Source: Bdellovibrionota bacterium (lineage in GTDB: Bacteria > Bdellovibrionota_C > UBA2361 > CAKMMH01). Taken from it: 64,000 nt of DNA. The stretch is from positions 32,001 to 96,000 of the forward strand of contig JBMNLI010000007.1 of NCBI GenBank assembly GCA_050952645.1, read 5' to 3'. Position numbers and translations under genes: made by a program. Positions within the stretch are counted from its first letter, which is position 1. Each line of letters starts with the position of its first letter. The notes beneath the pieces are model-generated. The model was given only the letters and a program-made list of their open reading frames with translations, had not been told where the DNA came from and made no database searches. This document shows positions 1 through 64,000 of the stretch, in pieces.

Positions 1-1401
1 AGGGAGGAGCAACAGGTGGAATTGATTGAATTGATTATATCAGACAAAAATATAGATGAGGCTATAAAGGCTGTTAAGCGAAATAAAGGTGCATCTGGTG
101 TAGATGATATGCCAGTAGATGAGCTTGAAGACTATTTTGCCGTTCACAGAGAAGAGATAAAATCTCAGATACGTGAAGGGAATTATAAGCCGAGTCCAGT
201 TAAGAGAGTGTATATACCTAAAGCTAATGGTAAGATGAGACCTTTAGGAATACCTACAGTAGTAGATAGGGTAATTCAACAAGCGGTAGCGCAAATACTA
301 GCACGCGGATACGAAAAGTATTTTAGTAATAGTAGCTATGGCTTTAGACCTAGAAGGAATTGCCATCTAGCAGTATATAGAACTCTTGAGTACTTGAAAA
401 GAGGCTATGATTGGGTTATAGACCTAGACATAGAGAAATATTTTGATACTGTTAATCACGACAAATTAATTTCGATAATCAGGGAACGCATCAAAGATGC
501 GAAGACACTACGATTGATAAGACAGTTCTTAAGAGCTGGTATAATGGAAGATGGATTGTTTACTGTAAGTGAGAAAGGAGTTCCGCAAGGAGGTCCATTA
601 TCCCCAGTATTATCTAACATATACCTTGATAAGCTCGACAAGGAACTGGAAGCAAGAGGACTTAAGTTTGTTAGATATGCCGATGACTGTAATATATTTG
701 TTAGAAGTGAAAAGGCTGCTAATAGAGTAATGAAGTCCGTTGCGAGTTGGTTGGAGCGTAAGCTACGACTTAAAATTAATTCAAGTAAGAGTAAAATCTC
801 TAGGCCGACGGAAAGCACTTTCTTAGGCTTTACCTACTGGAAGAGTGGGTATAAAACTTGGAAATGTAAACCTGCTGAAGATCGCAAACGAAAACTCTAT
901 GATAAAACTAGAGAAATTCTTTGTAGACGGAAGGCAATGGCACGAACGTTAGGTTCGACATTTCAACAGCTAAGCTGGTTAATTAAAGGTTGGATAAACT
1001 ATTATAAGATAGGAACTCTTAAGACTTTTATAGATAAATATGGTCAATGGCTTAGACACAAAGTGAGGGTTATAATACTTAAACAGTGGAAATTGCCGAG
1101 ACGAATCTATCTAAATCTTAAGAAATTGAACCGAATGCTTGGTTGCAATTTTAGAAATGAAGAAATCTATAAGGTTGCTAACAGCAGACTCGGCTGGTAT
1201 AGACGCAGTTCGTGGTACGTAGTGAATTATGCATTAAGCCCTAAAATATTGGGGCGTAAAACAAAGGAACGAATTGGTTTAATCGACCCTTTGACGTATT
1301 ACCTGAGTATTACTTGATATTATATTAATGGAGCGCCGTATACGAGACCCGTACGTACGGTGCGACGGGAGGGAGAGGGTATAGCCCTCGCTCTACCCTA
1401 T
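1..1401 (+). mobile_element. Group II intron, class C/IIC, 3' part (5' end outside window)
   Basis: Short DV GAGCGCCGTATACGAGACCCGTACGTACGGTGC at ~1331-1363 with CGC triad; DVI hairpin ending CTACCCTAT at ~1401; RT ORF upstream. Confidence 0.9.
16..1317 (+). CDS. ltrA: Group II intron reverse transcriptase/maturase, no endonuclease domain
   Basis: NKGASGVD, RPLGIPTVVDR, GVPQGGPLSP and RYADD motifs, then maturase X domain (GWINYY); GGAGG SD before GTG start. Confidence 0.95.
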   Translation: MELIELIISDKNIDEAIKAVKRNKGASGVDDMPVDELEDYFAVHREEIKSQIREGNYKPSPVKRVYIPKANGKMRPLGIPTVVDRVIQQAVAQILARGYEKYFSNSSYGFRPRRNCHLAVYRTLEYLKRGYDWVIDLDIEKYFDTVNHDKLISIIRERIKDAKTLRLIRQFLRAGIMEDGLFTVSEKGVPQGGPLSPVLSNIYLDKLDKELEARGLKFVRYADDCNIFVRSEKAANRVMKSVASWLERKLRLKINSSKSKISRPTESTFLGFTYWKSGYKTWKCKPAEDRKRKLYDKTREILCRRKAMARTLGSTFQQLSWLIKGWINYYKIGTLKTFIDKYGQWLRHKVRVIILKQWKLPRRIYLNLKKLNRMLGCNFRNEEIYKVANSRLGWYRRSSWYVVNYALSPKILGRKTKERIGLIDPLTYYLSIT

Positions 1402-1406
1402 TATAT

Positions 1407-1465
1407 CTTTTATTATTTCTTTTATTATTTCTTTTATTATTTCTTTTATTATTTTCTTTATTATC
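1407..1465. repeat. Tandem repeat, 12-bp unit CTTTTATTATTT, 4-5 copies
   Basis: Read directly, just 3' of the intron. Confidence 0.85.
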
Positions 1466-1722
1466 TCTTAATTATTCGTTTCTTTTAATTTAGATTCCAA
1501 TTTTTGTTTTCAAATTATAAATTTTATAATTAAATTTTCTTGTAATATAAGTAGCTTTGCTAAGTAGTAGCAAATGCATAAAGTCTAAAGTAAAAGTAGT
1601 TAATGTTTTGCTAAAAACGTGGAGACCTAAATGCTTATTTAGGTTATATTTTGCTATTAAAATAAACCTAGTTATTTTCAATAAGTTATCTTTTAAAGGC
1701 GTTTTAAACTAAAAAAATAATT

Positions 1723-1749
1723 TAAGTTTCGTAATATTCTTGCCGTTAT
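1723..1749 (+). promoter_or_regulatory. Putative sigma28 (FliA) promoter of flagellin
   Basis: TAAG-N15-GCCGTTAT versus consensus TAAA-N15-GCCGATAA, ~190 bp upstream of flagellin. Confidence 0.65.
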
Positions 1750-1896
1750 ATTAAATTGAAAGGATTGAATGTGTGTGATTAAAGAAAGGTTTTTCTTGAA
1801 TGTGTGTGAAAATAATCTTTCATTTAAAGGTATCTTTTTTAAAGCGACTTTAAAAATAATCACTATTAGACAAAATAATTTGTTACACATTTTAAT

Positions 1897-1936
1897 CCTC
1901 CAAGGAAGGTAAATTAATTTATTTCAAGGAGGAAAT
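1897..1936 (+). promoter_or_regulatory. Two putative CsrA-binding GGA hairpins in the flagellin leader
   Basis: CCT-CCAAGGA-AGG (1897-1909) and ATTTC-AAGGAG-GAAAT (1921-1936), the latter over the SD. Confidence 0.6.
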
Positions 1937-1940
1937 GAAA

Positions 1941-2801
1941 ATGGCAATAACAATTGGTAGTAATATTACTTCTCTTAAAGCCCAAAGGCAGTTGACTAAA
2001 TCGACTGCAGGTCTTAGTGCAACGTACTCAAGACTAAGTTCGGGTTTAAGAATTAACAAAGCAAGCGATGACGCAGCAGGATTAGCAATCGCAGACTCAT
2101 TAAAAGCTGACCAAAGAGTAGCAGCAGTAGCTATAAGAAACGCTAATGATGGTATTTCAACTATAGCAATCGCTGACGGTGCTCTTTCTCAAGTGTCAGA
2201 CGTGTTAACTCGTTTAGCAGAGTTAGCAGAGCAATCGGCAAACGGTGTGTATTCAACATCGCAACGTAATGCTCTACAAAATGAGTTTAGCGCATTAGGT
2301 TCTGAGATACAACGTATCGCTACAACAACGGAGTTTAACGGCGTTAAACTTCTTGATGGAGCTGGCTCGGGTATTACTCTGCAAGTTGGCTTCGATTCTA
2401 AAGAAACATCTAGAATATCGATTACTAACGTAGCAGGTACTCTTCAAAGATTAGGCATAGGTAATGCTGATGGAGATATGACTATTTCTATTAGTGGTGA
2501 AACCATTGAAGAGGGGCAAGCTGCATCGAGAGACGCTCTAGATAAAGTAAACTTAGCAATCGGAAGCTTAGCATCTACTAGAGGTAATTTAGGTGCTGTA
2601 GAGTCAAGGTTATCAGTTACGATAAATAACCTAGAAGTTGCTAAGGAAAACTTTGCATCAGCAGAAAGCCAAATTAGAGACGTAGACGTGGCTTCAGAAG
2701 CTGCCGAGCTTACAAGATTAAATATCTTACAACAAGCAGGTGCTTCAGTTCTTGCTCAGGCAAACCAGCAACCAGCTATCGCTTTAAGCCTGTTAGCTTA
2801 A
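1941..2801 (+). CDS. fliC: Flagellin, short (mainly D0/D1)
   Basis: RLSSGLRINKASDDAAGLAIA and SQIRDVDVA..QANQQP termini; ATG 1941 fits SD spacing better than 1935. Confidence 0.95.
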   Translation: MAITIGSNITSLKAQRQLTKSTAGLSATYSRLSSGLRINKASDDAAGLAIADSLKADQRVAAVAIRNANDGISTIAIADGALSQVSDVLTRLAELAEQSANGVYSTSQRNALQNEFSALGSEIQRIATTTEFNGVKLLDGAGSGITLQVGFDSKETSRISITNVAGTLQRLGIGNADGDMTISISGETIEEGQAASRDALDKVNLAIGSLASTRGNLGAVESRLSVTINNLEVAKENFASAESQIRDVDVASEAAELTRLNILQQAGASVLAQANQQPAIALSLLA

Positions 2802-3002
2802 AACTTAATATAGCTGATTTAAAAGCTTTGTTTCTTTTAAGTTTTGCATAATAATGAGGTTAGCAAGCCATGTAGAATGGTGCTAACCTTAGCAAAACTT
2901 TAGCAAAACTTAAAGACGTAAAACTAAAATTTTTTTAAAGAGATGCTAAAGTTGTCCTAGTATCTCTTTTATAAGTAAAAGTTCTTTTACGGTATAATTT
3001 TT

Positions 3003-3066
3003 GGGCTTCGTGGGGTGAGTGATACTAATTTTAAGGTCTTAAACCTACCTTAAAACGTGAAGAGCC
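3003..3066 (+). mobile_element. Short copy of dispersed hairpin/MITE family
   Basis: GGGCTTCG..CTTAAAACGTGAAGAGCC flanked by direct repeat TAATTTTT (2995-3002, 3067-3074); nearly identical to 35171-35234. Confidence 0.7.
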
Positions 3067-3389
3067 TAATTTTTTAAATTTTAGTAGAAATTTATCGCAA
3101 AAGAAGCTGATTTCTAAAACAAGATTATAAAAAATCTGTTTTGTAGAAAACTTAAGGATAACAAGCAGTTATAAAGAATCTACTTCTATGGCTTTTGGCG
3201 TTTTGTAAAGATTTAGCTTAATCTTTAAATACATCAAGAGCCTTTTTCTTTTATTTTTCATCTATAAACATTGAGTTCTTAAAATATATAGCTCTTCATA
3301 TCTCTGACGTTTTTTTCTATAAAGAACTTTGTTAGAGTTTTAAAATGTATTAAAGATATGGAGGACTTTTTTTAAGGTTAATTTATTAG

Positions 3390-4058
3390 ATGAAAAAGAA
3401 AATAATAAAACTAATTATAGCATTATTTATTTTTACCGTAATATTTTTAGTCCCGAGTGCTTTTGCAAAGCCTATATATGTAATTAGAAAAAACGATGGT
3501 TCAGTTTTAATTACTAATAGGACGCCACCTAAGGGAACTAATGCCGTAGTTTATACGGGACAAAGAATATACAACAACACTAAAAGTGCATATGGCAATA
3601 CTCAAGGAACATTTAGCAGAGTTCAAGGGAGCAATGCTAGTAATAATAGTGGTTATGGGGGAAAATTATTTTTAAGATATTGCGACCTTATAAAGGATGT
3701 ATCACGTTATTATAATGTATCTGAAAGTTTGATAAGAAGTGTTATCCACGTTGAGTCTTTTTATAATCCATATGCAGTTTCTAAAAAAGGCGCTCAAGGG
3801 CTTATGCAACTAATGCCTTTTGTAGCTAAAGAGTTAGGAGTTTCAAACCCATTCGTTCCAGAGCAAAATATTGAGGGAGGAACTAGACTCTTGTCGAAAC
3901 TATTAAAAAAATATAACGGCAATAGGGCTCTTGCGCTTGCGGCTTATAATGCAGGTGAGGGGGCTGTCGATAAATTCAATGGTATCCCACCTTATAAAGA
4001 AACTAGAGATTATGTAAGAAAAGTTTTAGCCTTGCAAACACGCTATGAAAGGATGTAA
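3390..4058 (+). CDS. Secreted lytic transglycosylase (SLT domain)
   Basis: Signal peptide; VES, GAQGLMQLM and ALAAYNAG motifs. Confidence 0.92.
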   Translation: MKKKIIKLIIALFIFTVIFLVPSAFAKPIYVIRKNDGSVLITNRTPPKGTNAVVYTGQRIYNNTKSAYGNTQGTFSRVQGSNASNNSGYGGKLFLRYCDLIKDVSRYYNVSESLIRSVIHVESFYNPYAVSKKGAQGLMQLMPFVAKELGVSNPFVPEQNIEGGTRLLSKLLKKYNGNRALALAAYNAGEGAVDKFNGIPPYKETRDYVRKVLALQTRYERM

Positions 4059-4106
4059 ACTCTTTTAAGAAGTTTGCAAGTTTGCAAAAATTGCGTTTAG
4101 CGAAGC

Positions 4107-4153
4107 TTAAGGAAAATTTGCGTTTAGCGAAGCTAAGTGTAAATTTTCCTTGG
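4107..4153 (+). repeat. Long hairpin capped by GCGAAGC, related to inner module of the repeat family
   Basis: TAAGGAAAATTTGCGTTTAGC-GAA-GCTAAGTGTAAATTTTCCTTG with G-U pairs. Confidence 0.6.
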
Positions 4154-4298
4154 GCTCTTTGAGTGTGCATGGTTATGTGCTAATTATCTGGCTATATTTA
4201 ACTTTAGTTTGCAAGTTTGCAAAAATTTTTGTTTAGTTCCTAATATTTATAACGTGAAGAATTAGAATTTTTTTAAATTTTGTTATTAGTAAAAAATT

Positions 4299-4859
4299 AT
4301 GAAAAGACTACCTAATATTCTTACATTTACTCGTTTGTTTTTAGTTCCATTGATGGCTATTTTTATGCTTTTTCCTTATTCGCCATATATTTATATTGCT
4401 ATGGCATTATTTATTATTGCTGGACTTACAGATTTTGTTGATGGTTATTTTGCTAGAAAGTATGATGCGGTGACGGATTTGGGAAAAATTCTCGACCCCA
4501 TAGCAGATAAATTGCTAGTAATGATTACTCTTATTATGTTTTTAGGTATAAAAACTGGGAATGGTGGCAGACCTTGGGTATCTGTTATATTAGTGGCGAT
4601 TATTTTTGCGAGAGAAATTTGGATTATGGGATTAAGAACTGTGGCATCTGCAAAAGGAGTAGTTGTTCCTGCTTCAAAGGTTGCAAAATATAAAACTACA
4701 TTTCAAATGATAGCGATTGGATTTTTATTTTTAAGTAATTATACATTTCCTTTTCTTTTATGGGATTGTTGCACTATAGGCAATTTCTTGCTTTTAATTT
4801 CCACAATTTTATCTGTAATAAGTGCAGTCGATTATTCAAAAAGAATTTTAAGTTTATAG
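4299..4859 (+). CDS. pgsA: CDP-diacylglycerol--glycerol-3-phosphate 3-phosphatidyltransferase
   Basis: PNILT..R and DFVDGYFAR..GKILDPIADK CDP-alcohol phosphotransferase motif. Confidence 0.93.
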   Translation: MKRLPNILTFTRLFLVPLMAIFMLFPYSPYIYIAMALFIIAGLTDFVDGYFARKYDAVTDLGKILDPIADKLLVMITLIMFLGIKTGNGGRPWVSVILVAIIFAREIWIMGLRTVASAKGVVVPASKVAKYKTTFQMIAIGFLFLSNYTFPFLLWDCCTIGNFLLLISTILSVISAVDYSKRILSL

Positions 4860-5131
4860 AGAAATTTGAAACGTTTGTTAAATACTTATTTCATTACAGT
4901 TATTATTTTTATATTGTGAATTAAGGTTTGTAATTATATAATCTTCTTTAACCGAGTTATTTTTATTACTTATCGTAATGTATTTATAGCAGTATATACT
5001 TTTTTAAGTTTTAAAATTTTCCAAATATTATTTTCAAAAATATAATTTTTTTAAAATGTTGTAAAAGTATTATATAAGATTTTAATTATGTTAAACCTAA
5101 ATAACAACCAAAAAAATTTTATCAAAAATAG

Positions 5132-8100
5132 GTGCAAGCTCTATCTAAAGATTGTCCTACTATATGTAAATTTTGGATTACGGCTTATAATTTAGCATTA
5201 TCGAAAAAGGTGGCAACCCCTAAGCAACTAGGCTTTAAATATTTTGAGTTAAAAGGGGAGCCGTGTATAGCTAAGTATGCTATTTTAATTCCTGGTATAA
5301 AATTAGATAATGATAGTATAAAGACTACTAAACTCCCTGGGAGTTTGTGGAAGAAGGAAGAATATGCAGATTTTGTTCCCGTTGATAAAGAAAGTGAGAC
5401 GATAAAACTTAGGACAATGAAGGGAGGGAAGATTTTTATTAAGTCTGGTATAATATTAGATATATTTAAGTTGTTAGATGAGGAGTTTCCTGTAGCAGGT
5501 TCGTTTCATGTAGGTTTTTTTAGGACTGCGCAAATTTTCGATACATCTAGTTCACCTAAGGGGAGTTCGTCTAGTAGTAGTTCATCATCTAGCAGTTCAT
5601 CGTCTAGTAGGAGTAGTAGTTTATCTAGTAGCAGTGCATCTAGTAGTAGCAGCTCATCTCTAAGTTCTTCTAGCAGTAGTAGTTTAAGTAGTTCTAGCTC
5701 ATCACCAAGTAGTAGTTCGTCTAGTTCTTTAAGTTCAAGCTTATCATCTAGTAGTAGTAGTTCATCTAGTAAGAGTTCGTCTTCTAGTAGCAAAAGTAGC
5801 TCATCTAGTTCTTCTAGCAGTTCTTTAAATCCTAGTTCATCTTCTAGTAGTAAGAGTCCGTCGTTTAGCAGTTCAAGTAAGAGCAGTTCTAGTTCTAGTA
5901 AGAGTTCTTCGCCTAGTAGTAGTAGTTCATCTAGTTCTTTAAGTTTAAGTTCTTCTTCTAGTAAGAGCAGTTCGTCTAGTAGCAGTTCTTTAAGTTCTAG
6001 TTTATCGTCTAGTAGTAGTAAAAGCAGTTCTAGTTCTAGTAAGAGTTCATCGTCAAGTAGCTCTTTAAGTCCTAGTTCAAGCAAGAGTTCTTCATCTAGC
6101 AGTTCTAGCTCTTCATCTAGTAAGAGTTCATCGTCATTTAGCAAAAGCAGTTCGAGCAAGAGTAGTTCGCCAAGTAGCAGTTCTTCTAGTTCTTTAAGTA
6201 GTAAGAGTAGCTCACCAAGTTCATCAAGTAAAAGCAGTTCATCACCTAGTAGTAGTTCTTCTTCTAGTAGTTTAAGTAGCTTGCCACCAGAGCCTCCTAT
6301 TACATCGCCTAGCACTAGTTCTTATTCTAGTAGTTCTTCGTCTAGTAGTAGTAAGAAGCCACCACTACCGCCAGTAAATCCATCTAGTAGTAGCTTTTCT
6401 AGTGAAAGTGAAGATTCCACTTCGAGTGTGCCAGTTGGTGGCTGCAAACCAGATGAAGATTTTTGTTTTGGATTATGTTGCAAGAAAGGAATGTGTCGTT
6501 ATATGACCGATGGGCTTGGAAATGTTATTGCTTGGTGGTGTGATACTCAAAGTTCTTCAGCATCATCTTTACCGCCAGTAATTATAAGTGAAAGTTTTTC
6601 TTCTTTCTCGAGTGAAAGCTCATCAGAAAGTAGCTTATCTAGTGAGAGTTCGTCTGAGAGTTCTTTTGAAAGTGTTTCTGAAAGTGTTTTATCGAGTGAA
6701 AGTGAAAGTTCGGCTAGTTTTTCTTCAGCGTGTCCTCCTGAGAGGCAGTGTGATTATCTTTGTTGTGAAGAGGGGGAGGAGTGTAAAACGTATTTACAAG
6801 AAAATGCAGACGGTGAGATTATTCCAATTCCTAGTTGTGAGAAAGTGAGTGAAAGCTCGTCTAGTTTTTCTTCTGAGACGTTTAGCAGTGAAAGTTTATC
6901 TAGTGCTTCTTTAGCGTGTCCTTCTGATAGGCAGTGTGGGCATTTATGTTGCGAGGAAGGCGAAACGTGTAGTATAGAGGTGCAGGAAGAAGGAGAAGAT
7001 ATTTATATCGTATATAATTGTGTAAAAGAGAGTGTAAGTTCTAGTGAAAGCTCTTTAAAAAGTGTAGCTTCGAGCGAAAGCTTAGAAAGTAGTAGTTCAA
7101 GCAGTTCTTCTAGTTCTTTAAGTTCTAGTTCGAGTAAGAGTAGCTCACCAAGTTCATCATCTCCAAGTAGTTCAAGCAGTTCTTCTAGCTCTTCACCTAG
7201 TAGTAGCAGTTCGCCTAGTTCTTCTAGTAGTTCTAGTAAAAGCAGTTCGAGTTCATCTAGTTCTAGTAAGAGTAGCTCGCCTAGTTCATCTAGTTTAAGT
7301 AGCTCTTCTTCTAGTTCATCATCTTCAAGTAGTTCAAGCAGTTCTTCTAGTTCTTTAAGTTCTAGTTCATCATCTAGTTTTAGTAGTAGCAGTTCTTCTT
7401 CATGCAGTGAAGGTACGGAAATGTGCGGAGACGTTTGTTGCGACCCTAATAAATGTAATTCTGATACTTGTTGCCCTAACGAAGATCCTGTGCCGTGTGG
7501 AGATGAGCCGTGTTGTGATAGAAATCAATGTAATTCTGATGATTTCTGTTGCCCATCTGATCAAGTTCCGCTAAATGATGAGTGCGTAGATCCTTGTGAT
7601 AATTGTTGCGATGATAGAGAAGATACTTTTGTATATACAAATTCTTATGGGACTGAAATAACTCGTTGTTGTCCTCAAGGGACTGTTTATCGCACACCAC
7701 AAGGTAATTTATGGTGTGATGCTAACACATGTCGAAATGGTGATGGAACTGTAAATGCGACAGAAAAGCCGTGCAAAGTTGGTTATATTTATTCTTCGCA
7801 TCCTCACCCTGTTTTTGTGTGTTGTCGCCCAGAGCTATGCATAGCAGATGAAAATAATCCAGGTTATTATATATGCGATAACCAGTCTAGCAGTAGCGTT
7901 TCTTCTTCGCAAAGTCAAGATAGCGATAGCTTATCTAGTAGTAGTTTATCTTCAAGCAGTAGTTCATTATCTAGTAGCTCATCTAGTAAAAGTTCTTCTT
8001 CAAGTAGTAGTTCGCTATCTAGTTACTCATCTAGTAGCGATACTAGTAAAGAATCTATTTCCTCTGCTTCTATTTGTGTAAATGGAAGTGATGCAAGAGG

Positions 8101-8602
8101 AAATTGTTGTGAAGATGGGACAACAGAATGTGGTGATGTGTGTTGTACTATTGGAAAGTGTTTAAAAGCTCGTCGTGAATGTTGCCCAGAAGGGACTACT
8201 CCAAATGAAACTACAAAAAAATGTGAGGCACAGTGTTCAGATTGTTGCGACCTTGAATATGAATATCAGGTATATAGCAATATGTATGGTATGCAGGTTA
8301 TCACGTGTTGCCCAATTGGTGCTACGTGCGATGATTCTGGAAATGTTCAATGTGTAGGAGGGAAAACCCTTAGAACTGTTTATGCATATAGTACCGACCC
8401 AAATACTTATAAGAGTTATAGTGGGTGCTGTATAGATGAAAATTGGGAGCCAAATGGACAATTTGTTCCATGTTCTGGTTGTGTTCCTATTCAATTATAT
8501 AAATGTGGAAGTGGTTCTACTAGTAGTTCAATATCTGAAAGTACATCTATAGATAGCTTAGATGCAAGCACTTCGGCTACTAGTCATAGTAGTAATACGT
8601 GA
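5132..8602 (+). CDS. Large Ser-rich/Cys-rich repetitive protein of unknown function; start uncertain
   Basis: 1156-aa open frame; poly-Ser tracts alternate with repeated C-x5-C-x3-CC modules; no signal peptide seen. Confidence 0.8.
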   Translation: MQALSKDCPTICKFWITAYNLALSKKVATPKQLGFKYFELKGEPCIAKYAILIPGIKLDNDSIKTTKLPGSLWKKEEYADFVPVDKESETIKLRTMKGGKIFIKSGIILDIFKLLDEEFPVAGSFHVGFFRTAQIFDTSSSPKGSSSSSSSSSSSSSSSRSSSLSSSSASSSSSSSLSSSSSSSLSSSSSSPSSSSSSSLSSSLSSSSSSSSSKSSSSSSKSSSSSSSSSSLNPSSSSSSKSPSFSSSSKSSSSSSKSSSPSSSSSSSSLSLSSSSSKSSSSSSSSLSSSLSSSSSKSSSSSSKSSSSSSSLSPSSSKSSSSSSSSSSSSKSSSSFSKSSSSKSSSPSSSSSSSLSSKSSSPSSSSKSSSSPSSSSSSSSLSSLPPEPPITSPSTSSYSSSSSSSSSKKPPLPPVNPSSSSFSSESEDSTSSVPVGGCKPDEDFCFGLCCKKGMCRYMTDGLGNVIAWWCDTQSSSASSLPPVIISESFSSFSSESSSESSLSSESSSESSFESVSESVLSSESESSASFSSACPPERQCDYLCCEEGEECKTYLQENADGEIIPIPSCEKVSESSSSFSSETFSSESLSSASLACPSDRQCGHLCCEEGETCSIEVQEEGEDIYIVYNCVKESVSSSESSLKSVASSESLESSSSSSSSSSLSSSSSKSSSPSSSSPSSSSSSSSSSPSSSSSPSSSSSSSKSSSSSSSSSKSSSPSSSSLSSSSSSSSSSSSSSSSSSSLSSSSSSSFSSSSSSSCSEGTEMCGDVCCDPNKCNSDTCCPNEDPVPCGDEPCCDRNQCNSDDFCCPSDQVPLNDECVDPCDNCCDDREDTFVYTNSYGTEITRCCPQGTVYRTPQGNLWCDANTCRNGDGTVNATEKPCKVGYIYSSHPHPVFVCCRPELCIADENNPGYYICDNQSSSSVSSSQSQDSDSLSSSSLSSSSSSLSSSSSSKSSSSSSSSLSSYSSSSDTSKESISSASICVNGSDARGNCCEDGTTECGDVCCTIGKCLKARRECCPEGTTPNETTKKCEAQCSDCCDLEYEYQVYSNMYGMQVITCCPIGATCDDSGNVQCVGGKTLRTVYAYSTDPNTYKSYSGCCIDENWEPNGQFVPCSGCVPIQLYKCGSGSTSSSISESTSIDSLDASTSATSHSSNT

Positions 8603-8630
8603 TTATAAAATCTTATTAAATAAAAAAATA

Positions 8631-8655
8631 GGCAAGAAGAAAATTTCTTCTTGCC
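8631..8655 (-). terminator. Intrinsic terminator between convergent genes
   Basis: GGCAAGAAGA/TCTTCTTGCC stem followed by a T-run on the minus strand. Confidence 0.7.
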
Positions 8656-8691
8656 CTTCAATGGAAAGCTAGCTAAATGCAAAGGTTTTCA

Positions 8692-9444
8692 TTATTTATA
8701 AATCTCAATAACGTAAAGTATTCTTTCTAAAATACCTTCATTCTTGTTTTCACGATTTAAACCAATGATGTAGACATTTTCCTTAGTAAACATTCCAAAA
8801 GTTGCGGCTTTACACATCCACCAATGATTTTGAAATTGAATTCCAGAGTCTAATGTATACTCATCTTGCATGGATTTCAAAAACACCCCAGGATCTAAGA
8901 TTACATCTTCACCATTACTATCAGCGACATATCTTTTTTCCCTTACAATAGGGTTAAGCGTATTGATTCCATCAATTAATGGCTTTTTACTCTTATTAAC
9001 CCAAATATAAGGGCTAGCATCTATTGGCTCTTTATCAAAATCCCAATTGTAATCGAGTCTTCCGTAAAAATCTTCTTCACTGTCTTCAACGACAGTAATT
9101 TTCTTTGAATAATTCTCTATCTTTTTAGGTTTAGCTCTTCCATCCCTGAACCAATAGCCATCTTTTTCAACAGCACTAACGATTTTAGAAAGCTCGTTGT
9201 TAATAGGTTCAGTGCTAACTTGTGAAACCTCTTCATTGAGAAGATTAGTTGCATCGACTGCCTTTGTAGCTTCTTGATTTTCATCGACTGCATCGTTTGG
9301 ATAAGATGCTACGTTGTCATTTTTTTCCACCTTAGTTGCGTCGGGTGGAACGATGGGAGTTTCTGGTTTTTTTTCTTTGCAACCTCCAAGAAGCAAGCAA
9401 AGGGAAACGACAAATAAGGCTGACAGGATAGAAAATTTATTCAT
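8692..9444 (-). CDS. Lipoprotein of unknown function, paralog 1
   Basis: Start 9444 (MNKFSIL..LLGGC lipobox) with AGGAG SD; shares KDGYWF and IWxNKxKKPL with paralog 2. Confidence 0.85.
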   Translation of the reverse strand: MNKFSILSALFVVSLCLLLGGCKEKKPETPIVPPDATKVEKNDNVASYPNDAVDENQEATKAVDATNLLNEEVSQVSTEPINNELSKIVSAVEKDGYWFRDGRAKPKKIENYSKKITVVEDSEEDFYGRLDYNWDFDKEPIDASPYIWVNKSKKPLIDGINTLNPIVREKRYVADSNGEDVILDPGVFLKSMQDEYTLDSGIQFQNHWWMCKAATFGMFTKENVYIIGLNRENKNEGILERILYVIEIYK

Positions 9445-9676
9445 TTTCTTTCTCCTTTTTTTTCTAGTTATCAAACATGTAAAACATATTTGAAAATATC
9501 TTTGGAACGCTTTACATAAACCCATATTATGTAAAGTTTTGCGTTAGATCCTAGCGATATAGTAAAGAATATTGCAAATCTTACGCAAATATACATATAA
9601 AATCAAAATTCTTATCAATTTAAATCAAAGAAACTTTGATAATGACAACCTTAAAGTGTTCTTAAACACTTTAATT

Positions 9677-9705
9677 ATTTTCTCAAAAATAAGCTTTTTA
9701 GTCAA
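9677..9705 (-). promoter_or_regulatory. Putative sigma70 promoter, duplicated at 10696-10724
   Basis: TTGACT-N17-GAAAAT upstream of both lipoprotein paralogs. Confidence 0.55.
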
Positions 9706-9780
9706 TTTTTATGAATATACGTTAGAGTTTTTTTTGTGGGGAGACATTTTTTATATAGATATGTATTGATGTTAAATAAA

Positions 9781-9827
9781 ATTTTAGGCAAGGATAACAG
9801 ATAGTTTGCCGTTTCCTTGCCTAAAAT
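9781..9827 (-). terminator. Hairpin/terminator after lipoprotein paralog 2
   Basis: 14-bp stem ATTTTAGGCAAGGA/TCCTTGCCTAAAAT. Confidence 0.6.
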
Positions 9828-9836
9828 AAGGTAAAA

Positions 9837-10517
9837 CTAGTTCAGTTTAAGTACAGCGATATATTCTTTATTTTTCCAATCCCACCAAAACACCCAAATT
9901 TCCTCTTGTGCATAAAACCCCTGCTTTGACATGTCTGAGCAGTATAGTTCTACATTTATGAACGTTACGCCATTTTCGAATTTGTATTCTTCTAATGGTC
10001 CTTTCTTAAAGAGTGTGCAAGCGTCGATATTATACAACACGTTTTTCGTTTTAGCAGAAGCTAATGCTTCAAAGGTATCCATTCCAACTGTTAGTGGCTT
10101 TTTGTTCTTATTTATCCATATAAGAGTATAAGTATTTGAAGGAGTTTTTTCATCATTAAGTAAAAATCGATTAATAAAATGACCAAAAACTCCATCTTCA
10201 GAATCAAGCCAAACTCTCAACCGATCGGCGTTATTTTCCATTCTTTCAGGCTTTGTTCCATCTTTAAACCAATAGCCATCTTTTTTAACTGCTTTGATGA
10301 TTTCAGCGAACTTGCCACTAATAGGTTCGTCTGTATTTTGAGAAACGTTTTCTCGGGTAGCGTCGAGTTCTCCGTCAGTATTTTGTGTCTGTATTGCAGG
10401 TTGCTGAGCTTCTGTAGGCATGGCGTTTTCATTGTTTCCTTTGCAACCAACGACAAAGAAAGCAAGGCAAATGACCAAAATAACCGATACAAACAAATTA
10501 GTGTTAAACTTTTTCAT
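9837..10517 (-). CDS. Lipoprotein of unknown function, paralog 2
   Basis: MKKF..FVVGC lipobox; similar to 8692-9444. Confidence 0.85.
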   Translation of the reverse strand: MKKFNTNLFVSVILVICLAFFVVGCKGNNENAMPTEAQQPAIQTQNTDGELDATRENVSQNTDEPISGKFAEIIKAVKKDGYWFKDGTKPERMENNADRLRVWLDSEDGVFGHFINRFLLNDEKTPSNTYTLIWINKNKKPLTVGMDTFEALASAKTKNVLYNIDACTLFKKGPLEEYKFENGVTFINVELYCSDMSKQGFYAQEEIWVFWWDWKNKEYIAVLKLN

Positions 10518-10695
10518 TTTTGTTTCCTTTAAAAATTCAACCTTGTTGATGTAAAACCCTTTTTAGAGTATACGTTGTTATATACAAAAACGTTTATAAA
10601 ACGTCTTATGTCAAAAATAAATACCCTAAATCCCTTAAGATAAAGTTTATGAAATCTAATAAAGTTAGAAACTTATAAACTCACAGACTACTAAT

Positions 10696-10724
10696 ATTTT
10701 CTCAAAATAGCAATTTTTAGTCAA
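10696..10724 (-). promoter_or_regulatory. Putative sigma70 promoter of paralog 2
   Basis: TTGACT-N17-GAAAAT. Confidence 0.55.
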
Positions 10725-10916
10725 TTATGTTTTGAAATAGTTAAAGGAAACCTCTAACTTTAATTAGAGTTGTAATAGCTAGGCAAACTAATTATTATAA
10801 GCTAAATCATAGAGTTAGCCTAATAATATTAAAGAGCTACATTGTTAAGCATCTTTATAAATGTTATTATTTTTCTGTTTAAAAAGAAATTTAATAGCAT
10901 TTAATAGGTTTATAGT

Positions 10917-12113
10917 ATGCCAAAATACGATTTAATAATTATAGGTGGTGGGAGTGCTGGGCTAGGAGTTGCAAAAGCTGCAAGCACGGAAAATAATAAA
11001 AAAATCCTACTTATAGATAAAGATAAATTATCATCAAAAACATCGAACGCAAGCTTAAGAATTATCCACGGCGGGCTTAGATACCTTCAAAATTTAGATA
11101 TTATTAGAGTATGCGAATCTCTTCACGCACAAGATAATCTCCTAAAAAAATATAATGATCATATAGAAAGATTACTATGCGTAATGCCTCTTAATAAATT
11201 CGGACTTAAAAGTAAATACCCGATGATATGCGGTAGCATTTTATATAATATAATTTCATTTTTAATTACAGGAAAATCTAACGGCGCATACGTCGGAAAA
11301 ATTAAAAATTATAAAAATGATATAGATATTATAAAAAATAAAAATACATACGCACTTTTTTGGCACGATGCATTACTAAAATCACCACTCTCATTTGCTG
11401 AAACCATAAAAGACGAACTTATTAAAAATAATGTAGAAATATTAGAAAATGAAAAAGTTTTAAGTATAAAAAAAGATAAACAAGATTTTATAGTAGAGAC
11501 TATAAATAACGAAACTATAAATAATAAAACTAGAAATAATAAAACAGGAAATAACGAAGCTAGAAATAATAAAACTAAAAATAATGAAACTAGCGATACC
11601 CAAGAATTTAGTGCAAAATACGTAGTTAATACTACCGGCCCTTGGCTAGAAGAGATAAAAACTAGCGATAATTTAAAAATATATAATAAAAATTATAAAT
11701 GGTGTAAAGCTTTTAATATTATACTAAACAAGAAAGCTAATTTTAAAGAAGCAGTTGGAGTGTTCGGCGAAGATAATAGAGCATTCTTTATAGTGCCTCG
11801 TGATGGCTTTATTTGCGTTGGCACTTGGTACGTGCCATTTAGTGGAGATTTAGAAAATATCGCCCCTTCAAAAGATGAGGTTCAAGCATTTATGTCTTCT
11901 TTTAATAAGGTTGATTTAAATGTAAAGATAACTCTAGATAATATAAAAGAATTAGAAGCTGGGATACTCCCTATGAAAAAAGTCGGAAAAGCAGGACCGG
12001 TTTTATATGGATTAGAAAAAATAAGCATAAACGATAACTACGTAAGAGTATTAAGCACAAAATACACGACATTTTTATCGCAAGGAAAAAAGGTTAAGAA
12101 GTTGATTAAGTAA
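10917..12113 (+). CDS. FAD-dependent oxidoreductase, glycerol-3-phosphate dehydrogenase (GlpD)-like
   Basis: IIGGGSAG, TSNASLRIIHGGLRYL, VVNTTGPW, KYTT; lacks the GlpD C-terminal domain. Confidence 0.8.
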   Translation: MPKYDLIIIGGGSAGLGVAKAASTENNKKILLIDKDKLSSKTSNASLRIIHGGLRYLQNLDIIRVCESLHAQDNLLKKYNDHIERLLCVMPLNKFGLKSKYPMICGSILYNIISFLITGKSNGAYVGKIKNYKNDIDIIKNKNTYALFWHDALLKSPLSFAETIKDELIKNNVEILENEKVLSIKKDKQDFIVETINNETINNKTRNNKTGNNEARNNKTKNNETSDTQEFSAKYVVNTTGPWLEEIKTSDNLKIYNKNYKWCKAFNIILNKKANFKEAVGVFGEDNRAFFIVPRDGFICVGTWYVPFSGDLENIAPSKDEVQAFMSSFNKVDLNVKITLDNIKELEAGILPMKKVGKAGPVLYGLEKISINDNYVRVLSTKYTTFLSQGKKVKKLIK

Positions 12114-12276
12114 GAGGTTTGCACGTTTAGGTTTGCACGTTTTAAAGCGAGAAAAAAAATTAAAGCGAGAAAAAATTAAAGTAAGAAAAAAAATTTGCGA
12201 ATTTTAACTTAAAAAAATCGTGCAATATATATTTTTTTTTAAATGCTAAATAGCTTTTTATATTTTAGAATATTTT

Positions 12277-15200
12277 ATGAAAAATTTTTTTAAAAATAAT
12301 AAGATACTTATTTTTATATTATTATTTGCAGCAACGCTAAGGTTCTTAAATTTAGGCTTCCAAATAGGAAGCCACCCCGATGAGCGTGGGATAGTGATGA
12401 TTTCACTAAACACGGCTACAAATAATTATAATCCTCAAAACTTTCACTATGGACATTTCGTTTATTACTTGCTTTTTTTCTCATCACAATTTTTTAAATA
12501 CTTAAGCGGCACTTTCCCTAAAATAGAAATTTTTAAATTTTTATCATCTTACGACGGTGCATTTTATATAGGTAGAAGCTACGCCGTAGTGCTAAGTTTA
12601 ATTACAATTTTTTTTACATACTTATTAAGTTATAGATTGTTTAATAAAAAAATAGCACTATATTCTTCATTTTTTTTAGCGACTAATCCCTTTTTTATTT
12701 CTCTTTCTAGATATTATACGACAGATATATTCGTCGTATGCTTTATGGTAATGAGCGCTTACTACGCCTTAAAAGCATACGAGTTAAGTTCATACAAAAA
12801 TTATTTACTAAGCGTTTTCTTAGCATCTTTAGGCTTTACTAGTAAAATAAGCATAGCTATGCTTGTTTTCCCTTTAACGTATATTTTTATCTTGTTTTTA
12901 CTTAAGAACAAAAACTACAAATCTTTTAAATTCTATTTTCAATACGTTTTAGTTCCAATAGCACTAAGTCTTTTAACGATTTTTATTTTTGAGCCGTTTT
13001 TATTTTTAGATTTTAGTTCGTTTATAAAAGACAACAAGTTGCAACTAGATATGATTAAGGGAAAATATATGCCTCCTTACACGAGACAATATCTTGAAAC
13101 TAGCAGGGTTTTATACCATCTAGAGCAGATGCTTTTTTATACTATTAGACCAGTAGGCTTTATACTTATGATTTTAGGATTTTATTCTTTGTATGGTAAA
13201 TGTAGCAAATGCACTAAATATACTAAAAAAGAAAATTTTAAATTAGCAAAAATATTTTTATTCTTACTTGTAGTTCCCGCATTTTTAATTACTAGCACTT
13301 ATTTTGTAAAGTTTCCAAGATATTTACTAAGCATTTATCCATACCTTATGATTTTCGTAGCGTTAGGAGTAGTTTTCTTTAAAAATTATAAAGAAAAAGT
13401 GGTTGGAATTTTTGCTATAATTGTTTCAATTATTCTTGCGCTAGATAGCATTTCAATATATTTTAAAGAGCATTCATACGTTGTAGCTTCAAGATGGATT
13501 TATGAAAATGTGCCAAAATTTTCTACTATCGCAAATCCTCATTGGGATGATGTTTTGCCGCTTCATCTTCCTAATATTTCAGCAAGCGATTTTAAATATA
13601 ATTATCACACTAGAGAACAAGAGTTAGCTCTTTATGAAGAAAGCACTGATAGCAACTTAGAAAAATTTGCAAACACTCTATTAAATGCTGATTATATAAC
13701 GTTTCCTGCTGATAGAATGTTTCGTGGTATTTTAGATAAGTTTTCACAAAATAGAGAGTATTCAATAAAAATATTAAGTAGCCTATTTGATGGTTCTCTA
13801 GGTTTTGAAAAAGTCTACGTTTATAAATCGCTCTCTTTGTTATCGACGCTTGGAGTTTATAGCGATGATTTAGCTGACGAGAGTTTAACTGGATATTCAA
13901 ATCCTAAAACGTATATTTTTAAAAAAGTAAAGCAATTAAACTTAGATGAGTTAAAAGATACGATAAAAACGCCGAATAATAAAAAGATATTAGATAAAGT
14001 TTTAAAAGAGAAAAACTTTGATATCAATTCTCTCGTTGTAGATTTATCTACGCCTAGAAAATCTTCTACATTTTTTACTTCTATTTATTACATAATTTTT
14101 TGGCTTATCGCCGTCGACTTGATGTCGATGTATATATTGCCATTCTTATTTATAGTTTGTAAAAATTTTCGAGATAAAGGCTACGGAATATTTAGAGTTT
14201 TAGGCTTGGTAGTTTTTGCATTCGTAGTTTGGATATTAGCTATCGTATTTGGCTTTAAAATTACGAGATTTAATCTATTCGTCGTTTTACTTTCTCTTTA
14301 CGTAGTTTCATATTGGTTTGCAAAAATAAAAAATATAAAAATTTTAGATATTAAAGAAGCGTTCTTAAAAAATATACTAAAAATAGAAGTGTTTTATTTA
14401 TCTATATTTTTAATTTTTGCAATTTTTAAATTTCTTTCTCCTGAAATTGTGTGGGGCGAAAAAACTATGGACTTAGGTTTCTTAAATTATTTTATAAGAT
14501 TAGAAACTCTTCCTTGCGGCGACCCTTGGTCTGTCGGCAGTAAGTTATCTTATTATTTCTTTGGATATTTTACGTTTAGTCTAATACATAAATTATTCTT
14601 AATTCCTTCAGAATACGGCTTTAATTTATCGCTTATCTTATCGGCTTCAATGCTTGCAACATCGCTTCTTACATTGTTTTACTACTTTAAAAAATCGATT
14701 AATTTTTCAATCTTTGCATCAGCTAGCGTTTTGCTTCTTTCAAATCTTGAAATGTTTTATATATACTTTTTTGATAAAACTAAAGTGTGGCAATTAAACT
14801 TTGATTTATATTGGAAAGCCGCTAGAGTTCATGAAAAATATTCGCATGCTATAAGTGAGTTCCCTTTCTGGTCTTTTATTTTTTCCGACCTTCATCCACA
14901 CGTAATGGCGATGCCAATTTTTATTTGTATGCTTATATGCTTTGCTTATATCTACAAAGAAGAAAAATATAATAAATTATTTTTTATACTTTTTCCTATA
15001 ACTGCAGTAGTTTTATGTATGACAAATACTTGGGATGTAGTGTCTATTTCTTTTCTTGCAACCGTTTTTACGCTACTTTTAATATTTTTTAAATGTAGAA
15101 AATCTCTCTATGTAATAAAAACTTTTTTTATTTTAAGCATAATTTCATTAGTCTTCTTTTGCCCATTTTATCTTTATCATTTATCGGCTTCGGATAATAG

Positions 15201-16245
15201 TATAAATTGGGTTCAAGCTTCCGAGTTTCATAGAGCGTTTCACGTCTTTAGACATTTTGGCGTTTGGCTTTTTCTAATATTTTTAAGCTTTTTAGTAAAT
15301 ATTAAAAGCCTTCTTAAAAAAACTAGCCTACTAAAAATCTTCTTATATTTAGTAGCATCGAGCGTGCCTTTTATTTTCGCTAGCTTTTCGCCTTTTGAAA
15401 ACATTTCTTTAGGTATTCAAGCGATAAGTGCATCGTTAATTTTTATTGGGTTAATAAGTCTAGGTGATGATAATTTTTTAAGAAGTGTTTTTATCGTTAC
15501 CTTTGCTATCTTACTGTCTTTTACTGAGCTTTGTTATATTGCAGATAGACCTAACACGATATTTAAGTTTTATTTAGGGATGTGGTTTTTAATAGGAGTT
15601 GCTAGTCTTTTATCGTTAGAAGATATTTTAAAATATAAAATATCAATATTTTTGTGTTCAGTATTATTTTTTATAAGTTTAGCAAGCTCGTGCGTTATAT
15701 ATTATATAATGGCAAAACATACCCATGTAGGAACTGAAAAAGTAATAGGAACGTTAAATGGGACGGAGTTTTTAAAATCACGCTACCAAGACAGGCTAAA
15801 CGTTGTTTCTTATATAAATTCTCATATATTTAAAACTCCAGTTTTAATGGAGGCTTATGGGAAACCTTATATGCCAAACACCACTTTGCCGTACCAAAAA
15901 TACACTGGGCTTCCTATCGTTCAAGGATGGGCTCATCACACTTTTCAGCGTGGCACTAGTAGAGAAAGCATAGCGGAGAAAAAAAGAGATATAGATAGCT
16001 TCTATTTAACTTTAAATAAAAATGAGATTAAAAGAATAATAGATAAGTATAATATCTCTTTAGTAGTAGTAGGAGAAAAAGAACGAGAAAAATATCCGCT
16101 TCTTTCTAATGATGCTAGTAATAAATTTAAGCTATATAATGATATTTTTATTAGTTTATATTCCTCTAATGGTGAAGCGGTGTATTTAGTTCATAAGAAC
16201 AGGGCAGATTTTAAAAATTCGGTAGATTTTTTTGTTGGATATTAA
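12277..16245 (+). CDS. GT-C membrane glycosyltransferase: PMT/ArnT-like domain fused to DUF2298 (Chlor_Arch_YYY)
   Basis: HPDE in first loop and many TM helices; then GEKTMD..DPW..LSYYFFG, EFPFWSF..DLHPH, NTWD, GWAHH. Confidence 0.8.
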   Translation: MKNFFKNNKILIFILLFAATLRFLNLGFQIGSHPDERGIVMISLNTATNNYNPQNFHYGHFVYYLLFFSSQFFKYLSGTFPKIEIFKFLSSYDGAFYIGRSYAVVLSLITIFFTYLLSYRLFNKKIALYSSFFLATNPFFISLSRYYTTDIFVVCFMVMSAYYALKAYELSSYKNYLLSVFLASLGFTSKISIAMLVFPLTYIFILFLLKNKNYKSFKFYFQYVLVPIALSLLTIFIFEPFLFLDFSSFIKDNKLQLDMIKGKYMPPYTRQYLETSRVLYHLEQMLFYTIRPVGFILMILGFYSLYGKCSKCTKYTKKENFKLAKIFLFLLVVPAFLITSTYFVKFPRYLLSIYPYLMIFVALGVVFFKNYKEKVVGIFAIIVSIILALDSISIYFKEHSYVVASRWIYENVPKFSTIANPHWDDVLPLHLPNISASDFKYNYHTREQELALYEESTDSNLEKFANTLLNADYITFPADRMFRGILDKFSQNREYSIKILSSLFDGSLGFEKVYVYKSLSLLSTLGVYSDDLADESLTGYSNPKTYIFKKVKQLNLDELKDTIKTPNNKKILDKVLKEKNFDINSLVVDLSTPRKSSTFFTSIYYIIFWLIAVDLMSMYILPFLFIVCKNFRDKGYGIFRVLGLVVFAFVVWILAIVFGFKITRFNLFVVLLSLYVVSYWFAKIKNIKILDIKEAFLKNILKIEVFYLSIFLIFAIFKFLSPEIVWGEKTMDLGFLNYFIRLETLPCGDPWSVGSKLSYYFFGYFTFSLIHKLFLIPSEYGFNLSLILSASMLATSLLTLFYYFKKSINFSIFASASVLLLSNLEMFYIYFFDKTKVWQLNFDLYWKAARVHEKYSHAISEFPFWSFIFSDLHPHVMAMPIFICMLICFAYIYKEEKYNKLFFILFPITAVVLCMTNTWDVVSISFLATVFTLLLIFFKCRKSLYVIKTFFILSIISLVFFCPFYLYHLSASDNSINWVQASEFHRAFHVFRHFGVWLFLIFLSFLVNIKSLLKKTSLLKIFLYLVASSVPFIFASFSPFENISLGIQAISASLIFIGLISLGDDNFLRSVFIVTFAILLSFTELCYIADRPNTIFKFYLGMWFLIGVASLLSLEDILKYKISIFLCSVLFFISLASSCVIYYIMAKHTHVGTEKVIGTLNGTEFLKSRYQDRLNVVSYINSHIFKTPVLMEAYGKPYMPNTTLPYQKYTGLPIVQGWAHHTFQRGTSRESIAEKKRDIDSFYLTLNKNEIKRIIDKYNISLVVVGEKEREKYPLLSNDASNKFKLYNDIFISLYSSNGEAVYLVHKNRADFKNSVDFFVGY

Positions 16246-16365
16246 AATCGTTTTAAAAAAAAATTAAAGTTTTAATACTAAAATTTAAAAGCTAAAAATT
16301 TTTACAAGCTAAAATTTTAAAACAAAAATAGTATAAAAAATTTATTATAACAAAAGGAAGCTTAA

Positions 16366-18576
16366 ATGATATTACTATTATTTATATGTCTTTTAATGTT
16401 CGTGTTTTTATTCTTTTCAATTCCAGTTATAGAAGCGTCTTGTATATGTTATATAGCGATGGTTATTTTCTATTTTATTTTAGGGAAAATGGGAGTAGCA
16501 AGCAGTGCATCTATTATTATATCGTTTCTTCTTACATTGCTTTTATTGATATCTTTAAAAAAATTACAATCTGATAAAATTACTAAGGAAAATTTAGATA
16601 AAAAAAAATTTAATATAAATTTTAATATTAAAGAGTTAAATTATATTTTAGCGTTTGCTTTTCTTTATACTTGTTTTTATATTTTAAATTTATCTTGGGG
16701 AGATTTTATATCTATAGGAGAAAGGCTAAGGGATTATTCAATTTTAGCAAGCGTAATACATTCACCTATCGATGTAAAGGAGCCTTGGTTTTCGGGATTA
16801 ACTTTAAATTACTACGCTTTCTGGTATCGGGCAGGGGCTCTTGTAAGTTATGTGTTTAATTATGAAGTTTTTGAGACGTACCATATTTTATCTACGCTTA
16901 ACACGACTTTTTTCGTAATGCTAGTTTTCGTCATATTAAATAAGTATTTAAGTTTTTCTTTTTTTCGATCTGTGCTTCTTACTTTTTTAGTATTCCCAGG
17001 GAGTAATATTAACGGTATAAAATTCTTTTTTTCAGCCGATACTAATTGGTGGGGACCATCTAGAGTTATTAAAGGTGCCATTACGGAGTTTCCAGCTTGG
17101 TCATTCGTATTAGGAGATATCCATCCTCATTTTTTAAACTTATTATTTTTTCCTTTAATTGTTTTACTTTTACTTTCTTTTACATTTTCTAAACAAGATT
17201 TAAGGCAGGATTTAGAGCAAGATTCAAATCAAAACAAGATAAATAATATTTTATTATTTATATCTTTTTTTATTTATTCCAACTCTTTTCTCATATAATG
17301 CTAATGTTTGGGATGTTCCAATTTACTTATTACTGTTTTTTGGACTTTTAACCTTTTTATATATTTTAATTTCTTGTTATAAAAAAAGTTTTACATCTTT
17401 TAATAGCAAATTAAAAAAATAAGATAAATTTAAATCAATGTTTTTTAGCATTGATTATTTTTATTTTAATAGTTTCATTATATTTATCTTCTAGAAATAT
17501 TACTTCCGTTGGTGCGTCTTTAAAGTTTGTAAAAGGAGAGGTTGAAAGAACGACGCTTTATGAATTTATAGACGCTTTTGGAATGCAGTTTTTCTTAATT
17601 TTTGTAGGACTATTTTTACTTATAAAAAATAGGTGTGCAAAAGTTTTGCTTTCTATATTACTAGTAGGAGCGATACTGTTTTGTAAAGTAGCGCTTTTCC
17701 CGATAGTTATTTTGCTATGTTTTAATATATATAGAATACATGAAGATGTAAAAAGCAGTGATGATTATTTAAAAGATAATAAAAAGCTAGTGTTTGAAAC
17801 ATTAGGCGTAGTTTCTTTGCTTCTATGGGCAATTCCTGAAATTGTATATCTTCAAGATGGCTATGGTGTTTTACATGCTAGAATGAATACTATTTTTAAA
17901 ATTTATAGTGCTAATTGGGCTATTAGTTTTTTATTTGTTTTTTATTTAATAAGACGTGTTTTAGAAAAATATAAAGAAAGTAATAAAGAAAATTATAATG
18001 ATAATGAAAATTATAATAGTAAAAATAAGCAAGTCGTTTTAACTTTTAATATATTATTTTCTTTTATTTCGCTTATATCTGTGCTTTGTTTTTTTAAATT
18101 AATCGACTTAAGAAAAACGGATTATAAGGCTAGTTTTAAGGAAAGAAGTGCTGGGCTTATAGAGTTAAATAAGATAGATGGCGGTAAGTTTAGCGGAGTT
18201 AAAAACACGATAGAAGATTTAAGGACTAGAGAAAGGGGTGTGGTTTTAGAAGCGACTAATGGAGCTTATAATTACGCTTCTCACGTAGGAACGCTTTCAG
18301 GCAATACGTCATATTTAGGCTGGATAAACCATGTGGGGTTATTATATAAAAATCATGATGATATAAATATTAGAAAGCAGAATATAGATGATTTTTATAC
18401 GAAAATGAGTTGCTCTGAGAGGAAAACGGTTTATGAAAGATAATAATATATCTTACGTAGTTCTTGGGCCTTTAGAAAAGGAAGAATATAAGGATAGAAT
18501 AAATAATGATTTTTATTGTTTGAAAAATATTATACAATACGGAAAGTATAGTATTTTTATGCCCTTTACTTTTTAG
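16366..18576 (+). pseudogene. Second DUF2298 protein, broken by at least 3 frameshifts (pseudogene or assembly error)
   Basis: GERLRD..EPW..LNYY and EFPAWSF..DIHPH in 16366-17298; NVWD out of frame at ~17305; 17451-18443 continues; shifted tail YVVLGPLEKEEY ends TAG 18576. Confidence 0.75.
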
Positions 18577-18717
18577 TGGAGATTTTCTTTTACGTCCTTT
18601 GCTTTTATGAGGGGGGTGGCTTAAAAGAAAATCGACACGAGCGAAGCTCTAGGGGCGATTTTCTTTTAAGGCCTATGCGTAATCGATGATAAGTGTGGGA
18701 ACTAAAAGTAAAGGGCT
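18561..18717 (+). repeat. Nested inverted-repeat element related to the hairpin family
   Basis: Outer GCCCTTTACTTTT/AAAAGTAAAGGGC; inner CTTAAAAGAAAATCG/CGATTTTCTTTTAAG enclosing GAGCGAAGCTC. Confidence 0.65.
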
Positions 18718-18798
18718 GTAATTTTTATGTCCTTTACTTTTTAAGCATAAAGAAGCTTGTTTTTGTAAAGCAATAATTTTATAAAGGAATAATATTTA

Positions 18799-19770
18799 AT
18801 GGATAATCTTTATTTAGAAAAGCGCAAAGCTTCTCTGCAAAGTATTTCAGTAGTAGTTCCGTGTTATAATGAAGAAGAGGTAATTACAGAAACTTATAAG
18901 CGGTTAAAGGCAGTATTAAATAAGGTCGGTATTCCTTATGAGATTATTTTTGTAGATGATGGAAGTAAGGACAATACTTGGGGGTTATTATCAGAGCTTT
19001 CAGATAATGATAAATGTGTAAAAGCTATAAAACTTGCTAGAAATCATGGACATCAATTTGCACTTACTTGCGGGCTTGATCAGAGCAAAGGAGAGGTGGT
19101 GCTTATAATCGATGCCGATTTACAAGACCCTCCCGAGCTTTTAGAAGAAATGCTTGAAAAATGGAAGGAAGGCTACTACGTAATTTACGGCAAGAGGATA
19201 GCGAGAGATGGCGAGAGTCGCTCGAAGAGATTTTTTGCTTTTAGTTTTTATAGAATTATTTCAAAAATTTCAAAAATAGAAATTCCAAGAGATACTGGAG
19301 ATTTTAGGCTAGTCGATAGAAAGGCTTTAGATGTTTTGCTTAAGATGCGTGAACCGCAAAGATTTATTAGAGGCATGGTAGCTTGGATAGGTTTTCCGCA
19401 AACGCCTATTTTATACCATAGACAGGAACGCTTCGCAGGAAGCACTAAGTATCCTTTTAAGAAAAGTTTGCTTTTAGCCTTCGATGCTATTACATCTTTT
19501 TCATACGTGCCGTTAAGGCTTACTACTTATTTAGGAATGTTTTTCTCGTTCTTTTCATTTATATATTTTATAGTAGTAATAGTATTAAAATTTAAGGGGG
19601 TAAACTTTTCAGGATACACTTCTTTAATGGGAGCGATTTTAATGCTCGGTGGCATTCAACTTATAATGCTAGGAATTATAGGAGAGTATGTAGGAAGAAT
19701 TTTTCAGCAGGGGCAAAAAAGACCGTTATATATAATTCAAGATATAAAAGGAGAACCGTTTGAAAAATAG
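18799..19770 (+). CDS. GT2 polyprenyl-phosphate glycosyltransferase (GtrB/ArnC-like)
   Basis: [28 protein letters not shown], two C-terminal TM helices. Confidence 0.92.
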
Positions 19771-21066
19771 CAAAGAAAGAGTAGCTATCGTAGGAGCTGG
19801 ATTTGCAGGACTTGCTTGTGCATTCGATTTAGCAAAAAATGGGTTTGATGTTACTGTATTTGAAAAAGAAAGCGAAGCTGGAGGGCTAGCAGGAAGTTTT
19901 ACTTTAAAAAACGGCACATCCGTTGAAAAGTTTTATCACCATTTATTTACTACCGATAAAGATATTTATGATTTTCTAGAAGAGTTAGGTTTAAAGTCGA
20001 AATTAAGAGCGTATGAAAGTAAAACTGGAATATATTGCGATGATAAAATTTATTCACTTTCATCGCCTTTAGATTTATTAAAGTTTAAGCCGTTAAAATT
20101 TTAGAAAGAATAAAAATGGGATTAGGAGTGCTAAAAGCAAAGGCTATAAGAAGCTATCTTCGTTTAGAAGATATGTTTGCAACTACTTGGCTAAAAGATA
20201 ATTGTGGAAAAGAAGCTTATAAGAAAGTTTGGCTTCCACTATTAAAGGGCAAGTTTGGTGATTGCTACGAGGAGATTTCTGCCGTTTGGATATGGAATAA
20301 ATTTAAGTTAAGAGGCGGTAGTAGGAATAATGGAGGACACGAAGTTTTAGTGTATTTTGAAAATGGATTTAAGGAAATAATTAGTAAAATATGTAGCAAG
20401 CTTGAAGCACTCGGAGTTAAGTTTTTATTTGATAGTCCCGTAGATAAGGTAGAAAAAGAGGGCGATGAGTTTTTAGTTTATTCTAATGGGAGTGTGTATA
20501 ATTTTAAAAAACTTTCGTTTACTACATCTCCTAAAGATTTTGTAGATGTAGTAAAATTTTTGCCTACCGATTATAAAAACTCTTTAATGCGTATTAGGCA
20601 TTTAGCAAATATTTGTTTAGTTTTAGTTTTAGATAAAAAATTTTCAGATATTTATTGGCTAAATGTAGCAGATGAGAATTTTCCTTTCGTAGGGATAATA
20701 GAGCATACTAATTTTCATAGTAGTGAGCATTACGGTGGAAAGCATATATTATATTTATCAAAGTATTTAAAAGAATACGATGTGCTTTACTCTTATTCAA
20801 AAGAAGAGCTAGTAGACTATAGTTTAAAGTTTCTACAAAAAATAAATCCAGATTTTAAAAAGGATAGCATAGAAGAAGCGTATCTGTTTAAGTCTAAGTG
20901 TAGCCAACCAATTATTGAAAAGGAGTATTCTAAATTATTATTTAGCATGAAAACTAAGGTTGATAATTTGTTTTTTACCTCGATGGCGCAAATTTATCCT
21001 CAAGATAGGGGGACTAATTTTGCGGTTAAGTATGGAAGAATGTTAGCTAAGGAAATGTTAGGATAG
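19760..21066 (+). CDS. FAD-dependent oxidoreductase (PPO/amine-oxidase fold), split by a 1-nt frameshift near 20100
   Basis: [20 protein letters not shown] in 19760-20104; adding one T at 20099-20102 joins it to 20116-21066 (IYPQDRG). Confidence 0.8.
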
Positions 21067-21110
21067 TTTTAGCTAAAATTAACTTAAAGGATAAAAGGAA
21101 AGTTTATTAA

Positions 21111-23108
21111 ATGAATAGTAATAAAGAAAAATATTTTACGAAAGGACAGTGGGTGCTATATGGGACTATAATAATTTTAGCACTACTTTTTAGAGGCTCT
21201 GGGCTGGAAGATAGACCTATTCATCACGATGAAGCTATCCATTTAATGCAAGGATATTATTGCTACGCTTGGCCTATGGAGCGCCCAGGCGAGCCTTGCT
21301 ATAAATACGACCCTATGACGCATGGTCCTTTTTTATACCATTCTTTAGGTGTAGTTTACAGGCTTTTAGGTAGCTCTGTATTTTCAGGAAGAGTATATAT
21401 GGCATTTTTAGGTTTTATCTTTGTGCTTCTTCCTTTCTGTTTTAGAAAGTATTTAAAGCCTAAAACTACATTATTTTTAACGATGCTTATAGGACTTTCG
21501 CCTACTATGATTTATTGGTCTCGGTTTGTTAGAAGCGACTACTTGATGCTTTCTTGGTGGTGCATGATTTTATTAGGAGCCGTGCTTGCTCCGCCTAAGT
21601 GGAAATCGTTTTTCGTTATATTAGGTTTAAGTTTGCAGATTTGCACTAAGGAAAATTCGTACGTTTTCTTTGCGATAATGTTAGGGTATTTGTTGTTTGA
21701 GTATTGTTTTTGTAAGTTTAAAGATAATAGTTATAAGGAGACGTGTTTATATAAAATATATAAGAATTTTTTATCTTATAAATTTATGTATCTTGTATCG
21801 ATAAGTGTTTCTCTTTTTGTGATGTATTATTTTTTCTCTAGTGGATTTAAATATTTTTTAGACTCTCCTTCTTTCTTTGAAAAATATTTTGGCACATTGC
21901 TAGATGGTATTTATAGAAAAAGTTTTGCATATTGGTTAGGCTTACACGGGGAGGAAAGAATAAAGGGACCTTTCTTGTATCAATTTTATATGATGGCTTG
22001 GCATGAGTTTTTTTTAGTGCTCGTGTTTTTAGGGCATATTGTTTATCTTATGAAAAAAGCTATTTGGGCAAGATACGTATTTATTTTATCTTTCTTAACA
22101 TCGATAGTTTTAGCTCTAACGCATAGTTATATCGGGCTTACAGATACAGTGATTTGGAATTTTTTTAAATTAAAAAATACTTATGATTTTTTTGGCTTAT
22201 GTATTTTGCCTACTTATTCAGTTGTAGTGACTATTTATCATTTATTAAGAAATGAAAAGGCTTTAGCCTTTTTTGGTTATTTTGCATCGGCAAATATGGC
22301 GACTTACTGTTATCTAGGAGAAAAAGTTCCTTGGCTTAGTGTATATCCTATTTTAGCTTTTATGATTTATTATGCTTTGTTATTTAACGAAGTGCTTAAA
22401 TCGCCTTTTTACGATAAGGCTAAAGAGTTTAGTGTAGCGCTTATGATGAATATTATTGGTGGCATTAGTATATTGCTCGGTATAATTTTTATACTTCAAT
22501 CTGAAAATTATAAGGTATTAGGCAATATTGACTTTATAGTATTTGGTATTATTTTATGTATATTAGCGAGTAGTTTTAAGGAAGCTAAGTTTAATCTTAT
22601 AAAATTTATTTTTATAGTCTTTTTTATTTATGATATTCGAGTAGCTAGGATAGTTAATTTTCAAAATGCTGGAAGTGAGCGTGAGGTTTTTAGTCAAGTT
22701 CATACATCGAGAGAACTACATAATGTTTTAAATGGCATAAAAGATACGATAGATTCTTATAGGTTAGGCTATGAGCCTTTGATGTATGTAAAGGGAGAAA
22801 CTGAGTGGCCTACCGTAACTTATATGATCGGCTATAGGCAATTAAAGTATTCTATGGCAGGGCATAAGTTAGAAGATTTTAAGTATTTAATTGAAGACCA
22901 GGAGTCGACTAGGAAAGAGAAAAAGCAAGAGAGCATCGTTAAGGGGCATGAAGATAAGTATAATTCTAGCTTGATAAAGACTAGATATTGGTGGGCTCCA
23001 GATTACGACAAGATGACGTTAAAGGCATTTTTAAATTACTCTTTTAATCACGTTCCTTGGAGTGGGCCAGGGTATTTTCATGCGATGTTTCATGTTAGGA
23101 AAGAGTAA
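21111..23108 (+). CDS. GT-C membrane protein, TIGR03663/Agl23-like
   Basis: RPIHHDEA, YKYDPMTHGP, YWSRFVRSD, TKEN, EKVPW motifs; many TM helices. Confidence 0.75.
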   Translation: MNSNKEKYFTKGQWVLYGTIIILALLFRGSGLEDRPIHHDEAIHLMQGYYCYAWPMERPGEPCYKYDPMTHGPFLYHSLGVVYRLLGSSVFSGRVYMAFLGFIFVLLPFCFRKYLKPKTTLFLTMLIGLSPTMIYWSRFVRSDYLMLSWWCMILLGAVLAPPKWKSFFVILGLSLQICTKENSYVFFAIMLGYLLFEYCFCKFKDNSYKETCLYKIYKNFLSYKFMYLVSISVSLFVMYYFFSSGFKYFLDSPSFFEKYFGTLLDGIYRKSFAYWLGLHGEERIKGPFLYQFYMMAWHEFFLVLVFLGHIVYLMKKAIWARYVFILSFLTSIVLALTHSYIGLTDTVIWNFFKLKNTYDFFGLCILPTYSVVVTIYHLLRNEKALAFFGYFASANMATYCYLGEKVPWLSVYPILAFMIYYALLFNEVLKSPFYDKAKEFSVALMMNIIGGISILLGIIFILQSENYKVLGNIDFIVFGIILCILASSFKEAKFNLIKFIFIVFFIYDIRVARIVNFQNAGSEREVFSQVHTSRELHNVLNGIKDTIDSYRLGYEPLMYVKGETEWPTVTYMIGYRQLKYSMAGHKLEDFKYLIEDQESTRKEKKQESIVKGHEDKYNSSLIKTRYWWAPDYDKMTLKAFLNYSFNHVPWSGPGYFHAMFHVRKE

Positions 23109-23115
23109 GTATTTT

Positions 23116-23147
23116 GGTTCTAAAACCCACTTAAAACGTGAAGAGTA
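23116..23147 (+). repeat. Minimal remnant of the hairpin/MITE family
   Basis: GGTTCTAAAACCCACTTAAAACGTGAAGAGTA flanked by AGTATTTT on both sides. Confidence 0.6.
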
Positions 23148-23169
23148 AGTATTTTAAGGTGTAGCAGAG

Positions 23170-23640
23170 ATGACAAGAAATACAAAAGGAGCGATAAAAG
23201 TAGTAGCAGAAAATAGAAAGGCTTCTTTTAATTATGAGCTTTTAGAACGCTTTGAAGCTGGGCTAGTGCTTAGAGGGGCTGAAATTAAGGCTCTAAGGGA
23301 AGGGAAGATAAGTTTACAAGAGTCGTATATTCGAGTTATAGATGGAGAGCTTTATTTACTTCAAGCGCACATAAGCGAGTATTCTCATAGCAATGATAAA
23401 ACTTACGATCCTGTAAGAAAGCGAAAGCTTTTAATGCATAAGAAAGAGATTTTAAAACTTGGAGCGAAAGTTGAGACGAAAGGTTTGACGCTAGTTCCCG
23501 TAAAAGTTTATTTGAAAAACGGATTTGCTAAGCTCGATATCGCATTAGCTAGAGGAAAAAAATCTCTCGATAAAAGAGAAGCGATAAAAGAAAGAGAGCA
23601 AAAGATAGAAGCTAGCAGGGCTTTAAAGTATAGAAGATAA
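23170..23640 (+). CDS. smpB: SsrA-binding protein
   Basis: NRKASFNY, EAGLVLRGAEIK, RKLLMHKKE, ARGKK..DKR. Confidence 0.96.
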   Translation: MTRNTKGAIKVVAENRKASFNYELLERFEAGLVLRGAEIKALREGKISLQESYIRVIDGELYLLQAHISEYSHSNDKTYDPVRKRKLLMHKKEILKLGAKVETKGLTLVPVKVYLKNGFAKLDIALARGKKSLDKREAIKEREQKIEASRALKYRR

Positions 23641-23716
23641 TAAATATTTTGCTTATTTGCAGTTTTGTTTTAGTTTATTTTATTTTAGTTTCCGTGAGAG
23701 GAGTGGGGGAAGAATT

Positions 23717-24124
23717 GTGGAAAAACTTAAGTTAGATGTATCAAGGCTTAGAAATGCCTTAGCGTCTTTAAGAAGGTGCTTTAATGATTACAAGGCTAAT
23801 ACTAATGCTACAATGCAGGAGTATATAGAGGATGCTTGTGTAAAAAGATTTGAGTTTACCATAGAAACTTCATGGAAGATTATGAAAAAATATTTAAAAG
23901 AGGTTTATGGTGTGCAAGATAGAGAACTTACGATAAATAATATTTTTAGACTTATGCAAGGTTATGGATTTATAAAATCATGGGAAAGTTGGAAAAGTTA
24001 TTATGAAAGGAGAAATGAAGAGTATAGCCCTAAAAACACTAAAGAGATTTTAAATTATATAGGGCCTTTTTTAGAAGACGTAACATTTTTATACGAGAAG
24101 CTTAACTTTGCATTAGATAAATAA
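23717..24124 (+). CDS. HEPN protein, HI0074 family (nucleotidyltransferase partner)
   Basis: DACVKRFEFTIETSWK motif; GTG 23717 follows a G-rich SD. Confidence 0.8.
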   Translation: MEKLKLDVSRLRNALASLRRCFNDYKANTNATMQEYIEDACVKRFEFTIETSWKIMKKYLKEVYGVQDRELTINNIFRLMQGYGFIKSWESWKSYYERRNEEYSPKNTKEILNYIGPFLEDVTFLYEKLNFALDK

Positions 24125-24140
24125 CGAAAGGGAGAAATAG

Positions 24141-24449
24141 ATGAAATACGGGATAAACGAGAAAGAATTAGAGATTGTAAATAGTATTTTAAGCAAGTAT
24201 GAAGAAGATTATTCTTTTTATTTTTATGGTTCTAGGATAAAAGGTAATTTTCAAGCAACGTCGGATTTAGATATTTTAATTAAGGGGGGAAGTGAGATGC
24301 CTTTAAACGTGCTAAACAATTTAAAAAATGGGTTTGATGTATCGCCTCTTTCTTTCATTCCTAATTTTTGTGATTATCATAAAATTTCTAAAGAGTTTTA
24401 TGAACTTATTAAGGCAGATCTTATTTCTAATAGGGAATTGATAGTTTAA
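24141..24449 (+). CDS. Minimal nucleotidyltransferase (MNT)
   Basis: YGSRIKG..SDLD (GS-x10-DxD), 102 aa, follows the HEPN gene. Confidence 0.85.
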   Translation: MKYGINEKELEIVNSILSKYEEDYSFYFYGSRIKGNFQATSDLDILIKGGSEMPLNVLNNLKNGFDVSPLSFIPNFCDYHKISKEFYELIKADLISNRELIV

Positions 24450-24451
24450 CT

Positions 24452-24525
24452 TTTTTATTCTTTGTTTTTATTCTTTGTTTTTATTCTTTGTTTTTATTCT
24501 TTGTTTTTATTCTTTGTTTTTATTT
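24452..24525. repeat. Tandem repeat, 13-bp unit TTTTTATTCTTTG, about 5 copies
   Basis: Read directly. Confidence 0.85.
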
Positions 24526-24535
24526 TTTTTGTTCT

Positions 24536-25201
24536 TTACTTAATCACATTAAAAATTCTTTTTAAATCGTTAAACGACCAATAGATAAAAAGTGCTTTGC
24601 CTTTAACTCTTTTAGTAGGGAGAAAGTGGCTGTTCCAATATCTCGAATCTTTCGACCTATCTCTATTATCTCCTAGTAAAAATATATGTCCTTTTGGAAC
24701 CGTTATTTCATCGAACTCTCCGCTTGGTAGACCGCCGTAAACCCATTGAGCGTAGTCTTCGTGCGTAGGTTCTCCATTTATGTAGACTATCATATTTTTT
24801 AGCGAAACCTTATCGCCTTCGACAGCTATTACTCTTTTTATAAAATTCATATTTTCTTCTTCTTCGCTATCTATATCTTCTTTAGTAAACACTACGATAT
24901 CGCCTCTTTTAGGTTTCGAGTATTCATAGACGGCATTATCGACAAAGGGGAGCCTTATTCCGTAAGCAAGTTTATTTACTAGTAGATAGTCGCCTATTTG
25001 TAAGGTAGGTATCATAGAGCCTGACGGGATTTTAAACGCCTCGATAATCGTTCCTCTAATAAACAGCCATAAAACTAGAAATATCGCAGCGGTTTTGATA
25101 AAAGAAACTATTTCGTTATTACGTTTTTTATTTTCATTATCGCTTTGTTCGTTTGGCTCGCTTTGATCATTTTGATTTTCTTTATTTAATTTTTCTTGCA
25201 T
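24536..25201 (-). CDS. lepB: Signal peptidase I
   Basis: IPSGSMIPTL, FIKRVI, GDNRDRSKDSR. Confidence 0.95.
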   Translation of the reverse strand: MQEKLNKENQNDQSEPNEQSDNENKKRNNEIVSFIKTAAIFLVLWLFIRGTIIEAFKIPSGSMIPTLQIGDYLLVNKLAYGIRLPFVDNAVYEYSKPKRGDIVVFTKEDIDSEEEENMNFIKRVIAVEGDKVSLKNMIVYINGEPTHEDYAQWVYGGLPSGEFDEITVPKGHIFLLGDNRDRSKDSRYWNSHFLPTKRVKGKALFIYWSFNDLKRIFNVIK

Positions 25202-25521
25202 AACTAAAAAGGGTATAACGAGTTTAGTAAAAAAACAAGATTATATCGAAGTTCTTTTATATTAGTTCTTTTATATTACACTAATTTATACTAGTTTATT
25301 TATATTAATTTATTTATATTCCGCATTTTCAATGCGACTTTAAACTCCTAAAACCTTAAAAGGTCAATAGTTTTTTTAGTTTAATAAAAAACCTATTCTA
25401 TATATCTAGTCATTATCTTAAAATCGTAATAAAATTTACTATGTTTTGTATTTTAAAAAATTCCTTTTTATTAGAGTAAATTTTACTTGATTTTAAAAAA
25501 TATTTTTAAAAAAGAGGCTTA

Positions 25522-28500
25522 ATGAATTTTTCAAAAAGTAATAGTTTCGTAAATTTTAATAAAATTTCTTTTATCTTATTAAAATTTTTTCATTCGATAT
25601 TCGATTTTCTTATTTTCATTACGGTATTTTTTTATATAAGTGGTAGATATAGTGGGGAAGACGAGTTTTGGATTACGATGCTTGCATTCGTTTCTTTCTG
25701 CGTGCCTTACTTAATATTTGCCGCATTTAATGGAAGCTTTATAGATAAGTATTCAAGCGTTAAAGCTTTTAGAGCTAGTAGCATCGTAATGCTTTTTTTA
25801 TCGTTAAGTGTAAATTATTTTTTCTCATTAGAAAGCGTTTCAGCACTCTTTATTTTACTATTTTTAGTGGGAGCAAACCGTTCGCTATACGTGGCATCTA
25901 ATTTTGTTTATCTATCTGAAAGATTTAAAGATTACGATAAAAGTAAAGCCTTTATAGCAAATCAAGGTCTTTCATTTTTAGCACTAATAACTATCTTGTT
26001 TTTAGGTGCGGAAAAAGAGCCTTTCTTTGTAAGAAGCGTTTTAATAAGTGTAAGTTTTTTAACGGTAATAATAAGTTTTTTGCAAAAAGATGTTAAGCAA
26101 ATAGAAACTAAGCATATTAAAATAGATTATTTTCCATTAAGTATTTTTAAAACTTTTGAAAAGATGAAAAGACATTTTGGAATAAATATTTCAATATACG
26201 CTTTATCTTCTTTCTGGGCCTTAATATCTATCTTTTGCTTTGTTTTAGTTTATAGAACTTGCCTAGGTATGTCTAATATAAATACCTTGTTGCAAACATT
26301 AGCGCTATTATCTTTAGGTGCCATAGTAAGCGGTATTGCTACTTCCTTTTTATTTAAAGACAAGGTGGAACTCGGCGTAATTCCGCTAGGCGCTTTTTGT
26401 TCTTCCGTATCGTTATTTTGTTTTTCTTTTTTATCTCCTGATGGAATATTTTACGATTTATTAACATTTTTAATGGGCTTTAGTTTAAGTTTTTTTATAC
26501 TTCCAACTTATGGATACGTTCAAAGCAAAATTCCTTATAGACAATCTGGAAGATACAATGCGGCTATTTTAATGATAACAGTTTTCTCTGCATCGATAGT
26601 AGTCGGATTATTCGTATTTGCAGGTTTCGCTTTAGGATTTACAGATAAATCGATTTTAAGAGTAGTTTCAATTTTAAGTCTTGGGTTGACGGTGCATGCC
26701 GCTTTTTTACTTCCTAAATTATTTTTAAGATGTCTAGTCTGGGCTTTAGTAAATATAGTATATAAATTAAAAATAATAGGTATAGAAAATGTGCCTAAAA
26801 AGGGCGGTGCAATAATAGTGTGTAATCACATGTCGTATTTAGACCCTTTTATAATAATGGCTTCGATGACACGTTCGGTTAGGTTTTTAATTTACGATAG
26901 CATCTATAATTTAAAGTATGTAAAGCCGATAGCAAAAATTCTTCGTGCTATTCCTCTCCCAGAAAAAGGTTCAAGAGAAACGGTTCTAGCATTTAGAGAG
27001 GCTGCGAATGCTGTAAAAAAAGGTGAGATAGTAGTTATCTTTGCGGAAGGGCAAGTGTCGAGAGTCGGCAATATGCTTCCTTTTACGTCGGGCTTTACTC
27101 GCATATCAAAAATGACTAAAGCACCAGTTATCCCTATGTACCTAGATAGAATTTGGGGAAGTAGCTGGATATTAAATGATGGAAAGTTTGCTAAAAGTAT
27201 GCCTAAAGAGCTTCCTTATCCGCTAACTATCGTAGTTGGAACTCCGATAAAAGAGCGCACGGACACTTATAGGATAAGGCGTGCAGTTCAAGAGTTAGGG
27301 GCAGATGCATCAAAGTATAAAAAGGAAGTTTTTCAGCTTTTGCACACCTCGTTTATTAGGTCTGCAAAAAGAAAGCCTTTTAGAAAAGTAGCTATCAACG
27401 CTACTGGGCTTTCTTTAAATTATATTACGATTCTAGGAATGTCTCTTTTAATTTCTAGAAAATTAAAAAATGAACTTAAGAACGATAAGTTTGTAGGAAT
27501 AATGATCCCTCCATCTGTAGAAGCGGCCTTAGTAAATATTTCGCTATATTTTATAGGAAAGATTCCTATAAATTTAAATTACACAGCAGGAAATGATTTT
27601 TTACTATCAGTTGAAAAACAGACTGGAATGAAAAAAATAATTACTGCTAAAAAAGTTTTAGAAAAACTTAACAAAGAAAAACTAGATTCTATGTTTTTTT
27701 TAGAAGAGTTATTAAGCGGAGTTAAAAAATCAGAAAAAATTAAATACGTATTGTATGCTCTTTTAATCCCAAGAATTTTAATAGAAAAAATATTCTTAGT
27801 TAAAAGACCGTCTAGACATGATATGGCAACTATTATATTTTCTAGCGGAAGCACTGGAGATCCTAAAGGCGTAATGCTTTCTCACGATAATATTACATCG
27901 AATATAGAAAGCATACTTTCCGCAGTTGAGTTCAACTCTAGTGATGGGTTAGTAGGGATATTGCCATTTTTCCATTCATTTGGATATACAGTTGCACTTT
28001 GGCTTCCACTTCTTAGAGGGTTTAAAATTTGTTATCACAATAACCCTCTCGATGCTACGACCGTTGGCAATATGGTAAAGGAACATAAGCTTACAGTGTT
28101 AGTAGCTACGGGAATTTTTATGGCTACGTATATTAAAAAGTGCGATGTTGAACAATTTAAGAGTTTAAGATTCGTTATAGCGGGAGCAGAAAAACTTCAA
28201 AGGCAGATAGCTAAAGATTTTGAAGAAAAGTTTGGTCTTAAAATTTACGAAGGGTATGGTTGCACAGAGTTATCGCCCGTAGCTGCCGTAAATTTATTTA
28301 ACGCTGATGGGTACTGGAAAGAACAAATCGGAGAGAAATCTGGCACTGTGGGGCGTCCTATGCCGCAAATATGTGCTAAGATTACATCTTTAGAAACTGG
28401 TGAAGAGTTAGGCCCAAATGAAGAGGGTATGCTATGGATAAAGGGCCCAAATGTGATGATGGGATATTATGGAAAGCCTGAGCTTACTAAAGAGGTGTTA

Positions 28501-28905
28501 AAAGATGGTTGGTATTCGACTGGTGATATTGCTATTTGCGATAGGGATGGGTTTATAAAAATAGTAGATAGAGTATCTAGATTTAGTAAGGTTGCAGGAG
28601 AGATGGTGCCACATATAAAGTCAGAGGAACTTATTCAAGAAATATACGGCTCTACAGAAAGATGTTGCGTCGTAACTGGCGTGCCAGATGGAAAGAAGGG
28701 TGAAAAGTTAGTAGTGCTTCACGTTATGGAAGATATCGACCCTAAAGAAATATCGAAAGAGTTGCAAGCAAGGGGATTGGCAAATTTATGGATACCAAAA
28801 CCTGAGGAGTATTATAAGGTTGATGCTTTCCCAGTTCTTAGCACGGGAAAACTAGACTTAAGAGGCGTTAAAAAATTAGCTTTAGATATTACTAGTAGGA
28901 ATTAA
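25522..28905 (+). CDS. aas: MFS + 2-acylglycerophosphoethanolamine acyltransferase + acyl-ACP synthetase fusion
   Basis: MFS-like TM region; NHMSYLD and FAEG (PlsC); FSSGSTGDPKG, EGYGCTE, TGD (AMP-binding). Confidence 0.9.
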   Translation: MNFSKSNSFVNFNKISFILLKFFHSIFDFLIFITVFFYISGRYSGEDEFWITMLAFVSFCVPYLIFAAFNGSFIDKYSSVKAFRASSIVMLFLSLSVNYFFSLESVSALFILLFLVGANRSLYVASNFVYLSERFKDYDKSKAFIANQGLSFLALITILFLGAEKEPFFVRSVLISVSFLTVIISFLQKDVKQIETKHIKIDYFPLSIFKTFEKMKRHFGINISIYALSSFWALISIFCFVLVYRTCLGMSNINTLLQTLALLSLGAIVSGIATSFLFKDKVELGVIPLGAFCSSVSLFCFSFLSPDGIFYDLLTFLMGFSLSFFILPTYGYVQSKIPYRQSGRYNAAILMITVFSASIVVGLFVFAGFALGFTDKSILRVVSILSLGLTVHAAFLLPKLFLRCLVWALVNIVYKLKIIGIENVPKKGGAIIVCNHMSYLDPFIIMASMTRSVRFLIYDSIYNLKYVKPIAKILRAIPLPEKGSRETVLAFREAANAVKKGEIVVIFAEGQVSRVGNMLPFTSGFTRISKMTKAPVIPMYLDRIWGSSWILNDGKFAKSMPKELPYPLTIVVGTPIKERTDTYRIRRAVQELGADASKYKKEVFQLLHTSFIRSAKRKPFRKVAINATGLSLNYITILGMSLLISRKLKNELKNDKFVGIMIPPSVEAALVNISLYFIGKIPINLNYTAGNDFLLSVEKQTGMKKIITAKKVLEKLNKEKLDSMFFLEELLSGVKKSEKIKYVLYALLIPRILIEKIFLVKRPSRHDMATIIFSSGSTGDPKGVMLSHDNITSNIESILSAVEFNSSDGLVGILPFFHSFGYTVALWLPLLRGFKICYHNNPLDATTVGNMVKEHKLTVLVATGIFMATYIKKCDVEQFKSLRFVIAGAEKLQRQIAKDFEEKFGLKIYEGYGCTELSPVAAVNLFNADGYWKEQIGEKSGTVGRPMPQICAKITSLETGEELGPNEEGMLWIKGPNVMMGYYGKPELTKEVLKDGWYSTGDIAICDRDGFIKIVDRVSRFSKVAGEMVPHIKSEELIQEIYGSTERCCVVTGVPDGKKGEKLVVLHVMEDIDPKEISKELQARGLANLWIPKPEEYYKVDAFPVLSTGKLDLRGVKKLALDITSRN

Positions 28906-28993
28906 AAATTAAATTGCTAAAGATATTTTTTTGATTTTAAATAGTAGCAAATCGCAAAATAAATTTTAATAATTTTTAAAGGAGATAGAGATA

Positions 28994-29416
28994 ATGTTTA
29001 TAAAAAAAATTAATGATAGTAAATATATGATGCGTTTAGAAAAAGATGAAATGGTAATGGAGAGCATAAAAAAGTTCGCAAAAAAGTATAATGTTAAATC
29101 TGCTGAGGTGCGTGCTTTAGGGGCTATCGATTACGTAAGTTTATCTCTCTATAGACCTGCTACAAAAGATTACGATACAAGGGAGTTTAATGAGCCTTTT
29201 GAAATTTCATGTCTTTACGGAAATATTTCTAGTTTAAATGGAGAACCTTATTCTCACATTCATATTAGTTTAAATAATACTAACTATGAAGGCATCGGAG
29301 GGCATTTAAATGAAGCAAGAATCTCTGCAACGCTCGAAGCTTACATAGATGTTTTTGATGTGGTAGTAGATAGAAAAAAAGATGAGAATGTAAATTTAAA
29401 TGTTTGGGATATTTAA
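28994..29416 (+). CDS. PPC/DUF296 domain protein
   Basis: RLEKDE, GNIS, HIHISL, GGHL. Confidence 0.85.
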   Translation: MFIKKINDSKYMMRLEKDEMVMESIKKFAKKYNVKSAEVRALGAIDYVSLSLYRPATKDYDTREFNEPFEISCLYGNISSLNGEPYSHIHISLNNTNYEGIGGHLNEARISATLEAYIDVFDVVVDRKKDENVNLNVWDI

Positions 29417-29419
29417 TAT

Positions 29420-30085
29420 TTACCCTAAGCTCCAATCTATCTCTTTTTTACCTAGTTTTCTTAAAATCTCATTAGTTTTAGAAAACGGCTTTGAGCCAAA
29501 GAAACCTCTATAACAAGAAAGGGGAGATGGGTGTGGAGCTTCTAAAATAAAATGTTTCGTTTCGTCTATTTTTGCACACTTCTTTTTTGCAAAGCCTCCC
29601 CATAAAATAAAAACAACACCCTCTTTTTCTTCATTAATTTTAGAAATTACAAAATCTGTAAAAGTTTCCCAGCCTATATTTTGATGCGATGCAGGCTTAC
29701 TAGCCTCTACACTTAGCACGGCATTTAATAAAAGCACGCCCTCTTTTGCCCATTTAACTAGAGAGCCACTTTTAGGAGTGCTTATGCCGACATCATCATA
29801 AAGTTCTTTAAATATATTTTGAAGTGATGGAGGAAATGGAACTCCATCTTTTACGGAAAAACTTAAGCCGTGAGCTTGCCCCTCGCCGTGATAAGGGTCT
29901 TGCCCTATAATAACGACTTTTATATCACTAAAAGGAGTATAAGAAAAAGCATTAAAAATATCCTTATTTGAGGGATATATGATTTTTCCTTTTTTTCTTT
30001 CACTTTCAATAAAAGAGATAATATTTTTAAAATATTCTTTTTCCTTTTCTTTACCTAAAATATCTTTCCAAGAAATTTGTTTCAT
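29420..30085 (-). CDS. ung: Uracil-DNA glycosylase
   Basis: GQDPYH, GLSFS, HPSPLS. Confidence 0.97.
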   Translation of the reverse strand: MKQISWKDILGKEKEKEYFKNIISFIESERKKGKIIYPSNKDIFNAFSYTPFSDIKVVIIGQDPYHGEGQAHGLSFSVKDGVPFPPSLQNIFKELYDDVGISTPKSGSLVKWAKEGVLLLNAVLSVEASKPASHQNIGWETFTDFVISKINEEKEGVVFILWGGFAKKKCAKIDETKHFILEAPHPSPLSCYRGFFGSKPFSKTNEILRKLGKKEIDWSLG

Positions 30086-30103
30086 AAATAATTTTTTTTA
30101 ATG

Positions 30104-31018
30104 CTAATATTTTTTTATATCATCTATAGATTGCAAAATGCTTAAGTATGATAAATACCTACTTTCTGCGAGCGTTTTATCTTCTACGCATTTTTTTACA
30201 TAACAATTTGGCTCGGCTCCGTGAAGACAATCGCCATACTCGCATTTTGCACTTAATTTATTTATATCTGTAAATAAAAGGCCTACCTCATACTTATCTA
30301 AAAAAGACACATTAAAATTTGAAATCCCAGGTAAGTCTATTATAAATAAATCTTGCTTTTCTTTATCTCTTTTATCGCTACTATAATGAAAACCGAAAGC
30401 TTGAGTAGTAGTCTGTTTGCCGTGTCCTCTTTTTCCTAGTTCCCCTACTTTGTTTTCAGCGGTTTTAATTAGCTTATTTAAAATACTACTTTTCCCAACG
30501 CCTGAAAGTCCACAAAAAAGCACTTGTTCTTCATTAGTGTTATCAAAATACGCTTTTAAATCATCTATACCTACTAAAGTTTTAGCACTAGTTTTTAATA
30601 TATCGATCCTCAAATTCTTATAGAGCGTTAAAATAGGCATAATTTTTTTAGTATCTAAATCGCACTTATTTAAAATTATACTAACTGGTATATGCTCTTT
30701 ATTTGCAACGCATAGCACGTTATCTACAAAATAAGTATTTATCATCGGCCTAGGGGATACCATTAAAAAAATTCTATCGATATTACAAGCTATGTTTTTT
30801 TCTGAATCAAAATAGTATCTTTTAAAAATATTTTTTCTTTCTAAAAAATTAGAAACGTAAAGCTCTCCTTTTTCAATATAACAATTTACTATATCTCCTA
30901 TAATATAATCGCTTTGATTAGAGGCGAATTTTCCCATCATAATTTTTTCGTTATGCCAAACGTATGCATAACGTCTCGATAAACTAACTAGCCTAGATTG
31001 AAAAGTTTCTAAAGTCAT
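30104..31018 (-). CDS. rsgA: Ribosome small subunit-dependent GTPase A
   Basis: Circularly permuted NKCD..GLSGVGKSS..DLPG; C-x4-C-x-H-x5-C zinc finger. Confidence 0.9.
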   Translation of the reverse strand: MTLETFQSRLVSLSRRYAYVWHNEKIMMGKFASNQSDYIIGDIVNCYIEKGELYVSNFLERKNIFKRYYFDSEKNIACNIDRIFLMVSPRPMINTYFVDNVLCVANKEHIPVSIILNKCDLDTKKIMPILTLYKNLRIDILKTSAKTLVGIDDLKAYFDNTNEEQVLFCGLSGVGKSSILNKLIKTAENKVGELGKRGHGKQTTTQAFGFHYSSDKRDKEKQDLFIIDLPGISNFNVSFLDKYEVGLLFTDINKLSAKCEYGDCLHGAEPNCYVKKCVEDKTLAESRYLSYLSILQSIDDIKKY

Positions 31019-31026
31019 AAAATTAT

Positions 31027-31515
31027 TTAATTCTTAATATCTTTAACATTAGAAAGAGCCCCTAGAAAATCTTTAGTAGTTTCAGTATCTGAGAAATGAT
31101 TTTCTATATACACTTTAAGTTCTTGTAAAAAATTTATAACCCACGTTAAAATTTCTCCCCAATCTATTTCTTTAGCAAGGAATGATACGATAACGCTAGC
31201 GACTGTAAAAATTATTGGTGCAATTAGCGCTGGCCTAAAACCTTGAACCTCAATGCCAGGGAGTATTTTTACTAAAACCCAAAATAGCAAACCATTAGTT
31301 AAAAATAGAATGATCATTTGGTATGTAGGCTCATCGGGAACTTTCATAAAAAGTGCTAAATCCCAAACATTAGCATTTATAAAAGCAAGTGCGGCGACCA
31401 TAAATATCGCTCCAAAGATGCTCGTAATCTTTAATTTAGGAATTAGCCAGCACGTTAAGAGCATTGCGCAAGTTTGTAAAATCCAGTAGTTTAAATTGAA
31501 TGTAGGAATTTTCAT
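31027..31515 (-). CDS. Four-TM YvlD/phage holin family membrane protein
   Basis: Four hydrophobic helices; LPGIEVQGF pattern. Confidence 0.7.
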   Translation of the reverse strand: MKIPTFNLNYWILQTCAMLLTCWLIPKLKITSIFGAIFMVAALAFINANVWDLALFMKVPDEPTYQMIILFLTNGLLFWVLVKILPGIEVQGFRPALIAPIIFTVASVIVSFLAKEIDWGEILTWVINFLQELKVYIENHFSDTETTKDFLGALSNVKDIKN

Positions 31516-31724
31516 ATTAAATTTTTGTATGGGAAGTTCTATTTATTATGTAAGAACTCCGATACCTTATAAAAAATAATTTTTAAATCGTTTGCATTAA
31601 GTTTTTTTTTGAGCATAATAAGCACTGCATTTGTTTTTGAGCTCATAAAGTCAATTATAACCATTTTGTTTTTATTTGGAAATAGCAAAGGCGTATAGTG
31701 TTATCTTTATTAAGTATATTAAAT

Positions 31725-31818
31725 ATAAAGATTATATTTAATAAAGATTATCAAAGAATAAAGATTATTAAAGAATAAAGATTATTAAAGAGTAAAGATT
31801 ATAAAGAGAATAAAGATT
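31725..31818. repeat. Degenerate tandem repeat, ~16-17 bp unit around AATAAAGATTATTAAAG
   Basis: About 6 imperfect copies, no spacers. Confidence 0.75.
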
Positions 31819-31934
31819 TTAGATGATTTTTTAAAATTTTTATTGTAATATTTAGCGGTAGTGGTTATATATATAAGTATAAAGATATTTTAGGCACAGA
31901 AGTTTTAGGCACAAAAGTTTTAGGCAAAGCGATT

Positions 31935-32294
31935 ATGGAATTAAAAAAATATACGGAAATTTTAAAAGATATAAAAAAAATAAAAAATGTAAAAAATGTA
32001 AAGATAAGTAAAACTAAGGTGTTATTATATGCGCCATCTATAAGTTTAATTTTAGCTGGAAGTTTCGTTATCTTTAGCCCTACTATGCTAAAATTCTTTT
32101 TAGCTTGTTTCCTAATTTTTTCAGGAATATTATCGCTTAAAGTTATTAAAAGGATTTACACTACGAGAAATAATATCCTATCAATTTTAGGACAAATCGA
32201 TGGACAAATCCTTATACACAAACACCATCCTGCCGAAGAAGATGATGATAGATTGTTCTCACAATATTCAAATAAAAAGAATATGTTTCATTAG
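31935..32294 (+). CDS. Hypothetical two-TM membrane protein
   Basis: 119-aa ORF with a hydrophobic hairpin, co-oriented with the Cas4-like gene. Confidence 0.65.
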   Translation: MELKKYTEILKDIKKIKNVKNVKISKTKVLLYAPSISLILAGSFVIFSPTMLKFFLACFLIFSGILSLKVIKRIYTTRNNILSILGQIDGQILIHKHHPAEEDDDRLFSQYSNKKNMFH

Positions 32295-32333
32295 TAAAAA
32301 ATATAAAGTTAAAAGTATTTTTTTAATTTTAAT

Positions 32334-33254
32334 ATGATTAAAAAAGTTAACGGAAAGTATATCATTTCAGCTGGAGAGCTAGGCATATACGTCGTTTGTC
32401 CTTACGCTTGGAAGTTAAAAAGCGTTTCTCATAAAAAACTAGAAAATGCTGATGTGCAAAAAGAATCTACGGAAGGAAAGAAACTCCATAAAGAATGGAG
32501 TAAAGAAACGGAAGATATTCATATCTTAAGAACTAAAAAAAGTTTAGTTTTAGGTTTACTTTCTGTCGTTATATTATCTTCTATTTTTTTTCTGAAAGAT
32601 AAAATTTTAAAATCTTATAATATAGAAAGTATAAAAACTCTTAAACTTAAATCTACCTCCATTTTATCGTATTTAATAAATGAAATAAAAATAGTCTTTG
32701 CAGAACTCGGCGAACTCGATCTCGATGTTTTAATGTTTGTCGTGTTAACTAGCATATCGTTATTTGTCGTGTATATCGTAAGTGTATACGTTAAAAAACG
32801 TGCAGTAGTAGCTGGAATAGATGAGAAAAGTAAACTTTTAGCATTAGAGCATAGTAAAATTTTACCATCGAAAGATTATATATCTTACACTCAAGGAATT
32901 TCTGGGAAACCCGATGCCGTAATAAAGGAAGGGGCTTATTTTATTCCAGTAGAGATAAAACCACTAGCTAAAAAATTAAGAGATCGCTACGTATATCAGC
33001 TTTTAGTTTATATGAGACTTATAAGTGAGTTTAAGAAAAAAGATGTTCCTTATGGATATCTTATTTTAGGGCCTAAAGCAAAAAGAGTAAGAATTAACAA
33101 TTTACCTGAAAGGCAAAAAAACCTTAATACGTTCTTGTCCGATATGAATGATATTTTAAATAATAAAAAAGAAGCCTTAGCAAGCCCTTCAGTGCAAAAA
33201 TGTTCAAAATGTAATGTAGCAAAATATTGTAAATTTAATGCTTGCAAGCCTTAG
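32334..33254 (+). CDS. Cas4-like PD-(D/E)xK nuclease with 4-Cys cluster and two inserted TM helices
   Basis: ISAGEL..VCPY; GKPDAV, PVEIK, QLLVY; CSKCNVAKYC; hydrophobic SLVLGLLSVVILSSIFFL and VLMFVVLTSISLFVVYIVSVYV. Confidence 0.8.
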   Translation: MIKKVNGKYIISAGELGIYVVCPYAWKLKSVSHKKLENADVQKESTEGKKLHKEWSKETEDIHILRTKKSLVLGLLSVVILSSIFFLKDKILKSYNIESIKTLKLKSTSILSYLINEIKIVFAELGELDLDVLMFVVLTSISLFVVYIVSVYVKKRAVVAGIDEKSKLLALEHSKILPSKDYISYTQGISGKPDAVIKEGAYFIPVEIKPLAKKLRDRYVYQLLVYMRLISEFKKKDVPYGYLILGPKAKRVRINNLPERQKNLNTFLSDMNDILNNKKEALASPSVQKCSKCNVAKYCKFNACKP

Positions 33255-33275
33255 ATGTGCTTTACTAAATTTATT

Positions 33276-33380
33276 GGTTCTTTCACGTTTTAGAAAGGCT
33301 TTGGAAAAATTGTTTTTGGCTTCGTCGATGAGTGATGCTAATTTAAAGGTCTAAAACCCACCTTAAAACGTCAAAGAACT
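33276..33380 (+). mobile_element. Medium copy of the hairpin/MITE family
   Basis: GGTTCTTTCACGTTTTAG...CTTAAAACGTCAAAGAACT with internal GGCTTCGTCGATGAGTGATGCTAAT; no clean TSD. Confidence 0.7.
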
Positions 33381-33435
33381 AAATAAATTTAAATTGCTAC
33401 ATGAAGAATAAAAAATATCTTTCGATAAACTTTAT

Positions 33436-34969
33436 ATGAGTTTATTTAAAGATATTTTTACAAAACGATTTTTAACACGAATAAAGAAGAATTATCCATC
33501 GCTGTTTTTTTGTTTCTTTTTAATTTTAGGACAGTTTGTAGCTTTCTATTTAATTAGATATCAAAATATCTATCTTATTTTGTTTATAAATTTAATTTTT
33601 ATTTTTTTCGTTCTTATAAAAAAATATATTTTTATAAATTTTTTTATAATAGGTATATTATCATTTTTCTTACAAGCAAAGAGTTTAAATTTTAAAACTT
33701 ATACTGAAGATGCTAGCTACTTAGTTAAAATTATATCTGATATTCAAAACAGAGTTTCAAATAGGATAAGTTTTACAGTTGAGGTGTTAGGAGTTCAGGA
33801 AAAAAGGCAAAGAGGTTTTAAAGAATTATCTTTTAAGAAAGAAAATTTTTTAATGTATTGTGGAGCCGTGTATCTTCCGTGGAAAAATATTTCAGAAGCT
33901 AAGAAGGGGGATGCTTTAATTATAAAAGCAAAGGTAAAAAATGTTGAGCCTACTTTCAATCCTATTTCTTATGAATTGTATCTTTTAAGAAAAAGTATAA
34001 GCAAAACTTGTGATATAAAATTTGCAAAGATTATAAAAAAGCGAAATGATAATAGCTTATCTTTAAGGCTTAATAAAAAAATAAGAAATAATGTTGTAAA
34101 AGTATTAGGCGACAAGGAGTCTTCTGGGCTTTTCTTATCGATGACTATTGGAGTTAGAAATCTTTTAGCAACCTTAACTGAAGAAAAGTTTAAAAAAGTA
34201 GGTCTTACGCATTTGCTCGTTGTATCTGGCTATCAAGTATGTTTAATTTATTTTAGTATTCTTTTTATACTAAAGCAGATTTCTAGAATTTTCAAAAAGC
34301 TTTATTATTACTATTTTATCCAATATGTTTATAAAATTTTAGCACTTTCAGGGAGTATCTTTTTTGTGCTTCTTTCAGGGGCAGATTCTTCGAGTATTAG
34401 AGCTGGTATAGCGATTATTATCTTAAATATTGCTACGATGTTTGAAAGAAATAGCTCATTTGCAAATAGCATTATTTTATCATTTTTTATTATGCATCTT
34501 CTTTTTCCTCTTTGCATTTTAGACCCAGGTGTGGCACTTAGCTATGCGGCACTTATAGGAATTTGGCTTGGAAGCTTTAGTAAGAATAGAATTAAAAGCT
34601 TTCTTCTTATATCTTTTTACGTTTATATAGCTACTAGCACAGTGACGCTAATATGGTTTAAACAAATCTCTTTTATATCATTTTTATTAAATATATCTGT
34701 TGCACCGATAATCTCTTGGATAAGTTGTTTTCTAGGTTTTTTAGGAATATTTTTAAATTTTACTATCGATAAGCCTGGGATATGTATAAAAATGCGTATC
34801 TTTTATTTTAGATTTATTTAAAAAATTCGTATTTTATATATCAGAGTTTAATTTTATATCTTACGTTTTTGATACCATGCCAATAATTTTAGTTTTAATC
34901 TTTTTTATTATTATAATAAGAGCTTTTTTAAAAAGGATTAAGTATTACGTCTCTTTTTGGAATTTGTAG
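33436..34969 (+). CDS. comEC: ComEC/Rec2 competence channel without metallo-beta-lactamase domain; frameshift near 34790
   Basis: GLTHLLVVSGYQV, SSIRA, DPGVALSY; frame stops at 34821, but removing one A at ~34790 continues a hydrophobic tail to TAG 34969. Confidence 0.82.
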
Positions 34970-35010
34970 CCTATAAGCTCCCCCTAAAAAAGAAATTTAA
35001 CTAAAATTTT

Positions 35011-35234
35011 GGTTCTTCACGTTTTAGGTGGGTTAGAAAAATTGTTTTTAGGGGTTAGCTTAAAAGAAAATTGGCTTTTATAGAAAACTATCTATAGTTT
35101 AAAGAAAAATTACAACTATATTTAAAGTAATTTATTTTATGCAAATTTCTTTAAAGTCAATTTTCTTTTGTGCTTCGTCGAGGTGAGTGATACTAATTTT
35201 AAGGTCTAAAACCTACCTTAAAACGTGAAGAGCT
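35011..35234 (+). mobile_element. Longest copy (224 bp) of the hairpin/MITE family
   Basis: TIR GGTTCTTCACGTTTTAGGTGGGTTAGA / TCTAAAACCTACCTTAAAACGTGAAGAGCT; AAAATTTT on both flanks; nested inner stems. Confidence 0.8.
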
Positions 35235-35366
35235 AAAATTTTTTAAAGTATCTCTTTAAAGTCAATTTTATTTAATTAGTAAGTGTGTTATATTTTTATT
35301 GACCGACGCAAAATCACGAAAATCGCGAAAATCATTAAAATGTTATAGCAAATAAATGTTATAATT

Positions 35367-37119
<1,753 letters not shown>

Positions 37120-37258
37120 TAATGTTTAAAAAAACGATTTCTTTTTTCTAACTATTTTCTTTTGATGCAAAATAATATACACTAAGTAAATGTGTATTTT
37201 AAATAAAAATATACATTCATGTTTAAAAAATTCAAAATAAAAGAGAGATTATATAATT

Positions 37259-38962
37259 ATGAATACTGATAATACGAGCAGTAATGCTAGTTCTTTTGCT
37301 AGCGAGTTTGAAAATCTTGTAAAAAAACAAGTAGATTCGATTAAATTAGGTAATATTGTTTCGGGAACGATAGTTGATATTGGAAAGGAAATGGTAACGG
37401 TAGATATCGGCTTTAAATCTGAAGGTGTAGTCCCAACACAACAATTTTATAACCACGATGGGAAAATCAATGTAAAAGTTGGAGATGAGACCGAGGTTTT
37501 TATTTTGCAACTTGAAAATGAACACGGACAAGTAGTTTTGTCGAGAGAAAAAGCGATGCAAAAAAGAGTTTGGGAACACGTTGAGAGAACTTTTGCAGAA
37601 GGTGGCTTAGTTACTGGTAAGGTAATGCAAAAAGTAAAAGGCGGTCTTCAAGTAGATATAGGAATTCCAGCATTTTTACCTGGTTCGCAAGTCGATATTA
37701 GACCTCACAGGAATTTAGATAAATTTTTAGGTGAAGTTTACGATTTTAAAGTATTAAAAATTACTAAGGATAAAGGTAATATCGTAGTTTCAAGAAGAGC
37801 AGTTCTTCTTTCAGAAAGAAGCCAATTAAGAGAAGAAACTTTAAAAGTTATCTCGGAAGGCGTTGTAATGGAAGGAGCCGTTAAGAATATTACAGACTAC
37901 GGCGTGTTTATAGACCTTGGTGGTATCGATGGACTTTTACATATTACAGATATTTCTTGGGGAAGGGTGAACCATCCTGCTGAGAAATTAAATGTAGGAG
38001 ATAAAGTGCCAGTAGTAGTTCTTAAGTATGATGAAGAAAATGAGCGTGTAAGCTTAGGTATGAAGCAACTAAAAGAAGATCCTTGGCTTAAAGTTGATGA
38101 GAAATATTCTATCGGCTCTAGAGTCGTTGGTAAGGTATTTTCAATCGTTGATTATGGTGCATTCGTTGAACTTGAAGATGGCGTTGAGGGGTTAATTCAT
38201 ATATCAGATATGAGCTGGACTAAGAAAGCTAAACATCCATCAAAGATAGTATCCGAAAAACAAATGGTAGAGGTTCAAGTTCTTGGAATAGATCACCAAG
38301 AAAGAAGAATTTCACTAGGTATGAAACAGCTTACGGCAAATCCTTGGGACGAGCTTGCAAAGACGCATCCTGTCGGTTCAGTTATTACTGGAAAAGTTCG
38401 CTCAATTACAGAGTTCGGAATATTTGTTGGTGTTGAAGATGGCATCGATGGATTAGTTCACGTTTCAGATTTTTCTTGGACTAAGAGAATTAAAGATCCG
38501 AAAGAAATTGGAGAGCTTTATAAAAAAGGCATGGAAATTACGGCTAAAGTGCTAGAGATTGACGGTGAAAACGAAAGGCTTAGTCTTGGTATTAAGCAAC
38601 TAACCGAAGATCCTTGGGATAAGATCTCTATGCGTTATCCAGTTGGGGCTAAAGTTAAAGGAACCGTCGCATCTATCGCTGATTTTGGAGTATTCGTTGA
38701 GCTTGAAGAGGGAGTTGAGGGACTTATCCACACCTCACAGCTTGGACTTAATAAAGATGAAGAGGTAAAGGATCATTTTAAAGTTGGTGATGAAGTTGAA
38801 AGTGAGGTTATTAACATCGATAGAGATGAGCATAGAATCAGCTTAAGTATTAATGTTATAAAGAATAGAGAAGAACATAACTTATCTAACTTTTCCGATG
38901 ATAATGCTGGCATAGCAGTTACTTTTGGCGATTTGCTTCGTCAAGCAAAAGATGAAAGATAA
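37259..38962 (+). CDS. rpsA: 30S ribosomal protein S1, six S1 domains
   Basis: Repeated G(V/A)FV..GL.H.S..ISLG.KQL..PW units. Confidence 0.97.
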   Translation: MNTDNTSSNASSFASEFENLVKKQVDSIKLGNIVSGTIVDIGKEMVTVDIGFKSEGVVPTQQFYNHDGKINVKVGDETEVFILQLENEHGQVVLSREKAMQKRVWEHVERTFAEGGLVTGKVMQKVKGGLQVDIGIPAFLPGSQVDIRPHRNLDKFLGEVYDFKVLKITKDKGNIVVSRRAVLLSERSQLREETLKVISEGVVMEGAVKNITDYGVFIDLGGIDGLLHITDISWGRVNHPAEKLNVGDKVPVVVLKYDEENERVSLGMKQLKEDPWLKVDEKYSIGSRVVGKVFSIVDYGAFVELEDGVEGLIHISDMSWTKKAKHPSKIVSEKQMVEVQVLGIDHQERRISLGMKQLTANPWDELAKTHPVGSVITGKVRSITEFGIFVGVEDGIDGLVHVSDFSWTKRIKDPKEIGELYKKGMEITAKVLEIDGENERLSLGIKQLTEDPWDKISMRYPVGAKVKGTVASIADFGVFVELEEGVEGLIHTSQLGLNKDEEVKDHFKVGDEVESEVINIDRDEHRISLSINVIKNREEHNLSNFSDDNAGIAVTFGDLLRQAKDER

Positions 38963-38979
38963 GTGTTGATGTTAGTGGA

Positions 38980-39160
38980 GAGTTTAAAAGAAAATTGGCT
39001 TTTATGGAGAACTAGCTATGGTAAAAAAAAATTACAGCTATATTTAAAGTAATTTTTGTTTATGTAAATTTCTAAAAAGTCAATTTTCTTTTGGACTACG
39101 TGGGGGGAAGAGGATGTTAATTTTTTAGAGCTTAAACTATCCTTAAAAACATGAAGAGCC
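38980..39160 (+). mobile_element. Left-truncated, diverged copy of the hairpin/MITE family
   Basis: AAAAGAAAATTGGCTTT..AAAGTCAATTTTCTTTT..CATGAAGAGCC, colinear with 35060-35234. Confidence 0.7.
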
Positions 39161-39236
39161 TCTTTTTTTATATAAAATCCATTTTTAGTTGAAGAAGGAC
39201 GGTTAAGCTTATTTTTAAACGCATGAAGAGCTAATT

Positions 39237-39668
39237 TTAATTGTTTTTTCCTTTTAATATATCTCTAATTTCAGTAAGTAAAATTTCTTCTTTTGTTGGC
39301 TCTTCTTTAAGTTCTATTCCTTCTTTTTTTCGTTCTTTTATAGCAATATTTCTAAGTGCATTCATAGCTTTAATCATTGCAAATATTGCGAGTGAAACGA
39401 TAATAAAATCTAAGGTGGTTTGGATAAAATTCCCATAATTTAAGGCAACTTGAGGAGTGCCGTTTGTAGCTTCCTTTAATACTAATTTTAAGTCTTTAAA
39501 ATCTACTCCCCCTATTAACAATCCTAAAGGTGGGGTTAAAATATCGTTTACTAGAGACGTAACGATTTTTCCAAAAGCAGCTCCAATAATAATGCCGATG
39601 GCCATATCTACAACGTTCCCTCTTAATGCAAACTCTTGAAATTCTTTTAATATACCTGCAATTTTCAT
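39237..39668 (-). CDS. mscL: Large-conductance mechanosensitive channel
   Basis: [21 protein letters not shown]. Confidence 0.97.
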
Positions 39669-39902
39669 AAGCTACTCCTATAGATAAATAAAAAAAAATT
39701 AAAAACCCTAGAGGTTTTTAAGTAGTAAATTTTATAGCATTTAATATATAGTTTTATTGTACATTTTAGAAGATAGAACTTGAGATGTTAAAAAGTTATT
39801 AAAAAGTGTTTTTCTTTAAGATTTTTTGGTGATACTTTTAAAACCTGAAAAACTTTAGTTTTTACTCTACTTGAGTTTTTTCCCTACTTATATATAATAA
39901 AA

Positions 39903-40003
39903 AGACGGTAAAAGATATGCGAGAAAAGATTCGCGAAACTTGGTCAGGTTCGGAAGAAAGCAGCCATAAGTGTATTTTTTCTGTGATTTATTTTTTACCG
40001 TTT
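39903..40003 (+). ncRNA. ffs: Small bacterial SRP (4.5S) RNA
   Basis: Helix-8 motif GGTCAGGTTCGGAAGAAAGCAGCC; closing stem GACGGTAAAA/TTTTACCGTT; TTGAGT-N16-TATAAT upstream; usual position before dnaX. Confidence 0.88.
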
Positions 40004-40088
40004 TTTTCAAAAATTAAATTATTCTAAGATTTATTTTACAGATTTATTTTTGAGATTTTATTTTTAAGATTTTATTATAAAGATTTAA

Positions 40089-41324
40089 ATGTCATATCTT
40101 GTCTTTGCTAGAAAATATCGCCCCAAAACATTTGCTGAAGTTACTGGGCAAGAACACATTACTAGAAGTTTAGTAAATGCAATAAATAGAGATAAAATAG
40201 CACACGCCTTTCTTTTTTCAGGCCCTAGAGGAGTCGGGAAGACATCTATCGCTAGAATTTTAGCAAAGTCTTTAAACTGTGTTAAAGGTCCTACCGCATC
40301 GCCATGTTTAGAGTGTGCAAATTGTAAAGAGATAGCTGCAGGAAATAGCCTTGCAGTCATCGAAATGGACGGAGCATCAAACAATAGTGTAGATGATGTA
40401 AGAGGGCTTGTAGAGTCTTTTAAACTTCCTCCACCGCCAAATTCAAAATATAAAGTCTATATTATAGATGAAGTTCATATGCTTAGCATATCGGCTTTTA
40501 ATGCTCTGCTTAAAAGCTTAGAGGAACCACCAAGTAATACGGTTTTTATTTTAGCAACGACTGAGCTTCAAAAAATTCCAGAAACCGTAGTTTCAAGATG
40601 TCAGCGTCATGATTTTCGCTCGCTTTCATTTGATGAGATAAGAGATAGGTTAAAAGAGATTCTAAAAAATGAAAATATAACTATTGAAGCGCAGGCTTTA
40701 AGAACTATCGCAAAGCTTTCTAGTGGGTCGATGAGAGATGCTCAATCGATTTTAGATAGAGTTTCATCTTTTTGCGAAGACGGTAAAATAACCTCTAAAG
40801 AGTGTAGTAGTATTTTAGGCGTTGTAGAGCGTGCAGTCTTGTTTGAAATTTCTAACGCTATACTAAAAAGAGATTCATTAAAAGCACTAGATGAGCTTCA
40901 GAAAGTTTTTAACTCTGGGAGCAATATCTCTCTTTTTGTAGAAGAATTTTTATCTTACTTTAGAGAGCTTTTAATAGCAAAGTTAAAGGGTTTTGAGCTT
41001 CTTAATTCCTACGGTCTAGATAAAGAAGAGATAGAGATTTTAAAAGACGAAACTCTAGATATAAGCTTAACCGATATTCAAGATCTATTTGAAATTTTAA
41101 GAGTAGGTGCTGATAGCATAATAAGGAGTTCTTACCCTAAATACTCGCTAGAGGCACTAGTAGTAAAAATGGCTACAAGAGAGCCTGTAAAAGATGTTGC
41201 ATTCCTTGTAGGAGCGTTAAGAAACAAATTAGAAAATCTAAACTCTTTAGATTTGCAAGTAGGTAGTAGTGTAAATGATGAAAATGATAAGTCGCTACAC
41301 GCTACTGCTAAAAAAAAAACTTAA
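40089..41324 (+). CDS. dnaX: DNA polymerase III gamma/tau, zero-frame (gamma-sized) product
   Basis: ARKYRP, GPRGVGKT, IIDEVHML, SRC; ends GCT-A10-CT-TAA. Confidence 0.95.
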   Translation: MSYLVFARKYRPKTFAEVTGQEHITRSLVNAINRDKIAHAFLFSGPRGVGKTSIARILAKSLNCVKGPTASPCLECANCKEIAAGNSLAVIEMDGASNNSVDDVRGLVESFKLPPPPNSKYKVYIIDEVHMLSISAFNALLKSLEEPPSNTVFILATTELQKIPETVVSRCQRHDFRSLSFDEIRDRLKEILKNENITIEAQALRTIAKLSSGSMRDAQSILDRVSSFCEDGKITSKECSSILGVVERAVLFEISNAILKRDSLKALDELQKVFNSGSNISLFVEEFLSYFRELLIAKLKGFELLNSYGLDKEEIEILKDETLDISLTDIQDLFEILRVGADSIIRSSYPKYSLEALVVKMATREPVKDVAFLVGALRNKLENLNSLDLQVGSSVNDENDKSLHATAKKKT

Positions 41325-41923
41325 ATGACAGTGAAAAAGAAATAAAAAAATCTTTAAGCGAAAGTTTCCAAAAAATTAAAGAAGAGAAAGAAAAAAATCA
41401 AAACAAGGGAAATGAAATTAAAGAAAGCAAAAGTAAAGAAAATAAAAGTAATGAAAATAAAAAAGATAAAGAAAGCGAAGATAAAAATAGTAAAAATAGT
41501 ATAGAAAGAAAAATTGATAATGTAGAAATTTTAGCTAAATTAGCCCCTAGTTCTTTTAATGCTGACGATTTTATAAAGAGTATAGAGGTAAAAAATGGCG
41601 GTTTTTTTGAGTCTTGTATTAAAAGGGTAAGTATAGTTTTTAAAGATAAAAAAATAATTATTAAAGGCTCAAAATTTGATATAGGCTATTTAAAAGGAAG
41701 CGAGAACAAGCCTCTATTATTAGAAAGCTTATATAAATATACTGGAATTAAAAATTGGGTATTACAATTTGAAGAAGATGTAATAAACTCTGATATTCCG
41801 CAAGATAGCTTTGTAAAAAAAGATGAGATGGAAAAAAAAGAAAAAGTTTATAAGGATCCGCTTTTTTTAGAAATAAAAAAAACATTTCCTGGAACGGAGA
41901 TTGAAAAGTTTATAAAAAAATAG
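41318..41923 (+). CDS. dnaX: Out-of-frame C-terminal extension of DnaX (tau-specific part)
   Basis: ~200-codon open -1 frame starting in the A10 run; charged linker, then a domain ending DPLFLEIKKTFPGTEI; fills the gap to ybaB. Confidence 0.75.
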   Translation, partial: NLNDSEKEIKKSLSESFQKIKEEKEKNQNKGNEIKESKSKENKSNENKKDKESEDKNSKNSIERKIDNVEILAKLAPSSFNADDFIKSIEVKNGGFFESCIKRVSIVFKDKKIIIKGSKFDIGYLKGSENKPLLLESLYKYTGIKNWVLQFEEDVINSDIPQDSFVKKDEMEKKEKVYKDPLFLEIKKTFPGTEIEKFIKK

Positions 41924-41951
41924 AATTTAAAATAATATAGGAGGATATAAT

Positions 41952-42296
41952 ATGGCAAAAGGCTTTAGTGGTATACCAAGCGGTGGGGGCAATATGCAAC
42001 AGTTAATGAAGCAAGCACAAAAAATGCAGCAAGATATGCAACGTGTGCAACAAGAGACTGAAAATATGGTAATTCAAGCCTCGGCAGGCGGTTCAATGGT
42101 AAATGTGGAAATTAATGGTAAGTATGAGTTAGTATCATTAAAAATAGACAAGAGTGTAGTTAATGCCGATGATGTGGAGATGCTTCAAGATTTAATAATT
42201 GCGGCAACTAATGAGGCTATCAGAAAGATGAAAACGGAAAGTGAAAAGAAGTATTCTACCGTAACTGGTGGCTTATCAATGCCAGGTCTTTTTTAA
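41952..42296 (+). CDS. ybaB: YbaB/EbfC nucleoid-associated protein
   Basis: MKQAQKMQ, DVEMLQDLI; dnaX-ybaB-recR synteny. Confidence 0.95.
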   Translation: MAKGFSGIPSGGGNMQQLMKQAQKMQQDMQRVQQETENMVIQASAGGSMVNVEINGKYELVSLKIDKSVVNADDVEMLQDLIIAATNEAIRKMKTESEKKYSTVTGGLSMPGLF

Positions 42297-42314
42297 ATAT
42301 AGTTTTTTTTGCAC

Positions 42315-42914
42315 ATGTATTTATTTCCTGAGTCAATGAGAAAATTAGTGCGTGAGCTTTCAAAGCTTCCATCGATAGGAGAAAAGACTGCGATGAGACT
42401 TTCTTATCATATCGTTAATAACGATAGGGAGCTTGCTCAAAGTTTAAGTGAAGCACTTTTGCAAGCCGTAAATAACACTTGTTTTTGCGAGACTTGTTTT
42501 AGTTTTACTGAAGGTAAAAAATGTAAAATTTGCGAAGATCCTTTAAGAGATAAAAGTTTGATTTGCGTAGTAGAAAAGCCGATGGATATATACGCTTTTG
42601 AAAGAATGGGAGAGTTTAAAGGAGTTTATCACGTTCTTCACGGGCTTTTTGCTCCATTAAAGGGGTTAGGTGTTGAGTCTATGAAATTAAAAGAGCTTTT
42701 TGAAAGAATTAAAAAAGGAGAAATAAAGGAAGTTATTTTAGCTACCTCATCGACGGTTGAGGGAGATGCTACATCTCTTCTTATTGCAGATAGATTAAAA
42801 GATATGGATATAAAAGTTTCTAGACTTGCCCAAGGAATGTCAAAGGGCACTGAACTTGAATATGCAGATGATATTACTTTATCTAGAGCCTTTAGTGGTA
42901 GAAATTATTATTAA
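42315..42914 (+). CDS. recR: Recombination mediator RecR
   Basis: LPSIGEKTA HhH, C4 zinc finger, TOPRIM (VVE, YHVLHG, EYAD). Confidence 0.95.
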   Translation: MYLFPESMRKLVRELSKLPSIGEKTAMRLSYHIVNNDRELAQSLSEALLQAVNNTCFCETCFSFTEGKKCKICEDPLRDKSLICVVEKPMDIYAFERMGEFKGVYHVLHGLFAPLKGLGVESMKLKELFERIKKGEIKEVILATSSTVEGDATSLLIADRLKDMDIKVSRLAQGMSKGTELEYADDITLSRAFSGRNYY

Positions 42915-43026
42915 GTTTTTTGTGATGGGCTCATGCGTTTTAAGGTGGTTAGAAAATTTTGTTTTTAAACTTTTCGCTATTGACTTTTGTTTAAAAAACA
43001 AAGATTATAGTCTGTATTGTGTTTGT

Positions 43027-43102
43027 TCCCCAGTAGCTCAGTTGGTAGAGCAAATGACTGTTAATCATTGGGTCACTGGTTCGAGTCCAGTCTGGGGAGC
43101 CA
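43027..43102 (+). tRNA. tRNA-Asn(GTT)
   Basis: Cloverleaf TCCCCAG..CTGGGGA-G-CCA, anticodon loop CTGTTAA. Confidence 0.97.
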
Positions 43103-43153
43103 TTTTTTCTTCAAGTTTTTTTATTCAAAAAAGAATTCTTTTTTGCCAAATTT

Positions 43154-43227
43154 GCACCATTAGCTCAGTTGGATAGAGCGTCTGACTACGAATCAGAAGG
43201 TCGTAGGTTCGACTCCTTCATGGTGCA
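43154..43227 (+). tRNA. tRNA-Arg(ACG), CCA not encoded
   Basis: Acceptor GCACCAT/ATGGTGC, anticodon loop CTACGAA, TTCGA loop. Confidence 0.95.
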
Positions 43228-43324
43228 TACTTTTCTAGCATCTTTCTTAATACGTTTTCTTTAAAACAAAGCTTTCTTTTCTGTTTTGCTTAAATATTTT
43301 TTACTTATCTAGTTTGTTTTATAA

Positions 43325-43431
43325 GGAAACACTGATTAACAGCATAATTCTAAGAGTTTTTTTTAAACATCTTGAAAAAATTAACTTTTTATATCTGTTT
43401 TTAGAAATTTTAGACATTAATCAGTGTTTCC
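43325..43431. mobile_element. 107-bp MITE-like element with perfect 15-bp terminal inverted repeats
   Basis: GGAAACACTGATTAA / TTAATCAGTGTTTCC. Confidence 0.5.
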
Positions 43432-43586
43432 ATAAAATTACTTTATAAATAACCACTATAAAAAAAGCTTTAAATCAGTGATAATGCCAAAAGCGATTGT
43501 TTTTATACTTGTAAAAATATTTTGCCCTAGAGAAAAATATTGTAGTTTATTTATTTTAACCATTTAAAGGTTTTAAAAGATAAAAA

Positions 43587-45764
43587 ATGAAGAGTGATTT
43601 TATAAAAACGCATAATGCAAAGTTTTCGGCTAAGCTATTAGCTATATTAGTCTGCTTTATCTCCCTATTTATAGCAAGAAATAGAGTTTTTTACGTTTTA
43701 GATACTAAAATTATAGGTGGTGTAGTCGGGGACAGTGGACTTTATTATTGGCTAGCAAAATCTTTTGTAAGAAATATTTTTGAAAATTCTTTTTTTCAAA
43801 CCTCCATGTATTATCCGTATGGATATACGCTTGCTTGGAGTGATAACTTTATATTGCCAAGTGCTTTTATAAATTTTTTAAATTTATTTTTTTCTTTCGA
43901 TGTTTCTTATAATCTATGTTTTATTTTTACTTGGCTACTTAATGGATTTTCCTGTTTTTTGCTTTTATATTTTTTAACTGGCTCTTTTATTTATTCAATT
44001 TTACCGAGTGTGCTTTTTTGTATAAACTCTTCGCTAGGTTTTTCTATGGGGCATCCGCAGCTTCAATTTATTTTTTTTATTCCACTTGGTATCTATTATT
44101 TTTTAAGATTTATTGCATACGAAAGAAAAAGAGATTCTTTTTATTTAGGTTTAACAATCCTTTTATCTTTTTTAACGACCGTTTATTATGCCTTGTTTTT
44201 ATGTTTAGTTATTTTCTTTTTGTATATAGCAATCTTTTTATTAAAGCCTAAGTACGTTTTAAAATATAAGCATATAACAAACTTGCTAAAAGGTTTTATT
44301 TTAGGGTTTCTCCCTATAACTATATTTTTAGTCCCTTATTTTAATGTTAAAAAAACTTTTTCTAAAAGGGCTCTATATGAGGCTTACGCATTTTCATCAA
44401 ATTTAAGTTCTTATTTTACGAGTTCTCCTCTAAGCGTATTTTATAAAAATTTTAATTTTTCACATAACGAAAGCGTTTCATTCGTAGGCTTTATTCCAAT
44501 TATTTCACTACTTTTATTAACTATCACGATTTTAAAAGGCGCTAAAGTTTTAAGTAAACATTTATTTAGTTTTTCCGTGCTATTTTTAATAGGCTTATAC
44601 TTAACTAGCTTTATAACCGAAGAAAATTATATTTCTTATTATGCTTCATTTTTTTTATGGAGTGGGTATCTAGTTTTAATTTTTATGCTTATTAAACTTA
44701 AGAATTTAGAGTATAACGACAACCTTTATATATTAAGCAATAGAGGGCTAATCTTAAGTTTTTTATTTTTGCTTGTATCTCTTGTTTTCTTGTCGCTAGG
44801 TCCTCTTGGGAGTGAAGTAGCGGTATCACGCCCGACTGGTTTATATAGTGTAATGTATCATATATTTCCTGGGGTTAATGCGATGCGTGCTACTGGGCGA
44901 ATTGGATTAGTCGTGATTTTAGTAATGTATATATTATTTTCGTTAAATTTTTATTTAATATCTAGGAAGAGTAAGTTTGTATCGCTTATTTTTGTGTTAT
45001 GTTTTTTATTAAATTTTGCAGAACAAAAAGTAGTAGCGTTTCAAATAGGAAATAAGCCTAAAGTAAAGTATGAAGCTATTATAGCTAAGCTAAACGCGTT
45101 GCCTAGTAAGTATGCTATGATATATTTGCCAATGGTAAATGATAAAAATAAAAACTCAGAAGTTAATTATGCAAATATGAGTGTATCTTATATGATAGAT
45201 GCGCTGTCTCATAGGCACCCTATAATAAATGGCTATTCTGGGCAGAGAGGACGCTCTGGCAAGGAGTATCGAGATATAATGAGAGATTTTCCAGACAAAC
45301 TTTCCGTAGCCACACTAACTAATAATTACAATTTAAAATACGTATTTTATGATGGGGATAAAGTTGATGGTTTCGATGCTAAAGCCTTTGAAGAAAAGGT
45401 TAGCAATTTTAAAAATGATTTAAAGATTATAGCCAAGCAGGGCAATGCTTATTTGATAGAGTATATAGGAAGTGTAGTTAATGAAAAAGGTTATTATTTA
45501 ATGGTTCCAAAGTATTATGATAAAATTGATATAAATATAAAAACCAAAGGTAGCCCTAAAGAGATGGCTAATAAAGCTATAATGATAAAAAACAATAATA
45601 ATGATGCGTATGTAGGAAGCATTACTTCTAAGGGAGATGGGAAGTGGATTAAGTATAAGGTAGATTTATCGAAAACGTTTTGCGACAATAAGGTTTCTCC
45701 ATATAGGCTTGTTTTTTCTAATATTTCAAATGGTCAAAAGGTGTATATAAAGCATTACGATTAA
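43587..45764 (+). CDS. Polytopic membrane protein, probable GT-C/YfhO-like
   Basis: GD in first loop, YYPYG..LAWSD, many TM helices, MRATGR, INGYSG. Confidence 0.65.
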   Translation: MKSDFIKTHNAKFSAKLLAILVCFISLFIARNRVFYVLDTKIIGGVVGDSGLYYWLAKSFVRNIFENSFFQTSMYYPYGYTLAWSDNFILPSAFINFLNLFFSFDVSYNLCFIFTWLLNGFSCFLLLYFLTGSFIYSILPSVLFCINSSLGFSMGHPQLQFIFFIPLGIYYFLRFIAYERKRDSFYLGLTILLSFLTTVYYALFLCLVIFFLYIAIFLLKPKYVLKYKHITNLLKGFILGFLPITIFLVPYFNVKKTFSKRALYEAYAFSSNLSSYFTSSPLSVFYKNFNFSHNESVSFVGFIPIISLLLLTITILKGAKVLSKHLFSFSVLFLIGLYLTSFITEENYISYYASFFLWSGYLVLIFMLIKLKNLEYNDNLYILSNRGLILSFLFLLVSLVFLSLGPLGSEVAVSRPTGLYSVMYHIFPGVNAMRATGRIGLVVILVMYILFSLNFYLISRKSKFVSLIFVLCFLLNFAEQKVVAFQIGNKPKVKYEAIIAKLNALPSKYAMIYLPMVNDKNKNSEVNYANMSVSYMIDALSHRHPIINGYSGQRGRSGKEYRDIMRDFPDKLSVATLTNNYNLKYVFYDGDKVDGFDAKAFEEKVSNFKNDLKIIAKQGNAYLIEYIGSVVNEKGYYLMVPKYYDKIDINIKTKGSPKEMANKAIMIKNNNNDAYVGSITSKGDGKWIKYKVDLSKTFCDNKVSPYRLVFSNISNGQKVYIKHYD

Positions 45765-45970
45765 GCCTTAATACGTTTTTTTTAAAGAAAGTGGCTAGGT
45801 TAATTTTACAATTTTAAGTTAGCTAAAAGCTAAAGAAAAGGCTACTTGTTTGATATATCCCCAAAAAATACCTCTAAGTTAAAATAAACCTGCATAGCAA
45901 AACAGCGTTTTGTATAATAAAAAGATTGTGAGTTGATTTTATATACTTATCTTATATAAAGGAGAAGATT

Positions 45971-46374
45971 ATGGAAGTAAATATGGGAGCTAGAAGGGGG
46001 GCTCGAGGACATAGAGGAATGGAGCTAGTCAAGATGATAGAGCTAGTCAAGAAGGACAAGTTGATAATGGAGGGTTGAGGGCAGCTAATATGCCAACAGT
46101 GAGTAATCCTAATGCTCAAGTCGGAGATAAAATATTGTACGAAAATGTTGAAAAAATCTTAACGACAATGGTTAAAGAAGGTAGGCTAAGAAAAGGAGAT
46201 TTAAATGAATTTTTCTTTAGTTTAATAAAAGGAAGTGAATTAGAAGAAATTGCAAATAAAGCATTAAAATCTCTAAGTTCCGCTTTTTCAGATAAACTAA
46301 AGTTTAAACGAGAAAGTGAAGACAGGGAGTGGAGAAGAAAGAGGAGGAGATGGATTTTTGCAGAAAACTCCTAA
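45971..46374 (+). CDS. Hypothetical protein, apparently frameshifted near 46018
   Basis: AAGGAG SD plus ATG 45971; adding one A joins it to the frame of ORF 46075-46374. Confidence 0.45.
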
Positions 46375-46514
46375 CTTTATTACCCTTTAAAAGCGAAGAA
46401 AGATTTTTTGTAATTATTTGAAAATATTAAAAAAATAAAACTTTGAGAAGAAAAGTGGATGCCTCGCCAAGAATATCAAGCAACAAAGGGAACGATAACT
46501 CAGAAATTTAAATT

Positions 46515-46622
46515 AGCTCTCTCCCTCTTGCTTTTGCCTTTTAAGATGGTTAGAAAACCGATAATAAAAGAGTTTCTAAACACACACTTTTAAATACACG
46601 CAAAAGCGAGAGGGAAAGAACT
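46515..46622. repeat. Long hairpin between convergent genes, related to the repeat family
   Basis: TCCCTCTTGCTTTTGC/GCAAAAGCGAGAGGGA; inner TTTTAAGATGGTTAGAAA resembles the family left arm. Confidence 0.6.
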
Positions 46623-46631
46623 ACTTAAATT

Positions 46632-46997
46632 TTATTCTTCTTCTCTTCGGTACTCGCTATGACCATTCGGTCTACCAGACCCATGATGCCCATCATGTTG
46701 TCTAAATCCGCCACCTCTATGTCCTCTTGGTCCTCTTTCTTGCCTTTCTTGTCTTTCCTCTTTTGGTCTAGCCTCATTTACTACCATTGTGCGACCTTGT
46801 AAATCTGAGCCATTTAAAGCCTCAATCGCAGTTTTAGCCTCATCATCATTAGGCATAGTTACGAACCCAAAGCCCTTAGATTTTCCAGAACGGAAAGTTA
46901 TAATGCTTGCAGATTCTACCTGCCCGTATTGACTAAAAAGTTCCTTAAGCTCATCGCCAGTTACGGCATAAACAAGATTGCCAACATAAATATTCAT
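46632..46997 (-). CDS. RRM (RNP-1) RNA-binding protein
   Basis: IYVGNL (RNP2), KGFGFVTM (RNP1), VNEARP, Gly/Arg tail. Confidence 0.95.
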   Translation of the reverse strand: MNIYVGNLVYAVTGDELKELFSQYGQVESASIITFRSGKSKGFGFVTMPNDDEAKTAIEALNGSDLQGRTMVVNEARPKEERQERQERGPRGHRGGGFRQHDGHHGSGRPNGHSEYRREEE

Positions 46998-47615
46998 TTT
47001 CTAATCCTTCAATAAATTTACACTATTTTGCACATAAAATGGAGTTATTCGCTTTGCAAAAAAACTCCTAAACACAATTAAACAAACTCATGATACGTTC
47101 TTACAATTTACATACAAGCTTTTAAGACTAGAGGTATGCCAAATTTTGAATATAACATGGTGTTTACTGTTTAATAAAAAATATTAAAAAAATTTTTATC
47201 AACACTAAACGGAGTAGATGTTATCACTTATTTTCTTTTTAAGCTATAAATAAAATAAATTTACGTTATTAATTTTTGCTCTTTCTCTTTTTTTCTTACA
47301 ATATACAATTGTTGCAACTAGTTATTAAAAGTTGCTAAGCTATATTAATTTGGCAATTCGCTTTTCTTTACAAAATAAACAAAAAACAAAAAACAAAATG
47401 GATAAAAAAGTTAAAATAAAAATGTTAATTTGTGATTATATATATTATAATAGTAAGGTAAGCGATTTTTAGTATAATATTTAGATATTTAGCTGAAAAT
47501 AGAAAATTTTACGATAGATTTTCATAGTGTAAAAATTTTGTAAACTCACTAAAGAACGTGAAAACAAAATTTAATATTATTTTAAGTTTATTATTATGTT
47601 ATGGGAGGTATTTAA

Positions 47616-48026
47616 ATGATGAAAAAAGGGTTAATTTTATTATTAGCTTTGACGCTTATTTCTTGCTCAGAATCGAGACCAAGATTATATCCAAATGAAA
47701 GATATCAAAGAACCGACTCTTATTCGCAACAAAGAGCTATCGATGAGTGTATGTCTCTAGCAGATCAATACGTAGGAAAGAAAAATATGGCTCTAGAAGC
47801 TACGAAACAAGGTGCCGTAGGGGCTGGTTTAGGAGCAGCTACTGGTGCTGTCGGTGGAGCAGTATTTGGTAAAACTGGTCGTGGAACGGGAGCTGGAGCG
47901 GCAATTGGCGGCATGCTAGGCGTTGCTTCAGGACTAAACGATAGCTCAGGTCATAGCCAAGATTATAAGAATTTTGTTGAAAGGTGTTTAGCAAAAAAAG
48001 GCTACGAAACTGCTGGTTGGGATTAG
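47616..48026 (+). CDS. Glycine-zipper lipoprotein
   Basis: LISC lipobox, GxxxG repeats, C-terminal CLAKKGY. Confidence 0.8.
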   Translation: MMKKGLILLLALTLISCSESRPRLYPNERYQRTDSYSQQRAIDECMSLADQYVGKKNMALEATKQGAVGAGLGAATGAVGGAVFGKTGRGTGAGAAIGGMLGVASGLNDSSGHSQDYKNFVERCLAKKGYETAGWD

Positions 48027-48207
48027 TTTTAAGTTGTATGTGTACTTAATTCTAAGCTAATTCTAAAGCTTAAAGAAAATAACGGTAAAAAACAAATTAA
48101 AAAAAAGTAAATTAAAAAAGTAAATTAAAAAGTAAATTAAAAAAAAAGATAAAAAGAAGTGCGACAAAAAATAAAAAACAAAAAAATAAAAAATAAGATG
48201 CACTAAT

Positions 48208-48259
48208 AGATAAGGGATTTAGATAAGGGATTTAGATAAGGGATTTAGATAAGGGATTT
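48208..48259. repeat. Tandem repeat, 13-bp unit AGATAAGGGATTT, about 4 copies
   Basis: Read directly. Confidence 0.85.
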
Positions 48260-48317
48260 TTTTTTACCGTTTATTTTCTACTTTAAAATAAAAAATTTTT
48301 CTAAAAGGAATATATAT

Positions 48318-48875
48318 ATGAATATATTAGGAGTTTTTATAATAGTTTTAGTAATATTACTACTTTGGGCAATCGCTATATATAATAGATTTATAAAATT
48401 AAAAAATGGCACTAATGAATCTTATAGCGGAATAGACGTTCAGTTAAAAAGAAGATACGACCTAATTCCTAACTTAATCGAGGTTGTAAAAGGTTATGCT
48501 TCACATGAAGAAGGAACGCTACTAAAAGTTACGGAAGCTAGAAATATCGCAATGAGTGTAAATAAGGGAGATATAAAAGCTGCATCTGAAGCCGAAAACA
48601 CGCTAACAAGCACGCTTAAAACCTTATTTGCACTAGCTGAAAATTATCCAGAATTAAAAGCGAACCAAAACTTTTTAGAACTTCAAAACTCATTAAGCGA
48701 TATAGAAGACGCTATCCAAAATGCTAGAAGATATTACAACGCTATCGTTAAAGATTACAATATCCTATGCGAAAGCTTTCCATCTGTAATAATTGCAAGT
48801 ATATTTAACTTTCAAAAAAGAGACTTTTTCGATATCGCTGATAATGAAAGAGAAAATATAAAAGTTAAGTTTTAG
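48318..48875 (+). CDS. lemA: LemA family protein
   Basis: QLKRRYDLIPNL, ENYPELKA, RRYYN. Confidence 0.95.
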   Translation: MNILGVFIIVLVILLLWAIAIYNRFIKLKNGTNESYSGIDVQLKRRYDLIPNLIEVVKGYASHEEGTLLKVTEARNIAMSVNKGDIKAASEAENTLTSTLKTLFALAENYPELKANQNFLELQNSLSDIEDAIQNARRYYNAIVKDYNILCESFPSVIIASIFNFQKRDFFDIADNERENIKVKF

Positions 48876-48935
48876 TTAAATAAAAAAATAAAGTAAAAAA
48901 TAAAATAAAAAATTAAAGTTAAGATATTTTTTAAT

Positions 48936-50012
48936 ATGGCAAATATTTTAGTATTAGGCGTAAAAATACCGTTTGTAGGTGGTGGACAAGAGGCTCTAGT
49001 AAGAAGCTTAGTAGCGGAGCTTAAAAGAAGAGGACATAGAGTAGATGCGATAGATATGCCCTTTTCACCATTTAAAAAAGAAGAGTATTTTAAGTTCGCC
49101 TCGATGTGGAGAAGTTTAGACTTATCATCATTTTGCGTGTTCGATGTCGATTTAGTAATCGCTACTAAATTTCCAACTTATTTTGCAAAGCATGATAAAA
49201 AAAGCATATGGCTAGTGCATCAGCAACGTTCCTGCTATGACCTTTACAATACTAGATATTCAGATGTATCAGATGATATCGAAGATGAGGCTTATAGAAG
49301 GCTAGTTTATGAAACAGATATTAAAGCTATAAAAGAAGCATCTTACGTTTCTGCTATTTCAAAAAATGTTGCTAATCGCTTAGAAAAATTTAATGGAATA
49401 AAAGCACATGTGCTTTATCCACCTTTAACGCTAGGAAACAGATATTATACTAAAAATCAAGATAATTATATTTTATCCATAGGAAGAATTTGCTCTATAA
49501 AACGTGTAGATATGCTTATAGAGGCACTTCCCTTTATAAAATCTGATATTAAAATTAAAGTAGCAGGAAGCTTCGATGAGCAAGCAACGGAAAGTTATCT
49601 AAAAAATATTATAGAAAAACATAATTTAAGTTCTCGAGTTGAGTTCTTAGGACGAATTTCAGACGAAGCACTACTAGAAGAATTAGCAAATGCACTAGCC
49701 GTATACTATGCGCCACTAGATGAAGATTATGGATACGTAACGCTTGAAGCTTTCGCCTCTTCAAAACCAGTAATAACGGCGTCAGATAGTGGAGGGTCTT
49801 TAGAGTTTGTTAAAGATAAAGAAAACGGATTAATCGTAGACCCTACACCTAAGGGAGTAGCTGAAAGTATAGAATACCTTGTGGCAAATAAAAATGAAGC
49901 AAAAAGAATGGGAGAAAATGCAAATAGATTAGTAAAAGAGTTAGGGTTAACGAGTGAAAGCTGGGATAATGTTATAACATCTTTGTTAAGCCCGATTAAA
50001 GATAAAATTTAA
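48936..50012 (+). CDS. Glycosyltransferase family 4
   Basis: GGQE, GRI..KR, EDYGYVTLEA (E-x7-E). Confidence 0.9.
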   Translation: MANILVLGVKIPFVGGGQEALVRSLVAELKRRGHRVDAIDMPFSPFKKEEYFKFASMWRSLDLSSFCVFDVDLVIATKFPTYFAKHDKKSIWLVHQQRSCYDLYNTRYSDVSDDIEDEAYRRLVYETDIKAIKEASYVSAISKNVANRLEKFNGIKAHVLYPPLTLGNRYYTKNQDNYILSIGRICSIKRVDMLIEALPFIKSDIKIKVAGSFDEQATESYLKNIIEKHNLSSRVEFLGRISDEALLEELANALAVYYAPLDEDYGYVTLEAFASSKPVITASDSGGSLEFVKDKENGLIVDPTPKGVAESIEYLVANKNEAKRMGENANRLVKELGLTSESWDNVITSLLSPIKDKI

Positions 50013-50044
50013 AAAGCCATAAAGAAAGCAATGAAAAGAAAGCA

Positions 50045-51313
50045 ATGAAAGAAAATAATAAACGTTTAAAGATAGCCTTTTTTACTCCTCTAAAAGAGGG
50101 AACGAAATCGTTCTATTTTTCTAAAAATATTTTACCTTTTTTAAAAGAATATTGTGATATAGATATTTTTTCAGATGAAACTATTGTTGAAACTTTTTGC
50201 TCTTTAAACGTGTACCACTATAAGGCATCGTTTTTACATAATAAAGAAAAAAAGTATGATATCTTTTTTTATCAAGTAGAAGATAGTATAGATACGAATT
50301 TTTGTAGGCTTCATTTATCATTAACCAAAGGGGTCGTTTTTTTTCACGATTATTACGTATTTACTTATCCACCTCAAGCTATCATTAGTAGCCTTGTAAA
50401 AGAGCAATGCGATAATATAAAAAGAGATTTAGGAAAAGCACTATTTTCATTAACGCCAAGCCCGTTTATTATTCATAAGGCGAAAGCCTACACGAGAAAT
50501 AATATCTCTTCGATATATAAAAATAATATAACTTATTTACCGTACCCATTAGAAGATTTTAATTTTAAAGATAATTTAAATGAGAAAATTATTGAGAAAA
50601 CTAATGAGAAAACTAATGAGAAAATTAAAGAACAAAATAAAACTATTAAAATTTTATTTGAGGGTAGCACTAGCAAAGATAGCAGATACTTTAAAATGCT
50701 TCGAGGCGTAAAAAATATAAAAGATAGCAAGCTTACTTGGCTTACTTCAAAAGAAGAAATAGAAGTAGCAAAAAAACTTTGTATCGATAATGGTATAAAA
50801 CAATTTGAGGTTTTAGAAAATAATTTTAAAAATATGAAAGAGGCGATTTTAAAAGTAGATGTTGCTATATGTTTAGTAAAGTTTTTAAATCACCATAATA
50901 TATTTTTAATCCTTAACGCTCTTAAAAATGGCGTCTTTGTGATAGCAAATAAGCTACAAAATTCATATACTTTTATCGATGATTTAGAGATTTTTCCTAA
51001 AAATTATATCGCTAAAGTTAGTATAGGCAAAACGGAAGAAAAAGAGATAGAGTTTTTTATAAATGCTTACAAAGATGGTAAAGTAATGCTAGATTATAAA
51101 AAACTATATGAAGAATATTTAATAAATTTTTCTTCAAAGTATGTAGCTAAAGATTTATATAATTTGCTACTTTCAATTTCAGATGATATAAAAGAATTTT
51201 ATAAAGCATTTGAAAAGCTTGAACTTGAGGCTAGAAATAAAGTCCTTAAAAAAGCTTTCTTAAAAGATGATGAATATCTAAAAGATGCACGAGAAGAACT
51301 CGGGCTAGTGTGA
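50045..51313 (+). CDS. Divergent GT-B fold glycosyltransferase-like protein
   Basis: KIAFFTPL start and FHD; between two GT4 genes; no E-x7-E motif. Confidence 0.5.
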   Translation: MKENNKRLKIAFFTPLKEGTKSFYFSKNILPFLKEYCDIDIFSDETIVETFCSLNVYHYKASFLHNKEKKYDIFFYQVEDSIDTNFCRLHLSLTKGVVFFHDYYVFTYPPQAIISSLVKEQCDNIKRDLGKALFSLTPSPFIIHKAKAYTRNNISSIYKNNITYLPYPLEDFNFKDNLNEKIIEKTNEKTNEKIKEQNKTIKILFEGSTSKDSRYFKMLRGVKNIKDSKLTWLTSKEEIEVAKKLCIDNGIKQFEVLENNFKNMKEAILKVDVAICLVKFLNHHNIFLILNALKNGVFVIANKLQNSYTFIDDLEIFPKNYIAKVSIGKTEEKEIEFFINAYKDGKVMLDYKKLYEEYLINFSSKYVAKDLYNLLLSISDDIKEFYKAFEKLELEARNKVLKKAFLKDDEYLKDAREELGLV

Positions 51314-51347
51314 TTAAAACTAGTATGATTAAATAAGGTGTTAAAGT

Positions 51348-52550
51348 ATGAGTAATAATAGTTTTGCATTCGTAGTTCCAAGGTATGGTAAAAAAATTGC
51401 TGGTGGTTGTGAAACTTTAGTTAGAGAGTTTGCAGAAAGGCTCGCTAAAAACGGTGATAATGTAGACGTTCTTTCTACTTGTGCAATCGATAACAGAACT
51501 TGGGAAAATGCTTTAAAAGAAGAAGAAAAAGTTGAAGATGGTGTAAATGTAAAAAGATTTTTAGTAGATGATAGAGATCTAGAAAAATGGATTCCATACC
51601 AAATAGAGTTAAGTGCAAATAAAATGATCTCGGTCGATGAGCAACTTACATGGATGAAAAATGGAGTTAACTCTACAAGACTTTACGAATACATAAAAAA
51701 CAATGAGACAAAATATAGAGCAATATTTTTTGCACCATATCTTTTCGGGACTACATTTTGGGGAAGTTTAGTAGCCCCTAAAAAAAGTATTTTAATTCCA
51801 TGTCTTCACGATGAAATTTACGCTTACACAGATATAGTAGCTAGCATGTTTAGGCAAGTAAGAGGCTGCGTGTTCAATGCATTGCCAGAAAAAACGCTTG
51901 CACAATCCTTATATGGTGAAGATATAAAAGGGGATAGCGTTGGTATGGGATTTATTTTGCCGAAAAACGAAGAGCAAGAAGCATTAAAGCCTTATTTCGA
52001 TGATGAGTTTAATTATATTTTATACGTTGGAAGAAAAGAAACTGGTAAAAATGTTCATCTGCTAATAGATTATTTTACATCGTTAAAAGACGGTGCTAAG
52101 CTTCCGAAAGATTTAAAATTAGTTATAGCAGGTGGGGGGTCTTTTGAAGACCTTCAAAGAAAAGAGGCTAAAAATAGAGAAGATATAATAGATATCGGAT
52201 ACGTTAGCGAGGAAGATAAACAAAGGTTAATTAAACATTCGCTTCTACTTTGCCAGCCGTCCGTAAATGAATCTTTTTCAATCGTTATAATGGAAGCTTG
52301 GGGTTTAAGAGTGCCAGTTTTAGTAAATGGTTTTTGCCAAGTTACTGCATACCATGTTAAAAATTCCGAAGGAGGTTTTACTTTTTCAAATAAAAGAGAG
52401 TTCGCATCATCTGTAAACAATATTTTACAAGAAAAGTTAGATAATAATAGCATACGTGCTAATAAAGGTTATGAATACGTAAAAGAAAAATATAATTGGG
52501 ATGCGATTATAAAGAAATTTTATAAAACTGTAGATGGAATTTTAAGTTAA
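51348..52550 (+). CDS. Glycosyltransferase family 4
   Basis: VVPRYG..GGCE, YVGR..KN, ESFSIVIMEA. Confidence 0.9.
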   Translation: MSNNSFAFVVPRYGKKIAGGCETLVREFAERLAKNGDNVDVLSTCAIDNRTWENALKEEEKVEDGVNVKRFLVDDRDLEKWIPYQIELSANKMISVDEQLTWMKNGVNSTRLYEYIKNNETKYRAIFFAPYLFGTTFWGSLVAPKKSILIPCLHDEIYAYTDIVASMFRQVRGCVFNALPEKTLAQSLYGEDIKGDSVGMGFILPKNEEQEALKPYFDDEFNYILYVGRKETGKNVHLLIDYFTSLKDGAKLPKDLKLVIAGGGSFEDLQRKEAKNREDIIDIGYVSEEDKQRLIKHSLLLCQPSVNESFSIVIMEAWGLRVPVLVNGFCQVTAYHVKNSEGGFTFSNKREFASSVNNILQEKLDNNSIRANKGYEYVKEKYNWDAIIKKFYKTVDGILS

Positions 52551-52560
52551 AATTTAAAAT

Positions 52561-54003
52561 TTATTTTTCTAAAATTCTTATAAGTGTAGTTCTATCGATT
52601 TTTAATTTCTTAGCAGTTAGTGTTTGATTGTTGTTGTTCTTTTTTAATTCATTACTAACTATAAGTTTTCTAAAACTATCGACTTTCTCTTTGAATGATA
52701 AAGAAGTATCAAGCATTAAATTATTTTCTATATAGCGCCTTGTCTCGTTATTTAAGCCATCTTTTTTATCTACGGCATTTTTATTTTCAATGTTTTTATT
52801 TGTGATATCTTTACCTACAAAAGAAATATCATCCTTTTCTATAAATTGTCTATTATGAAAATTAGCCTTATAAGCGCTTACTTTAATTATAGCTTCAAGT
52901 TCTCTAATGTTTCCTTGAAAGGGGTATGATTTTAATTTTTCTAAAGCTTTATCGTCGATATCTTTAATTATGATATCTTCTTTTTTTGAAAGTTCTTTTA
53001 GAAAAAATAAGCTTAAAGGTTTTATATCTTCTAGTCTTTCTCTTAGAGGAGGAAGCTCGATAATGGAGTGTGCAATTCTTTGGTAAAAGTCGAACCTTAA
53101 TTTTTTATTTTCTATCGCCTCTTCAATATTTTCATTAGTAGCGCAAATAAGCCTAAAGTTTACGTTTATCTCTTTAGTATATCCAATTTTGCGAATTTTT
53201 TGTTCTTGAAGCACCGTTAGAAGTGCTATTTGAATCTCTATCGGAAGCAGTGCCACTTCATCTAGGAAAAATGTCCCATTGTTAGAAAGTTCTAAAAGTC
53301 CTTTTTTATCTTCCGTAGCACCTGTAAAAGCACCTTTTTTATGCCCGAAAAGATCTGAGTTTGTAAGGTCGTTAGATAAATAATTTGGTTGGTATCTTAT
53401 AAATTGAGTGTCGCTATATTTTCCAAAAAGGTGAATAGCTTTTGCAACGAGTCCTTTTCCCGTGCCAGTTTCTCCCTTGATAAGAACTGATGAGTTGTTT
53501 TCACTCAAGAATAAAATTTCATCTCTAACTTTTTTTATAGCATCACTTTCCCCGATAATAAAATTTTCTAAATTATCTTGCGTAGTTTTATTTTTTAAAT
53601 TTTCATATTCCCTAAGTAGCAAAGCTTGGCTAGCAGCATCTTTTATAAGCACAGCAAGGTGCGTAGCATCGGCAGGCTTTTTTAAAAAGTTTGAAGCTCC
53701 TAATCTTATAGCTTTTATACCACACTCTGAAGAAGTGTGCCCAGTTAAGATTATAATTTTACAAGTTTTATCTTCTTTTAAAAATTTTTGAAGAAGCTCA
53801 TACCCACTTTCAACGCCTTTAGTCTCGTTTAGCTCTAAGTCTAATACTGCGACTAAGGGTTTTTTTAATTTTAAAATTTTAAAACTTTCTACCTCGGATG
53901 ATGATGTGTAGATATCTTTTTTTATCCCATTTGCGATTAAAGCTCTTTTTAAACTTATTAAGTAATCTTTATCATCATCGACTAGCAATATTGAGTTTGT
54001 CAT
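52561..54003 (-). CDS. Sigma54-dependent response regulator (REC-AAA+-Fis HTH)
   Basis: LVDDD..LD..LTGH..KP; GETGTGK, GAFTGA, LDEV, GNIREL; HTH. Confidence 0.93.
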   Translation of the reverse strand: MTNSILLVDDDKDYLISLKRALIANGIKKDIYTSSSEVESFKILKLKKPLVAVLDLELNETKGVESGYELLQKFLKEDKTCKIIILTGHTSSECGIKAIRLGASNFLKKPADATHLAVLIKDAASQALLLREYENLKNKTTQDNLENFIIGESDAIKKVRDEILFLSENNSSVLIKGETGTGKGLVAKAIHLFGKYSDTQFIRYQPNYLSNDLTNSDLFGHKKGAFTGATEDKKGLLELSNNGTFFLDEVALLPIEIQIALLTVLQEQKIRKIGYTKEINVNFRLICATNENIEEAIENKKLRFDFYQRIAHSIIELPPLRERLEDIKPLSLFFLKELSKKEDIIIKDIDDKALEKLKSYPFQGNIRELEAIIKVSAYKANFHNRQFIEKDDISFVGKDITNKNIENKNAVDKKDGLNNETRRYIENNLMLDTSLSFKEKVDSFRKLIVSNELKKNNNNQTLTAKKLKIDRTTLIRILEK

Positions 54004-54006
54004 ATT

Positions 54007-54663
54007 TTAGAAGCCCTTAATAGTAAAATGTATTAAATTTTTTTTAGAAGTAAGTTTTATAGTTAATCCTAAATCATTAAGTAAGATATCTGATAATATA
54101 GCATCGATAGAGTCGATGTTATTTTTAACATTTATATATTCAAAAAGCGAGTTAAACTCTGCTTGGTCTTTAAGATTATTTTTTTCAGACACTCTTTCAA
54201 TCGCCTTAAAAGAGGAATTTAAAGTAAATTTATCTTCTTTTTTTTCTAGTCTTATTTTTAAATTACACTTTTCATCTAAAAAAAGATTTAAAGATTTAAA
54301 AACGCTATAAAGTAAAGTAAAATAATTAAAAAAATCGTTTTTGTTTAAAAAAACTAACTTATTAAATTCTTGTCCGTTTTCAAGCTCTATAAACGAGAGT
54401 GTTTTTAATTCAGATATTAGAAAGTTTTCTTTTTTGTTAATTTCTTTATTTTCTTGATTGTTTATCATAAAAATAGCATTATCTACAATTAAGTTTATTT
54501 TATTTATGGAATTTTTAACTGAGTTATTAATTTGCGTCAGCTCATCGTTTTTTATAATGTGTGAGCAGTATTCCACGTCATTTTGAATAGTAGCAAGTGG
54601 AGTTCTAATTTTATGAGTAATCGCTTGCAAAAGATATGATAGTAGTTTTCTAGAGTTTTCCAT
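54007..54663 (-). CDS. Sensor-less degenerate histidine kinase-like protein
   Basis: H-box THKIRTPL near the N-terminus; no recognisable N/G1/G2 boxes; adjacent to the response regulator. Confidence 0.6.
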   Translation of the reverse strand: MENSRKLLSYLLQAITHKIRTPLATIQNDVEYCSHIIKNDELTQINNSVKNSINKINLIVDNAIFMINNQENKEINKKENFLISELKTLSFIELENGQEFNKLVFLNKNDFFNYFTLLYSVFKSLNLFLDEKCNLKIRLEKKEDKFTLNSSFKAIERVSEKNNLKDQAEFNSLFEYINVKNNIDSIDAILSDILLNDLGLTIKLTSKKNLIHFTIKGF

Positions 54664-54721
54664 AACTAAATTTAGTTTATTATATTTATAAGAAAAAATA
54701 AAAGATTTATAAAAAGATTAT

Positions 54722-55063
54722 ATGAATAAAGATACTAAAAAAATAGATATTAATAAAATAAATATAGACGCATTAGATGATAAAACCTCTGGCATATATT
54801 TAAAAGTGCCTGAAAAGAAAGTAGTTATGATGCAGTCTTATTTTGAAATTTATGATGGAATAGCAACGGTTAGAACGCTCGATATAAGAAATTCGCTTAT
54901 CTGTATTATAGTTCCAAATTGCAACTTGCAAATATGTTTAGAAATTTTAGAAAGTATTAAAAAAGATGTAGGTTTTGAGTTTATTAAAAAGCCTGAAAAC
55001 ATAAAAGAAAATGATTTTGTAGGTTTTAAGAATACGCAAGTTTTTAGAGGGGGTAGAGTATAA
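54722..55063 (+). CDS. Small conserved protein, DUF4911-like
   Basis: FEIYDGIATVRTLD pattern. Confidence 0.6.
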   Translation: MNKDTKKIDINKINIDALDDKTSGIYLKVPEKKVVMMQSYFEIYDGIATVRTLDIRNSLICIIVPNCNLQICLEILESIKKDVGFEFIKKPENIKENDFVGFKNTQVFRGGRV

Positions 55064-55082
55064 ACTAAAATTTTAGTTCTTC

Positions 55083-56075
55083 TTATTTTGCATTTACTAT
55101 TTCTAAAAGGATATCATCGGCCGTTATATTATCGACATCTGCTGTAAAATTTAAGATAACCCTATGTCTTAGCGTTGGGATAAAGGCTTTTTTAATATCA
55201 TCAAAAGAAGTATTTATTCTTCCATCTAAAAGAGCCAAAACCTTAGAGAGCATAATAAGTCCTTGAGCTCCTCTAGGGCCAGGAGGAAAAGATACGTATT
55301 TTTTTACTTTCATCGTTGAAAATTTATTTTTAGGGTTTAAAGCTTCAAGCATTCTAACGACTACATCTAAAAGAGTTTCTGAGATTATCACTTCCTTTAC
55401 GAGTGCTTTCATATTCGTTATAGTTTCTTTAGGGTTTTCAAACACGACATCTATTTTTGCGTTATCGCTTCTAGTAGTCCTTAAAATAATTTCTTTTAAT
55501 TGAGTAGCGTTAGGTAAGGTTAAAATAAGTTTCGTTAAAAATCTATCTAGTTGTGCTTCGGGTAACGGATACGTTCCTTCGAGTTCTATCGGGTTTTGAG
55601 TAGCGAGAACGAAAAAGGGTTCTTTAAGTTTATAAGTTGTATCAAAACTCGATACTTGTCTTTCTTCCATCGCTTCAAGTAAGGCAGATTGCGTCTTAGG
55701 GGTAGCCCTGTTAATTTCGTCTGCTAGCACTATATTTGAAAAAATTGGGCCACGCTTAAAGGTAAAATCTCTTTTTCCGCTATCGTCTTGAGATAAGATT
55801 AAAGTTCCCGTTAAATCGGTAGGCATTAAGTCTGGAGTAAATTGAATTCTTTTGAAATCTAAATTTAAAACTTGAGAAATAGTTTTAACGAGTAAAGTTT
55901 TGCCAAGTCCAGGGACACCTTCAAGGAGAACGTGTCCATTAGCAAAGATTGAAGCTAAGGTAAACTCTATAATATCGTCCATATCTACGATGCGTTTTTG
56001 AACCTCAGATTTTATCTTATAAAAATTTAAGCTAAACTCTTTTACTTTGTTTTCTAAGTCTTTAGTTGTTTCCAT
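55083..56075 (-). CDS. moxR: MoxR family AAA+ ATPase
   Basis: EGVPGLGKT, RIQFTPDLMP, DEINRA, ATQNPIE, LPEAQLDRF. Confidence 0.93.
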   Translation of the reverse strand: METTKDLENKVKEFSLNFYKIKSEVQKRIVDMDDIIEFTLASIFANGHVLLEGVPGLGKTLLVKTISQVLNLDFKRIQFTPDLMPTDLTGTLILSQDDSGKRDFTFKRGPIFSNIVLADEINRATPKTQSALLEAMEERQVSSFDTTYKLKEPFFVLATQNPIELEGTYPLPEAQLDRFLTKLILTLPNATQLKEIILRTTRSDNAKIDVVFENPKETITNMKALVKEVIISETLLDVVVRMLEALNPKNKFSTMKVKKYVSFPPGPRGAQGLIMLSKVLALLDGRINTSFDDIKKAFIPTLRHRVILNFTADVDNITADDILLEIVNAK

Positions 56076-56081
56076 AATGTT

Positions 56082-57707
56082 TTAATTATCTTTTAAAATA
56101 TTTTGATATTCAAGAGGAATTTTAATTTTTTTCTGAGGCTTTTTGTTTTTATCATTTAATTTCGATGCTTCAATTTTAGTAGTTAGCTTAATTGCATCGC
56201 CTTTAGTAAGCTCCCCCTGCACGCTCCCCTCGTTTTTATTAAGATCTTTTAAATCGTTTTTAATGAAAGCCTCCTTTAATTTAGGTGATACTTTTTTATC
56301 CTTTCTCGCCCGTTCTAGCTCTTTTCCATCTATGCTAGCACCGCCGTGGTATTCGTTTTCTTTATCTTCTTTATGCTTTTTCTTCTCTTTTTTATTTTCT
56401 TTCTCTTCTTTATTCTCTTCATTCTCTCCTTGATCTTGATTTTTTTCTTTATCTTTTTTCTCTTCTTTTGCTTTATTCTTTTCTTTATTTCCTTCTTTAT
56501 TTCCTTCTTTTTCGTCTTTTAAAGGTTCTATCGATGAGGCATCACTTCTTTCTTTGTTATCGCTTTTGTTTTCATCTTGGGTTTCGTTTTGGGTTTTATC
56601 ATTATTATTTTTTTCGATTTTACTATTATCGTGTTTTTGATTTTCTTTATTTTTATTTTCTTTTTCTTTTTTAATTTGTTCTTCAAGGTCTTTTTTTATT
56701 TTATCTAATTCTTTTTGTAAGTCGTTAATACTTGGGTTGTTGTAATCTTCGTCTCTTGCATTTTGTTTATCATTTTTTGTGCTATCTTGATTTTGAGTTT
56801 TGTTTTCTTCTTTATTTTGATTATTGGAATCTTGATTATTAGAAGTGTCTCCGTCTTGCTCTTTAGAATCTGCTCCTTTAGATTCCCCTTGTGTTTGAGT
56901 CTGAGTTTGAGTAGGTGGCAGAGTGTTTGTAGGAGTAAATGTAGGAGTAGGTGTAAGAGGCTTTTCGTTATCTTCTAAATTATCATTTGGAGCGTTTTTA
57001 TTTAGGGTATTTTCTTTAAAGTTTTTAATATCATCTAAAGCTTTGGTTTTAGTAGTTTTAGTATTTAATTTTTCTATAAGGCCTTGAAGTTCATTTTTAA
57101 ATTTTTGAGAAATTGAGCTATCGGCTTTAATCTCACGGTTTATTTTATTTAATTTTTCTAAAGAGCTTTCGTTTATTATAGGAATAAATGTAAATTGCAC
57201 TAGAAAACAAAACAAAAGTAAGTAATTTAAGAATAATAAAATATGAGTTTTTTTTATTTTAATTTCTTCAAAGCTCGAAGCTTTTTTAGAGTTTAATAAA
57301 TAAGTTAATTGATTTTCTAGAAAAGTAATTTTTTCGTTATTGTTTGTGTTATCGTTTGTAGAATCATTCACGACGTTATTTATAGTATTATTTTTTATCT
57401 TTATATTTTTGATGGCTTCTAGGTAGCTTTCATATCTATTTTTTAAATTAAAGTGGGCATCTATTCTTAAATTTATTTTTTTCTTATTAAGAAAAATTAT
57501 TACTAACGATAATATAAAAGAGATAATTATAGAAGAAATTAAAATTATAAAAAAATCTTTGTAATATAATTTTGAGTTTAATAAAAGAAAGTAAAAGATA
57601 ACGATTAGACTATTTATAAATATAAAGACGAGGAGTAAGTCATAAAAAACTTTTAGAAAGCTCTTAAAATGTAAATCTTTTATAAATTTTTTTATATTTT
57701 TATTCAT
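56082..57707 (-). CDS. Hypothetical three-TM protein with long charged low-complexity tail
   Basis: 541-aa ORF; TM segments, PT-rich linker, K/E/N/Q-rich tail, C-terminal IPLEY. Confidence 0.7.
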   Translation of the reverse strand: MNKNIKKFIKDLHFKSFLKVFYDLLLVFIFINSLIVIFYFLLLNSKLYYKDFFIILISSIIISFILSLVIIFLNKKKINLRIDAHFNLKNRYESYLEAIKNIKIKNNTINNVVNDSTNDNTNNNEKITFLENQLTYLLNSKKASSFEEIKIKKTHILLFLNYLLLFCFLVQFTFIPIINESSLEKLNKINREIKADSSISQKFKNELQGLIEKLNTKTTKTKALDDIKNFKENTLNKNAPNDNLEDNEKPLTPTPTFTPTNTLPPTQTQTQTQGESKGADSKEQDGDTSNNQDSNNQNKEENKTQNQDSTKNDKQNARDEDYNNPSINDLQKELDKIKKDLEEQIKKEKENKNKENQKHDNSKIEKNNNDKTQNETQDENKSDNKERSDASSIEPLKDEKEGNKEGNKEKNKAKEEKKDKEKNQDQGENEENKEEKENKKEKKKHKEDKENEYHGGASIDGKELERARKDKKVSPKLKEAFIKNDLKDLNKNEGSVQGELTKGDAIKLTTKIEASKLNDKNKKPQKKIKIPLEYQNILKDN

Positions 57708-57765
57708 ATCATTAGCACAAGCCCTAACTTAAAGCATGAAGCCCGTTTTTCTTCTAATCTTCATT

Positions 57766-58755
57766 TCAGTTCTTTATATCCACCGCATCTATAAAGTATA
57801 AGCTTTTATTATTTGGGTTAAGAGAGAAAGATATAAAATTTCCGCTCGTCGGGTATAGAGCAGCCTTTATAGCCTTAGAACTTGGCGAGCAAATAGGCGT
57901 AGGAGGAAGCCCAATATTTAAAAAAGTGTTAAATGGAGAGTATTGCTTTTTAGCTTCTTCGGTTAAGGGACGAGCCTCGTAGGGTTTTCCGTAGTATACT
58001 GTAGATGTTGCATTTAAAGGGAGTTCCTTTTTTAATCTATTGTGGTAAGTAGCAGATACATTTCTTAAAGTTAGCTGATCTTTTACAATATTTAACTCCG
58101 TGCACTCGCCTTCGATAATAGATGCTAAGATTAAAATTTCTTCTTTATCCATTCCTAAAAATTTGGCCTGCTGATCATATATCGGAAGCCAGTGTTTTTT
58201 TTCTTGCTCTAAAATTTTCGATATCATTTCTTCTATCGTTATAGGGAGACTAAATTTATACGTTGAAGGGAAAAGCCTTCCTTCAAGTGTTCCATTTTTT
58301 ATACCTAAACTTACTATGTATTCTTTATCGTAAAATTTCTGTTCTAACTCTTCTTTAGTTCCTATGCCGGCAACCCTAAATTTTTCTATAATTTTAGTAA
58401 TAGTATCTGCTGGGGCTATCTTTAATTCTCTAACTTTAACATCAGCCTTGTTTATTTTTTTTACTATGCTTAGCGGCGTCATGGCCGCGGAGAGTTCGTA
58501 TTCACCGATGTTAATTTTATTGTTGAATGAACGCAATTTAGCAATAGTGTGGAAGCTCCACCAATGCTTTATAATTTTTTCGTCTTCTAATAATTTTCCT
58601 ATTTCTTTCGTATCTCCTTTAACTATGATAAGTTTCGTTTCGGTAGACTTAGGCATATAAGCAGATAGAAACAAATAGTGCAAAATAAGATAAGTGCATA
58701 AAGCCGTTATTAGAGGAAAGAAAAAAAGAATGGAAAGTTTTATTATTTGCTTCAT
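57766..58755 (-). CDS. mltG: Endolytic transglycosylase MltG
   Basis: N-terminal TM; LEGRLFPSTY, LASIIEGE, NRL, SPFNT..GLPPTPI. Confidence 0.9.
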   Translation of the reverse strand: MKQIIKLSILFFFPLITALCTYLILHYLFLSAYMPKSTETKLIIVKGDTKEIGKLLEDEKIIKHWWSFHTIAKLRSFNNKINIGEYELSAAMTPLSIVKKINKADVKVRELKIAPADTITKIIEKFRVAGIGTKEELEQKFYDKEYIVSLGIKNGTLEGRLFPSTYKFSLPITIEEMISKILEQEKKHWLPIYDQQAKFLGMDKEEILILASIIEGECTELNIVKDQLTLRNVSATYHNRLKKELPLNATSTVYYGKPYEARPLTEEAKKQYSPFNTFLNIGLPPTPICSPSSKAIKAALYPTSGNFISFSLNPNNKSLYFIDAVDIKN

Positions 58756-58878
58756 AGTTTATTTTGTTTTTAAATACTAAATACGATGTGCATATACGAT
58801 GTGCATATAATTGTGCATACAATGTGAGCACGTAACTTATAATACATAACATATAACACATAATATATAACACATAAT

Positions 58879-60736
58879 CCTTAACTTTGCAAAAAAGTTC
58901 ACCTAAAATTTTTTTTGTAATTTTTTATTTATTTGAGCAGCTTTTAATCTTACCTTATCAGCATCTATATCAAACGCATTTAATATAGTTTTTTGTCTTT
59001 TGCTTACTGCATAGCTCAGCTGATATAAATCCTTACTCCCTCTTACCATTTCAATTTTTTCAAGTTCTTTTAATGCGGCAGGAACATTCATATAGTTTGG
59101 CTTTTTTGTTAGCTTAGAAAGTTCTTCATTAAGTAGAATATAAATGCGATTGCGAATTATAAGTGCTATAAACTCTATAAAAATTTTAGCAGATACTGCC
59201 TGAGATGAATGAACTCTCATACTTTTTGAGCCTAAAAAAGTCTTATCAATAGCAAAAAGTTTCTCAGTTGCGTCTCTACCCTTGTAAAGTATTATAGCTT
59301 CTTTAGCACTCATTTCTTCCGAACTAACAAGACAAAAATACCCACATAAATTAAGAGCCTTTTGAATTTCATCTGCTCTCTCTTCTACTTTTCTTAACTT
59401 TCCTTGATTGTCATAACTTAAATCAAAAAATTGCTTATACGTTTGTCCAAACTTTGTATCTTTGCCAATATGGTTTTTTAAAAATTGTTCAAACTCCTCT
59501 AATTTAATTTCTAGTTGCTCCCTCTCAAATGCTTGCTTTTCCGCACTAAAATAAACATGAAAATAACGCTCCTTACTATCATCATCATATAATTTTGATT
59601 TCACTGTAGTGCCATATACCTTGTATAAGCGAATACTACAGTCTCTTTTAGACTCAAATGTATTCCTGTTTTCTTCTACTAATTTAGAAACTAAAGCCTT
59701 ACACCCTTTTACCATCAATAAAAAAGAAAAACCACTATTATCCATATATTGAATATTATATTTACTAAAATAACCACGGTCTAAAATAAATCCTATCTTT
59801 TTATATCCATACTCTATAACCTTATCTGCCATATGAGTAAATTGAGAAACGTCTGTAATAGAACCAGGATACTCTTCGTAAAATAACGGAACTCTATTCG
59901 TTTGATCAAAGGCAATGGATAAATTAAATACTGGGAATCCTTTTTCGTCTTTCGCTTTACCAAACTCTACTAATTCAACATCACCTGCTTGACAGTTCTT
60001 ATTAGTCGAATCATATGAAACGTAAACCATTTGATTGCGATCTTTTCCCTTGTTCCAATCGTCAAGAAAGTTAATTATCTGCTCTTTGCTAACAGAAGAA
60101 AGAAAACGACTTATGGTAGAATCACTATAGATGCGCATACCTTTTGTAAAGAGTGGATGAGAAAAGGCGTAGTCTGGATAATACTGACTGACATTCTCTT
60201 CATTTACAATAAAATAACTCGCTAAATCAAGTATAAGTTCACTACGTTCACCAAAATGTTTTTTTAGTAAAAAAGGCAAATTAAATTCATTTGCTACTTT
60301 TTCAATCACCAAGTGGGGACCTATACGAAGACAACAACTGCGTGAAGCGTCTGAAAATTTCTCGGGCATAGGGGCATCTGGAAAATAATTACTATAATTG
60401 TCATTAGGGTACATAATATCATCTCTACCATCAACTAATTTTCCAATAACGCTACGCTTTGGATTAGTATACTGTTTCTCTTTATTATAAGTGCGATCGT
60501 ATTCAAAAAGCACATATTTTGCTTCCCCTTTTTCTCTTATAATTATTTTATTTCTTTGCTCTGGTAATGGAACTGTTCGATTGTAATTCATAAAACCTCC
60601 TTTAGGTTAACGGTTGCACTAAAAGTATAGCATAGTAAATACACAGATGCAAGTAAAAAAATGCATAATTTAACGATTATTTCTTATTTATTTTAATTGA
60701 TTATTTGTTTAGGTGAACTTTTTTGAAAAGTTAAGG
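58879..60736 (-). mobile_element. Complete IS1634-family insertion sequence, 1858 bp
   Basis: 29-bp TIR CCTTAACTTT(G/T)CAAAAAAGTTCACCTAAA with 1 mismatch; 5-bp direct repeat ATAAT (58874-58878, 60737-60741). Confidence 0.88.
58903..60591 (-). CDS. DDE transposase, IS1634 family
   Basis: YDST, FGKAKD, LDRGYFS, YKGRDATEKLF; 562 aa. Confidence 0.9.
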   Translation of the reverse strand: MNYNRTVPLPEQRNKIIIREKGEAKYVLFEYDRTYNKEKQYTNPKRSVIGKLVDGRDDIMYPNDNYSNYFPDAPMPEKFSDASRSCCLRIGPHLVIEKVANEFNLPFLLKKHFGERSELILDLASYFIVNEENVSQYYPDYAFSHPLFTKGMRIYSDSTISRFLSSVSKEQIINFLDDWNKGKDRNQMVYVSYDSTNKNCQAGDVELVEFGKAKDEKGFPVFNLSIAFDQTNRVPLFYEEYPGSITDVSQFTHMADKVIEYGYKKIGFILDRGYFSKYNIQYMDNSGFSFLLMVKGCKALVSKLVEENRNTFESKRDCSIRLYKVYGTTVKSKLYDDDSKERYFHVYFSAEKQAFEREQLEIKLEEFEQFLKNHIGKDTKFGQTYKQFFDLSYDNQGKLRKVEERADEIQKALNLCGYFCLVSSEEMSAKEAIILYKGRDATEKLFAIDKTFLGSKSMRVHSSQAVSAKIFIEFIALIIRNRIYILLNEELSKLTKKPNYMNVPAALKELEKIEMVRGSKDLYQLSYAVSKRQKTILNAFDIDADKVRLKAAQINKKLQKKF

Positions 60737-60765
60737 ATAATATATAACACGCACACAATATATAT

Positions 60766-61266
60766 TTATACTATAATATTTTCATTTGCAAAATACCTTT
60801 CAAGTATAATAGCAGCCGACATAGCGTCTATAACTCCAGAATCTCTAGTTTTTTTATCGCTCGTTTTTATATTAAGTCTTTCTTTAGCCTCGTAGGAACT
60901 AAAGAACTCATCGATAAATACGTATGGGATATTATTATTATCTTCGCTAAGTTTTTTTACAAAAGTGCGAACTTTTTGTGATGTAGTCGTTTCTTTATTA
61001 TCTTCATTTAAAGGAAGCCCTGAAACTATAAAAGATATATTTTTTTCTTTAATAAGATTTTTTATTTTTAATGTAGCTTCTTTTTTGTTTATAGTTTTTA
61101 GTGGAAAAACATTTTTAGTTTCGCTGTAGCCTATAGCTAGTCCTATGCGAGCTTCTCCTACATCTAGACTTAAGATATTGCTAGGGCTACTACTCTGCTC
61201 GTTAGTAAGGCTTTTATTATTTTTATTGTTATTATTATCTTGGTTGTCGTTAAGTTTGTTAGTCAT
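60766..61266 (-). CDS. ruvX: YqgF/RuvX pre-16S rRNA nuclease
   Basis: LDVGEARIGLA, GLPL, DEFFSS, IDAMSAAIIL; start uncertain. Confidence 0.9.
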   Translation of the reverse strand: MTNKLNDNQDNNNNKNNKSLTNEQSSSPSNILSLDVGEARIGLAIGYSETKNVFPLKTINKKEATLKIKNLIKEKNISFIVSGLPLNEDNKETTTSQKVRTFVKKLSEDNNNIPYVFIDEFFSSYEAKERLNIKTSDKKTRDSGVIDAMSAAIILERYFANENIIV

Positions 61267-61711
61267 ACTTCTTATCATAATTTGTTAGTCGTGCTTGTTA
61301 GTCGTGCCTGTTAGTCATATTAGCAAAAAAAAGGGGTATAATTTTTAAAAGATATTAAACGCTGTTTTAGCTATACTACATTAAAAGATTATACAATAAA
61401 ATATAATAAAAACAATATATTATAGTAAAAATATAAATTATTTTCCTTAAAAATGCTAGTCTTAAATTTTTATGAAATTTTTTTTCTCTTTTTAAAAATA
61501 TAATAGATGGCTATACTTAGAAAAGTTATTCTAATTGAAGGCAACTTTAGGTGATTAGTGTGTAAATTTTTTATATAAATTTTTATTTGAAATTTATTTG
61601 AAAAGTTTTTTTAAAGATCGCCGTAGAGGGAGTTTTGTTTTTAGAATTTTTATATTTAAAAAATATTTTAAAAAGTTGCTAGCTAATTTTTTATTGGAAT
61701 GTTTTTAAACT

Positions 61712-63352
61712 ATGGATTTTATAAAAAATAATAAGCTTGCTTGCACACTCGGTGTGTCGTGCTTGCTTATGGGGTTTATATCGATAGCTACTAATAGTAG
61801 TGATAATGGTAGCGATGTAAAAAAAGTTTCTAATGATAATACAAGTATCGCAAGTAGTATTTATAGCGGTGTTTATAATAATGGTGGTTATAATAATAAT
61901 GTAAATAAACAACTGAAAGTTTTTGCTCAAAATTTTCTAGATAAAGATTTTATCTTAAGAGATTTAATCGCAAGAAATGTGGCAAAGGGGAGCGCAAGCT
62001 CTAAAGCTACTTTAAACAATTACGCATCAAGAAGTAGTGTGCTTGAAAGTGGTGTTGGCGTGGGGCTTCATTTCGTAAATAATGAGATGGAAGTAGAAGG
62101 ATTATTACAATCCGAGTCTCAAAAGTTGATAAAAGAATCTAGTGCGATATTAAAGGCAAGACTTCAATATAATGAAGATGAAATAGACAATATAGGTATA
62201 GTTTCTAAAGAGTATGAGCAGGCAAATCTTTTACCGAAAGATTACGTAGATTATAAAGTAGTAAAAGGAGATACTTTAACGAAAGTATTTTTAAAAAATG
62301 GAGATACCGTTCAAGCTAGTTTAAAAGCTTATGATACACTTAAAAAAGCTAATAGGTCTTATGCTTCTTTAAGGCTAGGTGAGATTCTTAAAATTTACAA
62401 GAAAGATGGAAAGATTGATAAGATAGAGAAAAAGCTTTCTTTAGGGAGATCCGTAACGCTTATATTAAGTGATAACGGTTCTTATAAAGTTTCAGTTTAT
62501 GAACCTAAAATAATTGAAGAGGATAAAGTTATTACTGGAAAAATAAGTAGTTGTTTTTCAGTTGAAGCAAAAAGGCTTGGTATTCCTAATGATGTTATAG
62601 ACCAATTCGTCGATCTGTTTAGTAGTAAAGTTTCATTTCGTTCTTCGTTAAAAAGGGGAGATGTTTTTTCTATTAAATATTCTGAAAAGAAAACTACAGA
62701 TGGACTTTTTATTTCAGCGGGAAATATTAAATCGGCATCGATTATAAATAAGGGACGATTTCTATCGCTAGTTGGATATAAAGGAAAGAGTGGAAAGTTA
62801 AGTTATTATAATGAAAAGGGCGAGCCTGCTGGAAACTACATGTTAAGGTATCCACTTAATTTTACAAGAATCTCTTCGGTTTTCTCAGATAATAGGTTGC
62901 ATCCAATTTTAAAGAGAAATAGACCGCACAATGGGGTAGATTTCGCAGCACCAACGGGAACTCCTGTAAGAACCGTTGCAGATGGTCGTATTATTTCCGC
63001 AGGTTGGAATAAGAGTGCAGGAAAGATGATAAAAATTCAGCATGGACCAAAATATAAAACGGCTTATTTGCATCTTTCAAAGATTGCTCCTAATGTTAAA
63101 GTTGGAGCGTACGTTTCAAGGGGGGATTACATAGGGAATGTTGGTAGCACTGGGCTTTCAACGGGGCCTCATTTGCATTATAGTTTTTATGTAAACAATA
63201 AGTATGTAGATCCTTTAAAGGTTGATTTGCCGTCTATGCCTGTAGGTGGAGATAGGATTCCAAACTCTTATTTAAAGAATGCCATAGCAGAGCTTAGGGC
63301 AAATACTGAGGATATGATGGCATCAAAAGAGGACGATGCTACGGAGGCATAA
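61712..63352 (+). CDS. LysM/OapA-M23 peptidoglycan DD-endopeptidase (MepM-like)
   Basis: YKVVKGDTL; HNGVD, YLHL, STGPHLH. Confidence 0.9.
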   Translation: MDFIKNNKLACTLGVSCLLMGFISIATNSSDNGSDVKKVSNDNTSIASSIYSGVYNNGGYNNNVNKQLKVFAQNFLDKDFILRDLIARNVAKGSASSKATLNNYASRSSVLESGVGVGLHFVNNEMEVEGLLQSESQKLIKESSAILKARLQYNEDEIDNIGIVSKEYEQANLLPKDYVDYKVVKGDTLTKVFLKNGDTVQASLKAYDTLKKANRSYASLRLGEILKIYKKDGKIDKIEKKLSLGRSVTLILSDNGSYKVSVYEPKIIEEDKVITGKISSCFSVEAKRLGIPNDVIDQFVDLFSSKVSFRSSLKRGDVFSIKYSEKKTTDGLFISAGNIKSASIINKGRFLSLVGYKGKSGKLSYYNEKGEPAGNYMLRYPLNFTRISSVFSDNRLHPILKRNRPHNGVDFAAPTGTPVRTVADGRIISAGWNKSAGKMIKIQHGPKYKTAYLHLSKIAPNVKVGAYVSRGDYIGNVGSTGLSTGPHLHYSFYVNNKYVDPLKVDLPSMPVGGDRIPNSYLKNAIAELRANTEDMMASKEDDATEA

Positions 63353-63456
63353 AAGCCCTGTTATGTTTTTCACTACTTACTTAATTTAAATTTTAAAATC
63401 AATGTTTCTTTTAGGCTTCTTTGGGGGAAGTGTTGCTAATTTTATTATTCTTTTAA

Positions 63457-64000
63457 ATGTCATGTTTTAATTCTAACGAACTTATAGCAAGGATTATAGC
63501 ACCAAGTTTTGGAAAAGATTTTATTGGTGTAGTCGTTGATGCTAAAGATAAGAACGTAATAAATAAAAAAGTTTTTATTCCTTACGTTTTAGTCGGTGAG
63601 CTAGTAAGGGTAAAAGTATTAAAAGACAGTAAGAATTTCCTGCGTGGTGAAGTTTTAGAGATTGTGGAAGCTTCCCCTTTTAGAGTAGAGCCTAAGTGTC
63701 CATCGTTTTATAGATGTGGTGGGTGTCATTATCAGCATATAGAGTATAGTCAGCAGTTAGAGTATAAAAAGAAAGTAGTTAGTGATTTTCTTTTGTTTCA
63801 ATCTAAGATTTTATCTAGTGATAGTGTAGATGACAATATAAAAGATGGTGGTATAAAAGTTTTAGGTGATAGTAATTTATCTTCTTTTTATTATAGAAAG
63901 AGAGCGGTTATTCATATTTTAGAAAATGGTAAGATGGGTTTTTTTGAGAACGGAACTCACAGCGTGGTAGATTTTGATGAATGTGCATTGTTATCTAGGG
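63457..64000 (+). CDS. rlmD: 23S rRNA (uracil-C5)-methyltransferase, RlmD/TrmA family, 5' partial
   Basis: Hand translation: TRAM-like VFIPYVLVGE, then RVEPKCPSFYRCGGCHYQH; runs off the window. Confidence 0.85.
   Translation, partial: MSCFNSNELIARIIAPSFGKDFIGVVVDAKDKNVINKKVFIPYVLVGELVRVKVLKDSKNFLRGEVLEIVEASPFRVEPKCPSFYRCGGCHYQHIEYSQQLEYKKKVVSDFLLFQSKILSSDSVDDNIKDGGIKVLGDSNLSSFYYRKRAVIHILENGKMGFFENGTHSVVDFDECALLSR

Follow-up and report, generated by a model that had tools for sequence, protein, structure and literature searches.

A modular family of ISL3-type MITEs and the probable use of its inner hairpin as a landing site by class C group II introns

The genome under study carries approximately 150 elements that contain no gene, have ISL3-type ends and are flanked by 8-bp AT-rich duplications. 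They were very probably spread in trans by the ISL3 transposase of the genome, and their inner hairpin holds nine of the ten copies of a class C group II intron, likely through independent retrohoming. The elements were noticed in a stretch of 64,000 nucleotides of contig C7, termed here the window. While the component parts are all of known kinds (MITEs linked to ISL3, and class C introns that seek out hairpins), their nesting refines current views and does not overturn them.

A genome-wide BLAST search placed the MITE family at 150 loci, which occupy 21 kb or 1.1% of the genome and are all non-coding (none overlaps an open reading frame of at least 100 aa by half). The genome-wide search for terminal inverted repeats that the first-pass annotation had proposed returned 185 matches to the end motif, GG(C/T)TCTTCACGTTTTA, across the 1.95-Mb genome when up to two mismatches were allowed, whereas shuffled sequence gave 3.7. 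As is usual for prokaryotic MITEs, the elements are short and non-coding, occur in many dispersed copies, bear terminal inverted repeats and fold stably: the predicted fold of the 224-bp form has a z-score of -6.9, and none of 200 shuffled sequences folded as well. No Rfam family was matched by the MITE. The family is modular, with three subfamilies and lengths of 32 to 810 bp, the longest being arrays, and its 104-bp and 224-bp forms differ by an inner hairpin of approximately 120 bp. The description of a dispersed, modular family of hairpin MITEs that vary in length through their inner stems was thus borne out, and the sequences and coordinates listed for individual elements were found on re-checking to be as stated; the estimate of about one copy per 6 kb was too high, since BLAST gives six loci in the window and approximately one per 13 kb across the genome.

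The features of the window are collected in the table below. Among the copies originally proposed, those at 3003-3066, 33276-33380 and 38966-39159 belong to the family, although the first begins inside the element, the second is without a direct repeat and the third is without its left end. Several further segments had been listed as fragments or relatives, and two of them (42927-42965 and 63392-63444) are members, while that at 18561-18717 shares only the inner stem. The resemblance is weak at 46515-46622 (E 0.025) and at 4100-4265 (a single 14-bp end motif, E 0.04), and a proposed relative at 39205-39235 found no support.

Table. Features of the window (positions are those of the 64,000-nucleotide stretch)
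Feature	Position	Strand	Details
3' part of class C group II intron, 1,894 nt	1..1401	+	whole intron at G000 C7:31508-33401; RF00029 at 1331-1401
Intron-encoded reverse transcriptase/maturase, 433 aa	16..1317	+	TIGR04416; no endonuclease domain detected
Right half of MITE	3003..3066	+	left end lost; 8-bp repeat TAATTTTT still on both sides
Empty target site	5283..5290	+	single TTTTAATT, 5' region of Ser-rich paralogous gene
Diverged palindromic relative	18561..18717	.	inner stem in common, E 7e-5 over 21 bp; ends differ
32-bp internally deleted copy	23116..23147	+	6 left-end bases fused to right end; 8-bp repeat AGTATTTT
104-bp-type copy without inner hairpin	33276..33380	+	85% to reference; no direct repeat left
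Complete 224-bp MITE	35011..35234	+	both terminal inverted repeats, inner hairpin, 8-bp duplication AAAATTTT; no intron
Inner hairpin module	35058..35173	.	long stem closing a branched loop of ~85 nt
Older 224-type copy	38966..39159	+	80% identical; without left end
Left-end fragment	42927..42965	+	E 5e-5
Internal fragment	63392..63444	+	positions 140-191 of 224-bp form, 79%

Tabulation of the flanking sequences, another check proposed at first reading, revealed a sharp excess of direct repeats at exactly 8 bp. Such repeats border 14 of 58 pairs of left and right ends lying at most 400 bp apart (a set whose members are not independent, as it includes mis-pairings and nested pairs), where permutation of the flanks predicts 0.49; with one mismatch allowed, the count rises to 25 of 58 against 3.1 expected. 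Repeats of 2 to 7 bp displayed no clear excess and those of 9 to 13 bp none, so that the effect is specific to 8 bp, and only two of 19 exact duplications are palindromic. The three window copies for which exact 8-bp repeats had been claimed (3003-3066, 23116-23147 and 35011-35234) do possess them. The possibility that inverted flanks arise from the perfection of the hairpins was rejected, as only four of the 58 pairs have such flanks within one mismatch, against 2.7 expected.

Target sites in their unoccupied state were found within the same genome. The Ser-rich paralogous gene supplies five empty and four filled or half-filled copies of one target, and because the empty copies hold the 8-mer once, they show that insertion of the elements duplicated 8 bp of the target. 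The counterpart of the empty window site at 5283-5290 is occupied by a MITE at C12:89290 and by a MITE with an intron at C6:23218, so that a single paralogous site in three states (empty, MITE, and MITE plus intron) sets the order of events within one genome. No MITE-less alleles of the window copies were found among the joints listed for four of 15 other sequencing runs; one joint in those runs, 35228-35006, matches a tandem-copy junction at C17:71424. The orthologous comEC-pyrG spacer of three relatives (G001-G003) gave no MITE match except one AT-rich match of 56 bp at 75%, in coding DNA, and is too diverged for empty sites to be read there at the level of bases.

The only element found to combine MITE ends with a transposase is an ISL3 copy of 1,860 bp (G000 C10:339480-341339), which has an 8-bp duplication of its own, an empty paralogous site at C15:49534, and an early frameshift approximately 29 codons into its gene. 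Its assignment follows from a score of 228.7 bits against NF033550 (cut-off 180) and from the single match to PF01610 in the genome. The 224-bp MITE form opens with 24 bases identical to the left end of this element, whose last 219 bp are matched at 93% identity by the 270-bp form; the subfamily of approximately 270 bp would accordingly represent an internal deletion derivative of the element, while the 104-bp and 224-bp forms have only the first ~24 bases in common with it. Related ISL3 loci begin with GG(T/C)TCTTCAC at both ends in 19 of the 23 instances with paired ends, and an exact 8-bp repeat has been kept in only three of 19 with flanks; no relative at E 1e-30 was recovered with the query used from 90 other genomes of the order. 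It is therefore likely, from the matching ends, that an ISL3-type enzyme moved the MITEs, and the duplication statistics, the empty sites and this cognate transposase all favour the original proposal that the family is non-autonomous and was mobilised in trans, the mobilisation itself being deduced from the shared ends. Since the sole assembled ISL3 gene is frameshifted, the family is probably immobile in the present strain; an intact enzyme behind the youngest copies is absent from the assembly, which is 93.75% complete. Two other candidates were discarded: the insertion sequence at 58874-60741 of the window is an IS1634 element with unrelated ends, and the 2.1-kb elements that might have been autonomous parents proved to be MITEs containing an intron.

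IS1595 elements also generate 8-bp AT-rich duplications and have GG-type ends, and a likeness of this kind underlay the IS1595-type affiliation first given to the family. Given also that the genome is incomplete, such an enzyme, or some other unassembled transposase, might have moved the MITEs, but this is highly improbable: in the 93.75% of the genome represented, neither the IS1595 transposase models (PF12762 and PF12760) nor those for IS6 and IS1 (PF13610 and PF03400) found a match, and the ISL3 element has the same ends and the same duplication length. It is scarcely credible that the repeats are instead terminator-like or regulatory palindromes of the host, spread by recombination and flanked by direct repeats through a coincidence of AT bias. 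The non-coding position of all loci, their flanking A/T runs and their strong fold would suit that explanation; against it stand the excess at exactly 8 bp over the permutation null and the 131 end matches counted here versus 0-2 in each of 30 relatives, and the empty sites refute it as an account of origin.

The element presumed to have exploited these ISL3-linked MITEs is a group II intron that encodes a reverse transcriptase with RVT_1 and GIIM as its only Pfam domains, the best structural matches of which are 7UIM (E 5e-107) and 6AR1 (E 1e-99), with LtrA reaching only 2e-47. It is a class C (IIC) intron as judged by its closest maturases and by its endonuclease-free protein, and an intact reading frame is retained in five of the ten copies. 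The intron is Firmicute-like and was probably acquired horizontally; 20 related introns in Firmicutes each lie after a unique short terminator, with no similarity among their flanks, and its 5' motif had no matches in metagenome contigs. The 5' exon of the copy that enters the window is a MITE hairpin situated just upstream (C7:31331-31507), an arrangement that the first-pass annotation did not notice, and its 3' side has lost the remainder of the MITE.

Nine of the ten intron copies lie at the base of the MITE inner hairpin, six on one strand and three on the other; the target of these nine is a MITE stem with a T-run beyond it. In keeping with class C introns, which insert directly behind a DNA hairpin and use an IBS1 of ~4 nt and an IBS3 of 1 nt, a stem is predicted at all ten insertion sites, and the first base of the 3' exon is T in nine. 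Either foot of the inner module thus serves as a landing pad. Of 44 hairpin modules, 36 are still vacant. Introns occupy eight of those 44 modules and none of 23 hairpin-less 104-bp copies (P = 0.027), a difference that weakens to P = 0.08 when the control is restricted to the 15 short copies in which the motif is intact. Eight of ten introns are on the G-rich strand (P = 0.055), a bias likewise reported for class C introns (PMC8919778). Across 14 related copies, the EBS1 loop GCUA covaries with the end of the exon, with six perfect pairings of four bases and pairing of the last exon base in all 14; an earlier EBS1 candidate further downstream showed no covariation and was replaced.

The resulting account would begin with insertion of the MITEs with an 8-bp duplication, as the empty paralogous sites indicate, by an enzyme that the ISL3 element would have supplied. 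Their length varies, as the forms observed show, because the ~120-bp inner hairpin has been gained, lost or repeated in tandem, likely via short T-run/GG microhomologies. The class C intron would recognise a DNA stem followed by RGC and then T, with its EBS1 loop pairing to the last exon bases, and because this signal occurs at both feet of the stem, every copy would offer a target on each strand. Both transposition and retrohoming are read here from sequence alone.

That one or two introns entered, and that a 2.1-kb unit of MITE and intron was subsequently spread by the ISL3 transposase, is very unlikely and largely refuted. Some occupied elements do have both ends with distinct exact 8-bp duplications (C6:23218, C10:227972 and C7:144939), or duplications with one mismatch (C7:128297, C12:308748 and C17:116391). 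Nevertheless, introns are found in both orientations, identical introns reside in hosts that differ at 4 of 116 nt (P = 1e-5), and at one paralogous position a filled site is matched by a twin that lacks the intron. Among the nine uninterrupted introns there are 0-12 differences in ~1,894 nt (less than 1%), while eight host modules differ by 0-12 of 116 nt (up to 10%), which indicates that the introns arrived independently. The hosts lie dispersed over the module tree (seven changes for eight rows, against a shuffled mean of 6.9), empty copies are among the nearest neighbours of each, and none of 200 bootstrap trees groups them, on a short alignment with weak branches.

With independent retrohoming preferred on these grounds, it may be asked whether the intron favours the MITE stem, with its length and branched loop, beyond its abundance, the two elements acting as a partnership. 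The presence of nine of ten introns within 1.1% of the genome speaks for such a preference, as do the unique terminators that precede the Firmicutes relatives; so do the vacant candidate non-coding sites, of which MITEs contribute 115 of 837 with stems of at least 8 bp (P = 3e-7) and 84 of 242 with stems of at least 10 bp (P = 8e-4). With stems of at least 12 bp, however, MITEs make up 72 of 122 vacant sites and the P-value is 0.055, and these filters are crude (three occupied sites fail at 8 bp, and the C15 site fails at 10-12 bp). The tenth copy, on C15, lies in an ordinary unique hairpin with a perfect EBS1 match, against two or three of four bases at the MITE sites, so that EBS1 shows no adaptation to the MITE, and survival in non-coding DNA may bias what remains visible. 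Since MITEs supply from a third to three-fifths of the long-stem targets in the genome, occupancy is largely explained by abundance, and a true preference seems doubtful.

Equally tentative is a fuller scenario, in which a burst of MITEs made most of the long-stem landing pads, the intron favours these stems, whose branched loop of ~85 nt has no like in any terminator, over host terminators, and two older MITE copies in which the first five bases of the intron stand at the landing site are scars of earlier gain and loss. If it were true, a dead DNA-transposon family would have paved the way for a retroelement invasion. The nested elements are a clean and well-controlled case in which a mobile element fixes the carrying capacity of another: MITE expansion, and not the stock of host terminators, sets how many class C intron sites there are. 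The natural target, with a long stem, a large loop and both strands in use, is a ready substrate for experiments on what such introns require of a DNA stem.

Among comparable repeats, BOX elements are linked to an ISL3-family enzyme. Those of Streptococcus pneumoniae (PMC3049150) are similarly intergenic and MITE-like and vary in length by gain or loss of a self-folding inner module, a likeness of organisation; the available part of that account describes no intron association such as that found here. A closer parallel is a 187-nt MITE of Microcystis aeruginosa (PMC11448079), which has GGCTCTTCG ends that begin GGCTCTTC, 8-nt direct repeats and a stem-loop, and which was linked to ISL3 through matching ends; the present family differs in its modularity (32-810 bp, three subfamilies), its single frameshifted master and its intron-carrying copies.

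IIC-attC introns are located in integron sites and likewise exploit a repeated mobile target, which in the present case is a non-coding MITE hairpin. GsI-IIC (whose reverse transcriptase is PDB 6AR1), the intron of PDB 7UIM, and Di.ze.I1 and So.gl.I1 (PMC3522654) share with this intron an endonuclease-free reverse transcriptase and short EBS1 and EBS3. Class C introns are described as inserting within a few bases downstream of a DNA stem, with a bias related to the lagging-strand template (PMC8643678, PMC8919778), and as usually targeting intrinsic terminators, with no more than a slight preference for the neighbourhood of mobile elements (PMC7306698). No report of class C introns targeting MITEs appeared in the literature searched, at the level of titles and mostly among journals without subscription. 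Finally, the IS-homing introns E.c.I1, I3, I4 and I9 (PMC3522654) also multiply via a repeated mobile target, but theirs lies in transposase genes, whereas nine of the ten targets here are a single non-coding MITE stem, closing a loop of ~85 nt and used on both strands.

The short, gene-less elements of this Bdellovibrionota genome (1.95 Mb, 31% GC, 17 contigs; the window is C7:32001-96000) form a real MITE family, whose affiliation is with ISL3 and not IS1595; the public sequencing runs that carry it best are digester and bioreactor metagenomes. The end motif was matched 185 times genome-wide with no more than two mismatches (3.7 in shuffles), and a search using three reference copies returned 150 loci spanning 21,252 bp, with a single match in the reversed genome. 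None of those 150 loci was overlapped by half with an open reading frame of at least 100 residues, such frames making up 81% of the genome. The end pattern occurred 131 times here versus 0 to 2 times in each of 30 relatives, so the expansion appears to be specific to this lineage among the genomes searched.

All of the stretches named in the first-pass annotation, which had proposed IS1595-type MITEs bearing 8-bp target duplications, were found at their window positions. When 58 left-right end pairs no more than 400 bp apart were compared with permuted flanks that preserved AT bias, an exact 8-bp flanking repeat accompanied 14 of them (0.49 expected) and a repeat within one mismatch accompanied 25 (3.1 expected), and the proposed duplications were thereby upheld; no clear excess was found in the same pairs for repeats of 2-7 bp, and none for 9-13 bp. 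Palindromes accounted for 2 of 19 exact 8-bp repeats. Empty sites, sought with the flanks of 33 well-bounded copies, were also obtained: in the 5' region of a Ser-rich gene family, TTTTAATT is single in five paralogues (one at window 5283-5290) and double around both a 222-bp MITE and a MITE containing an intron, and half of a MITE is retained in two further paralogues.

The IS1595 assignment fared differently, in that models of IS1595, IS6 and IS1 gave no matches in the genome. Instead, an ISL3 transposase frame was found in a 1,860-bp element that has MITE-type ends on both sides, is flanked by the repeat AAAAATTT, and is absent from a paralogue where the same 8-mer is single. Eight full copies of a form of approximately 270 bp exist; the reference copy is 93% identical to the last 219 bp of the ISL3 element, the other seven are 79-89% identical to that reference, and all eight derive from the element by internal deletion. 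The 224-bp and 104-bp forms, represented by 24 full uninterrupted copies and 23 copies respectively, differ by an inner hairpin of approximately 120 bp, and share only their first ~24 bases with the ISL3 element. The DNA fetched covered both ends of 23 out of 80 related ISL3 loci, and 19 of these displayed GG(T/C)TCTTCAC at both ends, a motif whose first six bases were imposed by the search and whose next four were free; an exact 8-bp repeat was kept in 3 of 19 loci with flanks. While the ISL3 relatives possess a single continuous frame of ~450 codons, the frame that opens here with an ATG gives way to a different one after ~29 codons, within an A-run, and the sequence around that point is the same in a contig from a public run (X1, which may be the source sample). 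Because the gene is frameshifted and the assembly holds no second full ISL3 copy, the family is probably inactive in this strain.

Principal features of the window and of contigs C6 to C17 of the same genome
Location	Feature	Observation
Window 1402-1480	Intron 3' junction	5' exon is MITE; 12-bp tandem repeat replaces MITE remainder 3'
Window 3003-3066, 23116-23147	MITE copies	Best read as internal deletions, target duplication kept
Window 4100-4265	Duplicated 22-mers	Local, unrelated to MITE
Window 5132-8602	Ser-rich repetitive ORF, 1,156 aa	No Pfam match; 5' region conserved at 9 or more places; MITE interrupts several paralogues
Window 12277-18443, 19760-21066	Two DUF2298 membrane-protein genes (second as two ORFs); flavin oxidoreductase split over two ORFs	Splits possibly frameshifts or assembly errors
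Window 58874-60741	IS1634-family element, 562-aa transposase	34-bp inverted repeats (58874-58907/60708-60741), strongest long-range inverted pair in window
C6:23218	MITE + intron	TTTTAATT double
C9:31355-31670	316-bp composite, single 8-bp duplication	Two MITE pieces around ~90-bp passenger
C9:42963-43772, C10:108.2-112.6 kb	Tandem arrays	MITE inner part
C10:108196-112590	Array of short-hairpin MITE variant, 98-bp unit	IS1634 copy (108921-110780) in intron RT gene; nesting three levels
C10:339480-341339	ISL3 element
C12:89290	222-bp MITE	TTTTAATT double
C12:229964, C10:95450	Sister MITE copies	GTGTG directly after landing site, as in intron's first five bases
C15:49534	Paralogue	AAAAATTT single
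C17:340019-340300	Left-end remnant of second ISL3 copy	89% over 288 bp

Some of the fragments or relatives listed in the first-pass annotation proved weak (window 4100-4265 and 46515-46622) or unsupported (39205-39235). Capture of neighbouring DNA is hinted at by the passenger of the 316-bp composite, which matches sequence flanking a different MITE copy (C17:161982) at 99% identity.

Each 2.1-kb element consists of a MITE with a 1,894-nt group II intron inside it, and the intron is present in ten copies without further fragments. Its RT, intact in five of the ten, most resembles class C enzymes (7UIM, 6AR1), and some of the frame breaks amount to a single-base indel each, possibly introduced during assembly. 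Of the relatives found, the nearest come from Firmicutes (57-77%), and the three same-family genomes yielded none. The GC content of the intron, 41% versus 31% for the genome, is suggestive of horizontal gain. The foot of the MITE inner stem houses nine copies (strands 6 versus 3), and the tenth lies in a unique hairpin outside any MITE; the 5' exon ends in RGC in all ten, and the 3' exon begins with T in nine. A domain I loop, GCUA, changes in step with the exon end in 14 related copies drawn from 7 genomes (pairing is perfect in 6, and the last exon base is paired in all 14), and can thus be inferred to be EBS1. Twenty related copies, a set from which L007 and L023 (both truncated) and every locus below 50% identity were dropped, each follow a unique short hairpin and share no flanks. 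In Allobaculum, a related class C intron is present in six copies (L016-L019, L025, L028) with three EBS1 loops among them, and each loop fits the exon end of the copy that carries it at 3-4 of 4 positions, a case of target drift inside one genome.

The distribution of the introns might reflect spread of a MITE-intron composite, or independent retrohoming into pre-existing MITEs. The nine uninterrupted introns differ at 0-12 positions per ~1,894 nt, and eight host modules among 44 hairpin modules at 0-12 per 116 nt. Hosts are scattered among empty modules (7 changes versus a shuffled mean of 6.9, on a tree with few well-supported branches), one identical intron pair occupies hosts four bases apart (P = 1e-5), and one identical host pair carries introns in opposite orientations; the sequences fit independent retrohoming and do not fit composite spread. 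Introns were found in 0 of 23 hairpin-less copies versus 8 of 44 hairpin modules (P = 0.027, or 0.08 with only the 15 motif-intact hairpin-less copies). The G-rich strand carries 8 of 10 introns (P = 0.055), in line with the lagging-strand-template insertion described for class C introns (PMC8919778). The 3' side of the window intron, whose missing MITE part has no reciprocal copy, could have arisen by misassembly, by deletion or through recombination of one intron copy with another. GTGTG follows 2 of 55 hairpin-type junctions, possibly as a scar of intron loss via 3-base microhomology or by ordinary mutation.

Whether these introns prefer MITEs, or simply occupy the commonest targets, was gauged from vacant non-coding RGC-W sites that follow a stem. 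MITEs supplied 115 of 837 such sites at 8 bp of stem, 84 of 242 at 10 bp and 72 of 122 at 12 bp, giving chances of 3e-7, 8e-4 and 0.055, respectively, for nine of ten introns; a second estimate of target share gave a similar spread. Long-stem targets are thus supplied mainly by the MITE, and a preference going further than this supply is not demonstrated. The best EBS1 match, at the non-MITE site, argues against an EBS1 adapted to the MITE.

The kinds of element concerned were already known: an ISL3-linked Microcystis MITE shares this end type and likewise has 8-nt repeats (PMC11448079), BOX elements are modular MITEs (PMC3049150), class C introns seek stems (PMC3522654, PMC8643678, PMC7161350), and a survey found that they show just a slight mobile-element preference (PMC7306698). 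A Streptococcus mitis genome paper gives both BOX elements and class C introns, unlinked in its consulted portions (PMC2828477); a term search found neither 'intron' nor 'ISL3' in the main text of a 2024 prokaryotic MITE review (PMC10969869), and no publication on class C introns targeting MITEs was among those listed in a literature search.

The IS1634-family element is present in nine genome copies at 99.8-100% identity, and so has been recently active.

Follow-up and report, generated by a model that had tools for sequence, protein, structure and literature searches.

The window, that is, the whole stretch of 64,000 nucleotides analysed here, carries a gene for a fused, membrane-anchored protein of the Cas4 nuclease family (32334..33254, + strand, 306 aa). 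With somewhat more confidence than doubt, we regard its product as a Cas4-family nuclease, fused here and split in many relatives, whose predicted place is the cytoplasmic side of the inner membrane and whose likely task there is the housekeeping work of trimming and recycling DNA ends, independently of ComEC. Cas4 is familiar as a soluble enzyme, and for most solo-Cas4 proteins we know of no assigned role. The predicted membrane-bound family is a core gene throughout a bacterial phylum, and its naturally fused, split and catalytically degenerate versions are ready controls for the function of a membrane-held Cas4.

Motifs and predicted topology of the nuclease

The open reading frame contains an N-terminal cysteine (Cys22), the catalytic residues P193-D194 and E207-x-K209, the motif Q222-xxx-Y226 and a C-terminal cluster of Cys290, Cys293 and Cys299. 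These four cysteines are invariant across the alignments (1+3 layout). Cys304 is an additional cysteine that is not conserved. The protein matches Pfam Cas_Cas4 (E 7e-9) and PDDEXK_1 (E 1e-6), TIGR00372 (E 8e-18) and the Cas4 profiles of PADLOC. Residues 5-306 of its AlphaFold2 model (pLDDT 87) align with residues 5-203 of the Cas4 structure 7mi4 (Z 17.7, rmsd 3.3 A, 186 residues), and the closest folds found by Foldseek are CRISPR Cas4 proteins (8d3l, E 6e-6). The initial annotation, which had recognised the layout of Cas4 and AddB, is thus borne out by the motifs and by the predicted fold.

The two hydrophobic helices that it had placed between the first cysteine and the catalytic core are likewise present, as 19-residue segments at 70-88 (Kyte-Doolittle 2.24) and 133-151 (2.56); the CRISPR-linked Cas4 of the same genome reaches a 19-mer maximum of just 0.61. 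On the + strand, half A (residues 1-88, 32334..32597) comprises the Cas4 N-terminal segment with Glu15, Cys22 (32397-32399) and His52 (32487-32489), and ends in the first of these helices, predicted TM1 (32541..32597), the tail anchor of half A, whose N side is predicted to be cytoplasmic. A predicted outside loop of 44 aa (32598..32729), the fusion junction, takes in the N-terminal helix of half B; none of 75 fused homologues has a longer one (median 18). Predicted TM2 (32730..32786), the signal anchor of half B with a predicted cytoplasmic C side, leads into the catalytic core of this half (32787..33254), which holds D194 (32913), E207 (32952), K209 (32958), Q222-Y226 (32997-33011) and Cys290/293/299 (33201, 33210 and 33228). 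An alignment to 8d3l (E 0.065) suggests that His52 is equivalent to His62 of SSO0001, a ligand of the catalytic metal in that protein (PMC13621843).

The membrane helices are called from hydropathy, from charge bias and from the helical hairpin of the AlphaFold2 model. Lysine and arginine are enriched on the N side of the half A helix in 20/24 and 33/33 sequences and on the C side of the half B helix in 23/23 and 15/15. Around TM1 of the fused forms the bias is weak (36 N-side and 19 C-side, n=75). This charge bias predicts that both halves are cytoplasmic; together with the model it agrees with the earlier proposal of a hairpin tether keeping all four cysteines on one, probably cytoplasmic, face.

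Fused and split forms of the family

The initial annotation had overlooked that the protein is the fusion of a conserved two-gene pair. Two separate genes, A and B, are found in 24 of the 30 loci examined. In the split relatives, A is a gene of its own (83-92 aa) that contributes Cys1, the metal-binding histidine and the tail anchor, while B contributes the signal anchor, PD-ExK and three cysteines. The alignments show that the invariant residues of A and B are complementary, and the hairpin of the window protein is the fused junction of the two anchors. The small A genes have no match in Pfam, so that annotation hides one half of the enzyme and calls the other half "CRISPR-associated". Pseudogene formation or assembly error can be dismissed as the origin of the split, as the split point and the residues are conserved in two phyla. 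A single programmed frameshift or stop read-through is also excluded, because the split loci use every possible frame offset (6, 7 and 11 loci), vary in their stop-to-start gaps (-13 to +43 nt) and have start codons of their own. Parsimony counts 8 switches between the fused and split states, at least 3 of which are forced by strongly supported branches. Longer fusions of B were absent from 7995 scored candidates of 397-2000 aa, which is weak evidence.

In the proposed mechanism, half A would provide the first Fe-S cysteine, the motif-I glutamate and the metal-binding histidine, followed by its tail anchor, and half B would begin with its signal anchor and supply PD-(E)xK, QxxxY and the remaining three cysteines. 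In the split form, the Fe-S cluster and the active site would be assembled out of two polypeptides, and only once both anchored halves meet in the membrane; in the window's family, the halves would be joined via the outside loop into a hairpin. The assembled protein would bind the cluster and cut nucleic acid, presumably the ends of ssDNA if it behaves like DUF83-type Cas4. The M. mazei solo-Cas4 does not require its cluster for cutting (PMC12501428), so that gating through the cluster becomes less plausible. A broader reading, which we offer only tentatively and consider less probable than not to hold in full, is that of a widespread inner-membrane Cas4 family, active only when two anchored halves share one [4Fe-4S] cluster and active site. 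It would represent an unrecognised membrane-side nucleic-acid pathway shared by archaea and several bacterial phyla; in Chloroflexota it would be coupled to TRAX, and in one branch the protein would have become an Fe-S tether that no longer cuts.

CRISPR-associated Cas4 (TIGR00372, PF01930; 7mi4, 8d3l, 4ic1) shares with the membrane family the fold (Z 17.7, 17.2), the 1+3 cysteines, PD-(E)xK, QxxxY and an N-terminal G..H segment. The membrane family differs in the two hydrophobic helices inserted after this segment, in often being encoded by two genes, in having no cas1, cas2 or array nearby and in being single-copy across the phylum. Like the solo-Cas4 proteins (Hudaiberdiev et al. 2017, PMC5704561; M. 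mazei, PMC12501428), it lies outside CRISPR-cas loci, in neighbourhoods without recurring cas genes, and is mostly inherited vertically, whereas the M. mazei protein lacks the RecB motif and forms a soluble oligomer (PMC12501428). A monophyletic solo-Cas4 has been described in many Chloroflexi, with one each for Anaerolinea and Caldilinea (PMC5704561); these proteins may be B halves. The iron-staple nucleases AddB, AdnA, Dna2 and Exo5 resemble the family in their Fe-S staple, with one cysteine far from the other three, and accommodate long stretches inserted between Cys1 and the core (Z 10-14.5), but they are soluble, unsplit, mostly helicase-linked or eukaryotic, and devoid of membrane anchors. 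No membrane-anchored or split Cas4 was found in the open literature searched, and the words "transmembrane" and "split" are absent from the main text of both PMC5704561 and PMC12501428.

Distribution, genomic neighbours and comEC

Relatives occur in 110/124 genomes of the phylum, nearly always as a single match, and in 38/41 genomes of a closer set. In all 11 genomes chosen for lacking B, a search with a control did not find A either. The gene was not found in 6/6 genomes of one taxonomic family, so it is likely dispensable. Searches of plasmids gave no match and searches of viral contigs no family member; the one viral-contig match is, by its sequence, a soluble PD-(D/E)xK protein outside the membrane Cas4 family. 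Archaeal relatives are known as Atlas clusters only.

The neighbours vary by lineage, namely two uncharacterised genes (c1 and c2) in the window's order, TRAX in Chloroflexota-type loci and others in a second order of the phylum, and therefore the context indicates no single pathway. Chloroflexota-type loci carry the same pair, with B following A in 50/59, and their neighbours include TRAX, recN, recJ, ssb and NAD kinase. In the window's genome, c1 and c2 are on a different contig from the nuclease gene. Neither matches Pfam or PADLOC; a confident model of c1 (pLDDT 87) has no Foldseek match at E 0.001 (best Z 6.2), and c2 has no sequence match in the PDB. A promoter scan gave 21 sites against 22 expected.

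Upstream of the nuclease gene lies a gene for a small membrane protein with two hydrophobic segments (31935..32294, + strand, 119 aa), as first annotated. It adjoins the nuclease gene in the window's family only. It was rejected as a third component, its 5 weak homologues beyond this family being on contigs other than that of the nuclease gene. Between the nuclease gene and comEC, a dispersed, MITE-like inverted-repeat element, to which no strand is assigned, occupies 33271..33395; the genome contains 106 blastn pieces of it. In two relatives the intergenic sequence is shorter and, by eye, unlike this element.

The comEC gene (33436..34969, + strand) is adjacent to the nuclease gene only locally, in the window's family. 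The frame in which it starts runs to a stop at 34821 (461 aa); one extra base at 34788 puts the final ~58 codons, up to 34969, into another frame. This base is absent from the contigs of two other studies, so the break is either strain-specific or an assembly slip. The repaired protein, of ~510 aa and without a metallo-β-lactamase (MBL) domain, agrees with the initial annotation and with the intact ComEC (510-513 aa) of three family relatives.

The proposal that the nuclease partners this MBL-less ComEC and processes incoming DNA during uptake has points in its favour. The two genes are co-oriented in 4/4 genomes of the window's family, and a second placement near comEC, in divergent orientation, occurs in genome G017, which in a ComEC tree is not sister to that family. 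ComEC lacks the MBL domain wherever it was scored in the phylum, and dprA is present. Pneumococcal EndA shows that such a nuclease can be a membrane protein of its own, and for the MBL-less ComEC of H. pylori no substitute is known (PMC12455585). We nevertheless judge the proposal very unlikely. Homologues are largely unlinked to comEC, which lies within 2.5 kb of the nuclease gene in only 5/62 genomes, 4 of them from the window's family; among the other 57, the genes are on separate contigs of fragmented assemblies in 55, and in 2 they share a contig but lie 392 and 586 kb from each other. Within flanks of up to 6 kb, comEC is present in 3/78 loci, and its usual neighbour is a different gene (18/30 loci). 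It had no match in 80 Chloroflexota-type loci, a weak test with short loci and a distant query, and the window's genome, which is 94% complete, has no match to ComEA-type HHH_3. The MBL domain of ComEC and EndA are, like the membrane Cas4, membrane-linked DNases near DNA uptake (PMC12455585, PMC13539106), but their folds are unrelated to it. The MBL domain acts on the periplasmic side (PMC13539106), across the membrane from the predicted position of the nuclease, although this topology, taken alone, may be compatible with cytoplasmic action on already imported ssDNA. The short ComEC is also kept where neither half of the nuclease is found and where the enzyme looks inactive. No MBL-bearing ComEC was found in the phylum, and hence there is no contrast against which the loss of the domain could be tracked. 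Of the initial reading, the analysis supports the hairpin-tethered, solo Cas4-like Fe-S nuclease but lends no support to the dedicated uptake module, the order-wide neighbours being other genes. Among candidates for the nuclease that MBL-less ComEC systems lack, this gene is accordingly no longer a strong one.

Other possible roles of the membrane-held nuclease

Anti-phage defence, or the processing of CRISPR spacers where phage DNA enters, is suggested by the closest folds, which are those of CRISPR Cas4 proteins, and by the matching PADLOC profiles; a membrane position would also suit injected DNA. Such a role is most improbable in view of a gene that is single-copy and near-universal in the phylum, absent from the plasmids and viral contigs searched, and set in stable contexts of housekeeping and uncharacterised genes. 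Moreover, another cas4, of type I-C, adjoins cas1 and cas2 on contig C16 of the genome. As had been stated at the outset, the window contains no cas1, cas2 or array: cas1 matches are confined to contig C16, and an exact-repeat scan of the window revealed no CRISPR-like array. The gene could instead anchor a machine for RNA or ssDNA decay, together with the TRAX/C3PO nuclease where present. A TRAX homologue (AfTrax 3zc1, E 1e-24) lies directly upstream of A on the same strand in 55/69 Chloroflexota-type loci with enough flank, and NeTrax cleaves single- and double-stranded RNA and DNA (PMC5100593). These loci, however, are kin and redundant, so that the link to TRAX may be inherited synteny. 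Neither Pfam PF01997, which scores bacterial TRAX weakly, nor a profile built from six bacterial TRAX sequences, run without a positive control, found TRAX in any of the 41 genomes of the window's order. We therefore consider this role distinctly unlikely.

It is also unlikely, though less so, that the protein acts in the main as a non-catalytic membrane tether or nucleic-acid sensor bearing an Fe-S cluster, so that cutting would be a secondary, dispensable activity. Against this, the full catalytic set is retained in the window protein, in 24/24 aligned B halves of its order and in 37/37 Chloroflexota-type B halves. The case for a tether comes from the second order of the phylum, where the four cysteines are kept in 20/20 sequences and the membrane helices are visible in the sequences inspected, but D-[ED]-K is kept in 8/20 and missing in 12/20. 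The histidine is kept in 1/20 and replaced by arginine or lysine in 19/20, and such a basic substitution in the metal site would fit DNA binding without cleavage. This order keeps the gene despite the lost catalytic residues, which implies that cleavage is not its entire function there.

The Cas4-like nuclease and its two-part layout

The open reading frame at 32334-33254 encodes a 306-aa protein with the Cas4 motifs Cys22, P-D194, E207-x-K209, Q222-xxx-Y226 and Cys290/293/299, and it matches Cas_Cas4 (E 7e-9) and TIGR00372 (E 8e-18). On the Kyte-Doolittle scale, hydrophobic 19-residue windows lie at residues 70-88 (2.24) and 133-151 (2.56), compared with a maximum of 0.61 in the CRISPR-linked Cas4 of the same genome. 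An AlphaFold2 model from 115 sequences (mean pLDDT 87) has long helices at residues 39-93 and 130-159. Its residues 5-306 align with residues 5-203 of Cas4 7mi4 (Z 17.7, rmsd 3.3 Å over 186 residues), so both protein ends are predicted to close a single Cas4 domain, from which the hairpin loops out. The protein is thus Cas4-like in sequence and predicted fold, and the layout proposed in the initial annotation, with two hydrophobic helices between Cys22 and the core, is borne out. The gene showed no CRISPR linkage, and cas1 is restricted to another contig, C16, which also carries cas2, a further cas4 and an array. The array of this CRISPR region (C16:25072-49415) has about 112 repeats; the region also contains a type I-C cas4-cas1-cas2 set and one more cas1.

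The window gene is a fused form. Among the best 30 loci, 24 have two genes and six a fused one. Gene A (83-92 aa) has invariant A-x-E, Cys, W-x-L and G-xxx-H and a C-terminal hydrophobic helix, while gene B (about 180-220 aa, or 248 aa at a locus with an uncertain start) begins with a hydrophobic helix and carries PD, ExK, Q and three Cys, invariant across 24 rows. Recoding as the cause of the split is ruled out by the frame offsets of 0, +1 and +2 (6, 7 and 11 loci) and the gaps from -13 to +43 nt, which identify A and B as two genes. A further 78 loci, partly overlapping the first 30, comprise 40 split and 38 fused cases; in a "second order" (20 loci, L141-L160, representing one or more other orders of the class), 16 are fused and four split. 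In a quick tree built from 56 nuclease cores (identity-thinned from 129, helices left out), eight state changes are needed, at least three of them forced by starred branches; the tree does not distinguish fusion from fission.

Distribution and genomic neighbourhood

The nuclease was matched in 38 of 41 relatives, and of 124 genomes from the phylum, 110 match the B-half profile, almost always with a single match. In 11 genomes picked from the 14 lacking a B match, neither half was found, and an A-profile control recovered all four known carriers. Among the close homologues, most named records carry the label Bdellovibrionota or a similar one. Searches of plasmids and of viral contigs found the nuclease and its family, respectively, in neither. 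The A profile matched 592 cluster representatives (124 of 147 newly listed top matches are ≤160 aa), and a profile built from distant A proteins found 604 matches, whose listed source names, where giving an organism, are all Chloroflexota or Anaerolineae. Close relatives of these distant proteins served to retrieve 80 metagenome loci (L191-L270), a redundant set without taxonomy, labelled here "Chloroflexota-type". B follows A by ≤700 nt in 50 of the 59 loci with enough flank; in nine, A stands without B within 700 nt downstream. One Chloroflexota-type B half (L191:1585-2106) matches PADLOC DruK (E 5e-10, profile positions 112-235 of 326). Look-alike clusters in the Atlas have Thermoplasmatota (265-282 and 382 aa) or Methanobacteriota (264-269 aa) as commonest taxon.

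Across the 78 loci, viewed with flanks of up to 6 kb, the neighbour gene c1 lies upstream of the nuclease genes in 65 and c2 nearby in 56, mostly divergently. This divergent pair usually directly precedes the nuclease genes (e.g. L064:4082-5545); in the window's own genome it lies together on contig C10 (184336-186293), so the nuclease gene has parted from it in the window's family. Both are conserved order-wide: c1 (about 170 aa) gives a confident model without a clear fold match, and c2 has an Arg/Gly-rich N-terminus and many invariant residues. Three further genes without a Pfam match, c8-c10, come after the nuclease pair in 18-20 of the 78 loci (e.g. L063:9733-11958); in the window's genome they stay together on contig C15 (9507-11914), apart from the nuclease gene. 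The second-order loci have recurring large neighbour genes in 12, 7, 7 and 7 of 20. In the window itself, 5546-8037 is a long low-complexity repeat of Ser-rich coding appearance, perhaps a large surface protein, and a 17-nt intergenic repeat in three to four copies (31740-31805) lies upstream of the small membrane gene.

Predicted topology, catalytic state and possible function

Lys and Arg were counted in the 12 residues on each side of every helix. The N side is richer for the A half (20/24 in the window's order, 33/33 Chloroflexota-type) and the C side for the B half (23/23 and 15/15) and for the second helix of fused proteins (73/75); the bias at the first helix is weak (36 vs 19). By the positive-inside rule, the soluble parts of both halves are predicted to be cytoplasmic, in agreement with the face initially proposed. 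A and B most likely insert into the inner membrane and then pair. The paired halves would build one cytoplasmic Cas4 domain, with A contributing Cys1, the motif-I Glu and the metal-binding His, and B the remainder.

Once truncated rows and duplicates were removed, D-E-K proved intact in 37/37 Chloroflexota-type B halves and in 73/73 of the window's order, the latter count being partly built in by a homologue search using the ExK pattern and a filter requiring three Cys. The full catalytic set also occurs in the 24-row alignment of that order, which is free of this bias. All 20 second-order loci passed the filter and keep four Cys, with D-[ED]-K in 8/20 and the His in one (Arg in 17, Lys in two); this branch also retains both helices. 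To judge from these residues, the second-order branch is likely inactive or altered, unlike the window protein, which has the full set. We lean, at slightly better than even confidence, towards a membrane nuclease that trims or recycles DNA ends as a housekeeping function. DUF83-type Cas4 is described as degrading ssDNA 5' to 3' (PMC12501428), and by analogy this activity may carry over to the present family. That the protein is a non-cutting Fe-S tether or sensor seems unlikely. Less probable still is decay coupled to TRAX: immediately upstream of A, 55 of 69 Chloroflexota-type loci have an AfTrax homologue (E 1e-24; e.g. L204:109-1522), but searches of 41 genomes from the window's order found none, so TRAX is no obligate partner there. 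Chloroflexi are known to have TRAX, and that of Nanoarchaeum is reported to cut RNA and DNA (PMC5100593). The genes recN, recJ and ssb and a NAD kinase gene also recur nearby in the Chloroflexota-type loci. A role in defence is the least probable reading, and a very improbable one.

The family is a real, apparently undescribed solo-Cas4 variant with a two-part membrane layout. Hudaiberdiev et al. noted solo-Cas4 in many Chloroflexi (PMC5704561); a word search of its main text returned neither "transmembrane" nor "split". Among the papers listed by full-text literature searches, none was seen to describe a membrane-anchored or split Cas4; other solo-Cas4 proteins are described in PMC12501428 and PMC13621843.

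Relationship to comEC

The window ComEC was initially read as lacking its metallo-beta-lactamase (MBL) domain even after frame repair. This reading holds: including its last frame it has about 510 aa, similar to the intact proteins of three relatives from the family. Two other studies have contigs without the additional base at 34788, and in the possible source run the contigs break at this position. ComEC was matched in 39/41 and 33/33 genomes, with open frames of ≤634 aa. Inspection of 60 comEC loci plus 1.5 kb flanks revealed no MBL motif; from core motif to stop, 57 of 58 scored loci have 203-310 residues, and the single longer frame also has no MBL motif. Short ComEC occurs in all six genomes of a family (f28) in which searches found neither half. 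ComEC proteins without the MBL domain have been described before, among them that of transformable H. pylori (PMC12455585).

A dedicated DNA-uptake module with comEC, as first proposed, is not supported by gene order. Where both genes were placed (62 genomes), they lie ≤2.5 kb apart in five, namely four genomes from the window's family plus G017, in which comEC is divergent. In two more genomes both sit on one contig, 392 and 586 kb apart; the remaining 55 are fragmented assemblies in which the two genes fall on separate contigs. Only 3 of the 78 loci, flanks of up to 6 kb included, contain comEC, whose usual neighbour (18 of 30 loci) is another gene, presumably M48 peptidase-like by its motif. 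The main point for a ComEC partner is that G017 is not sister to the window's family in the ComEC tree, so the nuclease gene was likely placed near comEC twice, separately. However, the MBL active site is described as lying at the periplasmic channel entrance (PMC13539106), which puts the predicted cytoplasmic nuclease on the wrong side to stand in for it. By linkage and predicted side, the nuclease does not look like a ComEC partner; such a role is improbable, ranking below TRAX-coupled decay and above defence, and the proposed module is most likely local gene order. A MITE-like dispersed inverted repeat (window 33271-33395, ~35009-35049, 35166-35237 and 2999-3061; 106 blastn pieces across the genome) has copies on both sides of comEC and forms a long hairpin (-30.9 kcal/mol, without shuffle control).
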